A program made the position numbers and the translations under genes. This document shows positions 1-64,000 of a stretch of DNA of 64,000 nt, in pieces. The stretch spans positions 44,776 to 108,775 of the forward strand of contig CAVZVU010000001.1 in the NCBI GenBank assembly GCA_963778795.1, in the 5' to 3' direction. The notes below the pieces were generated by a model, which did no database searches, had not been told where the DNA came from, and saw only the letters and a list, made by a program, of their open reading frames with translations. Source of the DNA: an uncultured Pseudomonadota bacterium (GTDB lineage Bacteria; Myxococcota_A; Polyangia; Fen-1088). Numbering within the stretch: position 1 is the first letter of the stretch; each line of letters opens with the position of its first letter.

Positions 1-410
1 ACCCCCTCGTCATCCCCGGGGGCGGCGGCCGGCTCATCGGCCCGCAGGCGCGCGTCGACCTCGCGCTGCCCGACGATCTCCTTGTCAGCCGCCGTCAGCG
101 TCGTGGCTTCCACCGGGACGCCGCCGTTGGCCGGCTTGCCACGCAGCGGGATCCGGACCTCGTAGGCGGTCGCGATCTCGGGAAGCTGGACCTCCCAGTC
201 CTGGTCGCCGTCGGTCATGCGCACGACGTAGCGGTTCCGCTGCGTGGTGCCCTCGCCGCCCATGTGACTGCGCATCAGATCGCTTGGGATGTCGATGCGC
301 CCGGCCGGCCCGCTCAAGCACCCGAGGCCGCCGGCGCCGGTTGCCGAAGCGACCAGGGCGATCGCGAGCCATCCCCTACCTGCGCTGCCCTTTTTCGTGT
401 GATTTGTCAT
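1..410 (-). CDS. putative lipoprotein, last gene of the envelope operon (3' end runs off the window)
   Basis: Absent from the ORF track because it is open at the window edge. The minus frame from ATG 410..408 reads MTNHTKKGSAGRGWLAIALVASATGAGGLGCLSGPAGRIDIPSDL... (signal peptide plus LGC lipobox). Third-position GC is very high, and it starts 4 nt after the stop of 415..1950. The listed ORF 85..372 is the wrong frame of this gene. Confidence 0.6.
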   Translation of the reverse strand, partial: MTNHTKKGSAGRGWLAIALVASATGAGGLGCLSGPAGRIDIPSDLMRSHMGGEGTTQRNRYVVRMTDGDQDWEVQLPEIATAYEVRIPLRGKPANGGVPVEATTLTAADKEIVGQREVDARLRADEPAAAPGDDEG

Positions 411-414
411 GACA

Positions 415-1950
415 TCACCAATTGAACGCCAACCGCACGCGATAGCCGAGGCCGCCGAGATCGTGGTCGGCGAAGTGCGTCGGCAGCACGTACTGCAGGC
501 CGCCGACGATCGACATGCGCCACTTCAAGTGCAGGTCGAGCCCCGACTCGCCATAGAACGTGTTCCCCTGGTTGCCGGAGAACATCCCTCCCAGCTCGCC
601 GTAGACCCAAAGCTCGGGCTGATTCAGGCTCGGCTCGCTCAGGTTGGTGGAGTAGTAGGCGCCCGACATCAGCGAATTGAGCACGTTCTTGCCGGCCTGC
701 GGGACGCCGGTGAAGAAGATGCCGACCGACAGACCAAACAGCTGCTGCTGATCCTCGCCGAAGCGCTCGTGGATCCGGATGGTCATCAGCGGCCCGCCGA
801 TGTCGCCCGTCGGTCCGTTGTACCCGATGCGCGCCAACCCGACCGCCATCATGTAGCCGAAGTAGGGACGGCCTTGCAGCTTGCGATCGAGCTCATCCAG
901 CCGTTCGGTGCGGCTGGGAATTCGCCGCCCGGTGCGCAGCAACATCGCGGTCGTGGCGTCCGAGCGATAAGCATCCGACCAGACGACGCCGCCGTCGCTG
1001 GCGCGGAAGGCGATCGCCTCCATCCAGATGACGTTCGACTGCGGATTGAAAGTGAAGCTCAGGTCGACGAAGGTCTTGATGCCCTGGGTCCGGCCGATGC
1101 GCTGCAGGTCGTCCTGGCGAACCGCCCCTAGCGAGACCAGCCATTGCCCGTTCTCGACGCGCGATCGCATCGAGCTGCATTCGATGCAAACCGCCGTGCG
1201 GATGGTGGTCGCTTGCGAGATGCGGGCGAGCAGCCGGGCCTCGAGCGTGCCGGCGAACTCCGGGCGCAAGTCGGGCGACAGGCGCACCAGCCGGATCGCG
1301 AGCGGCGACATCGCCACGGCGTCCTGCTTCCCCAGCTGGTAGGTGATCTCGTCGAGCATCTCATCCACCAGCTCGTAGAAGCTCACGTTGGTGCGCGCGC
1401 GGCGGATCAACTCCTCGCTGTGGGACTTCGCCGCTGCCTTGGCGTTGGCATCCAGCCTCTGGGCGGCCGCAGCGGCCGAGTCGGGCGATTCGGCCTGGAC
1501 CGACGGTTTCGTCGGCGTCGTGCTGGTGATGAGATACGGGGGCGTCACCGGCCGCGCCGGCCTGGTCGCCTTCACCGGCGGGAGCGTCACGCCGGCTGGG
1601 GTGGCCTCCCCGTCGATCGGCTCCTCCCCGTCGTGCCGCTGCCGCACCGGATAGACTGACTGATAGCCGCCCGGCGGCGGGGTTGGGGATGCCGGTGGAC
1701 GGCCCGGCGGTGGGCTGGTGGCGTTCGCGGGGCCGTCGTACCAGGGCGGCGCGATCGGGGGGCCGATCGGCTGGCCTTTGCCGGGCGCGCGTTGTTGCCC
1801 ACTGGCCGGGGGCGGTGGTGTCTGGCCCGGGTCCGGAATGTCACCCGGGGCCGGAGCGGCCGCCGGGTCCGACGGCGCCGCCCGGGCGGTGGGCGAAGCA
1901 ACTCCTCCGGCGATCGCGAACGCGAGTAACAGGGTCTTTCTAGAATGCAT
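415..1950 (-). CDS. secreted Pro-rich protein with C-terminal beta-barrel-like region (hypothetical)
   Basis: I place the start at internal ATG 1950 (MHSRKTLLLAFAIAGGVASPTARA signal peptide) rather than ORF-track 2274. It overlaps the upstream stop by 11 nt. A long Pro/Gly-rich linker is present, and the protein ends ...LGGLGYRVRLAFNW (terminal aromatic typical of OM barrels). Confidence 0.6.
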   Translation of the reverse strand: MHSRKTLLLAFAIAGGVASPTARAAPSDPAAAPAPGDIPDPGQTPPPPASGQQRAPGKGQPIGPPIAPPWYDGPANATSPPPGRPPASPTPPPGGYQSVYPVRQRHDGEEPIDGEATPAGVTLPPVKATRPARPVTPPYLITSTTPTKPSVQAESPDSAAAAAQRLDANAKAAAKSHSEELIRRARTNVSFYELVDEMLDEITYQLGKQDAVAMSPLAIRLVRLSPDLRPEFAGTLEARLLARISQATTIRTAVCIECSSMRSRVENGQWLVSLGAVRQDDLQRIGRTQGIKTFVDLSFTFNPQSNVIWMEAIAFRASDGGVVWSDAYRSDATTAMLLRTGRRIPSRTERLDELDRKLQGRPYFGYMMAVGLARIGYNGPTGDIGGPLMTIRIHERFGEDQQQLFGLSVGIFFTGVPQAGKNVLNSLMSGAYYSTNLSEPSLNQPELWVYGELGGMFSGNQGNTFYGESGLDLHLKWRMSIVGGLQYVLPTHFADHDLGGLGYRVRLAFNW

Positions 1951-2821
1951 AGCCAACCTGTAGGCGAACACCGCCCCGATCCGAAGCCAAGCGGTCGTCC
2001 CACTCTTTTTGAAGTGTCGGATCTTGGGTGCGTCCCATGTCGTTGAGGGTCGCCTGCGAATAGAACGCATAGGCGAACACGTATTCGAGGCTGGCGCGCA
2101 GCCCCGATTTATCCATCCAGGCGAGGCCGGCCGAGCCGGTGGCCAGATGCGCCACGCCGCTGCCGGCGCTGCTGTTGATTGTCGCGCCGACGAATATCGG
2201 TCCCCCGGGCACACCGGTGGTCGGGCCGTAGTTGTACGAGGTAAACGCCATGTTCGCCGCGCAGCCCCCCGCACCCAGCGACGCGAACGGTGTCAGGTTG
2301 CCGTGGCTGATCATGAGCCATTTGAAGCGGCCACCACCGCAGGTGCGGGAGTCCTGGAAGTAGCCGTCCAACGTGCTCTCGTTGACGTTGCGGCGCCCGA
2401 TCCAGAGCTCGGCCTCGAGCCAGGGCAGGATCACGCCGCCCACCGCCAGGCCATACGAGGTCACCCCGCCGCTGACGTAGGCGTCGATGGCGTTGCGCTT
2501 GAAGACGCGGACCGGGATGTTCTGCTTCTGGACCCAGCTGTCGACGAGCTTGTCATGCTGCCCCTGGACCTCGATCGCCTTTTGCACCCGATCCTCGTCC
2601 ATCTTTTGTTCGAAGGTCTCGAGACGGCAGCGGCGTCGCGCGCGCAAGGCCTCGGAGCTGTCGTCCTCGGGGAAGTAAGTGGCGGCTTCGGTGCACCCGT
2701 CGGCGCCGGTCTGATGATCGATCGTCAAGCTGGCGCGCGCCGCGCCCGCCGACAACAGCATCCAGCCGGCGGTGAGCCCCAGCGGGACCAACCAAGTCAT
2801 CTTGTTGTGATGGCGGGTCAT
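1940..2821 (-). CDS. putative outer-membrane beta-barrel protein (hypothetical)
   Basis: 293-aa ORF with signal peptide MTWLVPLGLTAGWMLLSAGAARA. The C-terminal half is rich in Gly and aromatics and ends ...GGVRLQVGYAF. There is a 4-nt start/stop overlap with the upstream gene at 2818-2821. Confidence 0.6.
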   Translation of the reverse strand: MTRHHNKMTWLVPLGLTAGWMLLSAGAARASLTIDHQTGADGCTEAATYFPEDDSSEALRARRRCRLETFEQKMDEDRVQKAIEVQGQHDKLVDSWVQKQNIPVRVFKRNAIDAYVSGGVTSYGLAVGGVILPWLEAELWIGRRNVNESTLDGYFQDSRTCGGGRFKWLMISHGNLTPFASLGAGGCAANMAFTSYNYGPTTGVPGGPIFVGATINSSAGSGVAHLATGSAGLAWMDKSGLRASLEYVFAYAFYSQATLNDMGRTQDPTLQKEWDDRLASDRGGVRLQVGYAF

Positions 2822-4959
2822 GGTTTGGCCTTCGCCTCCGCAACCACTGCCAGGGTCGTGCCAAGAGGCGCGGTCCAGCGTTTGAGATCGCCGGGGCTCG
2901 GGTTGTTGCCGGTGGCCGGGACCCAGAGCAGCGCGCCCGGCCCGATCGGGGTGAGGGCGATGCGCGGCGCCATCACGTCGTATCGCCGCGCGACCGCGAT
3001 GTCCCCCAGCAGGATCGGCCGGCGCGCGCTGCCGACCCGTTCGGCGTAGCCGCGCGCCCCGACACGCAGGTGGGCGCTGGCGGCCCGATAGACCGTGGTC
3101 AGCTCGGCGTCGACCGGCCCACGACCATGGGCGGTGAGATGCTGTTGCAGCCGATCGACCAGGATCTTGAGATTGGCCTGATCGTCGCTTTCGACCAGCG
3201 CCGGGAGCGCGTCGCGCGCCACGATCAGCATCGCGCGCTGCCAGTTCAACGAGCGCTCGCGGCGGCGCGACCGGTAAAGCCGCTCGGCGTCGGGCGAGTC
3301 GATGAGCCCCGCGCTCCGCACGCTCTTTTCCTTTCCCTTTTCCTTGGCCTTCGGGCCAAGGGCGGCGGGAGCGGTGAGCGGGGCAAAGGTCGCAAGCGGG
3401 GGGCGGCCGGGCTCGGGGTCTTCCTGGTCGCCCTCGCCGGCCAGCATGGCGAAGGTGCGCCCGAACTGGACCCGATCACCGGCCAGCGCCGCCGCAACCG
3501 ACGCGCGCGCCAGGTGGTGCAGGCGATGATTCTCATCACTGTCGTTCTGCATGAGCCACAGAAACGACTGCATTCCTGAAGCGTGCGCGCCGCCCGCTTC
3601 GGCCATCTGCGCGAACCGCTCGACGCGGGCGAGCCGCTCGGACGGGTCTCCCAGCGCCTCGAGCACCTCGATGCTCTCCGGGGTGACCGGCGAGCCGACC
3701 AGCAGCCGCATCGCGAAGTCGTCGATGGCCGCGAGCGCCGTGTGCCCATCGATGGTCGCTCGCCGATGGCGCCCCAGCGCCGCGCGGGCTTCGGCCAGCG
3801 CTTCGGCGCGGCGGCCAGCCTTCATGTGGGCGTCCATCTGGCGAAACGCCAGGTAGCGGCCGAGCGGGTCGTCGCCGTGGGGGGGCGGCCCGATGATCGC
3901 GACCGCCTCCTCGATCCGGCCGGCGTCGCGCAGGTGCTCCGCCAGGCGGAACGCCAGCACGCGGCGCACGTCGTGGGGCAGGTCGGCGTCCAGCGCGGCC
4001 CGCAGCCGGGGCAGCGCCGCGCCGCGGTGGTCGGGATCGGCCTCCGCGTCGGCGTCGGCCGCGATCGCCCAGGTCAGCGCCAGCTGCGCCTGCTCCTGCG
4101 GCGAGAACGGGCCGCCCGGCGCGGTGTCGGCGGGCGACAGCCGTGCCAGCGGTTCCAGCGCGCCCCGCGGATCGCCGGCGGCGATCGCCAGGGTCGCCTG
4201 CTCGAAGAGCAACGCCGGCAGGGCGGGGTGCCGGGGCGGCAGCGATCGGGTCAGCTCGCGCACCATCATGGTCTCGGCCGACCAGTCGGTCGTGTCCGGT
4301 TGGGCTGAAACCGGGGTGTCGCGACAGAAATCCGAGACCACCCGCGCCGCCGGCTCTTCGTCGGGCCAGCGTTCGGCCTCGATCGGCCAGACCTGCGCGT
4401 CGGCCGGGGGTGGATTCACCGGCAAGGTGCGCGTCGCCGTCGGTCGCAGGCTGGTGGCCCGCGGCGCGCCCGGCTTCGCGGGCGGCGCCGGTAGCTCGTT
4501 GGGGAGGAGGGGCGGCAGCCGGAACCGCTCCACCTGGACCAGCCGGCGCAGCTGGTCCCAGGGGTTCGAGAGGGCTTGGCTCGGGCGCGGCGCGCCGCGC
4601 ATCGGCTCGCACCGCAGCAGCGCCAGCAGCTCGGACCAGAAGTCGAGCGCCGGATCGGGACGGCGCACTTCGCGGTCGGCGACCTCCAGCAACGCCCGCT
4701 GGGCGGTGCCGAGCTGCCCGGACCAGATCGCCGCGGCACCTTCGTCGAGCCACCGGTCACGCGGCACGGCGTTGGCGCGGGTGATCTCCGTGGCCGAAGC
4801 GCCCACCCCTGGTGCCGGCGCCTCGCGCCGGGCCATCGCTGCGCATCCACTGGCGCAGCCGCCCAGTGTCGCCCAGAGGCAACCCGAGACCACCAGCGAT
4901 GACCGCGGGCGCGACATCGCCGAGCGGAAGAGGGCCCTGGCGCCGGTTCCCCTTTTCAA
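2818..4959 (-). CDS. large alpha-helical (TPR-like?) lipoprotein, hypothetical
   Basis: 713-aa ORF with N-terminal ...SSLVVSGCLWATLGGCASGC (lipobox-like). Leu/Ala/Arg-rich helical repeats run throughout. It shows an ATGA overlap with the upstream gene at 4956-4959. No catalytic motif was recognised. Confidence 0.55.
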   Translation of the reverse strand: MKRGTGARALFRSAMSRPRSSLVVSGCLWATLGGCASGCAAMARREAPAPGVGASATEITRANAVPRDRWLDEGAAAIWSGQLGTAQRALLEVADREVRRPDPALDFWSELLALLRCEPMRGAPRPSQALSNPWDQLRRLVQVERFRLPPLLPNELPAPPAKPGAPRATSLRPTATRTLPVNPPPADAQVWPIEAERWPDEEPAARVVSDFCRDTPVSAQPDTTDWSAETMMVRELTRSLPPRHPALPALLFEQATLAIAAGDPRGALEPLARLSPADTAPGGPFSPQEQAQLALTWAIAADADAEADPDHRGAALPRLRAALDADLPHDVRRVLAFRLAEHLRDAGRIEEAVAIIGPPPHGDDPLGRYLAFRQMDAHMKAGRRAEALAEARAALGRHRRATIDGHTALAAIDDFAMRLLVGSPVTPESIEVLEALGDPSERLARVERFAQMAEAGGAHASGMQSFLWLMQNDSDENHRLHHLARASVAAALAGDRVQFGRTFAMLAGEGDQEDPEPGRPPLATFAPLTAPAALGPKAKEKGKEKSVRSAGLIDSPDAERLYRSRRRERSLNWQRAMLIVARDALPALVESDDQANLKILVDRLQQHLTAHGRGPVDAELTTVYRAASAHLRVGARGYAERVGSARRPILLGDIAVARRYDVMAPRIALTPIGPGALLWVPATGNNPSPGDLKRWTAPLGTTLAVVAEAKAKP

Positions 4960-5714
4960 AACACCCCTCCCGTGACCAGCGCGGGGAGAAACCCCAGCAC
5001 CGTGACCGTGCCGGTGACCCGGCGCTCGACCTCGACCGTCATCCCGGCTTCCAGGCGAAAGAACCAGCGGGGCGTGGCGTGTACCAGCAACCCGATGCCG
5101 GCCAGCCCCGAGGGGCCGAAGCTGCCGTCGTGAACATGCATGCCGGCCTGCAGCAGCGCCTGCGGCTGGAAGTGAATCGCGTGGCCGAAGCCGCCGATCA
5201 TCATCTTGCCGTACCCCATCGAGTAACGGCCGCCGGCCAGCAGCAGCCAGGTCGGCGCGCGGCTGTCGGGGACGACGCCGATCATGTGCTCCACCTCGAT
5301 CCCCGCCTGATTGAGGCGGCTGAAGTAGCGCGACAGCTGAAGCTCAAACCCAAGCGATTCCCACAGGTAGTAAGTCGCCCCCAGGCGGACGCCGGGGCTG
5401 ATGTAGAAGTCGCGCCGCTCGAGGTAGTCGACGCCGCCGAACAGATGCAAGGTGCCGGCGTTGCGCGCGTAGCGGTTCTGCACGCGCAGCTCGGCGGTCG
5501 GCCGCGGCGGCGGTTCGCGCAGGCCGGTAGCGGACAGCGGCGCGGCGGTCGCCGGCGCCGGTGTCGCCCCGGGCGCGTCGGTCGCTCGAGCGACGGGCGT
5601 CCCCGCTGCCGACACCGGCGACTCGAGGATCAGCGCCACCGCGGCGGCGACCCCCACAGCGGCGCAGACGACGTGGGGGATCTTGGGTCTGGCCAGCGTC
5701 ATCTCTGACCTCAT
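4956..5714 (-). CDS. putative small outer-membrane beta-barrel protein (hypothetical)
   Basis: I place the start at ATG 5714 (ATGA overlap with the stop of 5711..7540). The signal-like segment is PHVVCAAVGVAAAVALILESPVSAAG. The alternating pattern ...YYLWESLGFELQLSRYF... is present and the protein ends ...LPALVTGGVF (terminal Phe). Confidence 0.6.
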   Translation of the reverse strand: MRSEMTLARPKIPHVVCAAVGVAAAVALILESPVSAAGTPVARATDAPGATPAPATAAPLSATGLREPPPRPTAELRVQNRYARNAGTLHLFGGVDYLERRDFYISPGVRLGATYYLWESLGFELQLSRYFSRLNQAGIEVEHMIGVVPDSRAPTWLLLAGGRYSMGYGKMMIGGFGHAIHFQPQALLQAGMHVHDGSFGPSGLAGIGLLVHATPRWFFRLEAGMTVEVERRVTGTVTVLGFLPALVTGGVF

Positions 5715-7540
5715 GACGGCCCCATGCAGAGGTTGCTGCCGATCCAACCGCCCAGGACGGCGACGCCCGAATCGGCGGTGAACGGATGATCGCAATAGCG
5801 CGTGCAGATCTCGTAGCGGATCTTGGCCTGGTGGGGCGTGAAGCCACGCTTGGAAACCAAGTTCACCGGGGGAATATCGAGAAAGTACGCGGGGGGATCG
5901 TCCCCGTGCACCGGGTACTGGGTGTCCATGGGAAGGCGAATGAGGTTGCCGTTGGCGTCGTGACTCGCCATCTCCACCGGGTTCTGCTCCGGTGAGACCG
6001 AAATCGTGCACAGCCGGATGAGACCGCCGTCGTACGTCTGAGCGTCTTGCTCGTCTTCGAGAAGCGGAATCGGCACCGACGGATCATCGACCTCCGAGAT
6101 CAGCGGAAGCTCCTGACTGCCGTAGTCCTTCAGCGCCTGCGCGAAGGTGGGATCGGTCGCCGACGTCCAGAGCGTCGGCTGGCCGCTCCATCCACCGAAC
6201 GATTGCGCCATCTCCGCAGAACCGAACGGCCAGAGCCAGACCTGGAAGTCTCCCGGGGGCGGCGGATTGAAGAGGTCGGAGGTGAAGTCGGAGAGCGACT
6301 GGACCAGCGGCGTCGGCAGCGGCACCCGGAGGTTGTTGAAGTAGAGCAGGAAGTAGCGCTGGTGCTGCTCGGGCCAGGTCGCGGCGGCGTCCTTGACCTG
6401 TTTGGCCATGCCTGCAGGATCGAGCGCACGGAGGGGCGACTGCCGACAGGGGGTGCCCGCCATTCCGGTCTCAGGATCGATGTCTGCGGAGAGATCGTGG
6501 ACCGGTAAGGGTCGAAGCTCGGAATAGACGCCGAGCGTCTTGGTCACGGTCTCTTGAATCGTATTGATCGCCGCCGGGCAAAGATCGGCGACCGGGATGC
6601 TGAGATCGAGAATGATCTGGTAGGTGAACGGCGTCAGCTCGGTCTTCACCGTGTGGCTGTGATTTCCATCGATGACGTCGGGGATGGTGTCGAGCGCGAC
6701 CTGGTCGTCAGCCCCGGGGCTTCCGTTGGCCGGCAACGCGCGCACCCCGGCGCAATAGCGGCCGGTCGCCGACAACGAAGGGGGCGCCGGCCAGGGATCC
6801 CCGAGCCCGGAGACCGGCACGAACTGGGCTTCGGGCGGGAAGAAGCCGGGGACGCAGACGCCCCGTCGGTCCCAGACCGATCGCTCGAGCGATCGCGGAA
6901 AGACGAAGGTGCCGTCACCACCGATCACGTCGTCGATCTTCGCCGATAAAATCTGGTTGTTGCGTCGGAAAGTCGACGTCAGCATCAGGGTCTTGTCGAC
7001 GTACTGGATGAGCGAGGGCGTATTGCCCGGCGACGTGCCGTAGGTAGGATTGAGCGTTCGCACGGGCGTGGTCCCTTTGGTCGGTAACTGATAGTGCCCG
7101 GGCAACACGATCTGTGCGCATATTCCGCCGCCGTTGCCGCAGGGCGCGACGCCGCCCGGGAACAGCGAGGCCGCGAAGTCGATTGTCTGCCAGTTCCCCG
7201 CGGCGTCAGCCAGCTGGTAGGTCACGGATGAGTCGGCCTGCTCGGCCGCCATGCGCCAGCGAACCACTGTCACGTTCTCCTGGCTGCTGTAGATGACGTT
7301 GATGTGGCGCGGGGCGAACGGGGCGTCGACGAAGGTCACGTTTCCGCAGGCGCCAAGCCCGCACAAGAGACCCCCAAGCAGACGACCCCAGAGAAGCCTC
7401 AGAAACCTGATACCGCCATCGGGCAACGCGACGCCAAGATCGCATAGACGATCACTGATACGACTGCCAACTTGGTTGCGCGCGGATATGACTCTGGGCG
7501 GAGTGCGACGGCGGACATATCGGTAGGCGGAGGCGATCAT
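5711..7540 (-). CDS. large secreted lipoprotein, hypothetical (first gene of the envelope operon)
   Basis: 609-aa ORF with the lipobox-like segment LLGGLLCGLGACGN near the N-terminus. Coding GC3 is high. No recognisable enzyme motif was seen. The exact start is uncertain. Confidence 0.55.
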   Translation of the reverse strand: MIASAYRYVRRRTPPRVISARNQVGSRISDRLCDLGVALPDGGIRFLRLLWGRLLGGLLCGLGACGNVTFVDAPFAPRHINVIYSSQENVTVVRWRMAAEQADSSVTYQLADAAGNWQTIDFAASLFPGGVAPCGNGGGICAQIVLPGHYQLPTKGTTPVRTLNPTYGTSPGNTPSLIQYVDKTLMLTSTFRRNNQILSAKIDDVIGGDGTFVFPRSLERSVWDRRGVCVPGFFPPEAQFVPVSGLGDPWPAPPSLSATGRYCAGVRALPANGSPGADDQVALDTIPDVIDGNHSHTVKTELTPFTYQIILDLSIPVADLCPAAINTIQETVTKTLGVYSELRPLPVHDLSADIDPETGMAGTPCRQSPLRALDPAGMAKQVKDAAATWPEQHQRYFLLYFNNLRVPLPTPLVQSLSDFTSDLFNPPPPGDFQVWLWPFGSAEMAQSFGGWSGQPTLWTSATDPTFAQALKDYGSQELPLISEVDDPSVPIPLLEDEQDAQTYDGGLIRLCTISVSPEQNPVEMASHDANGNLIRLPMDTQYPVHGDDPPAYFLDIPPVNLVSKRGFTPHQAKIRYEICTRYCDHPFTADSGVAVLGGWIGSNLCMGPS

Positions 7541-7750
7541 GTGTTGTTAAATGGGCGCGGAGGCGAAAAACGGCCCATCACAGACCCACCCTGCGCACCA
7601 CCGGTTGTCGTCAACGTTGTCGTCCGAGCAAGAACCGTGCGCAGCCCCCATCCTGGCCCGCCCCGTGCACCCCACTGCTTCGGAGCCGTCGGGGCACTGC
7701 AATGATCAACGAACCGAAGTCGTTTTATTGTCAAGCAACAAGCCGTTTTC

Positions 7751-8290
7751 GTGGTGGAGGTTCATCGCATGGCGTCTGAGTTTCACCGGGGCGGGGTCGG
7801 CCTGATGGCGTTGATCGGGGGGGCGGTCGCGACCAGCCTCGCCACCGGGGGCGTCGTGATCCTGGCGCAGATGTCAGGGTGCTGTGGGGGCGCGCCGACC
7901 CATGGCTGCAAGTTCGTCGAGAGCCAAGACGCCGCCATGGACAGCTCGGCCGACATGGCAATGGTCTGCCCGCTCGCGTGCGACCCCGGGTCTTATTGCT
8001 GTCTTGACGGCACCAAGGAGCCCCCCCTCTACTGCGTGGGTCCAGGGCAAGTGTGCCGGGGGGTGACGGCATCCTGCACCGGCGACCTGGATTGCATCGA
8101 CAGGGGGCAGCACTGCTGCGGCACCGTCGACACCATGACGGTGCGGTGCCAGGCCGAATGCTCAGGCCACTACAAGGACGACCAGACGGCCAGGATCTGC
8201 GAGAGCGATCAGGAGTGCCCGCCGGATCTTCCCAAATGCGTCAGCCACACGCTGAACGGCATCACGCTGTTCTTTTGCGACACGCCCTGA
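7751..8290 (+). CDS. small Cys-rich secreted/membrane-anchored protein (hypothetical)
   Basis: 179-aa ORF with hydrophobic N-terminus GVGLMALIGGAVATSLATGGVVILA. I count 19 Cys in CC/CxxC-like spacing (GCCGG, YCCLDG, HCCGT, ECPPDLPKC). The start could be ATG 7769. It is divergent from the envelope operon. Confidence 0.5.
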   Translation: MVEVHRMASEFHRGGVGLMALIGGAVATSLATGGVVILAQMSGCCGGAPTHGCKFVESQDAAMDSSADMAMVCPLACDPGSYCCLDGTKEPPLYCVGPGQVCRGVTASCTGDLDCIDRGQHCCGTVDTMTVRCQAECSGHYKDDQTARICESDQECPPDLPKCVSHTLNGITLFFCDTP

Positions 8291-8311
8291 CCGACTGCCG
8301 TCGTCGGGACG

Positions 8312-9801
<1,490 letters not shown>

Positions 9802-9805
<4 letters not shown>

Positions 9806-10656
9806 GGCCGCGGCAGTTTAGCAGCATCGGGGACGCGGTTGCTCGCGTGCGGAACCGGCCCGCCGACCTGCTTCGCCAGGAAGCCGAGCACGGCGTTCGA
9901 GACCGCGCCGCGCTCCACGTCGAGGGTGACGATGTGGAAGGAGCGATCGAGCCAGAGCCGCTCGATCACCTCGGAGCCGAGGCTGCCGGTCAGCTCGAGC
10001 GAGTCGTCCATCGGGACCGTGTGATCGTGGCGCCCGTGGATCACCAGCGTCGGCGTGCGGACGTTGGGCAGATCGGCGCGCACCGTGTTCATCAGGTCGA
10101 ACAGGCTGGTCACCGCCGAGATGGGAAAGGCGCGCAGCGATGGGTTCGCGTCGCGCATTTCGGGATCGGAGATGTCCGAGCCCTTGAGCTTGGGGATGCA
10201 GGCGAAGGCGTGCGAACGGAAGTCGAGCGGCAGCGAGGCCAGTAGCCGCACGCCGCGGCTTTGAAAGGTTCGCATGCGCAGCGGCGCCGCCATGATCACC
10301 TGGGCCGCGATCCAGTCGGGATGAAGGTGGGCCAGCCGCAGCGCCAGCAGGCCGCCCATCGAAAATCCCACCACGCAGATCGGTCGGCCTCCGACGCGCT
10401 GGCGCAGCTCTTCCATGGCCCGCTCGGCGGTCGCCAGCCAGTCGGGCCACTGGGTCGCCGCCAGGTCGCGCAGCGTTCCGCCATGACCGGCCAGCAGCGG
10501 GGCCTCGATCGAGTAGCCCGCGGCGCCGAGAGCCTCGGCCAGCGGCCGAATCTCGAACGGTGTGCCGGTCATGCCGTGCAGGACGAGCACACCCCTCGCG
10601 TCGCCCATCAGCGAGATGGGGGCTTTGCTGCCGGTGCCCGTCTGGAAGGGGAACAT
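9802..10656 (-). CDS. alpha/beta-hydrolase carboxylesterase/lipase
   Basis: 284 aa with VLVLHGMTGTP, the nucleophile elbow GFSMGG and a C-terminal HGRHDHTVP (Asp/His region). GTGA overlap with the glpK start indicates co-transcription. Confidence 0.8.
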
Positions 10657-10743
10657 AAAAAAACGGGGCTGGCGAAAATCGCCGCCCCGCTTCAGGTGAA
10701 GAGCGACCGGGAGGGCCTTACCCCTCCCGCGGCGGCGAAGCCG

Positions 10744-12240
10744 CTAGGGGCACCCGGTCTTCACGACGCCGGGGATGCACTGGGCGCACGAGACCGAGGT
10801 CTGCAGGCCGCTCGGCAGCGGATCGGTGCCCCGGTTCACGTTGAGGATCAGGAAGTTGCCCGGGCACTTGTTGGCGTCGACGTCGAGCGACCAGCAGGGC
10901 GGGGTGTTCCCGTTCACTGAACAGGCCTGCAGCGCGGTCGCAAAGGTCTTTCCACTGTCGACATAGTGATCGGTGACCTGGCACTCAGGCTGAATGCCGG
11001 GCGCGTTCGTGTCGGTGTCGACCAGGTTGTTGCCGATGCACTGCGGGCCGAGCAGCTTGCCGAGCTCGGTGGCGATCAGCTGCAGCGAGGGGGCGAACGA
11101 GTTCGCGCAGATCGTCTGCGCCAGGCCGTGGTTGCCGAAGGCCTCGACCCACTGCTGGATGCGGACCGACGGGTCGGCATACTCGCCGCTGTTCTGGGTG
11201 CAGGAGTGGACGATGCTGGGGTGCATCTCCGTGTCCATGCCCTGCTGGATCATCTCGATGCTGTAGGGGGTCGCCGGGCCGGTGATGGCAGCGACGAAGA
11301 TTTGGTTCGGATCGGTCTTCAGGCCCTTGAGGAACGAGATCTCGTCGGAGAGCTTGGTGAGCCGTCCGCTCGAGGTGTCGTTGGAGATGCAGCCCTGCAG
11401 GTTGTTCATGGCCGGGCCACGCGGCGGCGGCTGCAGCGTTCCGTTGATGTTGCAGAGGTGACCGAACTCGTTGCAGCGCCACGACCAGAGCGGCCCCAGC
11501 TCCGAGGACATCGTGGTCTGGGTCGGATCGACCATGTTCGAGTCGTCGGGGACCGAGCAGTCGTCCTCGTTGGTGATCAAGATGACCGCGAGGAACGCCT
11601 CGGGGCGAAGGAAGCCTTCGTTCCCGGGCGGAACGTTATTCGGGTCGAGCGCCCAGCGCACCGACTTCAACTGACCCTCGAAGCCGCACCCCTGGTCGCC
11701 GAGCGCGGCGATACAGGTGAAGGCGGCGCTGATGTCACCTTGGTAGTTCTTGACACCCTGGTTCATCGACGCGCTCAGGTAGGTCTGGCCGTTCGGCAGC
11801 GGCGGCGTCGCGCAGCCACCCCGCGGCGTCGATTGAAACTGGCCGCGATCGCCGCCGAACGCGCAGTGGTAGGTCGGCAGGTCGAACTTGCCAGGACCGG
11901 TATCGGACGACACGACGGCGACGTGGATGTCGGGCAGGCCCGTCCCATTTCCCTCGCCGGTCGGCAGTGCCTTGAGCACGTCCATGAAGACCGGGAACTG
12001 CATCAGCAGCTTGGCCTGCAACGGCAGCATCGACTGCGAGTTGTCGACCATGAAGAGGATGTCGATCTTCCGATTCAGCGTCGCCTGGAAGGTGTTGTTG
12101 ACCACCGAGGTCGGATTGGGCGTCGGAGCCTCGAACGTCCGCGAGTTGCAGGCCCAGATCAGCGGCAGCGCTGAAGCGACCGCAACCCAGCGAGTCACAG
12201 CCCATACACGGCGCCAGCGAATCGGAACGAGACCCTTCAT
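10744..12240 (-). CDS. secreted lipoprotein with VWA/MIDAS-like N-terminal motif (hypothetical)
   Basis: Start at ATG 12240 behind GAGGAGGA. Signal/lipobox is VAVASALPLIWAC. DILFMVDNSQSM resembles a VWA DxSxS MIDAS motif. The C-terminal half is Cys-rich. Confidence 0.45.
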   Translation of the reverse strand: MKGLVPIRWRRVWAVTRWVAVASALPLIWACNSRTFEAPTPNPTSVVNNTFQATLNRKIDILFMVDNSQSMLPLQAKLLMQFPVFMDVLKALPTGEGNGTGLPDIHVAVVSSDTGPGKFDLPTYHCAFGGDRGQFQSTPRGGCATPPLPNGQTYLSASMNQGVKNYQGDISAAFTCIAALGDQGCGFEGQLKSVRWALDPNNVPPGNEGFLRPEAFLAVILITNEDDCSVPDDSNMVDPTQTTMSSELGPLWSWRCNEFGHLCNINGTLQPPPRGPAMNNLQGCISNDTSSGRLTKLSDEISFLKGLKTDPNQIFVAAITGPATPYSIEMIQQGMDTEMHPSIVHSCTQNSGEYADPSVRIQQWVEAFGNHGLAQTICANSFAPSLQLIATELGKLLGPQCIGNNLVDTDTNAPGIQPECQVTDHYVDSGKTFATALQACSVNGNTPPCWSLDVDANKCPGNFLILNVNRGTDPLPSGLQTSVSCAQCIPGVVKTGCP

Positions 12241-12516
12241 TTGATCCTCCTCAGACGAAGCCACTAAAAACAGACGAGATGCGAGATGACGGGGGGCGGG
12301 GACGGCCCGCGAAAATCGGCGGCGGACGAGTCCTGAAAAACCGGGCGATTATAGGGAGTTCTCTTTTCCATCGCAATCATCCAATCGCCGATTCCGAGAC
12401 TCGTCGCTCCTGGTGTCTAAGCAAGGTGCGGGCCGGGTTCGCCCGATGTAAGGGTCGATAATCTCATGGGTTCAGTGCCGGCGCCGACAACTTTGTTGGC
12501 GGCCGTCTCAACCGAG

Positions 12517-12552
12517 TTGCCGGTCGTCTTGCCGGTCGTCTTGCCGGAAGTG
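12517..12552. repeat. 12-bp tandem repeat TTGCCGGTCGTC (2 perfect + 1 partial), intergenic
   Basis: Read directly: ttgccggtcgtc ttgccggtcgtc ttgccggaagtg. It lies in the 356-bp gap upstream of the VWA-like gene. Confidence 0.7.
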
Positions 12553-12596
12553 GCGCGGCCGGCGTGCGCGCCGCCACGCGGGGCACGGCCTGCGGG

Positions 12597-13217
12597 TCAG
12601 CGAGGCCGAACCCGGGCGATGCCACACAACATCTCTCCGGCGAAGTAGCGAGTCCCGTCAGGATCGCTGAGTCGCTTGGGCCGCAGGAAGCTGTTGATGA
12701 TCTCGCCGCGCTCGTCGCGGCGCGCCAGTGGTTGGTGCGGGTCGACGTAGCCGCGCTGCAGCTGTCCGTCGCGCGCCTCGACGAAGGTGATCCGCCCGCG
12801 GGCATCCATTTCGACCACGATGCCGAGGCGGTCGGCGCAGTCGAGGTCGCTGTCGCCGCGGCTGAGCGTGTCGAAAAAGACAACATCCCCGGCGCGCACG
12901 CCGTCGGACTCGACCAGCTCGTGGGAGGTCCGCATGTAGCCCCAGAGCGCGCCGGCCGTGCCGTCGGTACCGAAGCGGAAGCCGGCGGCGTGGATCCGAT
13001 CGACCACCATCGCGGCCGTCTTGTCGCCGCTGGCCAGTGTTCGTTGGTGGGCTCGGGGCGCCGCCCGCGTCACCCCCGGCTGCTGGTGGCGCGCCGACAG
13101 GAACACCGGTGAGGCGATCCGCCGCGCCGGGGGACCCGAGGCACAGCCGGCGAGCAGCGGCGCCCCCAGCAGTCCGGCCAGCAGGCCGATCCTCAGCCGT
13201 CGCAGCGGGAGCCTCAT
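12597..13217 (-). CDS. lipoprotein, hypothetical (possibly distant NlpC/P60-like)
   Basis: 206 aa with lipobox LLGAPLLAGCASG. The GDVVFFD...LGIVVE pattern is reminiscent of NlpC/P60, but I could not find a clear catalytic Cys motif. Confidence 0.45.
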   Translation of the reverse strand: MRLPLRRLRIGLLAGLLGAPLLAGCASGPPARRIASPVFLSARHQQPGVTRAAPRAHQRTLASGDKTAAMVVDRIHAAGFRFGTDGTAGALWGYMRTSHELVESDGVRAGDVVFFDTLSRGDSDLDCADRLGIVVEMDARGRITFVEARDGQLQRGYVDPHQPLARRDERGEIINSFLRPKRLSDPDGTRYFAGEMLCGIARVRPR

Positions 13218-13235
13218 CCTGCCGCCATGCTAGAG

Positions 13236-13257
13236 CATGTAGGCCTGAAGTCTACAT
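13236..13257. promoter_or_regulatory. candidate operator palindrome upstream of the thiolase operon
   Basis: ATGTAG-N9-CTACAT inverted repeat about 45 bp upstream of ATG 13302. Only 6-bp arms, so support is weak. Confidence 0.2.
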
Positions 13258-13301
13258 TTTGACCGCCTCCCCGGGGCACGCGCGTGAGGGGAGGCGCTAG
13301 A

Positions 13302-14492
13302 ATGACCGTGATGAGAGATGTGATGGTCATCGGAAGCGCCCGCACGCCCATAGGCGCCTTCCAGGGTGAGCTTGGCTCGGTCTCCGCACCTCAGCTGGGG
13401 GCGGTAGCGATTCGCGCCGCTCTCGAGCGTGCCCGAGTCGCTGGCGACGCGGTCGGGGAGGTCTACCTCGGCTGCGTGTTGCCGGCTGGTCAAGGGCAGG
13501 CCCCGGCGCGCCAGGCGTCCATCGCCGCCGGGATCCCGAATTCGGTCGGCGCGGTCACGATCAACAAAGTCTGTGGGTCAGGCTTGAAGGCGGTCGTCTT
13601 CGGCGCCAACGCCCTGGCGACCGGGGAGCACGACGTCGTCGTCGCCGGCGGGATGGAGTCGATGACCAACGCCCCCTACTTGATCCCGAAGGCGCGCGAA
13701 GGGCTACGGCTCGGCCACGGGCAGTTGATCGATTCGATGATCCACGATGGGCTCTGGGACGCGTACGGCAACGTGCACATGGGCGAGTGCGGTGAGCTGT
13801 GTGCGCGCGAGAACAACATCAGCCGCGCCGAGCAGGACGCGTTCGCCGCCGAATCGTACCGGCGCGCGCGGGCGGCCGACGCCGCCGGCAAGTTCCGCGG
13901 CGAGATCGTCCCGGTCGAGGTCGCGCAGCGCAAGGGGCCGCCGCGCGTGATCGCCACCGACGAGGGACCGCGCCGCGGCGACGTCGAGAAGCTAGCCACT
14001 CTGCGGCCCGCGTTTCGCAAGGACGGAACCATCACCGCGGGCAACGCCTCGTCGCTCAACGACGGTGCGGCCGCGGTCGTGCTGGCGGGGGCCGACGTCG
14101 TCAAGGCGCGCGGCCTGACGCCGATCGCGCGCATCGTCGGGTCGGCCGGGCACGCGCAGGCGCCCGAGTGGTTCACGACGGCGCCCGCGGGCGCGATCGG
14201 CCGGCTGCTCGACAAAATTGGCTGGCGGGTCGCGGATGTGGATCTCTGGGAGATAAATGAAGCCTTCGCCGTGGTGTCGCTGGTGAATAACCGTTTGCTG
14301 GGGCTGGATCCGGCGCGGGTCAACGTCTGGGGCGGCGCGGTCGCGCTCGGGCACCCGATCGGCGCCAGCGGCGCGCGGTTGCTGGTGACGCTGCTGGCGG
14401 CGCTGCGCGACGCCGGCAAGCGGCGCGGCGTCGTCTCGCTGTGCATCGGCGGCGGCGAGGCGATCGCGGTAGCCGTGGAGCTGGCTTCGTGA
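13302..14492 (+). CDS. acetyl-CoA C-acetyltransferase (thiolase)
   Basis: ATG 13302 follows GGGAGG. Thiolase motifs present: NKVCGSGLKA (active Cys), GGMESMT, NEAFA, GHPIGASGAR and CIGGGEA. Confidence 0.93.
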   Translation: MTVMRDVMVIGSARTPIGAFQGELGSVSAPQLGAVAIRAALERARVAGDAVGEVYLGCVLPAGQGQAPARQASIAAGIPNSVGAVTINKVCGSGLKAVVFGANALATGEHDVVVAGGMESMTNAPYLIPKAREGLRLGHGQLIDSMIHDGLWDAYGNVHMGECGELCARENNISRAEQDAFAAESYRRARAADAAGKFRGEIVPVEVAQRKGPPRVIATDEGPRRGDVEKLATLRPAFRKDGTITAGNASSLNDGAAAVVLAGADVVKARGLTPIARIVGSAGHAQAPEWFTTAPAGAIGRLLDKIGWRVADVDLWEINEAFAVVSLVNNRLLGLDPARVNVWGGAVALGHPIGASGARLLVTLLAALRDAGKRRGVVSLCIGGGEAIAVAVELAS

Positions 14493-15400
14493 GCCCGCCG
14501 GCGCCTTCGATCGAACGACTCGGCGTCATCGGAGCGGGGCAGATGGGCCGCGGCATCGCCCAGCTGGCGGCGGTGCGCGGCCTGGCGGTGACGCTGGTCG
14601 ACTCGAGCCGAGACCTGGCCGAGCGGGGCCGGGCGGTCATCGCGGGCCACCTCGGGCAGCTGGTCGAGAAGAAGAAGATCGCTGCCGAGGAGCGCGACGC
14701 CGCCCTGGCGCGCATCGTCCCGGCCGACATCTACGCCGGCGATCTCGAGAGCGTCGACTTCGTCGTCGAGGCCGCCACCGAGAACATCGATCTCAAGCGG
14801 GAGATCTTCGGCGCGCTCGACCAGGCGTGCCGCCCCGGCGTCATTCTGGCGACCAACACGTCGTCGATCAGCATCACCGGGATCGGCGCCGCGGTGACCC
14901 GCCCCGATCGGGTGATCGGGATGCACTTCATGAACCCGCCGCCGATCATGAAGCTGGTCGAGATCATCCGTGGCCTGCCGACGTCCGACGCGACCTACGA
15001 GACGACGCGCGCGCTCGCCGAGCGGCTGGGCAAGACCACGGTCGTCTCGCGCGACATCCCCGGCTTCGTCGTGAACCGCATCCTGATGCCGATGCTCAAC
15101 GAAGCCTGCTTCGCCCTGTTCGAGGGGATTGCCGTCGAGAAAGACATCGACGTCGCGATCCAGCTCGGCCTCAACCACCCGATGGGACCGTGCGCCCTCA
15201 TGGATCTGATCGGGCTCGACACCACGCTCGCGATCCTCGAGGTTCTGCACCGCGAGCTCGGCGACCCCAAGTATCGGCCCTGCCCGCTGTTGCGCCAGTA
15301 CGTCGCCGCCGGGTGGCTGGGGCGGAAGGCGGGCCGCGGCTTTTACCACTACCCAGCGGCCCCGAGGCCGGTCGGCACGCCGGCCGCGGAGAGCAAATGA
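14489..15400 (+). CDS. 3-hydroxybutyryl/3-hydroxyacyl-CoA dehydrogenase
   Basis: GTG 14489 overlaps the thiolase stop (GTGA). NAD fold GVIGAGQMGRGIAQ is present, along with NTSSISIT and GFVVNRIL, all typical of Hbd. Confidence 0.9.
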   Translation: MSPPAPSIERLGVIGAGQMGRGIAQLAAVRGLAVTLVDSSRDLAERGRAVIAGHLGQLVEKKKIAAEERDAALARIVPADIYAGDLESVDFVVEAATENIDLKREIFGALDQACRPGVILATNTSSISITGIGAAVTRPDRVIGMHFMNPPPIMKLVEIIRGLPTSDATYETTRALAERLGKTTVVSRDIPGFVVNRILMPMLNEACFALFEGIAVEKDIDVAIQLGLNHPMGPCALMDLIGLDTTLAILEVLHRELGDPKYRPCPLLRQYVAAGWLGRKAGRGFYHYPAAPRPVGTPAAESK

Positions 15401-16179
15401 CCGACAGCGGGATCTTCGTCGACGCGGGCGGCCCGATCGCGACCGTCACCATCAATCGCCCGCAGGTGTTGAACGCGCTCGACGAGGTCACGCTGCGCGA
15501 GCTGGTGGCCGCGTTCGCCGGGCTGGCCGAGGCGCCCGACCTGCGGTGCGTGATCGTCACCGGCGCCGGCCCCAAGGCCTTCGTCGCCGGCGCCGACATC
15601 GGCGCGATGGCCGGGCTGGGGCCGCGCGACGCGCGCGCGCTCGCCGAGCTGGGCCACGAGGTGGGCGACGCGATCGAGGCGCTCGCCGTGCCGGTGATCG
15701 CGGCGGTCGGCGGCTTCGCGCTCGGCGCCGGTTGCGAGCTGGCGCTGGCGTGTGACTTCATCTACGCGTCCAGCGCGGCCAAGTTCGGCCAGCCCGAGGT
15801 GAACCTGGGCGTGATCCCTGGCTTCGGCGGGACGCAGCGGCTGGCGCGCCGGATCGGCCTCGGGCGCGCGCGCGAGCTGGTCTACACCGGCGCGATCATC
15901 CCGGCGGCCGAGGCGCTGCGCATCGGGCTGGTCAACGCCGTCGTCGAGCCGGCCGACCTCATGCCGCGCGTGCGCGCCGTGGCCGAGACGATCGCCACCA
16001 AGCCGCCGCTCGCCGTGGCCGACGCCAAGCGAGCCTTGCGCCTGGGCGCCGACATGCCGCTGGCGGCCGCGAACGAGCTGGAGCGGCACCTGTTCGCCGG
16101 CCTGTTCGCGACCGCCGATCAGAAAGAGGGGATGCAGGCCTTCGTCGAAAAGCGTCCCGCGAAGTTTCAAGGGCGCTAG
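15397..16179 (+). CDS. enoyl-CoA hydratase (crotonase family)
   Basis: ATGA overlap with the hbd stop. 260 aa with VTINRPQVLNAL, GGFALGAGCELALACDF and GVIPGFGGTQRL. Confidence 0.9.
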   Translation: MTDSGIFVDAGGPIATVTINRPQVLNALDEVTLRELVAAFAGLAEAPDLRCVIVTGAGPKAFVAGADIGAMAGLGPRDARALAELGHEVGDAIEALAVPVIAAVGGFALGAGCELALACDFIYASSAAKFGQPEVNLGVIPGFGGTQRLARRIGLGRARELVYTGAIIPAAEALRIGLVNAVVEPADLMPRVRAVAETIATKPPLAVADAKRALRLGADMPLAAANELERHLFAGLFATADQKEGMQAFVEKRPAKFQGR

Positions 16180-16246
16180 CACGGTCGATAGCAAGATCGA
16201 TGGCAAGGTCGCCAAGACGACCGAAGGTCGCTAACATGGGACGGCC

Positions 16247-17389
16247 ATGGATCTGGATCTGACCCCCGAGCAGAAGCTGATTCGCGATACCGCCCGCGGG
16301 CTGGCGACGAACGAGATCGCCAAGGTCGCCGCGCAGATCGATCGCGAGCACCGTTTTCCGCGCGAGATCGTCGCCAAGCTGGGCGAGCTCGGCATGCTGG
16401 GCGTCGCGGTGCCCGAACGCTGGGGCGGCGCGGGGATGGACAACGTCAGCTACGCGCTGGCCGTCGAGGAGATCTCGCGCGGGTGTGCGTCGACGGGCGT
16501 GATCATGTCGGTGCAGAACTCGCTGGTCTGCGATCCGATCTTGACCTTCGGGAACGACGAGCAGCGCCAGCGCTGGCTGCCCGGGTTGGCCTCCGGCAAG
16601 AAGCTCGGCTGCTTCGCGCTGTCGGAGCCCGACGCCGGTTCGGACGCGGCGGCGCAGAAGACGACCGCGGTGCCCGAGGGCGCCGGCTGGCGGCTGAACG
16701 GCACCAAGAACTTCATCACCAACGGACCGGTCTCGAACGTCGTCCTGGTTTTCGCCATGACCGAGCCCGCGCGCGGCAACCGCGGCATCTCGGCCTTCGT
16801 GGTCGCCGCCGACGCGCCGGGGATCAAGTTCGGTCCCGCCGACGACAAGATGGGGATCCGGGGCGCGCCGTCGTGTCAGATCTTTTTCACCGACTGCGTG
16901 GTTGCGGGCGACGCGCTGCTGGGCGCGCCCGGCGACGGATTCAAGATCGCGATGCGCACGCTCGACGGCGGGCGCATCGGGATCGGCGCGCAGGCGGTCG
17001 GGATCGCGCGCGCCGCCTTCGAGGACGCCACACGCTACGCGCTGGAGCGCAAGACCTTCGGCCAGCCGATCGCCGAGCACCAGGCGATTCAATTCAAGCT
17101 GGCCGACATGTGCACGGAGATCGACGCCGCCCGCCTGCTGGTCTGGCGGGCCGCGGTCAAGAAGGACGCCGGCCAGCGCTACACGACCGAATCGTCGATG
17201 GCCAAGCTGTTCGCGTCCGAGGTTGCCAACCGCGTCGCGAAGGAAGCGGTTCAGGTCTTCGGCGGCTACGGATACCTGACCGATTTCCCCGTCGAGCGGC
17301 ACTTTCGTGACGCGAAAATTACGGAAATCTACGAAGGCACCAGCGAGATTCAGCGCCTGGTCATCGCTTCGGCCTTGCTGAAGGACTAG
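16247..17389 (+). CDS. short-chain (butyryl-CoA-type) acyl-CoA dehydrogenase
   Basis: 380 aa with ALSEPDAGSD, a C-terminal GGYGYLTDFPVERHFRDAKITEIYEGTSEIQR, and ACAD architecture throughout. Confidence 0.92.
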   Translation: MDLDLTPEQKLIRDTARGLATNEIAKVAAQIDREHRFPREIVAKLGELGMLGVAVPERWGGAGMDNVSYALAVEEISRGCASTGVIMSVQNSLVCDPILTFGNDEQRQRWLPGLASGKKLGCFALSEPDAGSDAAAQKTTAVPEGAGWRLNGTKNFITNGPVSNVVLVFAMTEPARGNRGISAFVVAADAPGIKFGPADDKMGIRGAPSCQIFFTDCVVAGDALLGAPGDGFKIAMRTLDGGRIGIGAQAVGIARAAFEDATRYALERKTFGQPIAEHQAIQFKLADMCTEIDAARLLVWRAAVKKDAGQRYTTESSMAKLFASEVANRVAKEAVQVFGGYGYLTDFPVERHFRDAKITEIYEGTSEIQRLVIASALLKD

Positions 17390-17449
17390 CGCTGGCGCTA
17401 AGTTCCGGCTCGGACCGGGTGAATCGCCTAGGGTCCAAGAGGAGGATCC

Positions 17450-17926
17450 ATGCGGCGCAAGACGCTACGCCCGACCGGTTTCGCCCCGGCTATTTTCTCG
17501 ATGCGGTCGTTTTTTTCGTTGCTGTCGATTTTCTCGATGGCGAGCTTTTCTTGCGCCGAAACGTCGAACGACCAGCACGTACGCATTGTGAGAAACGCGG
17601 AAGAGCCGGCGGCGGTCCTGGGTGGGATCCCACCCGACAAGCAGGCCGAGATTCAGCTGGTGCTCCAGCAGCGGGACACCTCGACGCTCAAGTGCTACCA
17701 GGACGTACTCAACGACAAGCACGACCGCGCCTTCAAGGGGACGGTGTTCGTGATGCTGACGATCGAGCCCTCGGGGACGGCGTCGGACGTCAGCGTGGTC
17801 GGCGGCAGCCTCAACAACCCCGAGGTCGGCCAGTGTTTGGTCTCCAAGATAAAGGAATTCGAGTTTCCGGCGATCCCCAATAAGGGATCGATGCAGTACG
17901 AGTACCGCTTCCAGCCTGCCTACTAG
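17450..17926 (+). CDS. secreted AgmX/PglI C-terminal (TonB_C-like) domain protein
   Basis: ATG follows GGAGGA and a signal peptide is present. The C-terminal ...KCYQDVL...GTVFVMLTIEPSGTASDVSVVGGSLNNPEVGQCLVSKIKEFEFPA... matches the myxobacterial AgmX/PglI tail pattern as I recall it. Confidence 0.6.
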   Translation: MRRKTLRPTGFAPAIFSMRSFFSLLSIFSMASFSCAETSNDQHVRIVRNAEEPAAVLGGIPPDKQAEIQLVLQQRDTSTLKCYQDVLNDKHDRAFKGTVFVMLTIEPSGTASDVSVVGGSLNNPEVGQCLVSKIKEFEFPAIPNKGSMQYEYRFQPAY

Positions 17927-18039
17927 TTGAGCTTGGGGAGGCGCGCAGGCCACCCGCGGGGGCGCCTGCGGTCCCTGATGTATTGCGGGCGGAGCCGTGA
18001 TTGGCTTTGCTTTCCGTTCGGCACTACCCAGAGGAGAGA

Positions 18040-18855
18040 ATGAGTAGTAAGCACACAGCGACGACGCTCGTCATGGTGGCCGCCGTGGGGTTTTGGGGGT
18101 GCGGGCACGGAGAGGGGACGAAGAGGGCGCAACGCGGACCGCAGCGACGGGTGGCGGCAGCCGCGGCGCCCCGCCCGGCGACGCCGCCGCCCGAGATGCA
18201 GCTGCAGAGCGAGCTGGGCGTCGTCGAGACGGCCGACGTGGAAGAGGTCATCGAGGGGCACTTCGAGGAGATTCGGGGCTGCTATCAGCGCGCCGGTAAG
18301 GCCCAGCGATACGCCGGCGGCACGGTCACGCTGCGCTTCGTCGTGAGCGGCAGCGGCCAGACCGAGGATGTTCTCGTCATCGCCTCGGACCTGGGCAACT
18401 ACAGCGTCGAGCGCTGCCTGGTCGAGGTGGGGCGGCGGCTCGAGTTCAAGGCTCCGGCCGGCAACAAGGCGACCACCTTCGACTACCCGGTCGAGTTTCG
18501 CTCGACGCACGAGATGGCGGTGCTGGATCTGGACGGCACCAAGATCGAACACGAGCTCTCGGGCCTGCTGCCGCGGCTGGCGGCGTGCGGCCGCCTGGCC
18601 AGCGACGTCGTCACCGCGATCATGTACATCGAGCCGAACGGATTTCCCGGCTCGGTCGGGCTAGCCGCCGCGACCAACCTCGACGAAGGGGTCGCCGATT
18701 GCATCGTTCACACCATCCGCCACTCGCGCATGTCGACGGTGCTGCCGGGGCGGGTCCTGCGCTGCAACTTCAGCATCCCCGGCGTGGTCGCTAGCGCCGA
18801 GCCCTCGACGCGGCACGGAGCTTCGAGTGTCGCCGCCCATAAGCGGCATAGATGA
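18040..18855 (+). CDS. lipoprotein with two AgmX/PglI C-terminal (TonB_C-like) modules
   Basis: ATG 18040 follows GGAGAG. Lipobox is VAAVGFWGCG. Module 1 reads IRGCYQRA...GTVTLRFVVSGSGQTEDVLV...VERCLVEVGRRLEFKAP. Module 2 reads ...VVTAIMYIEPNGFPGSVGL...VADCIVHTI.... The 3' end overlaps the convergent permease gene by 65 bp. Confidence 0.6.
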   Translation: MSSKHTATTLVMVAAVGFWGCGHGEGTKRAQRGPQRRVAAAAAPRPATPPPEMQLQSELGVVETADVEEVIEGHFEEIRGCYQRAGKAQRYAGGTVTLRFVVSGSGQTEDVLVIASDLGNYSVERCLVEVGRRLEFKAPAGNKATTFDYPVEFRSTHEMAVLDLDGTKIEHELSGLLPRLAACGRLASDVVTAIMYIEPNGFPGSVGLAAATNLDEGVADCIVHTIRHSRMSTVLPGRVLRCNFSIPGVVASAEPSTRHGASSVAAHKRHR

Positions 18856-20260
18856 CCAGTCCGATCGCCATCCAGATGACCAGACGCAGCTGGGTGTCGC
18901 CGCCGCTCGACATGATGATGTAGAGGGCCGACGCCGCGCCGCACAGCGGGACGATGTAGGGACCGCCGGGGAAGCGAAACGCGCGCGGGATGTCGGGGCG
19001 CTTCACGCGCAGGATCATCACGCCCAGGCTGACCAGCACGAACGCGAACAGCGTCCCGATCGACACCAGGTGGCCGAGCACGCCGATCGGCAGCAGGCCG
19101 CCCGCGATCGCGCAACCGACGCCGGTGATGATCGTCGTGATGTAGGGGGTGCCGAAGCGCGGATGCACCTTGGTGGCGAACTGGGGGAACAGCCCGTCCA
19201 TCGCCATCGAGAAGAAGACCCGCGGCTGGCCCATGAGCATCACGATCATCACCGACGAGAGGCCGGCGACGGCGCCGATCTCCACCGCTGCCTCGAGCCA
19301 GCCCACGCCCATGGCCCGCGCGCCATAGCCGACCGGGTGCGGGACCGACAGCTGGTTGAACGGGACGACGCCGGTCAGCACCAGCGACGCCGCGATGTAC
19401 AGCACCGTGCAGATCGCCAGCGATCCGAGGATGCCGATAGGCAGATCCCGCTGCGGGTTCTTGGTTTCCTGGGCGGCGGTCGAGACGGCGTCGAAGCCTA
19501 TGTACGCAAAGAAGACCGCCGAGGCGCCGCGCATGATCCCCGAGAAGCCGAAGCGCCCCGGTCCCTCATTGGGTGGGATGAACGGGTGCCAGTTCTCGGG
19601 CCGCACGTGGCCGATGCCGACGCCGATGAACATCAGCACGACGATCACCTTCACGTACACGATCACCCCGTTGAAGCGCGCCGACTCTTTGATGCCGACG
19701 ACGAGAATGATCGTGGCCAGCATGGTGACGAAGACCGCCGGCACGTTGAGGTAGGCACCCGTCGTGATGAACTTGCGCGCGATCTCGTCGTAGGCGAACG
19801 GGGCGGTGGTCCAGGCTACCGGCAGATCCACGTGGACGAAGTCGCGGCAGAACGCCACGACGTATCCCGACCATCCGACGCTGACCGTGGCGGCGCCCAT
19901 GGCGTATTCGAGGATCAGGTCCCACCCGATGGCCCAGGCGACCAGCTCGCCCATCGTCGCGTAGGAATAGGTGTACGCGCTGCCGGCGATCGGAATCATC
20001 GACGCCATCTCCGCGTAGCAGAGCCCGGCGAAGGCCGACGCGATCCCGGCGACGACGAACGACAGCACGACCGCCGGCCCCGCGTTGGCGGCGGCGGCGT
20101 GGCCGGTGATCACGAAGATCCCGGTGCCGATGATCGCTCCGATCCCCAGCAGCACCAGGTCGGTGGCGGTCAGCGTTCGTTTGAGCCCGTGCGAGCTCTC
20201 GGAGTCGCTGCGGAGTTGGTCGACCGACTTGGTCGCGAATAGCGGATTCGAGCTAGGCAT
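18791..20260 (-). CDS. APC-family amino acid permease (cationic amino acid transporter-like)
   Basis: 489 aa, polytopic. N-terminal LKRTLTATDLVLLGIGAIIGTGIFVITG and ...SFVVAGIASAFAGLCYAEMASMIPIAGSAYTYSY are typical of APC/CAT transporters. Confidence 0.88.
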   Translation of the reverse strand: MPSSNPLFATKSVDQLRSDSESSHGLKRTLTATDLVLLGIGAIIGTGIFVITGHAAAANAGPAVVLSFVVAGIASAFAGLCYAEMASMIPIAGSAYTYSYATMGELVAWAIGWDLILEYAMGAATVSVGWSGYVVAFCRDFVHVDLPVAWTTAPFAYDEIARKFITTGAYLNVPAVFVTMLATIILVVGIKESARFNGVIVYVKVIVVLMFIGVGIGHVRPENWHPFIPPNEGPGRFGFSGIMRGASAVFFAYIGFDAVSTAAQETKNPQRDLPIGILGSLAICTVLYIAASLVLTGVVPFNQLSVPHPVGYGARAMGVGWLEAAVEIGAVAGLSSVMIVMLMGQPRVFFSMAMDGLFPQFATKVHPRFGTPYITTIITGVGCAIAGGLLPIGVLGHLVSIGTLFAFVLVSLGVMILRVKRPDIPRAFRFPGGPYIVPLCGAASALYIIMSSGGDTQLRLVIWMAIGLVIYAAYGRRHSKLRAASRARR

Positions 20261-21143
20261 TCTCTACCCCCCTTGTTGCGGAGCGCAGCATCGCGACCGC
20301 AGTGTAGACGACGACGCCGACGACGAGCCACTTGACCCAGGACAGCGGCAGCTGCTTGACGATGAAAGCGGCGATCAGGACCGCCGGCAGCCCGCCCACG
20401 GTCAGACCGATCGCGGCGCGCAGGTTGTAGCGGCGCAGGCTGAGGAACCGCACGCTGCCCGCCGGCATGAGGAAGGCGCACGAGCCCATCATGATCGGGA
20501 AGGCGGTGGACGGGTTCATCCCGAGCAGCGCGACCAGGATCATGCACGGGGCGAACAGCCCGATCCCCAGCGTCATCAGCGCGCCCAGCACCAGATTGCC
20601 GGCGATCGCGATCGCCAGGCGCACGCCGTCGAGGCCGAGCGCGGTGCCGCCGCCCGGCACCAGGCCGAGCTGGCGCGCCACCATGATCGCTCCGGCGAGG
20701 ATCAGCAGCACCCCCATGCCGATCTGGATCTTGCGTCGCGGCCAGCCGGCGACGATGCCGGCACCGAACCAGGCCCCGACCGCCGACGCGGCGACCATCG
20801 CGATCAGCGTCTTCATCTCCACCTCGACGACGGCGATGAAGATGAACGCCTCGGCGAACGTCGGGACGGCGTGGCCGATGTTCATCGTGCCTGGGATCTC
20901 GTCGTCGGAGACGACGCGACCCAGCTTGAAAAGCGAGGTGGTGGTCGCGAACGACCCGATGCCCAGGGTGTCGAGGAAATCGGTGACCGCGCCGATGGCG
21001 ACGGCCGAGAGTCCCGGGACGGCGTCGGCGGCGCGGGTGCCGGCGCGGCGCGCCGCGATCCACCAGGCGCCCAGGAAAAGCGCCGCGAGCAGTGCCAGAG
21101 CCAGAAGCAGAAATTCTTTGGCGCTGGCGCTCGCTTCATTCAA
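20253..21143 (-). CDS. TauE/SafE-family anion (sulfite) exporter-like membrane protein
   Basis: 296 aa, very hydrophobic, with two similar Gly-rich halves. It overlaps the permease start by 8 bp, so the two are co-transcribed. The family call is from general architecture only. Confidence 0.55.
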   Translation of the reverse strand: MNEASASAKEFLLLALALLAALFLGAWWIAARRAGTRAADAVPGLSAVAIGAVTDFLDTLGIGSFATTTSLFKLGRVVSDDEIPGTMNIGHAVPTFAEAFIFIAVVEVEMKTLIAMVAASAVGAWFGAGIVAGWPRRKIQIGMGVLLILAGAIMVARQLGLVPGGGTALGLDGVRLAIAIAGNLVLGALMTLGIGLFAPCMILVALLGMNPSTAFPIMMGSCAFLMPAGSVRFLSLRRYNLRAAIGLTVGGLPAVLIAAFIVKQLPLSWVKWLVVGVVVYTAVAMLRSATRGVENA

Positions 21144-21268
21144 GCCAGCTCACTGTAGTCGAACGCGTTGCTGCCAGGGCAACGGTTTACGGCCGCGGGT
21201 GACAACAGTTCGCGGGCGCGCGCATAAAACTCAGCCAATAGTTTGAGTAACTTAGATTACCATGCAGA

Positions 21269-21284
21269 TGGCAGGATCTATGCT
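21269..21284 (+). promoter_or_regulatory. candidate sigma54 -24/-12 promoter (TGGCAG-N5-ATGCT)
   Basis: GG and GC are at the correct 10-nt spacing, 60 nt upstream of ATG 21344. It is almost identical to the element upstream of the paralog (22820-22835). Confidence 0.5.
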
Positions 21285-21343
21285 GTGTCCCTGTCGGTGG
21301 TTCGGCGGGCTCAAGTCCCGCTCCGGTCCATCGGAGGAGGAAC

Positions 21344-22588
21344 ATGGCACACCCACGACGTTCCGATTGGTCTGCGCTGCTGCTCGGCAGCACGCTGCTC
21401 GCAGGCTGTATGTCGCCCGACGCCGCCAGCACCCGCAACACGCAGACGGGCGTGTCGGAGCTGGTGTCGGTCAACGGGCTCAGCATGATCAACGGGCTGA
21501 GCATGACCAACGGGCTGAGCATGACCAACGGATTGGCGGGGAACGGTCTGTCGGGCGCGAAGCTACAAATGTACCCGCTCAATTCGACCGGTCTGCCGGC
21601 GACGAGCACGCTCATGAACTCCAGCTCGGGACGCAGCACGGTGAGCTACCTGGTTCGCTGCGCTCTGCCGGTCGGACACCTCGTCACCGCCAAGGACGGC
21701 AACGGAACGCCGTACCTCTTCGCCGGCCAGATCGGCGTCGCCCCGGAGTGGGAGGCCGGCACCTGCGGCGCCACCTGCCAGGAGCGCGTGACCGGCTGCA
21801 TGCTCGCGCACGTCAACACCTCGGGACAGCACATCTCGATCTGGCTCGACAGCGAGGGGGCGATCGGCTGGGGCAGCAACAGTCTGTTCCCGTATCAGGA
21901 AGGGTCGTTCTTCGGAAACATCTTCGTCAGCCCGCCGGTCGCCGATTTTTGCAACGGCAAGGACTTCGACCTTGGCACCGTGCCTGGTCGACTGGGCGTC
22001 GGCCAGAACAACGCGCCGTACGTGAACCCGTTCTACTCGGGCGCGCTTTGCAAGAACACCTGCACCGCCGCTGATTCACCCAACAGCGCCGACGGCTTCA
22101 AGCAGTGCCTCACCAACAAGCACGTGGTCACCGTGTGGCGGAACTTCGATCCGCTCACGCCGTACAGGATCTGCAACAAGACCACCGCGCGCTGCCTCGA
22201 GGTCGCCGGCAGCAGCACCTCAGACGGCGCCCCCTTGCAGCAGCGGACGTTCAACGGCGGCAGCAACCAGAAGTGGATGATCCTGCAGATCTCCCCGAAG
22301 AAATACCGTGTCTTCAACGTCAACAGCGGAAAGACGCTGGACAGCCTCTCCGGCAAGACCACCGACGGTACCACCGCCGTGCAGAACCCTTACACCGGCG
22401 CGTCGAGCCAGCTCTGGTCGTTCACGTCGCTCAGCGACCAGCCGGGCTTCTACGAGATCAGTCCGGTCGCCAACACCAAGACGTCGATTTGCCCCTGGGG
22501 TTCGCTGTACGCCGACGGCACGCCGATCGAGGAGTGGACGTACAACACCGCCGACTATCAGAAGTGGACGATCACGCCCGCGAATTGA
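21344..22588 (+). CDS. secreted lipoprotein: NGLSM[I/T] repeats + Cys-rich domain of unknown function + C-terminal ricin-type (QxW)3 lectin domain
   Basis: ATG follows GGAGGAGG. Lipobox is LLGSTLLAGC. The repeats read NGLSMINGLSMTNGLSMTNGLAGNGLSG. The C-terminal ~130 aa carry NQKWMI, SQLWSF and YQKWTI, the beta-trefoil QxW triplet. Confidence 0.75.
   Translation: MAHPRRSDWSALLLGSTLLAGCMSPDAASTRNTQTGVSELVSVNGLSMINGLSMTNGLSMTNGLAGNGLSGAKLQMYPLNSTGLPATSTLMNSSSGRSTVSYLVRCALPVGHLVTAKDGNGTPYLFAGQIGVAPEWEAGTCGATCQERVTGCMLAHVNTSGQHISIWLDSEGAIGWGSNSLFPYQEGSFFGNIFVSPPVADFCNGKDFDLGTVPGRLGVGQNNAPYVNPFYSGALCKNTCTAADSPNSADGFKQCLTNKHVVTVWRNFDPLTPYRICNKTTARCLEVAGSSTSDGAPLQQRTFNGGSNQKWMILQISPKKYRVFNVNSGKTLDSLSGKTTDGTTAVQNPYTGASSQLWSFTSLSDQPGFYEISPVANTKTSICPWGSLYADGTPIEEWTYNTADYQKWTITPAN
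21473..21556 (+). repeat. in-frame 18-bp tandem repeat (3 units + 2 degenerate 15-bp units) encoding NGLSM[I/T]
   Basis: aacgggctSagcatgaYc x3, followed by aacggattggcgggg and aacggtctgtcgggc. Confidence 0.85.
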
Positions 22589-22819
22589 AGCGCGGCTCGT
22601 TCACGGGCGACGTGCCCGAGATGGTCCTTGCCGATGGCCTTGCCTCTTCGTGCCCATGGCGCGCACCAAGCGCACATGTGGTTTGGTGACGGCCTCTGTA
22701 AGCATCTGTCAGGCCAACATGTTGTTGTCGAGGCAACGGCCGATCAACTGGCGGACAACAAATTTGGCATCTTGTGGCACACAGACCCACTGTTTTAAGG
22801 TGTTTCCCCATACGAAAAT

Positions 22820-22835
22820 TGGCCGGATTCATGCT
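22820..22835 (+). promoter_or_regulatory. candidate sigma54 -24/-12 promoter (TGGCCG-N5-ATGCT)
   Basis: TGGCCGGATTCATGCT compared with TGGCAGGATCTATGCT upstream of the paralog. Its position argues that ATG 22865 (not 22838/22850) is the start. Confidence 0.5.
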
Positions 22836-22864
22836 CCTTGAACCTACGCATGGGGTCTCACAAG

Positions 22865-23764
<900 letters not shown>

Positions 23765-23832
23765 CAAGTCGGGTTCCTGCGGCCCCGGCCTCTCCGCCCG
23801 CGAGACGCGAGAGAGGCTAAGATGGGCCGGCG

Positions 23833-25335
23833 TTGAGCGCCGCCGATCTGTTTCGCCGCAAGCCCTGGCAGGAGAGCGCTTCTGCCGGCGCGGCGGCGAC
23901 CGGGGACGAGTCGCGCACGCTGCGCCGTACGCTGGGCGGGCTGGACCTCACGCTGCTCGGCGTTGGCGCCATCGTCGGTGCCGGGATCTTTTCCAGCGTG
24001 GGCCAGATGGCGGCCGGCGGTCCCGATCACCCGGCGGCCGGGCCGGCGCTGATCCTCTCGTTCGTGATCACCGCGGTGGCCTGCGGCTTCTCGGCCCTCT
24101 GCTACGCCGAGATCGCGGCGCTGGTGCCGGCGTCGGGCAGCGCTTACACCTACGCCTACGTCGCGCTCGGCGAGCTGCCGGCCTGGATCATCGGCTGGGA
24201 CCTGGTGATCGAGTACGCGGTCGGCAACATCTACGTCGCGCAGAGCTGGGCCGACTACTTTCGTTCATTCCTGCGCGGCAGCCTGGGCGTCGACTTCCCG
24301 GCCTGGATGGCGTCGGATCTTCAGAGCGCCGCCAGCGACCCGGCCATCGCGGCGGTCGCGCCGAAGCTGGCGACCCCCTTCGGCCAGATCGCGATCGCGT
24401 TCAACCTGCCGGCGGCGTTGATCGTCTTGCTGCTGACCGTGCTGCTGGTGATCGGCGTGCGCGCCAGCGCGCGCTTCAACGCGGCGATGGTGACGCTGAA
24501 GCTGGTGCTGGTGCTGGCGTTCATCGGCGTGGGCGCCGCCTACGTCGAGCCGGCCCACTGGCGGCCCTTCGCCCCCAACGGATTTCGCGGCGTCTGGGCC
24601 GGCGCGTCGCTGGCCTTCTTCTCGTACATCGGCTTCGACGCCATCTCGACCGTCGCCGAGGAGACCCGCAACCCGCAGCGCGATCTGCCGCGCGGCATGA
24701 TCGCGTCGCTGCTGATCTGCAGCGTGCTTTACATCGCGGTCGCCGCGGTGATGACCGGCCTGTGCGACTACCGCGCGCTCGACAGCGGTGATCCGCTGGC
24801 GCAGGCGCTGCTGGCCGTCGGCCTGCCGCGGGCGGCGACGCTGATGTCACTGGGCGCGGTCATCGCCGTCACCGCGGTGCTGCTGGTCTTCCAGCTCGGT
24901 CAACCGCGCATCCTGTTCGCGATGGCGCGCGACGGCCTGCTGCCGTCGGGGTTCGCGCGGATTCACCCGCGCTTTCGCACGCCGCACCGCGGGACGATCC
25001 TGACCGGCGTCTTCGTCGGCGTCGCCCCGACGTTCGTGACCCAGAGCCAGGCGCTGGAGCTGACCAGCATCGGCACGCTGTTCGCGTTCATCGTGGTCGC
25101 CTGTGGCGTCATCGCGCTGCGCATGCGCGAGCCGGGGCGCCCGCGGCCATTTCGCTGCCCAGGCTATCCGGTGACGCCGATCATGGCGATCCTGTCGTGC
25201 GGCGGGCTGATGTTCGGTCTGCCGGCCGCGAACTGGTGGCGGTTCGGGATCTGGTTGCTCGTCGGGCTGGCGATCTACGCCGGCTACGGGCGGCGCCGGC
25301 ACCGTCGGTCAGCGCCGGCCGCGTCGGATCACTGA
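23833..25335 (+). CDS. APC-family amino acid permease (second copy)
   Basis: 500 aa with a TTG start. LRRTLGGLDLTLLGVGAIVGAGIFSSVG and ...SFVITAVACGFSALCYAEIAALVPASGSAYTYAY parallel the 18791..20260 protein. Confidence 0.88.
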   Translation: MSAADLFRRKPWQESASAGAAATGDESRTLRRTLGGLDLTLLGVGAIVGAGIFSSVGQMAAGGPDHPAAGPALILSFVITAVACGFSALCYAEIAALVPASGSAYTYAYVALGELPAWIIGWDLVIEYAVGNIYVAQSWADYFRSFLRGSLGVDFPAWMASDLQSAASDPAIAAVAPKLATPFGQIAIAFNLPAALIVLLLTVLLVIGVRASARFNAAMVTLKLVLVLAFIGVGAAYVEPAHWRPFAPNGFRGVWAGASLAFFSYIGFDAISTVAEETRNPQRDLPRGMIASLLICSVLYIAVAAVMTGLCDYRALDSGDPLAQALLAVGLPRAATLMSLGAVIAVTAVLLVFQLGQPRILFAMARDGLLPSGFARIHPRFRTPHRGTILTGVFVGVAPTFVTQSQALELTSIGTLFAFIVVACGVIALRMREPGRPRPFRCPGYPVTPIMAILSCGGLMFGLPAANWWRFGIWLLVGLAIYAGYGRRRHRRSAPAASDH

Positions 25336-25368
25336 TCGCCGTCTCGACCGGGGTTCGCCGACGCGCGA

Positions 25369-25785
25369 TCACTGACTGGCTTGTGGCAGCTTGTCCTTCT
25401 TGTCCTGTTTGTCTTGCGACTGATGCCGCTCTTTTTTCTCGGCGTCGATCGACTTCTGCTTCTGCCGCTTGTCAGCCTCGGCCGCCTTCTTTATCTCGGC
25501 GGCAACGTCCTTCTCCATCTGTTTGGCGCGCTTTTCCTCGCACCCTTTGGGCTCGCATTCGCCGGCGCACTCGCACTTACCTTTGCGCCCGCAGAAGCAT
25601 TTGCCCTGCGCGTCTGCGTAGCAGCCGCAGGCGTTGACCTGCTTTCCGGCCGGAGCTGACGCAGCCGCTGGTTTCTTGGCCTTTGCCGCGGCAGCCGCGG
25701 GCGGAACGCCGCCGCCGCCGAGAGACCACACGACCGATCCCACCCCGAACACGACCCATGCCGTTCTCAGAAGAAGTCGCTTCAT
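25369..25785 (-). CDS. small secreted protein: 8-Cys knot + Lys/Glu-rich tail (hypothetical, metallothionein-like?)
   Basis: ATG 25785 follows GAAGGAGGA. Signal peptide is MKRLLLRTAWVVFGVGSVVWSLGG. The Cys cluster reads ACGCYADAQGKCFCGRKGKCECAGECEPKGCE. The tail is KQ/KE-rich. It is the last gene of the TBDR operon. Confidence 0.6.
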   Translation of the reverse strand: MKRLLLRTAWVVFGVGSVVWSLGGGGVPPAAAAAKAKKPAAASAPAGKQVNACGCYADAQGKCFCGRKGKCECAGECEPKGCEEKRAKQMEKDVAAEIKKAAEADKRQKQKSIDAEKKERHQSQDKQDKKDKLPQASQ

Positions 25786-25847
25786 GTCGTCCTCCTTCAA
25801 GTTCCAGCATACACACTTGTGCGCCGCGGAATAGCGCGCTCGGCTGG

Positions 25848-26894
25848 CTACGGCTGAACTAGCTGGATTTGCCGCGTCGTCCACGACGCTCCGCCCCGTT
25901 CATCCCGTACGACGATCCAGACCGTGAGGAGGGGATTCGCCGGCATGACCTTGGGCGCGACGTAGTGCGATTCGAGGTGGACGTGATCCTGTCCGGTGTA
26001 GAGCAGCGACTGAACCGTGCTGGTCTCGACCGGCGAGAACGTGCCGGAGGTCGTGAAGAAGGCGTAGCGCAGCGTCTCGGCGGCGATGTCGGTGGTGACG
26101 ACCTGCGGCGGGTTGTCGCGCGTGAGCGTTCGCGTCGAGTACGCCTCGGCGATGGCCCCGCCCGGTTCGAACCAGAGCTCGCCGCCGAGCGGGATGCTGA
26201 TCGGGTTCCCCTCGGGCAAATCCATGGGACTGACCGGATTGGAGCTCGCGTCGCGCGACGGATAGACGGTCACCTTGGTCACCGTCGGGTTCTGATTGGG
26301 CGCCTGCGGCGGCCGATCGGGCAGCTGCTGAGAGAAGATCAGGCGCTTGGTGGCGACGATGCTCTCGGTGCCGGCGCCGAGCTCGAACTGGACGACGATC
26401 GGCAGCTGGAAGCCCTGCGCGGCAAAGGGATCGACGCTGTAGGCGAGCGCGAGCAGCGACGGCGCGGCGGCGAAATCGACCGGGATCTCGTGCACGGGCC
26501 CGGGGTCGCTGGTCGCCGCCGGCGAATCGGGAGAAATGATCTCCAGCGAGCTCGGCGTCTGACCGGGGACGTTGTGCTGGCAGACGACGCCGTTCTTGCC
26601 GGTGGCGGCGGTCACCGAGTCGATCTCGCGTGGACATGCCAGCGCGCTGTAAGAGACGGCGCGGCCGTTTCCCTCCGGATCGACGACCAGCGCCGTGATC
26701 GTGCTGGTGAAGGGGGCGGTCTGATTCGGCAGCGCCGCCGGGTCGACGTAGATCTCGGGCGGGTCGGCCTTGATGCCGAGCAACCGCAGATCGATCACCG
26801 TGCTCACGTCCTGAAAGCTGGAACAGCCCGGCAGGATCCCGAACGTCAGGCTACCGAGACCGACCAACATCATGCTTCGCGCCGAAATTCGCAT
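25848..26894 (-). CDS. lipoprotein, hypothetical (downstream partner of the TonB-dependent receptor)
   Basis: Start at ATG 26894, overlapping the TBDR stop by 1 nt (TGATG). Lipobox is LTFGILPGCSS. 348 aa with no recognisable motif. Confidence 0.6.
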   Translation of the reverse strand: MRISARSMMLVGLGSLTFGILPGCSSFQDVSTVIDLRLLGIKADPPEIYVDPAALPNQTAPFTSTITALVVDPEGNGRAVSYSALACPREIDSVTAATGKNGVVCQHNVPGQTPSSLEIISPDSPAATSDPGPVHEIPVDFAAAPSLLALAYSVDPFAAQGFQLPIVVQFELGAGTESIVATKRLIFSQQLPDRPPQAPNQNPTVTKVTVYPSRDASSNPVSPMDLPEGNPISIPLGGELWFEPGGAIAEAYSTRTLTRDNPPQVVTTDIAAETLRYAFFTTSGTFSPVETSTVQSLLYTGQDHVHLESHYVAPKVMPANPLLTVWIVVRDERGGASWTTRQIQLVQP

Positions 26895-29693
26895 CAGAAC
26901 TTTCCTCGAAGACCCAGTATCGGCAGGATGGGGATTCCGCGCACCGGCGCCGATTGCTGGTTGCGGTAGTCGTAGACCGTGAACTCCGGGTTCTGCGCGT
27001 TGTAGACGTTCTGCACGTCCAGGTACGTGCTGAAGCGCCAGGTGTCGAACGTCCAGGTCCGCTCGACGCGCAGGTCGAGCTGGTGGAAGGTCTGGCGCCG
27101 CGTCGAGCCCTCCGGGCCCAGCACCGGCCGGTAGACGTTGTAGTCGGAGTCGTAGACCGATCCGACGACCGGCGTCTGGGGGACGCCGCTGACGACGCGG
27201 AAGCGCGCGCCGAACTCCCACGCGCTGAGCTTGTAGCTGCCGATGAGGATGAAGTTGTGCGTCTGGTCGAACGGCGTCGGAAAGTAGCTGCCGGTGGTCG
27301 GCGCCGCCAGCCCCCCCATCGGTCCGCCGGGGGAGACGTTGCCGACGCTGGGGTCGGTCTGCTCCGCGCGCGACAGCGTGTACGAGATCCAGCCGAAGAA
27401 GTGGCGCGTGATCTCGTGCCGCAGCAGCAGCTCCATGCCGTAGCCGCGCCCGCGCCCGCTGTCGTTGAAGTTCGCGACCGGGTCGGCCACCGGCAGGTTG
27501 TGCCGGCGCAGGTAGTAGAACGTGGTGTCGAGCGAGATCGCCTGGGTGAGCTTCTGCTCGAAGCCGGCGTGATACTGGTCGGCCCAGATCGTCTGCAGGT
27601 TCGGGTTGCCGTACTGCTTGTCGAGCACCTGCGGCTGCTGGGGCTGGTGAAAGATGCCGGCGCCGGCCTTGAGCGCGAAGCGCGGCGTCACCGACCAGTG
27701 GGCCGACGATGCGCGGGTCGTAGGTGAAGCGATCGGTGCTGTTGTAGTGGAACCAGTCGAAGCGCAGCGCCGGGGACGATGCGCAGATCCTTGGTCGGGT
27801 CGACCAGCGCCTCGACGTAGACCGCGCTGCCGGAGTCGGCGAAGGCGCGGTCGATGTCGGTTATCGTCGGCTGGGTGCGCCCGAACGTGCGCGTCTCGGG
27901 CGGCACCGGGATGTGAAAGTGAAGATCCTCGAGGCGCAGCTGGCCGTCGAAGCCGGTCATCAGCGTCAGGTGCTGGTTGATCGGCTTGGTCAGATCTTCG
28001 CGCAGGCCGATGACCTGGGCGCCGGTGTCGACGGCGATGCTGCCGGCGTCGAACCGGTTGCTGTCGAACCCGTACGACGGCGACAGCTTCGAGATCCAGC
28101 CGTCCTTGCTGACGGTCCAGGTCGCCGACCACGCGGTGAAACCCGATGTGCGTGCCCAGATCCAGGTTGCCGCGCGCCGGGTCCGACGACAGGACGTGCA
28201 GCGTGTCGTCGCTGCCGAACACGAACAGCCCGAGCCGCCCCGCGCTGCCGAAGTCCTTGTCGACGCGCGCCTGGTAGTCCCAGTAGACCGGCGTCGCGAT
28301 CACCGTCGTCGAGCCCTGGCGCTGCGGGATCACGCAGCGGCAGCAGCTGATCGATGTACGACCGGCGCGCCGCGACGCCGCCGGTGACGCCGCCGCCCAG
28401 CGGCCCTTCGATCGAGCCGGACGAATCGAGCAGGTTGATGTCGGCGTTGCCGTGCAGCTGCGTCGCCGGCGTCGGTCTTGGTGGTGACGTCGAGGATGCC
28501 GGCGGTGGCGCGTCCGTAGTGCACGCCGAAGCCGCCCGGGTAGAAGTCGATCTTGTCGATGAGGTTGGGCGTCAGCACCGACGGCCCGCCCAGGAAGTGA
28601 TAGAGGATCGGCACGCGCTGGCCGTCGACGAAGACGCTGGAGTCCTGCGGCGCCGCGCCGCGCACCACCAGCTGGCCGAGGCCGAACGGGATGCGCGCGA
28701 CGCCGGGCAGGTTCTGGATCACGCGCAGCGGATCGCCGAAGGTGCCGGGCACGGTCGTCAGCTCGGCCTGCGACAGGGTGTGGCGCGTGACCTCCTCGCG
28801 CTGGCGCTGCGCGCGCACGTGGGTCTCGAAGCGCGCCGCCGCGCGCGTCGGCGCGTAGCAGTTCATCTGCGGCACGACGCTGCCGCCGAGCTGCATCGGC
28901 GAGAAGTCCGGATGCAGGGCTCGTGCTCGGTGTCGCTGACGATGACGCGCAGGCCGCCCGGCGCGGCGCCGCGCACCTCGAAGCGGCCGTCGTCGTCGGT
29001 GCCGGTGACCACCTCGGCGCGGGCGTTGGCGGCGGCCGGCGCGCCGATCGCGTTGCGGATGACCGCGACGTCGGCGCCGGCGATCGGATCGCGCGTCCCC
29101 TTCTCGCGCATGCGGCCGCGCACGATCACCGGCGCGGGCGGCGCGGGCGGCGCCTCGACGGCGGTGGCGCGGGCGGCGCCGGCGGGGGCGGCGCCGCGCG
29201 GCGGCGTCTCGACCACCTTGGGGACGAAGTGCACCACGTACTCGATGCGGATCTTGCCGGGCTTGCCGTCGATCTCGGCCGGCGAGAACTCCATGTCGTT
29301 GACGGCGGCGATCGCCGCCTCGTCGAACCCGTGACCGGCCGGCTTGGTGACCTGCACGCCGCTGACGTGCCCGTCGGCGTCGATGTCGATCATCATGGTC
29401 ACGTCGGCCGACAGCTTCTCGGCCAGCGCCTCGGGCGGGTAGACCGGATCGACCGCCTTGGTGATCGCCGGTGGCTTGGTCAGCTTCGGCGCGGGCGGCG
29501 GGGGCGGCGCCTCGTCGGGCTTGTCGGCGTTCGGCTGCGCGAAGTCCTGCGCCCGGGCGGGCGCCGGCCAGGCCGCGGTCGCCGCGACCACCAGAGCGAC
29601 GAGCGGGATCAGCGCGAGCGTTCTCACGTGCGAGAGCCGCGCCCGGGGCGCGCGCGTCGAGGGGGCGAATCGCAAGGTCTCATTCAATGACAT
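26894..29693 (-). pseudogene. TonB-dependent receptor with N-terminal TonB_C-like and CarboxypepD_reg-like domains (frame-disrupted as sequenced)
   Basis: Collinear pieces lie in three frames. TonB_C-like: PPAITKAVDPVYPPEALAEKLSADVTMMIDIDADGHVSGVQV...IEYVVHF. CarboxypepD_reg-like: VIVRGRMREKGTRDPIAGADVAVI...TDDDGRFEV. Plug: TVPGTFGDPLRVIQNLPGVAR...VVRGAAPQDSSVFVDGQRVP. The barrel ends ...PILPILGLRGKF. Frame changes occur near 28920, 28445, 28335, 28130, 27757 and 27700. Confidence 0.75.
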
Positions 29694-29812
29694 ACTTTTT
29701 GGGGGTGCGTCAGGGTTTGGGTTCGCGTTTTCGTTCGCCCGCACGTTTGCGTTTGCGTCACGACAAGCGCGACCGCACACCACGGTTGGGCCGGCATTGG
29801 TATAGTGCCGCG

Positions 29813-31088
29813 ATGAATCTGTCCGGATATCCGCTCGCGGCGCTGGCCGACAAGGTGGGCACGCCATTTTATCTGTACGACGCCCAGATCCTGCAGGAGC
29901 GTCTGGCCAAGCTGGCGGCGCTGACCGAGGGACCGGCGCTGCAAGGCACGCTACGCGATGAAGGCGAACTCATCGTGGCGCGTCCTCGAGAGCGTGCGCG
30001 CGGCCGGGCTGTGGATCGACGCCGTCAGCGGCAACGAGGTGCTGCGCGCGCGGCGCGCCGGCTTTGCCATGGGCAGCGAACCGCCGGTGGTCATGCTGAC
30101 CGTCGACGTATTTCGCGACAACGCCCTGACCACCGTGCTCGAGCACAGCATCCTGCCCAACGTCGGCTCGCCCGGCATGATCGAGGAGCTGCGCGGCTCC
30201 GGCTACCGCGGCGGCATCGCGTTCCGCGTGAACCCCGGCTTCGGCCACGGCCACGTTCAGTCGTGCGACACCGGTGGGCCGTCGTCGAAGCATGGCGTCT
30301 GGATGGACGACCTCAGCCGCGTGCGCGCGATGGCGATCGACGCCAAGCTGCCGATCGTCGCGCTGCACGCGCACATCGGCACCGGGCCGCAGATTCGCGA
30401 GTTCGACGAGAACATGCGCAAGCTGGTGTCGCTGTTCGTCGACCTGGTGCCGAGCTTCCCCGACTTGCAGGCGGTGAACCTGGGTGGCGGCATCCCGCAC
30501 CCGTACCGGCCCGGCAGCGCGGCCTACGATCTCGCGTGGTACCGCCCCGTGCTGGTCGAGGCGGCCGAGCGCCTGGCCAAGGCGGCGCGCCGGCCGATCC
30601 GCGTCGAGATCGAGCCTGGCCGCTACCCCGTCGCCGGGATGGGGATGCTGGTCGCGCGGGTCAAGGACATCAAGGAGACCGCCGCCAACGCCAAGGGCCC
30701 GGGCCACCGCTTCGTCATGGTCGACGCCGGCTTCGTCGATCTGATCCGACCGGCGATGTACGGCGCTTACCATCAGATCTCGATCGTCGGCGCCGGCGCG
30801 AACCGTCCGCCCGAGCCGCTGGTGGTCGCGGGGCCGTTGTGCGAAAGCGGGGACGTGTTCACGCGCGACGATCACGAGCTGCTCGTGCCTCGTCAGCTCG
30901 GCCGTCCCGATGTGGGGGATCTGCTGGTGCTTCATGATGCGGGGGCCTACGGGGCTGCGATGAGCTCGAATTACGTCTCCCTCGGTCGCGTGCCGCAGGT
31001 CTGGTGGGACGATGGCAGAGCTACACTCATCGCTCGTCGTGAGACGCTTGAAGACATTCAACGCACTGACTGTGACGAACCTCTCTAG
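29813..31088 (+). pseudogene. lysA: diaminopimelate decarboxylase (one frame disruption near 29945 as sequenced)
   Basis: N-terminal MNLSGYPLAALADKVGTPFYLYD is in one frame. ARYAMKANS (PLP Lys), GFGHGH and GPLCESGDVF follow in the +1 frame (ORF 29958..31088). Confidence 0.85.
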
Positions 31089-31166
31089 GTTGCCCGCGCG
31101 CTTTGCTCAATCGCGCGGCTGAGCACGAAAATCCACGCGGAAAATCACGGCTGAGCGCGCGCGTGG

Positions 31167-32015
31167 CTACTTTTGGCAGCTCGGGCAGAAATACGTCGCG
31201 CGCTGAGCCTGAACGATGCGGGTGATCGGGCCGTGCTTGCAGCGCGGGCAGGGCACGGTCTTGCGGCCGTAGATCAGGAACGGATTCTCGCTGCGCCGCT
31301 CTTCGACATAAGTGATGTCGGCCGAGCCGCCGTCGGCGCCGTCGGCGGCGAACGCCGCGAGCGTGAACGTGATCGAATCGAGCAACCCCTTGCGCAGGTG
31401 GTTCACCTCGACCTGCGACAGCGACTTCGCGGGCCGTCGCGGATCGATCGCCGCGCGGTACAACGCCTCGATCGCCTGGATGTTGCCGACGCCGGGCAGC
31501 AGCGCCTGATCCATGATCGCGACCTTGATGGGCTTGCCGATCTCCGCCAGCGACGCGTGCAGCGCGCGGGCGTCGATGCCGTCGATCAGCGGGTCGGGTC
31601 CGAGCGCGGAGATCTCGTGGATCTCCTCGAAGGCGGCGCCCGGCACCAGCCGCAGGCGCCCGAAGATCCGCGTGTCGACGTAGTAGAGCAGCGACTGATC
31701 GTCGAGCTCGATCGCCACGCGCGCAAAGGGCGGCTCGGGGGCGTCAGCCTTGCGGTGCAGCCACTTCCCCGTGAGGCCGAGGTGCGACCAGAGGCCGACC
31801 GGCCCGCTCCGGGTGTCGAGCGTCATGAGGATGTTCTTGCCGACGCGCCGCAGGTCGCGAAATGTCGCGCCCGCCAGCGCCTCCAGCGCCGCGGGGCCTT
31901 CGGGACGAAAGATGCGCTTCGCTCCCTCGCGGGGCTCCACGCCGAGAATCTTGCGGCTGGTCATCCAACGGCGCAGGTTGCGGCTGGCGACCTCGACTTC
32001 GGGAAGTTCAGGCAT
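31167..32015 (-). CDS. mutM: formamidopyrimidine-DNA glycosylase (Fpg/Nei family)
   Basis: Start at ATG 32015 gives the N-terminal MPELPEVE. The C-terminal zinc finger CPRC...RATYFCPSCQ is present. 282 aa. Confidence 0.88.
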   Translation of the reverse strand: MPELPEVEVASRNLRRWMTSRKILGVEPREGAKRIFRPEGPAALEALAGATFRDLRRVGKNILMTLDTRSGPVGLWSHLGLTGKWLHRKADAPEPPFARVAIELDDQSLLYYVDTRIFGRLRLVPGAAFEEIHEISALGPDPLIDGIDARALHASLAEIGKPIKVAIMDQALLPGVGNIQAIEALYRAAIDPRRPAKSLSQVEVNHLRKGLLDSITFTLAAFAADGADGGSADITYVEERRSENPFLIYGRKTVPCPRCKHGPITRIVQAQRATYFCPSCQK

Positions 32016-32036
32016 GGGATCCGTTAGACTCTGCCC

Positions 32037-32429
32037 ATGGACCAGGCGGCACTCAAGCGCTACCGGCAGAAACTGCACGACCTCAAGGTGGAGATCCTCG
32101 CCGAGGGGGACATCGAGCTCGAGCCCGGCCGCAAAGATCCCGCCGCGGTCGGCAGCGACGAGGACGAGCAGCCGCTGGCCGAGATGTCACAGGCGATCGC
32201 CTCCAGCCGCAACCGCAGCCGCGCCGACGTGCTGGCGCGCGTCGGCGTCGCGCTGTCCCGCATCGAAGAAGATCCTGAATCTTTCGGCCTGTGCACCGAG
32301 TGCGACGAGCCGATCTCCGAGAAACGCCTGCAGCTGATGCCGTACGTCGAGCTTTGCGTCGAGTGCCAGCAGGCGCAGGACGGCCCGCGCAAGAGCGGAA
32401 GCCGCCGGCACCTGCGCGACTTCCGATGA
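32037..32429 (+). CDS. DksA/TraR-family C4 zinc-finger protein
   Basis: 130 aa with CTECDEPISEKRLQLMPYVELCVECQ (CxxC-N17-CxxC) preceded by a coiled-coil-like region. Only 21 bp separate it from the divergent mutM start. Confidence 0.8.
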   Translation: MDQAALKRYRQKLHDLKVEILAEGDIELEPGRKDPAAVGSDEDEQPLAEMSQAIASSRNRSRADVLARVGVALSRIEEDPESFGLCTECDEPISEKRLQLMPYVELCVECQQAQDGPRKSGSRRHLRDFR

Positions 32430-32438
32430 GCGCGCCGC

Positions 32439-33586
32439 CTACCTCAGGTCCGTCGGCTCGGCGAGCGCGTAGTTGATCGCGGGCGCGATCTGTTCGATCG
32501 GCATGCCGCGCCAGAAGACCATCCAGTCGGGGAAGCGCGCCATGCCGTCGGACTGCTTGATGTACCAGGGGTTGATCGGATTCGCCGGTCGCGCGCGCCA
32601 GAAGAACGACGGGTAATCCCGCAGCATGACCGACCAGATCTCGCCGCCGATCCCCTCGCCTTGGGCCTGGCGCTCGACCGCGAACTTGGTCAGGTAGACG
32701 CCGACGGGGGTCTGGCGGATGACGGCGGCGCCGAGGTAGCTCTCCTCGACGTAGGTGCGCTCGACCGGCGTGTCGAAGAAGTCGGCGCGCAGCGCCTTGC
32801 CGAACGCCGAGTGAAACAGCGCGCGCAGGCGCGCCTGCTCGACGCCGTTCCAGCCGACGCGCGTCGCGATCTGCGAGCCCCGGCGGATCAGCGTGCCGGC
32901 GCCGCTGACCGTGAACAGCTCGCGCAGCAGCTGCAGCGGGTTGACCACGGCGACGCTCATGCGGTGCGGAACCTGCTCCAGCAGCTGCTTGACCTGGCGG
33001 ACCAGCGTCGTCTGCCGTTTCGAGAGCGTGCCGCCGTTCACCAGCGCGTCGTAGTCGGTGCCGAGGTTCACGACCGACAGCGGAGGGCTGGTGCGCGGAC
33101 CGAGACCGGCGCCGCGGCTGAGAAAGATCAGCTTGCGCGTATCCAGGCTGGAGGCGAGGGTGCCCAGCATGCGGACGCGCCCGTCGGCGGTGACGTCCTT
33201 GGCCGCCTCGAGCGACAGCAGCGGGATCGCGCCCTCGGCGATCGTGGCGCGCACCGCCGCGATCGCCTCGTCGGTCATGGTGCTCCCCGAGCTGAGGATC
33301 CGCGCGGGGACGGCGTCCTCGACCAGCCACTCCTGCACGCGCAGCGCCTGGCGGTCGGCCTCGCGCGCGCCGTCGAGCCCGAGCAGCACGATCGGGATCA
33401 GGCCGAGGCCGGTGAGGATCCGCAGGTCGAAGTGGAAGGGGTCGAGCGCGCTCCTCACGATCTGGGCGTCGGCCGAGATGATCGCGAAGCTCTCCTTCTT
33501 CTGAGCCTGGAAGAGCTTGAGGTAGAGATCGACGTCGGCCTTTTGGCCGACGCTCTCGAGAAAGCGCTGGATGATCTCCGGTTCCA

Positions 33587-33590
<4 letters not shown>
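32439..33590 (-). CDS. eukaryote/vertebrate-like N-acetylglutamate synthase (AAK-like domain + DUF619-type NAT domain)
   Basis: Start at MMEPEIIQRFLESVG (ATG 33590, ATGA overlap with the argE stop). Motifs seen: LYLKLF..., LLRELFTVSGAGTLIRRG, then the GNAT-like GEGIGGEIWSVMLRDYPSFFWRARPANPINPWY. Adjacency to argE supports the call. Confidence 0.6.
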
Positions 33591-34699
<1,109 letters not shown>

Positions 34700-35015
34700 C
34701 GTCGCCGGCCGGGCGTGGCGCAACTCTTTTTTCGCCGCAGCGCGCGCCGCCGCCCGCCACCGGGTTCGACGCTGCGTGTGAACGACAATGGGCGAGTCGC
34801 GGTTCTGCGGGGGTGGGCGGCGCAAACGCCCCACGCGCGCCGGCGAGCGACGCGCTGCTCACGCGCGCGCCGCGGATCTGCGCGCTTTTGGGCGCCAAGC
34901 GCCGCCGTCACGAGCTGGCATCGCGGGTGCAATCACTCCTTGCGTCCCCGAAACGGACGACCCGAACAAGAACCAAGACCAAACCCACCCGCAAACCCAC
35001 CCGAAGGAGCTCCCC

Positions 35016-35309
35016 ATGATTCGCAACCTGATGCTCGGAATCTCTCTCGTGACCCTGTCGTCGGTGTCGGCTTTCGCCGCCGCTCCGGTCGCCCACCACG
35101 CCAAGGCGAAGGTGGTCGCGCAGGCCCCCGCCGCCGACGCGCCGGCCCCCGCGACCGACAAGCCGGTCAAGAAGAGCACTGCGAAGAAGGCCCCCAAGAA
35201 GGCCAAGATCGAGGCGAAGTCGGACGCGAAGAGCGAGATCAAAGGCGGTTCGACCATGGGCAGCGGCGAAACCGCGCCGGCGGTCGACGCCCCCAAATCG
35301 GCGAAGTAA
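35016..35309 (+). CDS. small secreted Ala/Lys-rich protein (hypothetical)
   Basis: ATG 35016 follows GAAGGAG. Signal peptide is MIRNLMLGISLVTLSSVSAFA. The mature part is low-complexity, rich in K, A and P. 97 aa. Confidence 0.5.
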   Translation: MIRNLMLGISLVTLSSVSAFAAAPVAHHAKAKVVAQAPAADAPAPATDKPVKKSTAKKAPKKAKIEAKSDAKSEIKGGSTMGSGETAPAVDAPKSAK

Positions 35310-35366
35310 CGGAGACCATGACCCGACCGGAGGCCAGAGAGGCGGTGACGCCTTGACGGTCTCCGG

Positions 35367-36407
35367 CTAGGTCGTGGCGGTCGCGCCGCGCGCGCGCCCC
35401 GGGCCGCCGCGCGCGCGCCAGAGCTTCCAGAGCTTGAGCGCGACCACCAGCAGCGCCAGTCCCCACGCCACCCAGATCACGGCGTGCCAGTAGAGAAAGA
35501 CGATCCGCCGCGTCGACCAGGGGGCCAGCAGCACCGGCAACCCGCCGCGGTGATCGAGCGAAAGGATATCCATCAGGATCGCCACCGTGCCGTGAACCAG
35601 GAACCCGGCGTAGATGCTGCGGGTCTTCATGGACAGCGACCCCAGCACCACGCCCGCGACGATCGCCGCGCACGCCTCCAGGTACGGCTTGCCGTAGTGG
35701 ATCATGCAGTAGGGGACGACCATCGACCAGATCGCGCCGACCCCGAACACGCGCGTCGCGCGGATCCACCAGCCGCGGAAGAAGATCTCCAGGCCCAGGA
35801 ACTGCGCGATGTAGATCCCTTCCCACAGCAGGAAGTCGAACCAGGATCGTCCCGCGAGCTTGTACATCGGGTAGTACGCGCCGAAGTCGGGCTGGCGTTT
35901 GATGATCAGCATCAGCGGAATCATCACCGCGACGCACAGCGCGTAGATCCAGGCGTGCTCGCGGAACCCGCGCGGGCGCAGGCCGAAGTCGAGCAGCGAG
36001 TCACGGCGAAAGAGCAGCCGCCAGACCGCGAGCGGCAGCAGGTAGCCGGCGACGCGCGTCGCCGCCCACCAGATGCGCAGGTAGGTCTCGTCGTAGGCCT
36101 GGACGTTGATGAAGCCGCCCGGGTGGCTCTTGGTCCGCTCGGTCAGCCAGGGTTGCAGGGTGTCGTGGTAAAAGTTCCAGGTGCCGTAGTATTCGTGCAG
36201 CGTGAGGATCAGCGCCGCCAGCGTCAGCGCCACCAGCGGCCGGTAGTCCATCTCGCCGCGCTCGCGCAGCGCCCGGCGGTAGATGAACGCCTCCTCGTCG
36301 AGCTCGTGCCAGGTCTTGCGAAAGAACAGCCAGATGAGCGGCGCGATCGCGAGCAGCAGCGGGAAGGGGACGATCCACTTTGTCTGCGGCAGCGCCAGCC
36401 AGCTCAT
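35367..36407 (-). CDS. CPBP-family (CAAX-type) intramembrane glutamic protease
   Basis: 346 aa, polytopic. LWEGIYIAQFLGLEIFFRGWW (EExxxR-like motif) and ...AGFLVHGTVAILMD (His motif) are present. Confidence 0.7.
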   Translation of the reverse strand: MSWLALPQTKWIVPFPLLLAIAPLIWLFFRKTWHELDEEAFIYRRALRERGEMDYRPLVALTLAALILTLHEYYGTWNFYHDTLQPWLTERTKSHPGGFINVQAYDETYLRIWWAATRVAGYLLPLAVWRLLFRRDSLLDFGLRPRGFREHAWIYALCVAVMIPLMLIIKRQPDFGAYYPMYKLAGRSWFDFLLWEGIYIAQFLGLEIFFRGWWIRATRVFGVGAIWSMVVPYCMIHYGKPYLEACAAIVAGVVLGSLSMKTRSIYAGFLVHGTVAILMDILSLDHRGGLPVLLAPWSTRRIVFLYWHAVIWVAWGLALLVVALKLWKLWRARGGPGRARGATATT

Positions 36408-36581
36408 GAATTGACGACGTGGTCTTTGGGTCGATGGGGCCGCCGCTTGCCGCTTCTCGCTTTCCGTTGTTCGCTGCCCGTTCTTGGGGCACCGTCGCGG
36501 CGGGGCCTCAATGCCATATCAGACATTCGACGATCGAGCTATCTTGCGGGCGTGCCCCACGACGGGTCGACGCCAGGGTCG

Positions 36582-38026
36582 ATGTCAGAGTCCTCCAAGT
36601 TTGGTCGGTTCATCCAGACCTACTCGGCCTTTCTGTCCAGCTTCGTCATCGGCGTCGCCGGACTGATCGCCACGTCGATCTGGCAGTACCGCCAGTCGCA
36701 GATCGCGGTCGAGCAGGCCCGGTCGGAACAGGCGGCGGCGCGCGCCAAGGCCGACAGCGACTGGCGCATCGCCCGCGCCGAGATCCTGGGCAAGAACCTG
36801 AACGTGCTGTCGGCGCAGGGGGCCGGGACCGCCGACCAGCGCTTCGGCGTGCTGCTGTCGCTGACCCGCGGCAACATCATCGACCCCGAGCTGGCGGTGT
36901 CGTACGCGCTGGAGCTGGGACGCGACAACGCCGAACTACATGCGCAGCGTTCTGGCCAGCACCGCCGACAAGAACTACGGCCAGCTGGCGCAGGCGTTCA
37001 AGCTGACCTGCCTGCAGCGCTTCGGCGTCGCGCGCGCCGCCGAGATCTGCAAGGACGACAAGCTCGCCGATCGCTCGGATGCCATCGCCCAGCTGTTCGA
37101 GGACGAGCTCGACGCCGCCGTCGGCGTGGGCGACGTCGCGCACGGGCCGCTGTCGCTGCTGCGCGAGGAGCGCTGGGTCCAGGGGGCGCCCGGCAAGATG
37201 TCCTGGCTGTTCGAGCCCTACCTCCAGGATTTGTACGAGCGGCGCCAGTGGAAGGAGATCGAGCGTTTCGAGTCGGCGTCGGTGGGCGCGCGACTGGTGG
37301 CGGCGCTGGTGCTGGCGACCGCGCGCACCGGCGAGCTGGTGAGCGCCAGCGAGGCGGCGCAGGTCGAGGCCTTTCACACCCAGCGCCGCAAGTGGCTGGT
37401 CTCGTACCTGGTGGGCGGGACCTGCGACGCCGATTGCCGCGGGCGGCTGGTGGACGTGATGCTGAGCTCGTACGGCGAGGCGCAGGGCGACTACGACGAC
37501 GCCCTCAAGCGGCTGATCCTGCAGCCGCGCGGCGAGGCGGGGCCGACGCTGGCGCATCTGCACGCGCGGCTGCTCTGGTGTCAGGTCGACGCCGATGATC
37601 TGGCGGAGTTCCGCGATCGGGTGCTGGTGCCGGCGGTCATGCAGGCGCTGGCGCAGCCGGATGCCGTCAAGCCGCCAGAAAAGACCGGCGACAAGGCGGC
37701 GGCCAAGGCAGCCGAAAAGGCGGCTGACAAGGCGGCCGACAAGACGGCGATCCTCGATGATCTGGTCGCGTTGACGGCGCTGGTGCCCGATCCGACGGAG
37801 CCGAAGGCGCTGGCGGCCTGGAGGTCGTTGATGGCCGCGCTGGCTACGCCGCGCGCCGGGCAGCGCCGGCAAGGTGGGCTCGGGCGCCGATCGTTACCAG
37901 CGCGCGTTCGTCGGGCGACGCGCCTCGGCGGCGCGCGAGCGGCAGAATCCGCCGCCCATGATCAAGAAGGTCAGCTTCTGCAACGCCGCCGAGGCGTCGG
38001 CGAGCGCCCCCACCCTGGATCAGTAA
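36582..38026 (+). pseudogene. membrane-anchored hypothetical protein (two frame disruptions as sequenced)
   Basis: MSESSKFGRFIQTYSAFLSSFVIGVAGLIATSIWQY (TM) is in the first frame. The frame shifts +1 near 36935 (ORF 36940.. frame) and +1 again near 37855. GC3 clearly favours the frame ending ...MIKKVSFCNAAEASASAPTLDQ-TAA at 38024-38026. Confidence 0.5.
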
Positions 38027-38094
38027 AACGTCCAGTGAAACGTCCAGTGAAACGTCCAGTAAAACGTCCAGTGAAACGTCCAGTGAACGTCCCG
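38021..38094 (+). repeat. 12-bp tandem array CAGT[A/G]AAACGTC x5 plus a degenerate 6th unit, starting on the upstream stop codon
   Basis: Read directly at 38021-38080 (5 units), with the degenerate cagtgaacgtcccg following. In the upstream gene's frame every unit supplies an in-frame TAA or TGA. The array ends 25 bp before the MFS ATG at 38119. Confidence 0.9.
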
Positions 38095-38118
38095 TGAGCC
38101 TCGAGTGAGCCAGCGCCC

Positions 38119-39491
38119 ATGAGCGACCAACCCGACAATCCCGCCGCGACGCCGTCCGGCGAGCCGGCGCCGGGCCGGACCCTGCTCGACATGAATGGCT
38201 ACCAGTGGACGGTGCTGTTCGCCGCCTGGCTCGGCTGGGGCTTCGACGTCTTCGACGGGCTGCTGTTCAACTACGTCGCGCCCAACTGCGTGCCGACGCT
38301 GCTGCACCTGCCGCTCGGGTCGCCCGAGGCGGCCAAGGCGACCCTGCACTGGAACGGGATCCTGTCGTCGATCCTGCTGCTCGGCTGGGCGGCCGGCGGC
38401 ATCCTGTTCGGACAGATCGCCGATCGGGTGGGGCGCACGCGGACGCTGATGTTGACGATGCTGCTGTACGCGGTCGGCACGTCGCTGTGCGCGGTCGCCC
38501 CCAACCTGGGGTCGCTGATCGCGTTCCGCGTGCTCGCCAGCCTGGGCATCGGCGGCGAATGGGCGGCGGGCGCCGCCATGGTCGCCGAGGTCGTCCCCGA
38601 CAAGCGCCGCGTCGAGGCCGGCGCGCTGCTGTACACCTCGGCGCCGGCCGGCCTGTTCCTGGCGACGTTCGCGAACTACCAGATCGCCGGGCGCCTGCTT
38701 CAAGGACAGCCCCGAGACCTCCTGGCGCTACGTCTTTCTGTGCGGATTGATCCCGGCGGTGGTCGCGTTCGCCGTGCGCTTCTTCGTGCACGAGCCCGAA
38801 CGCTGGAAGCAGGCGGCGCGCGACAGCGCCACCGCCACAGCTGCGCGAGCTGTTCCTTCCCGGCACGCGCAAACTGACCCGCAGCGGGGTCTCGATGGCG
38901 CTGATCGCGCTCATCACCTGGTGGAGCTGCAACGTCTTCATCCCGATCGTGTCGACCGGCCTCGCGCGCGCGTCGGCGCACGCGGGCGGGTTCGATCGCG
39001 CCGCCACGCTGGCGCTGGTCGAGAGCTGGAAGTCGACGGCGACCAACATGTTCAACTGGGGCGGCCTGATCGGGACGCTGCTGACCATCCCCGCGGCCAA
39101 GCTGCTCGGGCGTCGCACGATGTTCGGCATCTACTACCTCGGCTCGGGCCTGGCGGTGCTGGCCACGTTCGGCCTCGACCTGGCACCCGAGGTGCGGCTG
39201 CGGATGTACTTCCTGATCGGCCTCACTGTGTTCGGCGTCTTCGGCAGCTTCACCTACTACCTGCCCGAGCTGTTCCCGACCCGCCTGCGCGGCACCGGCG
39301 CCGGCTTCTGCTACAACGTCGGCCGCGTCATCGCCGCGGGCGGTCCGTTCCTGGTCGGCACCATCGCCGCGCAGGGCGCGAACTCACTGACCAGCGCGCT
39401 GCGCGCGCTGTTCTACGTCGGGTTCGTCCCGCTGCTGGGGTTGCTGCTGTTGCCCTGGGTGATCGAGACCAAGGGCAAACAGATCGCCTGA
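38119..39491 (+). pseudogene. MFS transporter (two frame disruptions near 38695 and 38835 as sequenced)
   Basis: Three collinear ORF pieces: 38119.., 38747.., 38895... Motifs seen: GWGFDVFDGLLFNYV, GQIADRVGRTRTLM (the MFS D-R-x-G-R motif) and ...ELFPTRLRGTGAGFCYNVGRVIAAGGP. Confidence 0.75.
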
Positions 39492-39594
39492 TCCCGCCTG
39501 ATCCGCGCAACAGATCAGGACCGCTGCGAGTTGCCGCGCGCGTCCTCGGTTCCACCTTTCAGGCTCGCTGGCAATTCAACAGCGAGGAGGCCCG

Positions 39595-41133
39595 ATGAAG
39601 AGCGGCAACGGCAACGGCAACGGCAAGAGTCACAAGAAGCCGAACGTCCTCGTGATCTTTGGCGACGATATCGGCCAGACCAACATCAGCGCCTACTCGC
39701 ACGGCGTGATGGGCTACCAGACGCCGAACATCGATCGCATCGCCAAGGAGGGGATGCTGTTCACCGACTACTACGCCGAGCAGAGCTGCACCGCGGGGCG
39801 TTCGTCGTTCATCACCGGCCAGAGCGTCTTTCGCACCGGGCTGAGCAAGGTCGGCATGCCGGGGGCTACCGTCGGTCTGCGCGCCGAGGATCCCACGATC
39901 GCGGAGCTGCTCAAGCCGCAGGGCTACGCGACGGCGCAGTTCGGCAAGAACCACCTCGGCGATCGCGACGAGCACCTACCGACCCAGCACGGCTTCGACG
40001 AGTTCTTCGGCAACCTTTACCACCTGAACGCCGAGGAGGAGCCCGAGCTGCCCGACTATCCGTCGGCGAAGGATTTCCCCGACTTCAAGAAGAAGTATGG
40101 GCCGCGCGGCGTGCTGCACTGCTGGGCGCATCCCGACGGCAGCCAGAAGATCGAGAACACCGGGCCGCTGACCCGCAAGCGCATGGAGACCTGCGACGAC
40201 GAGTTCCTCGCCGCCGCCACCAGCTGGATCAAGAAGCAAACCAAGGCCGGCACTCCCTGGTTCACCTGGTTCAACGCCACGCACATGCACTTTCGCACCC
40301 ACACCAAGCCGGAGAGCCGCGGCCAGGCCGGGCGCTGGCAGTCGCCCTACCACGACACCATGATCGACCACGACAAGACGGTCGGTTCGCTGCTGGACCT
40401 GCTGGACGAGCTCGGCGTGGCCGACGACACGATCGTGGTCTACACCACCGACAACGGGCCGCACGCCAACAGCTGGCCGGATGGCGCCACGACCCCCTTC
40501 CGCAGCGAGAAGAACACCAACTGGGAGGGCGCCTTCCGCGTGCCGGCGATGATCCGCTGGCCGGGAAAGATCCAGACCGGCAGCGTCTGCACCCAGATCG
40601 TCAGCGCCCTCGACTGGCTGCCGACGATCCTCGCGGCGGCGGGCAATCCCCACGTCAAAGAAGAGCTACTCGGCGGTTACACCGCGGGGCGAAAGACCTT
40701 CAAGGTCCACCTCGACGGCTACAACCTGCTGCCGTTGCTGACGGCCAAGGATCCGAAGGAGGCCAAGAGCCCGCGGCAGGAGTTCTTCTACTTCTCCGAC
40801 AGCGGTGACCTGGTCGCCATCCGCTTCGACAACTGGAAGATGGTCTTCCTGGAGCAGCGTTGCCGCGGGACGCTTCAGGTGTGGGGCGAGCCGTTCACGA
40901 CCCTGCGCGTGCCGAAGATCTTCAACCTGCGCACCGACCCCTACGAGCACGCCGACGTGACGTCGAATACCTACTGGGACTGGTTCATCGACCACGCGTT
41001 CCTCGCGGTGCCAGCGCAGGCGCTGGTCGCGAAGTTCCTCGCGACCTTCCGCGAGTTCCCACCGCGACAGAAGGCCGCCAGCTTCACCGTCGATCAGGTG
41101 ATGGCGAAGCTGACGGAGGGCCTCAGTCACTAA
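39595..41133 (+). CDS. arylsulfatase (Cys-type formylglycine sulfatase family)
   Basis: 512 aa with NVLVIFGDDIG, the sulfatase signature SCTAGRSSFITG (C-x-A-x-R), GKNHLGD and TTDNGP. No obvious signal peptide. An N-terminal (GN)4 is encoded by (GGCAAC)3-4 at 39604-39627. Confidence 0.85.
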   Translation: MKSGNGNGNGKSHKKPNVLVIFGDDIGQTNISAYSHGVMGYQTPNIDRIAKEGMLFTDYYAEQSCTAGRSSFITGQSVFRTGLSKVGMPGATVGLRAEDPTIAELLKPQGYATAQFGKNHLGDRDEHLPTQHGFDEFFGNLYHLNAEEEPELPDYPSAKDFPDFKKKYGPRGVLHCWAHPDGSQKIENTGPLTRKRMETCDDEFLAAATSWIKKQTKAGTPWFTWFNATHMHFRTHTKPESRGQAGRWQSPYHDTMIDHDKTVGSLLDLLDELGVADDTIVVYTTDNGPHANSWPDGATTPFRSEKNTNWEGAFRVPAMIRWPGKIQTGSVCTQIVSALDWLPTILAAAGNPHVKEELLGGYTAGRKTFKVHLDGYNLLPLLTAKDPKEAKSPRQEFFYFSDSGDLVAIRFDNWKMVFLEQRCRGTLQVWGEPFTTLRVPKIFNLRTDPYEHADVTSNTYWDWFIDHAFLAVPAQALVAKFLATFREFPPRQKAASFTVDQVMAKLTEGLSH

Positions 41134-41147
41134 AAGACGGAGCTGAG

Positions 41148-41179
41148 GCGGGGGCGCATCGGGATCGGTGCGCCCCCGC
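41148..41179. terminator. GC-rich hairpin between the convergent sulfatase and gap genes
   Basis: GCGGGGGCGCA-N10-TGCGCCCCCGC forms a perfect 11-bp stem. On the gap-strand RNA it is followed by ...UCUUUU. Confidence 0.5.
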
Positions 41180-41184
41180 GCGCC

Positions 41185-42240
<1,056 letters not shown>

Positions 42241-42414
42241 GGCGTTCTCCAGTAAGAAAGCGGCCCGTCGGCCTCGATGTCATGTCCTGTGTCGACAGCG
42301 GAAATCTATACGACGGGGCCGTGGGGACAAGCGCAATCTTCCCGGATCCCCGTCGCTCGCCGCGGCTGTCTCCGGCGTGTTTCCACTTTGTCCAGCCGGA
42401 CGGCGGCGCGCGGC

Positions 42415-43434
42415 TCAGCGGATTGCGGCGATGCGCGTCGATTCGCGGCAGATCAGCTGGCCGGCATCGGTCAGCACGTCGACGCGCCACTCGCCGGGCG
42501 ATGGCGCGCTGAGGTATGACCAGGTTCGGAATCCTTCCTTGCGCCCGCCGACCACGCTCGACGGGATCCAGCGCCCGGCGGCCTGGCCGTCGTGGAACCA
42601 CTGGAAATTGATCCCCTGGCGGTAGACCGCCGGCAGTGTCACCGCGAACCAGGCGTAAAGCCGCGGCGTCCCGGCGGGGAACTGTTCCGCCTCGCCGTCG
42701 AGCGCGCGATCGCGCACGCCGGTGCCGAACGCCGCGCGGTGGCAAACGATCGGCACCGGCGGCAGCGCCGGCGCGACCCAGGCCAGCAGGATCGCACCCG
42801 CCAGCGCGGCGGCGCCGATGCGCAGCTGCGATCGCCGGCGGAACAGCCGCTCGCGCGGCAGCAGCGCCGCACCGGTCACCACGAAGGCGATCGCCGCCGA
42901 GATCACCACCGCGGGGCGCGGCGACAGCGACGCGACGACGGCGGCGGCCGGCACCAGCGCCGCGAACAGGATCACGAAGCCCCACGCGGTGCGCGCCGCC
43001 GGACGCTCGAGGATCTGCGTGCGATAGGCGTGATCGAAGCAGGAGAAGAACGCCATCGCCGCCAGCAGCAACGGGAAAGCAATGTTGATCGACGAGATCG
43101 TCGCCGACCCGAACCAGACCGGCACCAGGAAGAACAGCACGTTTCGAAACAGCGCGACGACCAGCGTGGTGCTGGCCAGCTGCGCCAGCCGCCGCGCCAG
43201 CGAGGGGCGCGCGTTCGACGACTTGCTGCGCGCCGTCCAGCCCGACAGCGCGAACGGCAGCATCCAGGCCAGCGCCACCAGCGCCACCGCCTTGGGGGCG
43301 AAGTCGACGCCGTGGTGACTGAGCACGCGCGTGAGGCAGCCGATGGCCAGCGCGATGAAGGGGGCGAAGCGCCGCTGGAAGCGCTTGAGGCGCGGGAACC
43401 GCGTCGCGCTGCGGGAGGAGCGGTCACGAGGCAC
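42415..43434 (-). CDS. polytopic membrane protein with C-terminal DUF2914-like soluble domain (hypothetical)
   Basis: 339 aa with about 7 hydrophobic segments. The C-terminal ...INFQWFHDGQAAGRWIPSSVVGGRKEGFRTWSYL...GEWRVDVLTDAGQLI resembles DUF2914 as I recall it. Confidence 0.4.
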   Translation of the reverse strand: MPRDRSSRSATRFPRLKRFQRRFAPFIALAIGCLTRVLSHHGVDFAPKAVALVALAWMLPFALSGWTARSKSSNARPSLARRLAQLASTTLVVALFRNVLFFLVPVWFGSATISSINIAFPLLLAAMAFFSCFDHAYRTQILERPAARTAWGFVILFAALVPAAAVVASLSPRPAVVISAAIAFVVTGAALLPRERLFRRRSQLRIGAAALAGAILLAWVAPALPPVPIVCHRAAFGTGVRDRALDGEAEQFPAGTPRLYAWFAVTLPAVYRQGINFQWFHDGQAAGRWIPSSVVGGRKEGFRTWSYLSAPSPGEWRVDVLTDAGQLICRESTRIAAIR

Positions 43435-43498
43435 GGACGGACTCCTTCTTCGTTTGATTTTTCAACGCTCGCTTCATCTCAGGTCATCCCATTCGAGT

Positions 43499-44317
43499 TC
43501 ATTTCGTCTTCTCGGGCTCTCGCCGTTTGCGCAGCAGGACCAGCGTCGCGCCGTCGCCGCCCTGCGCCGGTCCGGCGTGCGTGAACGCCAGGATCGCGCG
43601 CGCCACGCGCCCCGCCGTCAGCACGCGCTGCACCGCCTCGCCCAGCACCGGCCCCGCGTCGCCCGAGTTGAGGCCGCGACCATGGATGACCAGCACGCAG
43701 CGCCGGGCGAGCGGCGAGCGACTGCATCGACGAAGCGCTCGAGCGCGCCCACCGCCTCGTCGCGCGAGTGCCCGTGCAGGTCGAGGCGCGCCTCGATCGG
43801 GTAGTCGCCGTCGCGCAGGCGGCGCGCCAGCCGGCGATCGACCTCGGGCGCGCGCTCCGTCCCGCGCCCGCCGCCCGCGCCGCCGCGGTCGTTCCCGCTC
43901 ACCAGCTCGGCCAGCTCGGCGTCGGCGTCGGCGTCGTCGTTGCGCAGCGGCCGCGCGGCGGCGCGGCGGCGCGGCCGGCGGCGCCGCGCCCAGCGGTGAC
44001 GCGCGCCGTCCCCGCTCGGCTTCGGTCAGCGGTTTCACGCCGCGCATCGCCTGCTCGAAGAAGCGGTCGTCATCCGCCGAGCCCGGCGTTGTAGCGGGCG
44101 CCTGCGCCGCCGCTGATTTGGCGGCCGGGGCCGGCGCCTTGGGCGCCTTCGTCACCTTGGGATCGTCGAGCGTCTTCGCGGGTGTCTTCGCGGCGAGCGT
44201 CTTCGCGGGCGTCTTGCCGGCGGTCTTGCCGGCATTGGGCGCGACCGCCGGCTTCGGCGCGACCGGCTTCAGGCCACGGAACGGCGTGTTGAAGCCCGGC
44301 GATTCCTTCTTGCCCAT
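43499..44317 (-). pseudogene. Smr (small MutS-related) domain protein (at least 2 frame disruptions as sequenced)
   Basis: MGKKESPGFNTPFRGLKP... with a Lys/Ala/Pro-rich N-terminus. The Smr core LDLHGHSRDEAVGALERFV ... VLVIHGRGLNSG...VLGEAV is split between frames near 43990 and 43705. Confidence 0.7.
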
Positions 44318-44409
44318 GCGCGCCGACTGTACCGCGTCGCCGCGCGCGCCGGTGCAGGTGACCGCAGGCGCGCGCTGGCCCGGTCTGGGTGTCGTGTCGC
44401 CCCGATCGC

Positions 44410-45905
44410 TCAGCCGGCGAGCCGGGCTCCGGCGGGGCGGTTCGTGGCGCTGGCGGCGGCGATGATCGGCGCCGGGATCTCCCCCTCGAGCACGAAGCCG
44501 CGCGCGATCCGACGCATGACGGTGACGCTCACGGTCGGGCGCTGGGGCAGCTGATCGAAGACCAGCGTCAACGACTGGCCGACCTCGAACGCCTCGCTGC
44601 ATTCGATGGCGACGCTCGCGGCCGAGATGTCGAAGACGCGCACGGCGGCGACGACGCTGTCGTTGCGCAGCGTCGCCAGCCAGTCGACCGGGTAGCGCTG
44701 GTGCTTGCGGGCGTAGCGCTCGAGGTCGACGTTGAGATCGGCCGAGATCTCGTCGGCCGGCGGCGCCGCTGCGGCCGTGGCGTCCGCGGGGGTGGCCGCC
44801 AGGGGCTGCTCCGCCGACCGACGCCGGGACCGACGGGACCGGCGGGGCCGACGGCGCTGGCGGCGTCATGCTGGTGGCCGGGTGCCGGGGCGCGGGGGTC
44901 AGCTCCAGCGCCGCGCGCGTTGGTCGCCGGGCCGGCTTTTGCCTTGTCATCGTTTTCGCCCTCGTCCTCCTCGATGAGCAGCTCGTCGAACGGCACGTCC
45001 TCGAGCAGCAGCATCTCGGCCATCTGGCGAAACACCTTGGTGTTCTCGTCGATCTGATTGCCGAGCAGCATCGGGCGCCGCTGGTTGATCGACTCACGGA
45101 TGCGCCGGCTGATGCCGACGTAGCCGAGGATCGGCACGCTGATGCCGAGGAAGTCGTGGATCATGCGCGACACCGCGTGGAAGATGCCCGCCTGGTTGGG
45201 TTCGGTGACCTGGTTGCCGACGATCTGCGCGCCGAATCGCGCGAGGATCCGGAACACCGACTCGCCGAACTCCGGGTTCTCCTCGCGCAGCCGCGCCAGC
45301 AGGCGGCTGACCTTCTCGTTCTCCTTGCTGGCGATCGCCGGCTCCAGCAGCTCGAGCTCGGAGGTCTTCTCGGCGGCGTGGCGCAGCGTGCGCAGCACGG
45401 CGCCCTTGAGGAACGAATAGGCGGTCTGGATCGACGTCACCTGCGGCGTCACCACCAGCAGGCGCTGCGATCCGAGCTCGAAGAAATCGAGCACGTTGAA
45501 GCTGACACCGGCGCCGACATCGACGATCACCACGTCGGCGTCGAGCGAACGGATGCGCTTCATGATCCGCTGCTTCTCGCCGTGGGTGATGTTGGCGGCG
45601 CCGACCGCCGCGCCGGTGCCGGCGACCAGGTGTAGGTTCGGCAGCGCCGTCGGTGTCAGCGCCTCTTCCAGGGTTTCGATCTTGCGATCGATCAGCGCCT
45701 GCAGCCCGGCGACCGGCCGGTCGATGCCGAACAGCACGTGCTGGTTGGCGGCGCCGAGGTCGCAGTCGACCAGAACGACGCGTGAGCCGTTCTGGGCCAT
45801 GGCAGCAGCGAGGTTCGAAGAGACGATGCTCTTGCCGACACCCCCCTTACCACCCCCGACCGTGATGATCCGTTTCGTCGTGTTCGAAGGCGTAGGAGAT
45901 TTCAA
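44410..45905 (-). pseudogene. MinD/ParA-family ATPase fused to a C-terminal PilZ-like domain (at least 1 frame disruption as sequenced)
   Basis: TTG start behind GGAGGGG. The deviant Walker A GGGKGGVGKS is present, with VLVDCDLGAANQ. After an acidic/low-complexity linker, the frame changes near 44800. The tail then reads ...ARKHQRYPVDW...VRVFDISAASVAIECSEAFEVGQ (RxxxR ... DxSxx[G/S]). Confidence 0.65.
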
Positions 45906-45980
45906 TAGCCCCTCCGCCGGTCTGTCGTCAGAAACCTGACGAAGCTTTAACGCCGCGCGCGCTCTACCACAGCGAGTTTT

Positions 45981-46457
45981 TTAGATTTTTTTGAAGGCGG
46001 TCAGGATGCGGCTGATGGTCTTGCCGTTCGGGTCGTGGTGCCCGCGATCGGCGACGCCCAGCAGCGTGCGCTTGCTCGCGGTGGTGACCCCGGTCTGCAC
46101 GCCTTCGCGCTCCCACTGGTCCTGCATCAGCCGCTTGCCCTGGTCCAGCGCGCCGTCGTCGGCGAACTCGCACACCAGCGTGTCGATTCCCTCGATGCGC
46201 CCCTGCTCGCAGTAGCCGGCACCGAACGGCACCGGTTGCAGCGGCGCGAAGCCGTCGGCGTGCAGACCACTGTCGGTCAGGGTCTCGATCACCTTGTCGG
46301 AGTGCGGCGTGCCCGAGACGTGCGCCGGTGGCTCGGCCGTGGCGCCGGGCGCGCCCCCTTTCGGTTTGGAACAGGAGGCGAAGACCGCCAGAGCCATGAC
46401 GGCGACCGCCAGCGCCGGCAGCAAGGTCGAACGTCGCGGGAGGGTTTGCAGGGGCAC
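45981..46457 (-). CDS. lipoprotein, hypothetical
   Basis: GTG 46457 follows AAGGA. Lipobox is LAVAVMALAVFASCSK. 158 aa. The upstream part of ORF 45981..46754 belongs to the neighbouring His-rich gene. Confidence 0.5.
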   Translation of the reverse strand: MPLQTLPRRSTLLPALAVAVMALAVFASCSKPKGGAPGATAEPPAHVSGTPHSDKVIETLTDSGLHADGFAPLQPVPFGAGYCEQGRIEGIDTLVCEFADDGALDQGKRLMQDQWEREGVQTGVTTASKRTLLGVADRGHHDPNGKTISRILTAFKKI

Positions 46458-46473
46458 GCGTGCGTCCTTTCGA

Positions 46474-47459
46474 CTACCGGTGAAACCCGTTGTCGTGGTG
46501 CTCGTGCTTGTCGTGGTGCGGCGGCGGCGCCGCGCGCGGAGGTTGTGCCGGTGCCGGTGCGGGGCGCCAGCCGCCGCCCTGGGGTGCGGCGGCGCCGGTG
46601 CCGGGCGCCAGCCGCCACCACGCGGCGGCTCCTGCGCGGGCGGCCCGCCCCGCCAGCCGCGATCTTCGTGCTCGTGCTTGTACCACCCGTTGTGGCGACC
46701 GTTGTCGTGGTGCTCGTGCTCGTAGCGCTCGTGCTCGTAGCGGCGGTCCTCCACGATGACCGGCGGCGGCCCACCGACGACGACCGGCGGCCCGCCGACC
46801 GAACCCGACGCCGATGCCGACCTGGACCTGCGGCGGCGGCGGCACCCCGATGGTCACGCCGGCCGACACCACCGGCGGCCCCCGACCGACCGCCTGCCCG
46901 CGCGGGTACCCGGGCCCGACGACGATCTCGCCGTGAAAGCTCGGCGGCGCGACGGTGACGTCGACGATCGGACGGGTGTAGACGATCGGCTGGTAGGCCT
47001 CGTTGACCGTCACGTAGCGCGGCCGCTCCTGGTAGTAGACCGGCTCGTAGTTGCCGACGTACCAGTAGGCGCCGCCGCGAAACTCGAACTGCGCCTGGCC
47101 GCGGCGCCGGCTGATACCAGTGGTAGTGCGGCCCGTTCAGGTAGCAGTAGATCGGCTGGCCGAGCTGAACGTCGGCCTCGACGACCGGGTGCGGGCCATA
47201 GAACGAGTAGCGCGGCCCTTCATAGTCGAAGGGCGCCGGGTCGCCGACGAAGTAGTACTCACCGCCGACCTCGCGGTAGAGGCGCGGATCGGACGGACCG
47301 AAGTCGTGCACGTGGGGGACATTGATGTAGCAGAAGCCGTGGCCGATCTTGCGCGGCAGCGGGTGCTGGGAACGGTAGCGCACGGCGTGGGCCTCGCGCG
47401 GTGGCCGCGATGCCGACCAGGGCGACGACGCCCACCAGAGCAGCGACGAAACTTCGCAT
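46474..47459 (-). pseudogene. secreted His/Pro/Gly-rich repeat protein (about 4 frame disruptions as sequenced)
   Basis: ATG 47459 follows AAGGAGAA. Signal peptide is MRSFVAALVGVVALVGIAATA. The middle reads GFCYINVPHVHDFGP...YCYLNGPHYHWYQP. The tail carries repeats YEHERYEHEHHDNGRHNGWYKHEHEDRGW, P[RQ]GGGWRPAPAP x2 and HHDKHEHHDNGFHR. Shifts fall near 47395, 47115, 46800 and 46600. Confidence 0.5.
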
Positions 47460-47540
47460 ACGACTTCTCCTTGGCAGGCTGATCACGATACGCTGCCGGT
47501 GGCACGAGGACCAGGGGGCAGGTATCCCACACCCGACGGT

Positions 47541-47595
47541 GCGCCGTCGTTCAGCGCCGCCGTTCAGCTTCGCCGTTCAGCTTCGCCGTTCAGCT
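47541..47595. repeat. 13-bp tandem repeat CGCCGTTCAGCTT (2 perfect + 2 degenerate units), intergenic
   Basis: Read directly. It lies between the GH6 stop (47619) and the His-rich gene start (47459), 80-135 bp upstream of the latter. Confidence 0.85.
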
Positions 47596-47618
47596 TCGTG
47601 GGAGAGAGTGTGTGCGGA

Positions 47619-48700
47619 TCACCACTTGGCGTTGCGCGCCATCTCCAGCGCCTTCTCCGGCCACCAGGCGCCTGCCGTCGGTCCCTTGTTGCAGGTCCCG
47701 TCGGATTCGCCGGGCGGCTTGATCCAGTAGAAGGCGTCGACCAGCGGATCGCCGGTCTCGGTCGTCGGCGGGTGGCCGAGCGCGCGCCCGTCGGGGTTGC
47801 ACCAGGCGCGCTCGTCGTCGCCCTTGAACGGCGGCGGACCGTTGCCGTTGCGGCTGGTGTCGATGATGAAGTGCTTGCCGCCCAGCAGCGCCGACAGCTC
47901 GTGGCCGTACTTGATGAGATCGGGCGTCGACTGGTAGTTCGAGACGTTCAGCGCGAACCCGTCGGCCTTGTCGATCCCGGCCGCCTTCAGGCGCTCCGCC
48001 ATCTCGGGCGCTTCGATCCAGGCCGAGTGTCCCGCGTCGACGTAGACCGCGGCGCCCGGCAGCGCGGCCAGCTTTTCGATCGCGTACTTCACCAGATCGA
48101 TCCGCTGCTGCTGCTGCTCCGCCGTCAGGCACTTCTTCAGCAGCGGCAGGCCGTCGGGCTCGAGCACGACCACCGCGCGGCGCGATCCGATCCCGGCGGC
48201 CAGCCCGTCGATCCAGACGCGGTAGCGCTCGGGCGTGCGCGACCCACCCGCCGAGTAGCTGCCGCAGTCGCGGAAGGGGAGGTTGTACGCCACCATGACC
48301 GGCAGCCCGCCCGCGCGCGTCTTGCTCCAGACGTACTTCTTGGTGTCGGACTCGATCTGCGGATTCCAGTTCCCGAGCCAGGCCGCCGACGGCTGCCCGG
48401 CGATCTTGTCCATCGCCGCCGCGTCCGCCGGCCGCGAGCTGCGCCACGCGTCGGCGGTGAGCCGCGCCTTCGATTCTTCGTCGATCGACCCAGTAGGCGT
48501 CACGAAATGGATTCTCGCCGGGCTGCGCGATCCGACGTCATCGACGCTCGGTGCTGCCCCGCGACCCCCGAGCCGGGGATCGAGCGCGGCGCCGGTGGGA
48601 TCACACATCCGGCGAGGAGGGTGAGGGGAAGAAAGGATCCAAAAGAGCCCACGATCAAGCCAGTTGAGCGACAACGATTCACCTCGGCGAAGTTATTCAC
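47619..48700 (-). pseudogene. glycoside hydrolase family 6 (cellulase) lipoprotein (2 frame disruptions near 48520 and 48492 as sequenced)
   Basis: GH6 motifs present: YNLPFRDCGSYSAGG, VVLEPDGL, YVDAGHSAW, NVSNYQ, WIKPPGESDG. The N-terminal lipobox LPLTLLAGC and ENPFRDAYW are in other frames. The start (GTG 48700 or 48682) is uncertain. Confidence 0.8.
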
Positions 48701-48747
48701 GGCGGTAGCGATCCCCGCCCCCCGTTTGGCCCAACCTTTCTTGCCTG

Positions 48748-48826
48748 AAAAACGCCATGACGCCAGAGACGCCAGAGTCCGGATTTTCATGTGTCCGGAC
48801 CGTGGCGTCCTGGCGTCTTGGCGTTT
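48748..48826. terminator. palindromic element built from 8-bp TGGCGTCN repeats; probable intrinsic terminator after GH6 copy 2
   Basis: The left arm is aaaaacgccatgacgccagagacgccagag and the right arm is cgtggcgtcctggcgtcttggcgttt. They are near-complementary, with a ~23-nt loop (tccggattttcatgtgtccggac). On the minus-strand RNA the stem is followed by UUUUU. A second copy lies at 52785-52855. Confidence 0.55.
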
Positions 48827-48844
48827 AACCGAACGGCATTCGGT

Positions 48845-49978
48845 CTAGAAGCTCGAATTCCGTGCGAGCTCGAGCGCCTTCTCCTGCCACCACATACCGG
48901 CTTTGGGGCCGCCGTTGCACTGGCCGTCGGATTCGCCGGGCTTCTTCAGCCAGAGGTAGGCGTCGACAGCCGGATCTTTGGTGCTGGTGGTCGGGGGCGA
49001 GCCCAGGCCGCGGCCCGACGGGTTGCACCAGGCGGCTTCGACGTCGCCTTTGACTTCGGGCGGGCCCTTGCCGTTGCGGCTGGTGTCGATCACGAAGTGC
49101 TTGCCGCCGAGCCGCTTCGAGATCTCCTTGCCGTACTTGATCGTCGCTTCGGTGGTCTTGTAGTTCGACACGTTGAGCGCGAAGCCGTCGGCGTCGTCGA
49201 CGCCGGCCGCCTTCAGGCGCGCCGCCATCTCGGGCGCGTCGATCCATCCGGCGTTCCCCGCGTCGATGTACACCGCGGTGTTCATCTGCGTCTCGAAGGC
49301 GTGCACCGCGAAGCGCAGCAGCTCCAGCCGTTCCTTCTGATCGGCTTCGGACAGGCACTTCTTCAGCAAGCCGAGCGCGTCGGGCTCCAGCACGACGGCG
49401 GCGCGCTGCGGGCCGATGGCGCGCGCGAAGGCCGAGATCCAGGTCTTGTACGCGTCACCCTGCGCGGCGCCGCCGGCCGAGTACTGACCGCAGTCCCGCT
49501 TGGGGATGTTGTAGGCGATGAACAGCGGGAAGGCGTTGTTCTTGTTGATCAGCTTCACCCGCTTGTGGACCCAGTTTTCGACGTTGGGGGTCCAGTCGCC
49601 GATCCAGTCGGCGCCGCCGTTGTCGGCGATCTTGGCGATCAGCGACGACTCCTCGACGCTGTTGGTCGCCTTGAGCCGCTTCACCGCCAGCGTGGCGTTG
49701 GCGTAGGGATCGATCCACCACTTCACGCCGACGAAGATGTTCTCGCCCTTCTTGCGCGGCACCACCGGTGCCTCGGGCTCGTCCTTCTTCTCGTCCTTCT
49801 TGGGCGCGGGGGCGGGCGCCGCCATCGTCTCTTCGGCCGCGGCGGCCGGTTGCCCCATGTTGCTGGTGGCGGGCGCGGTGGCCGGTTTCACGCAACCCGA
49901 GACCAACAGCGAAAGCGACACCACCTGCATGGATGTCCGGACGGACCGATACGCACGAACCTGAGCCATTTGATGCAT
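48845..49978 (-). CDS. glycoside hydrolase family 6 (cellulase) lipoprotein, intact paralog
   Basis: Motifs YNIPKRDCGQYSAGG, VVLEPDAL, YIDAGNAGW, NVSNYK and WLKPGESDG. Lipobox SLSLLVSGC, followed by a Lys/Glu/Pro linker. Start taken at ATG 49978 (ORF track 50038). Confidence 0.85.
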   Translation of the reverse strand: MHQMAQVRAYRSVRTSMQVVSLSLLVSGCVKPATAPATSNMGQPAAAAEETMAAPAPAPKKDEKKDEPEAPVVPRKKGENIFVGVKWWIDPYANATLAVKRLKATNSVEESSLIAKIADNGGADWIGDWTPNVENWVHKRVKLINKNNAFPLFIAYNIPKRDCGQYSAGGAAQGDAYKTWISAFARAIGPQRAAVVLEPDALGLLKKCLSEADQKERLELLRFAVHAFETQMNTAVYIDAGNAGWIDAPEMAARLKAAGVDDADGFALNVSNYKTTEATIKYGKEISKRLGGKHFVIDTSRNGKGPPEVKGDVEAAWCNPSGRGLGSPPTTSTKDPAVDAYLWLKKPGESDGQCNGGPKAGMWWQEKALELARNSSF

Positions 49979-50136
49979 AAGGAGACCTCTCGAAATGAAA
50001 GTCAGGCGCCGCAAGCGCGGCGCCGAAAACACTAACACGAGCCGCCCCCGTCAACACGGGGCAGCCCGCGGCCCAGCCGACGGCGATGGCGACGCGCGCC
50101 AAGAGCACCTCACGTGCACCTGCGTCGAGAATCCCC

Positions 50137-50156
50137 CTGTCACATGAATGTTACAG
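50137..50156. promoter_or_regulatory. imperfect palindrome / Pho-box-like site upstream of the response regulator
   Basis: CTGTCACATGAATGTTACAG has 16 of 20 symmetric positions. The first half, CTGTCAC-ATGA-ATGTTAC, resembles the enterobacterial Pho box (CTGTCAT-N4-CTGTCAC). It lies 46 bp upstream of ATG 50202. Confidence 0.3.
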
Positions 50157-50201
50157 CCGACGTCAGCGCGTTTTGGTCCGAAAAGTGCTAAAAATTCGGC
50201 C

Positions 50202-50910
50202 ATGACGCGCGTCTTGGTCGTCGAGGACGAGCGCGATCTCCAGGAGGTTGTCGGTTACAATCTCCGCGAGCTCGGCTACGACGTTGTTGTGTCCGATCGC
50301 GGCGCCCCGGTGGCCGCGATCGCGGCCGAACAACGCCCCGACCTGGTGATCCTCGATCTGATGCTGCCCGACATCTCGGGGCTCGAGGTGTGCCGCATCC
50401 TGAAGAGCAACCCCGCGACGCGCGCGATTCCCGTGGTGATGGTCACGGCCAAGGGGGCCGAGGTCGATCGCGTCGTCGGCTTCGAGCTCGGCGCCGACGA
50501 CTACGTCGTCAAGCCTTTCAGCGTGCGCGAGCTGCTGCTGCGCATCCAGGCCGTGCTGCGCCGTTCGCAGACCGGCCCCAACGTGGTGGCGCCGACGCCC
50601 ACCATCAGCTTCGGCCGCCTGCACATCGATCGCGAGGCGCCCGAACGTGCTGGTCGACGACCGCGAGGTGGCCCTCACGGCGCTGGAGCTGCGCCTGCTG
50701 TGCACGCTGTACGAGCGGCGAAATCGGGTGCAGTCGCGCGCGGTGCTGCTGGACGACGTCTGGTCGGTCAGCGGCGAGAACGCCACTCGCACCGTCGACA
50801 CCCACGTCAAGCGACTGCGCGAGAAGCTGGGGCCGGCCGGCGCGTACATCGAGACGATCCGCGGGATCGGCTATCGCTTCGTCGGCGCCCCACCGAAGCA
50901 GACGCCGTGA
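50202..50910 (+). pseudogene. OmpR/PhoB-family response regulator (one frame disruption near 50640 as sequenced)
   Basis: Receiver domain: RVLVVEDERDL...DLVILDLMLPDISG...VVMVTAKG. The winged helix LTALELRLLCTLYE...TVDTHVKRLREKL...IETIRGIGYRF lies in the +1 frame. Confidence 0.85.
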
Positions 50911-52754
50911 AGTTCGGGGTGCGCGCGAAGATCTTCGCCGTATCGCTGAGCCTGATCGTCCTGTCGGTGTTGACGGGCGAGATTTATTTGCGCCACCGGG
51001 TCGAGGCGAACCTCGTCGAGCGGATCCGCCAGGACCTGACCGAGCGTCTCGAGCTGGTGCGCGATGCCAGCGACCAGACGCTGCGCGGGGCCTCGCTCGG
51101 CGGTACGGCGGAGCAGGACGCCGCCGCGAAGGATCAGTGGAACGACCTGGCGCATCGCCTGGCCCGCTCGGGCCGGCAGCGCCTCACCTTCATCCGCCCC
51201 GACGGCGTCGTGCTCGGCGATTCCAGACGTCGACCGCGCCGGCGCTCGAGCACATGGAGAACCACGGCGACCGACCCGAGGTGCGCAGCGTGCTCGACGG
51301 CGGCGAGTCCGGCGCCAGCATGCGCTGGAGCGCGACGCTGGGCCGGCGCTTGATGTACGTCGCCGATGCCGATCGACGCGGGACGGGCGGACGGTCGCTG
51401 ATCGCGCGGCTCGCGGTGCCGCTGACCGAGGTCGACGACGCCGTCGAGGGGCTGCGGCAGATCTTCGGCTTCGGCGGGCTGGTCGCGCTGGGCGTCGCGC
51501 TGTTGCTGTCGTTCGGCGCGGCGCACATCATGTCGCGCTCGCTGCGCGAGCTGACGATGGCGGCGCAGCGCATGTCGTCGGGTGACCTCGACGTGCGCAC
51601 CCACCTGCGCGGTCGCGACGAGGTGGCCGACCTCGGCAAGGCGCTCGACGCGCTGGCGGAGAGCCTGTCGGCCAACCTCAGCACGATGCGCGCCGAGCGC
51701 GATCTCCTGGGCCGCATCCTCGAGTCGATGCAGGAGGGGGTGCTGGTGATGGACGCGGAGCGCCGGATCCTGCTGGTCAACCCGTCGCTGCGCGAGATGC
51801 TGGCGCTGTCGAGCGAGACGGTCGGGCGGATCGCCATCGAGGTCATCCGCAACGCGGAGCTGCAGCGGCTGCTCGAGACGGCGCTGTCGTCCGAAGGCTC
51901 GCACTCGGGCGAGATCGAGATCGTCGGCCTCAAGCCGCGCCGCGCGCTGGTGCACGCCAAGGCGATGTCGGGGCAGCCGGGCCTGCTGGCGGTCTTCGTC
52001 GACGTCACCGACGTGCGCCGGCTGGAGTCGTTGCGCCGCGACTTCGTCGCCAACGTCTCGCACGAGCTGCGCACGCCGATCGCCGCCGTGGCGTCGGCGG
52101 CCGAGACGCTGCGCCGGTCGGCGCTGAAAGATCCCGAGGCATCGGTGCGCTTCGTCGAGATGATCGAGCGCAACGCGCGCCGCCTGCACGAGCTGGTCGA
52201 GGACGTGCTCGATCTGTCGCGCATCGAATCGAAGGAGTTCAAGCCGCGCGCCGACGCGGTCGACGTCGGCCCGATCGCGCACCAGGTGATCGGGAACTTC
52301 CGCGAGCGCATCGAGCAGAAGCGCCTGTCGGTGACCGCGGCGGTCGCGCCGGGGACGGCGTCGGCGATCGCCGATCACCGCGCGGTCGAGCAGGTGCTGA
52401 CCAACCTGGTCGAGAACGCCGTGAAGTACTGCCCCGAGGGGGCGTCGATCGTCGTGCGCGTCTCGGACGAGGGCAGCCAAGGTCCGCATCGCCGTCGAGG
52501 ACTCGGGCCCGGGCATCGAGGCGAAGCACCTGCCGCGCCTGTTCGAGCGCTTCTACCGCGTCGACGCCGGTCGCACGCGCGACATGGGCGGCACCGGCCT
52601 CGGCCTGTCGATCGTCAAGCACCTGGTCGAGGCGATGGGCGGGATGATCGGCGTGCAGAGCGTGATCGGTCGCGGGTCGACCTTCTGGTTCACGCTGCCG
52701 CGCGACGCGCGCGTCACCGCCGCCGCGCCGCCGTCGCAGCCCCACGTCAACTGA
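50907..52754 (+). pseudogene. PhoR-like sensor histidine kinase (TM-HAMP-PAS-HisKA-HATPase; 2 frame disruptions near 51225 and 52480 as sequenced)
   Basis: GTGA overlap with the regulator stop. Motifs seen: HAMP (SRSLRELTMAAQRMSSGDLD), H-box FVANVSHELRTPI, N-box [11 protein letters not shown], and [28 protein letters not shown] in the last frame. Confidence 0.85.
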
Positions 52755-52784
52755 CGCCGGCCGTTCGGTGCAACGCTGGTCGGT

Positions 52785-52855
52785 CGCCAGACGCCAGGCG
52801 CCAGGTTCTGAAATTTTGAAATCCCGCCGTTGGCGTCTCTGGCGTCGTGGCGTTT
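52785..52855. terminator. second copy of the TGGCGTCN-repeat palindromic element, between convergent gene ends
   Basis: The left arm is cgccagacgccaggcgccagg, the loop is ttctgaaattttgaaatcccgccgt, and the right arm is tggcgtctctggcgtcgtggcgttt. On the plus-strand RNA it is followed by UUUCGUCU. Confidence 0.5.
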
Positions 52856-52878
52856 CGTCTATCCGACCAGCATCGCGC

Positions 52879-54585
<1,707 letters not shown>

Positions 54586-54622
54586 GCCGCCAACTTACGC
54601 GAAGGCTCGTTTCCACGACGCA

Positions 54623-54646
54623 AATTCGCGGTCGAGATCGCGAATT
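54623..54646. promoter_or_regulatory. perfect inverted repeat AATTCGCG-N8-CGCGAATT (candidate activator UAS / autoregulatory site)
   Basis: Read directly. It lies about 150 bp upstream of the -24 element and about 40 bp upstream of the activator gene's own start. Confidence 0.4.
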
Positions 54647-54794
54647 CTCGTGGCGCCCGCCGGGTCGGCAACCGCGGCTTGGTCGCCGGCGATATCTGTT
54701 CGAAACCGGGCGCGCGGGCGTCTCGAAACGTGTCAGTTTTCAATCCGCGGTTTCATCGGTCGATCTCGGCCGGGCGCGCGTCCCGGCGTGCCGT

Positions 54795-54810
54795 TGGCCC
54801 CAGCGTTGCT
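54795..54810 (+). promoter_or_regulatory. sigma54 -24/-12 promoter (TGGCCC-N5-TTGCT) for the Nit1C-type operon
   Basis: One mismatch to TGGCAC-N5-TTGCW. It lies 70 nt upstream of ATG 54880 and is adjacent to a divergent sigma54 activator gene. Confidence 0.7.
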
Positions 54811-54879
54811 CTATCTGGCAGCGAGTCCGAACAAAAGAATGGTGGCGCCGCTGCGCGCGCGCTGGAGGAGGAGACGACG

Positions 54880-55362
54880 ATGCCCACGGTTACCCATCCG
54901 CTGCACAAAGAAGGCGACTTCCTGGTCGACTACGAGGAGAAGGTCTTCGAAGACGTCAAGGCGGCGCCCGGCGAGAAGGCGCTGGTGACGTTCCACACGG
55001 TCGCCTTCGAGGGATCGATCGGCCTCGTCAACATGCTGCAGGCGACGCGCCTGATGCGGAAAGGCTTCGAGACCAGCGTGCTGCTCTACGGGCCCGGCGT
55101 GCTGCTCGGCGTCCAGCGCGGCTTCCCCAAGCTGGGCAGCGAGGCGTTCCCCGGCCACCTGGTGGTCAATCAGAAGATCGGCGGCTTCATGGCCGAGGGG
55201 GGCAAGGTCTACGCCTGCCGCTTCGCGCTGTCGGCGCTGTACGGCCAGACCGAGGCGGCGCTGATCCCGGGCATCCGCCCGATCAACCCGCTCGACGTGC
55301 TCGACATCGTGCTGCTGCACCGCAAGGCCAACGCGGTGATCCTCAACACCTGGACGCTGTAA
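54880..55362 (+). CDS. MSMEG_0572/Sll0783-family nitrogen-starvation response protein (NitB-like, DsrE-like fold)
   Basis: ATG follows GGAGGAGGAG. 160 aa with ...[39 protein letters not shown]...[11 protein letters not shown]... It is the first gene after the -24/-12 promoter, in the canonical position before the nitrilase. Confidence 0.7.
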
Positions 55363-55383
55363 CGGGCGAACGGGGAAGGCGGC

Positions 55384-56388
55384 GTGACGGCGACTCGAAA
55401 GGTGCGCGCGGCGGCGGTGCAGATGGCGCCGGTGCTGGGCAGCCGCGCGGCGACGACCGAGAAGGTCTGCGCCGCGATCGAGTCGGCCGCGCGCGAGGGG
55501 GCGGAGCTGGTGGTCTTCCCCGAGACCGTCGTGCCTTACTACCCCTACTTCTCGTTCATCCAGCCGGCGGCGGCGATGGGCAAGGAGCACCTGCGCCTGT
55601 ACGAGGAGGCGGTGACGGTGCCCGGGCCGACCACGCACGCCGTCGCCGAGGTGGCGCGCACGACCGGGCGCGGTGGTCGTGCTGGGCGTCAACGAGCGCG
55701 ACCACGGCACGATCTACAACGCGCAGCTGATCTTCGACGGTGACGGCGCGGCTGGTGCTGCACCGGCGCAAGATCACGCCCACCTATCACGAGCGGATGG
55801 TCTGGGGGCAGGGCGACGGCGCCGGGCTGCGCGCGGTCGATACGCGCGTCGGGCCGCGTCGGCGCGCTTGCCTGCTGGGAGCACTACAACCCGCTGGCGC
55901 GCTACGCGCTGATGGCCGATCACGAGGAGATCCACGCCGCCATGTTTCCCGGCTCGCTGGTCGGCCCGATCTTCGCCGAGCAGATCGAGGTCACCATCCG
56001 CCACCACGCGCTGGAATCGGGCTGCTTCGTCGTCAACGCCACCGGCTGGCTGACGCCCGAGCAGCGCGCCGAGGTCGCGGGAACGACCGGGCTCGAGCGG
56101 GCGGTCAGCGGCGGCTGCTTCACGGCGATCGTGTCGCCCGAGGGGACGCTGCTCGGCCAGCCGATCACCGAAGGGGAGGGGACGCTGTACGCCGATCTCG
56201 ACCTGGCGCTGGTCACCAAGCGCAAGCGGATGATGGACAGCGTCGGCCACTACAGCCGGCCGGAGCTGCTGAGCCTGCTGATTGATCGCACGCCGACCAG
56301 CGTGCTGGTCGAGCGGACATCGACCAGCGTGCCGCGCGAGCGCGCGGGCCTCGCGTTCGCGGCGAATGTGCCGGCGGCGCCTCGATGA
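55384..56388 (+). pseudogene. Nit1C-type (Nit6803-family) nitrilase (3 frame disruptions near 55665, 55748 and 55858 as sequenced)
   Basis: The catalytic E-K-C triad context is found collinearly across frames: [53 protein letters not shown]. The C-terminal part is in ORF 55912..56388. All three shifts are +1. Confidence 0.88.
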
Positions 56389-56470
56389 CAGCGGAATCGA
56401 TCAGGCCGACGGCGACGCCGACGGCGGAAACTTCGGCGCCGGCGGGCGTTGCTTGAAGGGACAGCCAGGA

Positions 56471-57639
56471 ATGTCGACGTCAATCTCTCGCCCTCGCCGA
56501 AGAACGACAGGCGTTGATGGCCGATTTGCAGGCAGCCGGGCTCTCCGTCGAGAGCGACGGCGCCGCCGCGACGGCGCCCGTCGGCCGTCGCGGCGGCGCG
56601 GGGCCGTCGGACCACCGCGCGGTGTCGCTGGACGGCGCCACCGTGATGGTGCCGATGCGCGCCGCCGGCCAGTCCCCCTTCCGCCTCCGCGTCCTCTCCG
56701 CCCCGTCCTCGTCCTCGTCCGCGTCCCCGTCGCCCGTCGCGCGCCTGGATCCTCCGTGGCGACGATCTGCTCGCCGAGGTGGAGCTGCCGCCGTCGGCCC
56801 GCTTCTACGCGCTGTCGACCGCCGACGGGATCCCGTACTCGAAGATCGCGCTGCTGCACGCGCGCCGGGTGCTGGCGTCGACGGTGTTGCAGTCGTGCGT
56901 CCGCTACGCCGATCGCGGCGCTCGCCTGCCGCTTCTGCGCCATCGGGACCTCGCTGAAGGAAGGGCGCACGCTGGCGCGCAAGACGCCCGGCGCAGCTGG
57001 CCGAGGTCGCGGCGGCGGCGGTGCGTCTCGACGGTGTCGAGCAGCTGGTGCTGACCACCGGGACGCCCGCGTCGGCTGATCGGGGTGCTGCCCACCTGGC
57101 GGCGTGCGCCGCCGCGGTCAAGGCGACGACCCCCGGCGCTGCCGATCCAGGTGCAGTGCGAGCCGCCCGACGACTTCGGCTGGTTCGCGCGCCTGCGCGC
57201 CGCGGGCGCCGACGCGCTGGGCATGCACCTGGAGGCGGTCGAGCCGGCGGTGCGCGCGGCGGTCATGCCCGGGCAAGGCCGAGGTTCCGGTCGAACGCTA
57301 CTTCGACGCCTTCACGGCGGCGGTGGCGGTCTTCGGCCGCGGTCAGGTGAGCACGTACCTGATCGCCGGTCTCGGCGATCGCCCCGCGAGCCTGCTGGCC
57401 ATGGCCGAGCGTCTGGTGTCGATCGGGGTCTATCCGTTCGTCGTCCCGTTCGCGCCGATCGCCGGCACGCCGATGGCGGGCCACGCGCCGCCGCCGAGCG
57501 ACAGCATGCGCAGCCTGTACACCGAGGTCGCGCGCCTGCTGCGGCAGCACGGCCTGTCGTCGGCCGAGATGAAGGCGGGCTGCGCCAAGTGTGGCGCCTG
57601 CTCGGCGCTGTCGACCTACGAGGGGGCCCGCTGTGCTGA
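56471..57639 (+). pseudogene. MSMEG_0568-family radical SAM protein (NitD-like; about 7 frame disruptions as sequenced)
   Basis: Collinear pieces: [75 protein letters not shown] (Cys cluster), [74 protein letters not shown]. Start and end are tentative. Confidence 0.75.
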
Positions 57640-58233
57640 CGTCGACGTCGACGTCGACGTCGACGCCGGCGGGTGCGGCGCCGGGTCAGTCCCGCTTCGA
57701 GACCCGCGTCGCGCGCACGGCGCACGAGCGCGCCGCCTACTTCGCCCTGCGGCGCGAGATCTTCTGCGACGAGCAGGGGGTGTTCGACGGCGACGATCGC
57801 GACGACTGCGACGCGGCGGCGATCCCGATCGTCTGCCTGGCCGAGACACCCGACGGCGGCGCCGCGCGCGTCGTCGGCGTGGTCCGGATCTGGGAAGACG
57901 AATCGACGCCGGGCGACTGGTGGGGCGGCCGCCTCGGCGTCGATCGCGACTTCCGCACCGTGGGCGCCGTGGGGCGCTGGCTGGTGCAGACCGCCGTCGG
58001 CACGGCGCGCGGTTGGGGGGCGTCCCGATTTCGCGCCACCGTGCAACGCGCGAACGTCGCGTTCTTTCGCCGGCTGCGCTGGCAGACGCGCGACCGAGCT
58101 CGAGCTCTTTGGACGGCCGCACCACTTGATGGAGGCCGACCTTACTCACTATCCACCGACCGGCGAGGCGCGTCCCGTAGCTGGGGGGCTATCGGGGCGC
58201 GCCTCGCGCGGAGCTTGCGACGATGCTGCCTGA
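57633..58233 (+). pseudogene. MSMEG_0567/Sll0786-family GNAT N-acetyltransferase (NitE-like; one frame disruption near 58085 as sequenced)
   Basis: GTG 57633 overlaps the putative radical-SAM stop (GTGCTGA). Motifs seen: YFALRREIFCDEQGVF, VVGVVRIWEDE...WWGGRLGVDRDFR and ...RFRATVQRANVAFFRRLRW, then ELFGRPHHLMEADL in the +1 frame. Confidence 0.75.
57638..57667 (+). repeat. (GACGTC)4-5 hexamer tandem repeat at the radical SAM / GNAT junction
   Basis: gacgtc x4 perfect plus gacgcc. It reads (ST)n in the GNAT frame and (DV)n in the alternative frame. Confidence 0.9.
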
Positions 58234-59259
58234 GCTGGTGCGCGAGCTGCAATCGGCGCTGGGCGTGCAGCACAAGCGCGATATCCAGACGGCGGCGCGC
58301 CTGCTGCCGCGCGTGCGCGGCGGCCCGTGGGGCGCCGCCGAGGTGCGGGTCGGCGACGACACCGCGGCGATCCCCGACGGGGACGGATACTTGCTGTTCG
58401 CGGCCGAGGGGATGTGGCCCGAGCTGGTCGCCAGCGAGCCGCGCTTCGCCGGCTACTGCGCGGTGATGGTGAACGCCAGCGACGTCTACGCGATGGGCGG
58501 TCGCCCGCTGGCGATCGTCGACGCGCTCTTCGCCGCCGGCGCCGAAGCCGCCGAGCCGATCTTGCAAGGGATGGCCGACGCCTCCGAGCGCTTCCAGATC
58601 CCGATCGTGGGTGGCCACACCAACCTGCACAGCCCCTACCCGGCGCTGGCGGCGGCCGTGCTGGGGCGGGCGCGGCGGTTGCTGACCAGCTTCGACGCGC
58701 GCCCCGGCGACGAGCTGGTGGTCGCCGTCGATCTGCGCGGGCGCATGCACCCGCGGCACGCGTTCTGGAACGCCAGCACCGACGCCGCGCCGGCGCGGCT
58801 GCGCGCCGACTACGCGCTGCTGCCCCGCCTGGCCGAAGAGGGAGACGGGATGGTGGTGGCCGCCAAGGACATCAGCATGGGCGGGCATCGCCGGCACCGC
58901 GCTGATGCTGTGCGAGGCGTCGGGTGTCGGCGCGACGCTGCGGCTCGACGCGATCCCGCGCCCCGACGGCGTCCCGTGGGCGACCTGGTTGCAGGCCTTT
59001 CCCAGCTACGGCTTCCTGCTGGCCACGCCGACCGGGCGACGGCGCGCGGCTGTGCGAGCTGTTCGCGTCGCGCGAGATCGCTGCCGCCGTCGTCGGTCGC
59101 GTCGACGGCAGCCGCCGCCTGACGCTGGCCAGCGGCGATGCGCGCGCCGAGCTCTGGGATCTCGCCCGGGCGCCGCTCACCGGCTTCGGACCGGACGCGG
59201 ACGCGTCACGGGCGCCGGAACCGCCAAGAGGGAGCGGGAGAGGGCGAGGACGCGCGTGA
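58223..59259 (+). pseudogene. sll0787-family AIR-synthase-like (PurM-fold) protein (NitF-like; 2 frame disruptions near 58885 and 59040 as sequenced)
   Basis: [60 protein letters not shown] and then [18 protein letters not shown] in +1 frames give a PurM/ThiL-like architecture. Confidence 0.75.
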
Positions 59260-60324
59260 CCACCTCCGGCATCCTGCCCGGCGGCCGGGCGAGCGCCGGC
59301 CTCGTCGAGCTGTCGAGCGACGCCGTCGGCTCCGGTGCCGGTGCCAGCGCCGCCGCGGGCGCGGGCGCGCATCGTCGCGTCGAGGCGCCGCCCGAAGTGG
59401 CGCGCCGGATCCGGCTCGGGATGCCCCACCTCGACGCGGGCGGCCTGTCGGAGAACTGGCTGTTTCGCGACGCCGGCGATCGCCACTGGGAGGCGATCGC
59501 GCGCCGGCTCGGCGTCGCCACCGACCAGATCCGCAGCGAGACCGGCGAACGGCTCTACCCGACGGTGGTGGCGGTGCGCGCCGCGCTACGACACCCCGCT
59601 GGCCGCGGTGCGCGAGAACGATCTGTTCGAGGCGATCGCCGAGGTGGTGCCGTGCGGGCGCGCCTGCGCGCACGGGCGCGTCGTCGCGGCGGTCGGCCCC
59701 CAGCGCAGCCGCTTCGCGCTCGAGCTGCTGACCACCTTCGCCGCGCCCGCCCCGGCGGGCGGAGGGCTGCGCATGGCGATGCCGGAGCCGCGCCTGGCGC
59801 GCCGCTGGATCCCGGTCGGTGGCGAGCCGCCGATCGCGACGCTGGCGCGCGCTGCCCGTCGCGGTGAGCCGCTCGGCGATCCGTTCAGCGGGCCGGCGAT
59901 GGCGCTCACCGGTCCGCCGCTGGCGGAGCTCGACTACGAGCCCTCGCCGTACGCCGACTACAACGGCGCCGGCCTGCTCTACTTCGCTTCGTACGTCACC
60001 ATCGCCGATTCGGCGGAGCGCCGGCTGGTGCGCCAACTGCGGCTCGACGGCAGCCGGCGGGCGCGGGCGCCGGTCGCGGCGCGTGACTGGGCGCTCATGA
60101 CCTCGGCGGTGCGCCGCGACGTCTTCTACTACGACAACCTGCCGCTCGGTGCCTCGCTGACGGCGGCACTGCTCGCCTTCGACGAGGATTGCCACGGCGT
60201 CACCACGCGCATCCGCCTGAGCCGCGCCGACGCGCAGCAGTCGGGACAGCGGCCGGCGCGCGCCATGGCCGATGTCGTCACCCGCCGGCTGTTCGTCGCC
60301 GAGCGAAGCGGAGCCCGCGCATGA
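59256..60324 (+). pseudogene. NitG-like hypothetical (Pnap_2097-family, probably hotdog-fold; one frame disruption near 59585 as sequenced)
   Basis: GTGA overlap with the upstream stop. IRLGMPHLDAGGLSENWLFRDAGDRHWEAI is present and, in the second half, YADYNGAGLLYFASYVTIADSAER. The low-complexity N-terminus makes the true start uncertain. Confidence 0.55.
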
Positions 60325-61571
60325 GCGTGCCGCCGCCGCCTCCGTCGCCGTCGGCGATGTCGACGCCGCTGACCCTGCGGTCGCCGCTGCTGGCGCTGAC
60401 TGGCGGGCGTCCGCTGTCGATCGGGCTGTACACCTACTCGACCCTCCCGCGCGGCAGCGTCGTGCACACCGCCAGCCTGGCCGACGCGCTGGTCGACCTC
60501 GGCCACGACGTGACGATCTACGCGCTCGACAAGGACGGCCGCGGCTTCTTTCGCCCGTCGCGCGCCCGCCTGCGCCTGGTGCCGGCGGCGCCCGCGCCGG
60601 CCTCGACGGCGGCGCTGGTGCGCCAGCGCACCGACGAGCTGGCGTCGTACGTGGTCGCGCACGCGCCGGCGCACGACGTTCATCACGCGCAGGATTGCCT
60701 GAGCGCCGGTGGCCTGCTGGCCGCGCGCGGACAGGGCCGGCGATTCGTCATCGCGCGCACCGTGCACCATGTCGAGGCCTTCGCCGATCCTTATCTGGCG
60801 CGTTGCCAGGAACGTTCGGTGCGCGAAGCCGACCTGTGCTGCACGGTGAGCGAAGCGGCGCGCGACGACGTGAAGGCGACTTTCGGCGTCGACAGCGCGG
60901 TCGTCGGCAACGGCGTCGACGTGCGGCGCTTCTCGGTCGTGCCGCTGGATCTGCTGCGCGACTGGCGCGCGCGGCTGGGATCGGGGGCGCCGGTCGTGCT
61001 GGCGCTGGGGGGCGTCGAGGAGCGCAAGAACACGCTGCGCACCCTGGGCGCCTTCGCGCGTGTGCGCGCGCGCTGGCCGGGCGCGCGGCTGTGGATCCTG
61101 GGCGGCGCGACCGTGCTGGATCATGGCGCCTACCGCGCGGTGTTCGAGCGAGCGCGCGATCAGTTGCCAGCGGCGACGCGCGCGGCGATCGTCGAGCTCG
61201 GCGTCGTGGCCGAGGCCGATGTGCCGGCGCTGATGCAGCTGGCCGACGTGATGGCGATGCCGTCGCTGCACGAAGGGTTTGGTCTGGCGGCGCTCGAGGC
61301 GCTGGCGGCCGGGCTGCCGCTGGTGGCGTCGGCGCGCGCGCCGTTCACCGAATACCTGGACGCGACCTGCGCCGTGCTGGTCGATCCGCTGTCCGAAGTA
61401 GACATCGCCGCCGGCTTGCAGGCGGCGCTGGAAGCGCGCCCGGCGCGGCGCGAAGCCGGGCGCCTGCGCGCCGAGGCACACTCCTGGGCGCGGGTCGCCG
61501 GGCGCGTCGCCCACCAATACGAAAGGACGCTCGGTCATGCCCGAGATGCACTTCCGGATTCGCTGGCCTGA
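60321..61571 (+). CDS. MSMEG_0565-family GT4 glycosyltransferase
   Basis: ATGA overlap with the upstream stop. 416 aa, intact. LSIGLYTYSTLPRGSVVHTASLADAL and the C-terminal GT-B motif MPSLHEGFGLAALEALAAGLPLV are present. Confidence 0.8.
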   Translation: MSVPPPPPSPSAMSTPLTLRSPLLALTGGRPLSIGLYTYSTLPRGSVVHTASLADALVDLGHDVTIYALDKDGRGFFRPSRARLRLVPAAPAPASTAALVRQRTDELASYVVAHAPAHDVHHAQDCLSAGGLLAARGQGRRFVIARTVHHVEAFADPYLARCQERSVREADLCCTVSEAARDDVKATFGVDSAVVGNGVDVRRFSVVPLDLLRDWRARLGSGAPVVLALGGVEERKNTLRTLGAFARVRARWPGARLWILGGATVLDHGAYRAVFERARDQLPAATRAAIVELGVVAEADVPALMQLADVMAMPSLHEGFGLAALEALAAGLPLVASARAPFTEYLDATCAVLVDPLSEVDIAAGLQAALEARPARREAGRLRAEAHSWARVAGRVAHQYERTLGHARDALPDSLA

Positions 61572-61875
61572 TGGAGACGAGATGCGCTGCTACTCGCCGT
61601 CGCTGATCGTGCGTGAGTACCTGGAGGTCGGCCGCGCCTACCCGCTGCAAGAGTTCCTCGAGCGCAGCCGCACGATGCTTCACATCGGATCGGAGCGGGT
61701 GCGCGCGAAGTACGGCTTCGCCTGCTCGGCCGCGCTCGACCAGCTGGCGACGATCGAGGAGCGCAGCAGCGGCTGCGGTGACAGCGAGCTGGTGACAGTG
61801 ACCGGGTTCGAGCTGCCGCAAGAGGGCGAAGGCGCGGAGGCGAGTCGCTCGGGACACGGACACAGCCATGGCTGA
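61537..61875 (+). CDS. MSMEG_0570-family small nitrogen-starvation response protein
   Basis: 112 aa: MPEMHFRIRWPDGDEMRCYSPSLIVREYL...SERVRAKYGFACSAALDQL. It overlaps the GT 3' end by 35 bp and ends in a GHGHSHG tail. Confidence 0.65.
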   Translation: MPEMHFRIRWPDGDEMRCYSPSLIVREYLEVGRAYPLQEFLERSRTMLHIGSERVRAKYGFACSAALDQLATIEERSSGCGDSELVTVTGFELPQEGEGAEASRSGHGHSHG

Positions 61876-63160
61876 CAAGGCGATCGGCACCCATCACAGC
61901 GTCGTCGTGATCGGCGGCGGGCAGGCTGGGCTGTCGATGAGCTACTGCCTGCAGCAGCGCGGGATCGATCACGTCGTGCTGGAGAAGAACCGCGTCGGGC
62001 ACGAGTGGCGCGAGCATCGCTGGGACTCGTTCTGTCTGGTGACGCCCAACTGGCAGTGCCGGCTGCCCGGGTTCCCGTACAACGGCCCCGACCCGCACGG
62101 CTTCATGCTCAAGGACGAGATCGTCCGCTATCTCGAGGACTACGTCCGCTTCTTTCAGCCGCCGCTGCACGAGAGCGTGGCCGCGACCAGCCTGCGCCCG
62201 CGCGCCAAGGGGGGCTTCGACGTCGCGACCACCGCGGGCGACTGCTTCGCCGAGCAGGTCGTCGTCGCGACGGGTGGCTACCACACCCCGCGCATCCCGC
62301 GCCTCGGCGACCGGCTGCCCGAATCGCTGACGCAGCTGCATTCGTCGCAGTATCGCAACCCCGGCGCGCTCGCGCCCGGCGAGGTGCTGGTGATCGGGAC
62401 CGGACAGTCGGGCTGTCAGATCGCCGAGGACCTGCACCTGGCCGGCCGGCGCGTGCATCTGGCCGTGGGCGGCGCACCGCGCACCGCGCGCCGTTACCGC
62501 GGCCGCGACGTCGTCGACTGGCTGGAAGACATGGGCTACTACAGCTTGCCGGTGCACGAACATCCGCTGAAGGAGCGGGTGCGCGCCAAGGCCAATCACT
62601 ACGTCACCGGCCGCGACGGCGGTCGCGACATCGACCTGCGCCAGCGCGCGCGCGAGGGGATGCGCCTTTACGGGCGCCTCGTCGGCGTGCGCGGGTCGCA
62701 CCTGGAGCTGGCGGGCGATCTCCGACAGAATCTCGACCAGGCCGACGCCGTCGCCGAGAGCATCAAGACCAGCATCGACAAGTTCATCACCGAGCGCGGC
62801 GTCGACGCGCCGACCGAGGCGCGCTACCGGCCGGTGTGGGAGCCGGCGGGCGAGACGCCGTCGCTCGATCTGGCGTCGACGGCGATCACCACGGTGATCT
62901 GGTGCACCGGCTTCCACTCCGACTACCGCTGGATCGAGGTCCCGATCTTCGACGGGCGCGGCTACCCGGTGCACTTTCGCGGCGTCACCGCGGTGAGCGG
63001 GCTCTATTTCCTCGGCCTGCCCTGGCTCTACACCTGGGGCTCGGGACGCTTCTCCGGCGTCGCCGTCGACGCCGACTACCTCGGCGACCGCGTCGAGGAG
63101 CGCGTCGGCGCCGCCCCCGCACGAGCCCCGGCGCTCAACGAGCTGGCGCTCGGCTCGTAG
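61868..63160 (+). CDS. MSMEG_0569-family flavin-dependent oxidoreductase/monooxygenase (NitH-like)
   Basis: 430 aa, intact. FAD fold VVVIGGGQAGLS, WDSFCLVTPNW, second dinucleotide fold VLVIGTGQSGCQIAEDL. There is an 8-bp overlap with the upstream gene. Confidence 0.85.
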   Translation: MADKAIGTHHSVVVIGGGQAGLSMSYCLQQRGIDHVVLEKNRVGHEWREHRWDSFCLVTPNWQCRLPGFPYNGPDPHGFMLKDEIVRYLEDYVRFFQPPLHESVAATSLRPRAKGGFDVATTAGDCFAEQVVVATGGYHTPRIPRLGDRLPESLTQLHSSQYRNPGALAPGEVLVIGTGQSGCQIAEDLHLAGRRVHLAVGGAPRTARRYRGRDVVDWLEDMGYYSLPVHEHPLKERVRAKANHYVTGRDGGRDIDLRQRAREGMRLYGRLVGVRGSHLELAGDLRQNLDQADAVAESIKTSIDKFITERGVDAPTEARYRPVWEPAGETPSLDLASTAITTVIWCTGFHSDYRWIEVPIFDGRGYPVHFRGVTAVSGLYFLGLPWLYTWGSGRFSGVAVDADYLGDRVEERVGAAPARAPALNELALGS

Positions 63161-63636
63161 CGGAGTCCTCTCATACGATTGGTCACATTTCGTCGGCGTG
63201 ACGGGATCAATGCGAGGCGGCGTTACGGGCGCTGCGCGGGTCCTGCCGCTGCGGGGTCCTCCCCGCTGAGCTCGGCTGCCGGGGAGTCCGGCCCGAAACG
63301 ATTGCGCTCTCATTGTCGGCGAAGCGAAGGGCGCTGCGCGGGTGACGTGGAGGGAGGGGCCCCCGACGAGCTCGGGGGCCGGGGCGTGCAAGTGCCACTT
63401 GCCGAGAGGTGGACGGCTCGACGACCCCCACCTTTCCCGATGCGTGCAGATCTCGCGCCGGCGCGCGCCGGGTGGACGGCGCGCGGATGGCATGGGCTCC
63501 CCGGACCCCGAGCTCAGCGGGGAGGTGCCCGCAGCGGCAGGACCCGCGCAGCGCCCGTAGCGCCGCCCCGCTTAGATCCGGCCAATCGCTCTCGGCTCCG
63601 CCGCCGAAGTTTGACCAATCATGAGAGCGGAGTCCT
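63161..63636. repeat. composite repeat cluster: three copies (direct, direct-degenerate, inverted) of a ~100-135-bp element filling the whole intergenic gap
   Basis: 63161-63295 and the reverse complement of 63495-63636 align. The ends are GGAGTCCTCTCATACGATTGGTCA versus GGACTCCGCTCTCATGATTGGTCA. The core ACGGGCGCTGCGCGGGTCCTGCCGCTGCGG...CTCCCCGCTGAGCTCGG...CCGGGGAG is shared. A degenerate direct copy lies at about 63304-63385 and includes a perfect hairpin, GGCCCCCGA-N5-TCGGGGGCC. Confidence 0.8.
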
Positions 63637-64000
63637 AGCGGGCGTCGCCGTTGCTGACTTTGCCGCTGCTGAGCTTGCCGGTGTGGCGGATGTCCTGGCC
63701 CTTGACCATGAAGACCACCATCTCGGCGAGGTTGGTCGCGTGGTCGCCGATCCGTTCCAGGTACTTGGCGATCGACTGCAGGCGGGTCGCGCGATAGATG
63801 TTGCGCACGTCCTCCATCATGTACGTCAGCAGCTCGCGGAAGATCTGCGAGTAGTAGGCGTCGATGGTGGCGTCGCGCTCGATGACCCGGTGGGCGTGCT
63901 CGGCGTCGCTGGCGACGAAGGCGTCGAGCGCGTCGTGCAGCATGCGCTGGGTCTCTTCCGCCATCACCGGCAGGTCGACGTAGGGCTTCAGCGGCGGCTC
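63635..64000 (-). CDS. phoU: phosphate-transport regulator PhoU (N-terminal part beyond the window end)
   Basis: ...AEETQRMLHDALDAFVASDAEHAHRVIERDATIDAYYSQIFRELLTYM...SIAKYLERIGDHATNLAEMVVFMVKG carries the PhoU repeat motifs. The reading frame stays open to position 64000. Confidence 0.85.
   Translation of the reverse strand, partial: EPPLKPYVDLPVMAEETQRMLHDALDAFVASDAEHAHRVIERDATIDAYYSQIFRELLTYMMEDVRNIYRATRLQSIAKYLERIGDHATNLAEMVVFMVKGQDIRHTGKLSSGKVSNGDAR

Follow-up and report, generated by a model that had tools for sequence, protein, structure and literature searches.

The window, a stretch of 64,000 nucleotides analysed as a whole, belongs to the assembly of an uncultured Polyangia myxobacterium (8.5 Mb, 69% GC, 7 contigs), and between 26.9 and 60.3 kb it carries 17 genes, from a TonB-dependent receptor to a NitG-like protein, whose reading frames are broken (Table 1). 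Frameshift-aware alignment of orthologue proteins from two short-read relatives (G003 and G002; amino-acid identity to the window 67-93% over the 17 genes) placed 51-60 frame breaks there, all except about four of them being +1 events, that is, one surplus base. A sequence-only reading of this DNA had counted about 50 disruptions, nearly all +1, in exactly these 17 genes, and had itself asked for the alignment that now bears out all three statements; its further claim that no stops fall within the segments holds in general, with two exceptions at 36414 and 56456, both in weakly aligned N-terminal stretches. One translation considered for the His-rich protein (L013:3839-4930, minus strand) proved to be a spurious Arg-rich frame and was left out. 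A reference-free codon hidden-Markov model independently called 40 frame switches away from stop codons in the same interval, mostly within a few bases of the positions given by protein alignment.

The outer limits of the affected region were likewise read correctly (26894-60324), but what lies between them is a series of patches, each 2-10 kb long (at about 27-30, 36-39, 41-44, 46-48 and 50-60 kb), separated by clean DNA rather than one continuous stretch. Interleaved genes proposed to be intact are so: those for CPBP and GH6 copy 2 are unbroken in the protein alignment, and the sulfatase gene is one 512-aa open reading frame. Both flanks are clean as well, with 0 codon-model switches in 60.3-64 kb and a single ambiguous candidate in 1-26.8 kb.

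Table 1. Genes with frame breaks and clean flanks, in window coordinates; positions are those of surplus bases or breaks.
Feature	Coordinates	Strand	Frame breaks	Support
Clean flank	1-26800		Sole ambiguous candidate 23644	Codon model
TonB-dependent receptor	26897-29643	-	5 solid +1, near 27704, 27768, 28126, 28334, 28470; one -1 near 28909; at most 3 doubtful at 29157-29601 (Pro-rich N-terminal part)	Frameshift-aware alignment with G003 orthologue (75% identity, 0 stops); codon-model switches 27700, 27769, 28114, 28333, 28462, 28909
lysA (diaminopimelate decarboxylase)	29813-31085	+	One +1 near 29945	90% identity to G003; codon-model switch 29941
Hypothetical protein, orthologue of a G003 507-aa protein	36316-38023	+	2-3; surplus bases near 36933, 37855; third event 36566 doubtful	Alignment, codon model
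MFS transporter	38140-39488	+	2 surplus bases: 38691 (G), 38831 (A)	DNA level against JGI contigs L028, L030; alignment, codon model
gap (GAPDH)	41188-42240	-	6 surplus bases; + strand 41296/7, 41443, 41460, 41547/8, 41593/4, 42177	
Smr-domain protein	43520-44317	-	2: +1 near 43950-43980, -1 near 43712-43720	Placement approximate because alignment identity is just 67%
ParA-PilZ protein	44413-45950	-	1-2 near 44797-44924, low-complexity linker	HSP frames go -3 then -2; not called by codon model
His-rich secreted protein	46477-47459	-	3-4: near 46797, 47098, 47396; 46582 doubtful	80% identity to G002 orthologue; codon-model switches 46801, 47116, 47395
GH6 copy 1	47622-48724	-	2 surplus bases near 48486, 48523	Protein alignment
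PhoB-like response regulator	50202-50907	+	1 surplus base near 50640	Alignment, codon model
PhoR-like histidine kinase	50919-52739	+	3 surplus bases near 51225, 51238, 52475	Alignment, codon model
GAF-sigma-54 activator	52888-54665	-	9-10, including a doubtful -1 at 54586; surplus bases 53086, 53255, 53376, 54060, 54084, 54140, 54369, 54518, ~53177	
Nit1C nitrilase	55390-56379	+	3 surplus bases: 55666, 55749, 55854	Protein and DNA alignment, codon model
Radical SAM protein	56433-57634	+	5 surplus bases: ~56757, 56914, 56987, 57128, 57271	Protein and DNA alignment, codon model
GNAT acetyltransferase	57636-58230	+	1 surplus base near 58095	Alignment, codon model; extra codon-model switch 57673
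AIR-synthase-like protein	58220-59204	+	2-3; surplus bases near 58883, 59034	Alignment, codon model
NitG-like protein	59331-60312	+	1-3; near 59583, doubtful pair 60056/60078	Alignment, codon model
Clean flank	60327-64000		None	Codon model, protein alignment; glycosyltransferase 60327-61568 unbroken

At the DNA level, alignments of gap, the sigma-54 activator, and the nitrilase with the radical SAM gene (4.8 kb) were parsed for private one-base indels across the genome under study (G000), two long-contig congeners (G001 and G004) and the two short-read ones (G002 and G003); all comparison sequences in this work are congeners, 80-92% identical. Here G000 has 22 one-base insertions and 0 deletions. 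The long-contig congeners carry insertions of their own in the same genes, mostly at different positions (7 in G001 and 6 in G004), whereas G002 has 0 indels in coding DNA and the indels of G003 are intergenic only; the surplus bases of G000 in these four genes are absent from both short-read genomes at covered sites. For gap, where at least five shifts had been counted and six were found, all six surplus bases are missing from G002, G003 and JGI metagenome contigs L028, L030 and L031 (the JGI contigs being 85-92% identical to G000), and contig L029, which begins at 41319, lacks the five that fall within its coverage; both surplus bases of the MFS gene are absent from L028 and L030. The one case in gap that had been worked out beforehand, as an extra A outside a homopolymer, does involve a surplus base, but the base is a G on the coding strand (C on the + strand at 42177, TGCGTGTA[C]GAGGGC). 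A search of the metagenome collection with a species-specific pattern across two of the insertion sites in gap returned no same-species sequence, and a shorter pattern matched congeners only, at 85-92% identity.

The identity of the 22 inserted bases (11 C, 6 G, 3 T and 2 A) roughly tracks base composition, and inspection by eye of the surrounding sequence revealed no shared motif. Thirteen of the 22 make no homopolymer, and no run produced by an insertion exceeds three bases; this speaks against the homopolymer mechanism that usually lies behind residual nanopore and HiFi errors, but not against an artefact as such. Four of the 22 insertion columns are common to G000 and either G001 or G004, where chance would give about 0.06. 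Such sharing is not what purely random read errors predict; it calls for site-specific systematic error or for cross-recruitment of reads between co-occurring congeners. Beneath the surplus bases, purifying selection still acts on both genes for which we restored the frame: gap has a dN/dS of 0.19 (0.16 between the two short-read genomes) and the sigma-54 activator one of 0.36 (0.25 between those genomes), with 0 in-frame stops in either.

The pattern extends across the genome, where the codon model detected 3,744 frame switches away from stop codons, of which 3,146 (84%) are +1 and 598 are -1; as a control, the same model returned 0 candidates on syntenic metagenome contigs from short reads (28.8 kb). 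Dirty patches make up about 18% of the genome, with a median length of 3 kb and about 1.9 detected breaks per kb inside them versus 0.09 per kb elsewhere, and the breaks are strongly clustered (variance-to-mean ratio 7.1 per 10 kb; 78 clean gaps exceed 20 kb, versus 0.55 expected). Break density rises with GC content from 0.16 per coding kb at 60-63% to 0.82 at 74% or more, a four- to fivefold increase in the DNA richest in GC. A class-I aminoacyl-tRNA synthetase gene (C5:1481054-1482687) can be read only in three successive frames, with a +1 step at each of the two changes; rpoB and rpoC, examined as further essential genes, lie in clean DNA as open frames of 1,415 and 1,419 aa and are uninformative either way. 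Marker completeness is low in all three long-contig assemblies (78.6% in G000 with 7 contigs, 78% in G001 with 6 and 67% in G004 with 9), compared to 91% and 96% in the same-genus short-read assemblies G002 and G003 and 87-100% in those of the wider family.

Judged from these sequence comparisons, the frame breaks are very probably uncorrected single-base insertion errors in a long-contig metagenome consensus rather than gene decay, and in the living organism the 17 genes, those of the Nit1C cluster among them, are in all likelihood intact. The sequence-only reading had made the same choice of assembly error over pseudogenisation, which is upheld here by the insertion-only spectrum, the clean short-read references, the intact selection, the genome-wide extent and the low completeness; its proposed cause, low-coverage long-read patches, is plausible, and the GC dependence is also compatible with failed short-read polishing or with long-read gap filling. 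In the scenario we favour, most of a backbone of noisy long reads, whose errors lean towards insertions, would have been corrected by depth or by short reads, and correction would have failed in few-kb patches of poor support, whether from low coverage or from GC-related short-read dropout; equivalently, uncorrected long-read sequence would have served to bridge accurate contigs built from short reads.

Genuine, recent and clustered pseudogenisation, which would entail the loss of 17 genes here and of thousands more genome-wide, is very unlikely, even though the surplus bases do stand in the deposited sequence, a second gap paralogue (C1:1622010-1622708) means that loss of the present copy need not be lethal, and the insertion positions common to two congeners could be read as descent. 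The last point fits poorly, as shared column 158 of A1 holds different inserted bases (C vs G) and one column is common to G000 and G004 but not to the closer G001. Bacterial gene decay is reportedly deletion-biased. As in genomes that are reduced or host-restricted, that of Mycobacterium leprae for one, many genes are frameshifted here while their orthologues remain recognisable, but real decay is expected to bring a mixture of deletions, insertions and nonsense changes together with relaxed dN/dS, in assemblies of any technology. What is found is insertions without a single deletion, frame-restored genes that are free of premature stops and constrained like their intact relatives, some 3,700 model-detected breaks that reach even an aminoacyl-tRNA synthetase, and breaks confined to the three long-contig assemblies, never appearing in short-read coding DNA at covered sites.

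Strain or congener heterogeneity offers another route to an artefact, in which reads of co-occurring relatives were merged into a chimeric consensus with surplus bases where they differ. The excess of shared insertion columns speaks for it, the more so as three of the four lie in gap, which is more conserved than the other genes examined and where cross-mapping would be easiest; but 18 of the 22 insertions are private, the sigma-54 activator has eight or nine insertions in G000 and 0 in G001, and merging does not predict the GC dependence, so that we consider this origin very improbable. Recoding at the insertion sites, by +1 frameshifting of the ribosome or by transcriptional slippage, would let the genes be expressed; it draws its sole support from the near-uniform +1 direction and has a practically negligible probability, given that the 22 contexts have no common motif, slippery sequence or homopolymer, that one gene alone holds up to ten sites, and that the short-read relatives covering these sites lack them. 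It is extremely unlikely, too, that the surplus bases are real and that this lineage and two congeners tolerate thousands of +1 changes through genome-wide correction or recoding, or have undergone an insertion-biased mutational burst.

Consensus error of the kind favoured here has precedents, indel-induced gene fragmentation in long-read assemblies having reportedly been described before. The problem is also treated in Kastor (PMC12007338) and by Sereika et al. 2022 (PMC9262707). The present case resembles such artefacts in that conserved genes are split, marker completeness is low despite long contigs and related short-read assemblies are intact, the remedy being polishing or reference-guided correction. 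Residual long-read errors are usually described as tied to homopolymers, with deletions prevailing in nanopore data (PMC12007338). Unlike these, the errors seen here are essentially all insertions, lie outside homopolymers and occur in GC-rich patches of a few kb. Their profile is presumably closer to raw PacBio CLR error or to unpolished gap-fill sequence.

The feature is very probably an artefact and holds no biological novelty, and its meaning is practical rather than biological. Genes called in this genome should be corrected for frame: automated annotation will split or lose about a fifth of them, which in the window affects the whole Nit1C cluster together with its sigma-54 activator, as well as gap, lysA and the gene for a TonB-dependent receptor, and at least two sister long-contig assemblies face the same annotation problem. 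Inside the dirty patches of these assemblies, counts of pseudogenes, judgements of pathway completeness, clustering of protein families and any findings of "novel short ORFs" are unreliable.

At 69% GC, plain ORF lists of the 8.53-Mb, seven-contig assembly under study (G000) are filled with long spurious frames, and genes in the window were therefore read from homology and codon statistics rather than from ORF lengths. Syntenic DNA was taken from four same-genus genomes, namely the long-contig assemblies G001 (6 contigs) and G004 (9 contigs) and the fragmented, short-read-type G002 (750 contigs) and G003 (250 contigs), and evident orthologues translated from the latter two were each aligned to the window by a protein-versus-DNA dynamic programme permitting frame changes. 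This frameshift-aware alignment, which the sequence-only reading had proposed as a check, placed breaks in all 17 genes listed there as frame-broken and in no others, with a total of 51-60 events where about 50 had been estimated, all but about four of them of the +1 type that had been claimed to dominate. The segments between breaks share 67-93% identity with the orthologues and are, nearly throughout, as free of stops as described, the two exceptions lying in weakly aligned N-terminal stretches of the hypothetical and radical SAM genes. The interleaved genes reported as clean likewise stand: CPBP and GH6 copy 2 align to their orthologues with no break, as does a downstream glycosyltransferase, and the sulfatase is a single 512-aa ORF.

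Frame breaks and other located features. Positions count from the start of the window (C1:44776-108775) unless a contig is given.
Feature	Position	Observation
TonB receptor		5 solid +1, one -1, at most 3 doubtful
lysA		1 break
Hypothetical gene	36316-38023	2-3 breaks; stop at 36414
MFS		2 breaks
gap		6 breaks
Smr		2 breaks
ParA-PilZ		1-2 breaks
His-rich protein		3-4 breaks
GH6 copy 1		2 breaks
PhoB-like		1 break
PhoR-like		3 breaks
Sigma-54 activator		9-10 breaks
Nitrilase		3 breaks
Radical SAM		5 breaks; stop at 56456
GNAT		1 break
AIR-synthase-like		2-3 breaks
NitG-like		1-3 breaks
Glycosyltransferase	60327-61568	no break
Extra base in gap	42177, + strand	C on + strand, G in coding sense
Shared insertion columns, gap	41296, 41460, 41547	
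Shared insertion column, radical SAM	57128	
Upstream codon-model switch	23644	inside ORF 22838-23764, next to ORF 23833-25335
(GACGTC)n tract	57640-57670	codon-model switch at 57673
Sigma-54 activator AAA+ core	53240-53900	
Extra DNA in G002	~32431-32445	C58:14593-25135 of G002
Second gap paralogue	C1:1622010-1622708	
Class-I aminoacyl-tRNA synthetase	C5:1481054-1482687	three frames
Second class-I aminoacyl-tRNA synthetase	C5:1065994-1067965	split between frames

For a reference-free view, a codon log-odds table was trained on 636 long ORFs of G000 and a seven-state Viterbi model (non-coding plus six frames) was run across all contigs, keeping same-strand switches that lie more than 45 nt from the stop of the upstream frame. 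The model returned 40 switches at 26.9-60.3 kb, mostly a few bases from the protein-based positions, and recovered about 70% of the homology-based events, with close pairs merged; a control of 28.8 kb of short-read metagenome contigs, syntenic and from the same genus, gave zero switches. Of the flanks, previously described as clean, the stretch after 60.3 kb indeed shows no switch, but the first 26.8 kb contain a single ambiguous non-stop switch of -1 type, 118 nt ahead of the stop of an ORF adjoined by another; here the model probably changed frame too early at a gene boundary. Another switch sits beside a hexamer tract at the radical SAM/GNAT junction, which is present in G000 only and faces unrelated sequence in the four relatives (columns 2358-2385 of the nitrilase and radical SAM alignment, A3).

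At the DNA level, five-genome alignments of gap (A1), the sigma-54 activator (A2) and the nitrilase and radical SAM genes (A3) were parsed for isolated one-base gaps within well-aligned columns. In G000 there are 22 one-base insertions, private or near-private, without any deletion; the other long-contig assemblies carry seven (G001) and six (G004) insertions, and among the short-read genomes G002 has none and the indels of G003 are confined to intergenic DNA. The bases inserted in G000 (11 C, 6 G, 3 T and 2 A) are near base composition, and 13 of the 22 create no homopolymer, six giving a run of two and three a run of three. The one case resolved earlier, in gap, had been misread as an extra A (table). 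A pattern search at this site retrieved JGI metagenome contigs with 85-92% identity; the three contigs L028, L030 and L031 span the entire gene without any of its six extra bases, a fourth (L029) is without each of the five within its coverage, and both MFS extra bases are missing from L028 and L030. The pattern search of the metagenome collection yielded no same-species sequence, and all reference sequences are those of congeners. Synteny is otherwise conserved around two variable islands, an extra ~10.5 kb in G002 and, in G003, a 645-aa protein and several genes that replace the His-rich protein between the ParA-PilZ and GH6 genes. In each genome of the genus, over 100 paralogous segments match the AAA+ core of the sigma-54 activator at 70-78% identity, an abundance typical of the myxobacterial enhancer-binding-protein expansion.

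Once frame was restored by removing alignment columns missing in G003, no stop was found in G000 gap (361 codons) or the sigma-54 activator (595 codons). The dN/dS between G000 and G003 is 0.19 for gap (0.16 between the two short-read genomes) and 0.36 for the activator (comparison value 0.25), a small excess expected from local misalignment near insertions. Neither nonsense mutations, nor deletions, nor relaxed constraint accompany the 6-10 independent insertions in each kb, a pattern that does not resemble gene decay. The further argument that gap is essential is weakened by a second paralogue, ~70% identical at the DNA level. Four of the 22 insertion columns are also inserted in G001 or G004, against a chance expectation of ~0.06 (A1, A3); descent of these insertions is unlikely, because at one column the inserted base differs between two genomes (C versus G) and at another the insertion is common to the more distant G004 yet missing in G001. 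The coincidence points to a systematic error tied to the site, or to reads recruited across co-occurring congeners.

Across all contigs the codon model proposes 3,744 candidates (0.44 per kb), 3,146 of +1 and 598 of -1 type, some of the latter being two close +1 events. They are strongly clumped, with a variance-to-mean ratio of 7.1 per 10-kb bin, 207 of 849 bins empty and 78 gaps above 20 kb against an expectation of 0.55. Under a two-state Poisson model, clean DNA carries 0.09 candidates per kb and dirty DNA 1.9 per kb, the dirty share being ~18% of the genome, in patches of median 3 kb and maximum 39 kb separated by clean stretches of median 12 kb. The 33-kb region itself resolves into five patches (~27-30, 36-39, 41-44, 46-48 and 50-60 kb) with clean DNA between, which explains the interleaved clean genes. 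Breaks become steadily denser as local GC increases, with 0.16 per coding kb in the 60-63% range and 0.82 where GC reaches 74% or more, a trend that could come partly from higher detection power at high GC. Both rpoB and rpoC are intact. A class-I aminoacyl-tRNA synthetase (Pfam tRNA-synt_1) takes two +1 steps inside its catalytic domain; a second gene of this class is also split.

Taken together, direction, sequence context, distribution, comparison with relatives and selection make it highly probable that the breaks are consensus insertion errors. The original attribution to assembly error rather than pseudogenisation is thus upheld by insertion-only changes, clean short-read relatives, preserved constraint and genome-wide patches, and the phenomenon is a whole-genome assembly artefact, not a biological feature. 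Residual long-read errors are described as chiefly homopolymer-linked and, for nanopore, chiefly deletions (PMC12007338), whereas those of G000 are insertion-only and non-homopolymer. Short-read correction may have failed where short-read depth falls, uncorrected long-read sequence may bridge accurate short-read contigs, or long-read depth may have been low; all three fit kilobase-scale patches that are commoner in GC-rich DNA. We take the error profile to be nearer raw PacBio CLR error or uncorrected gap-fill sequence. Marker completeness is 78.6% for G000, 78% for G001 and 67% for G004, versus 91% and 96% for the short-read G002 and G003 and 87-100% for short-read assemblies of the wider family; where marker genes are frameshifted, an assembly is expected to be highly contiguous yet to score low in completeness. 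Caution is warranted for all other analyses of G000 and its sister long-contig assemblies.
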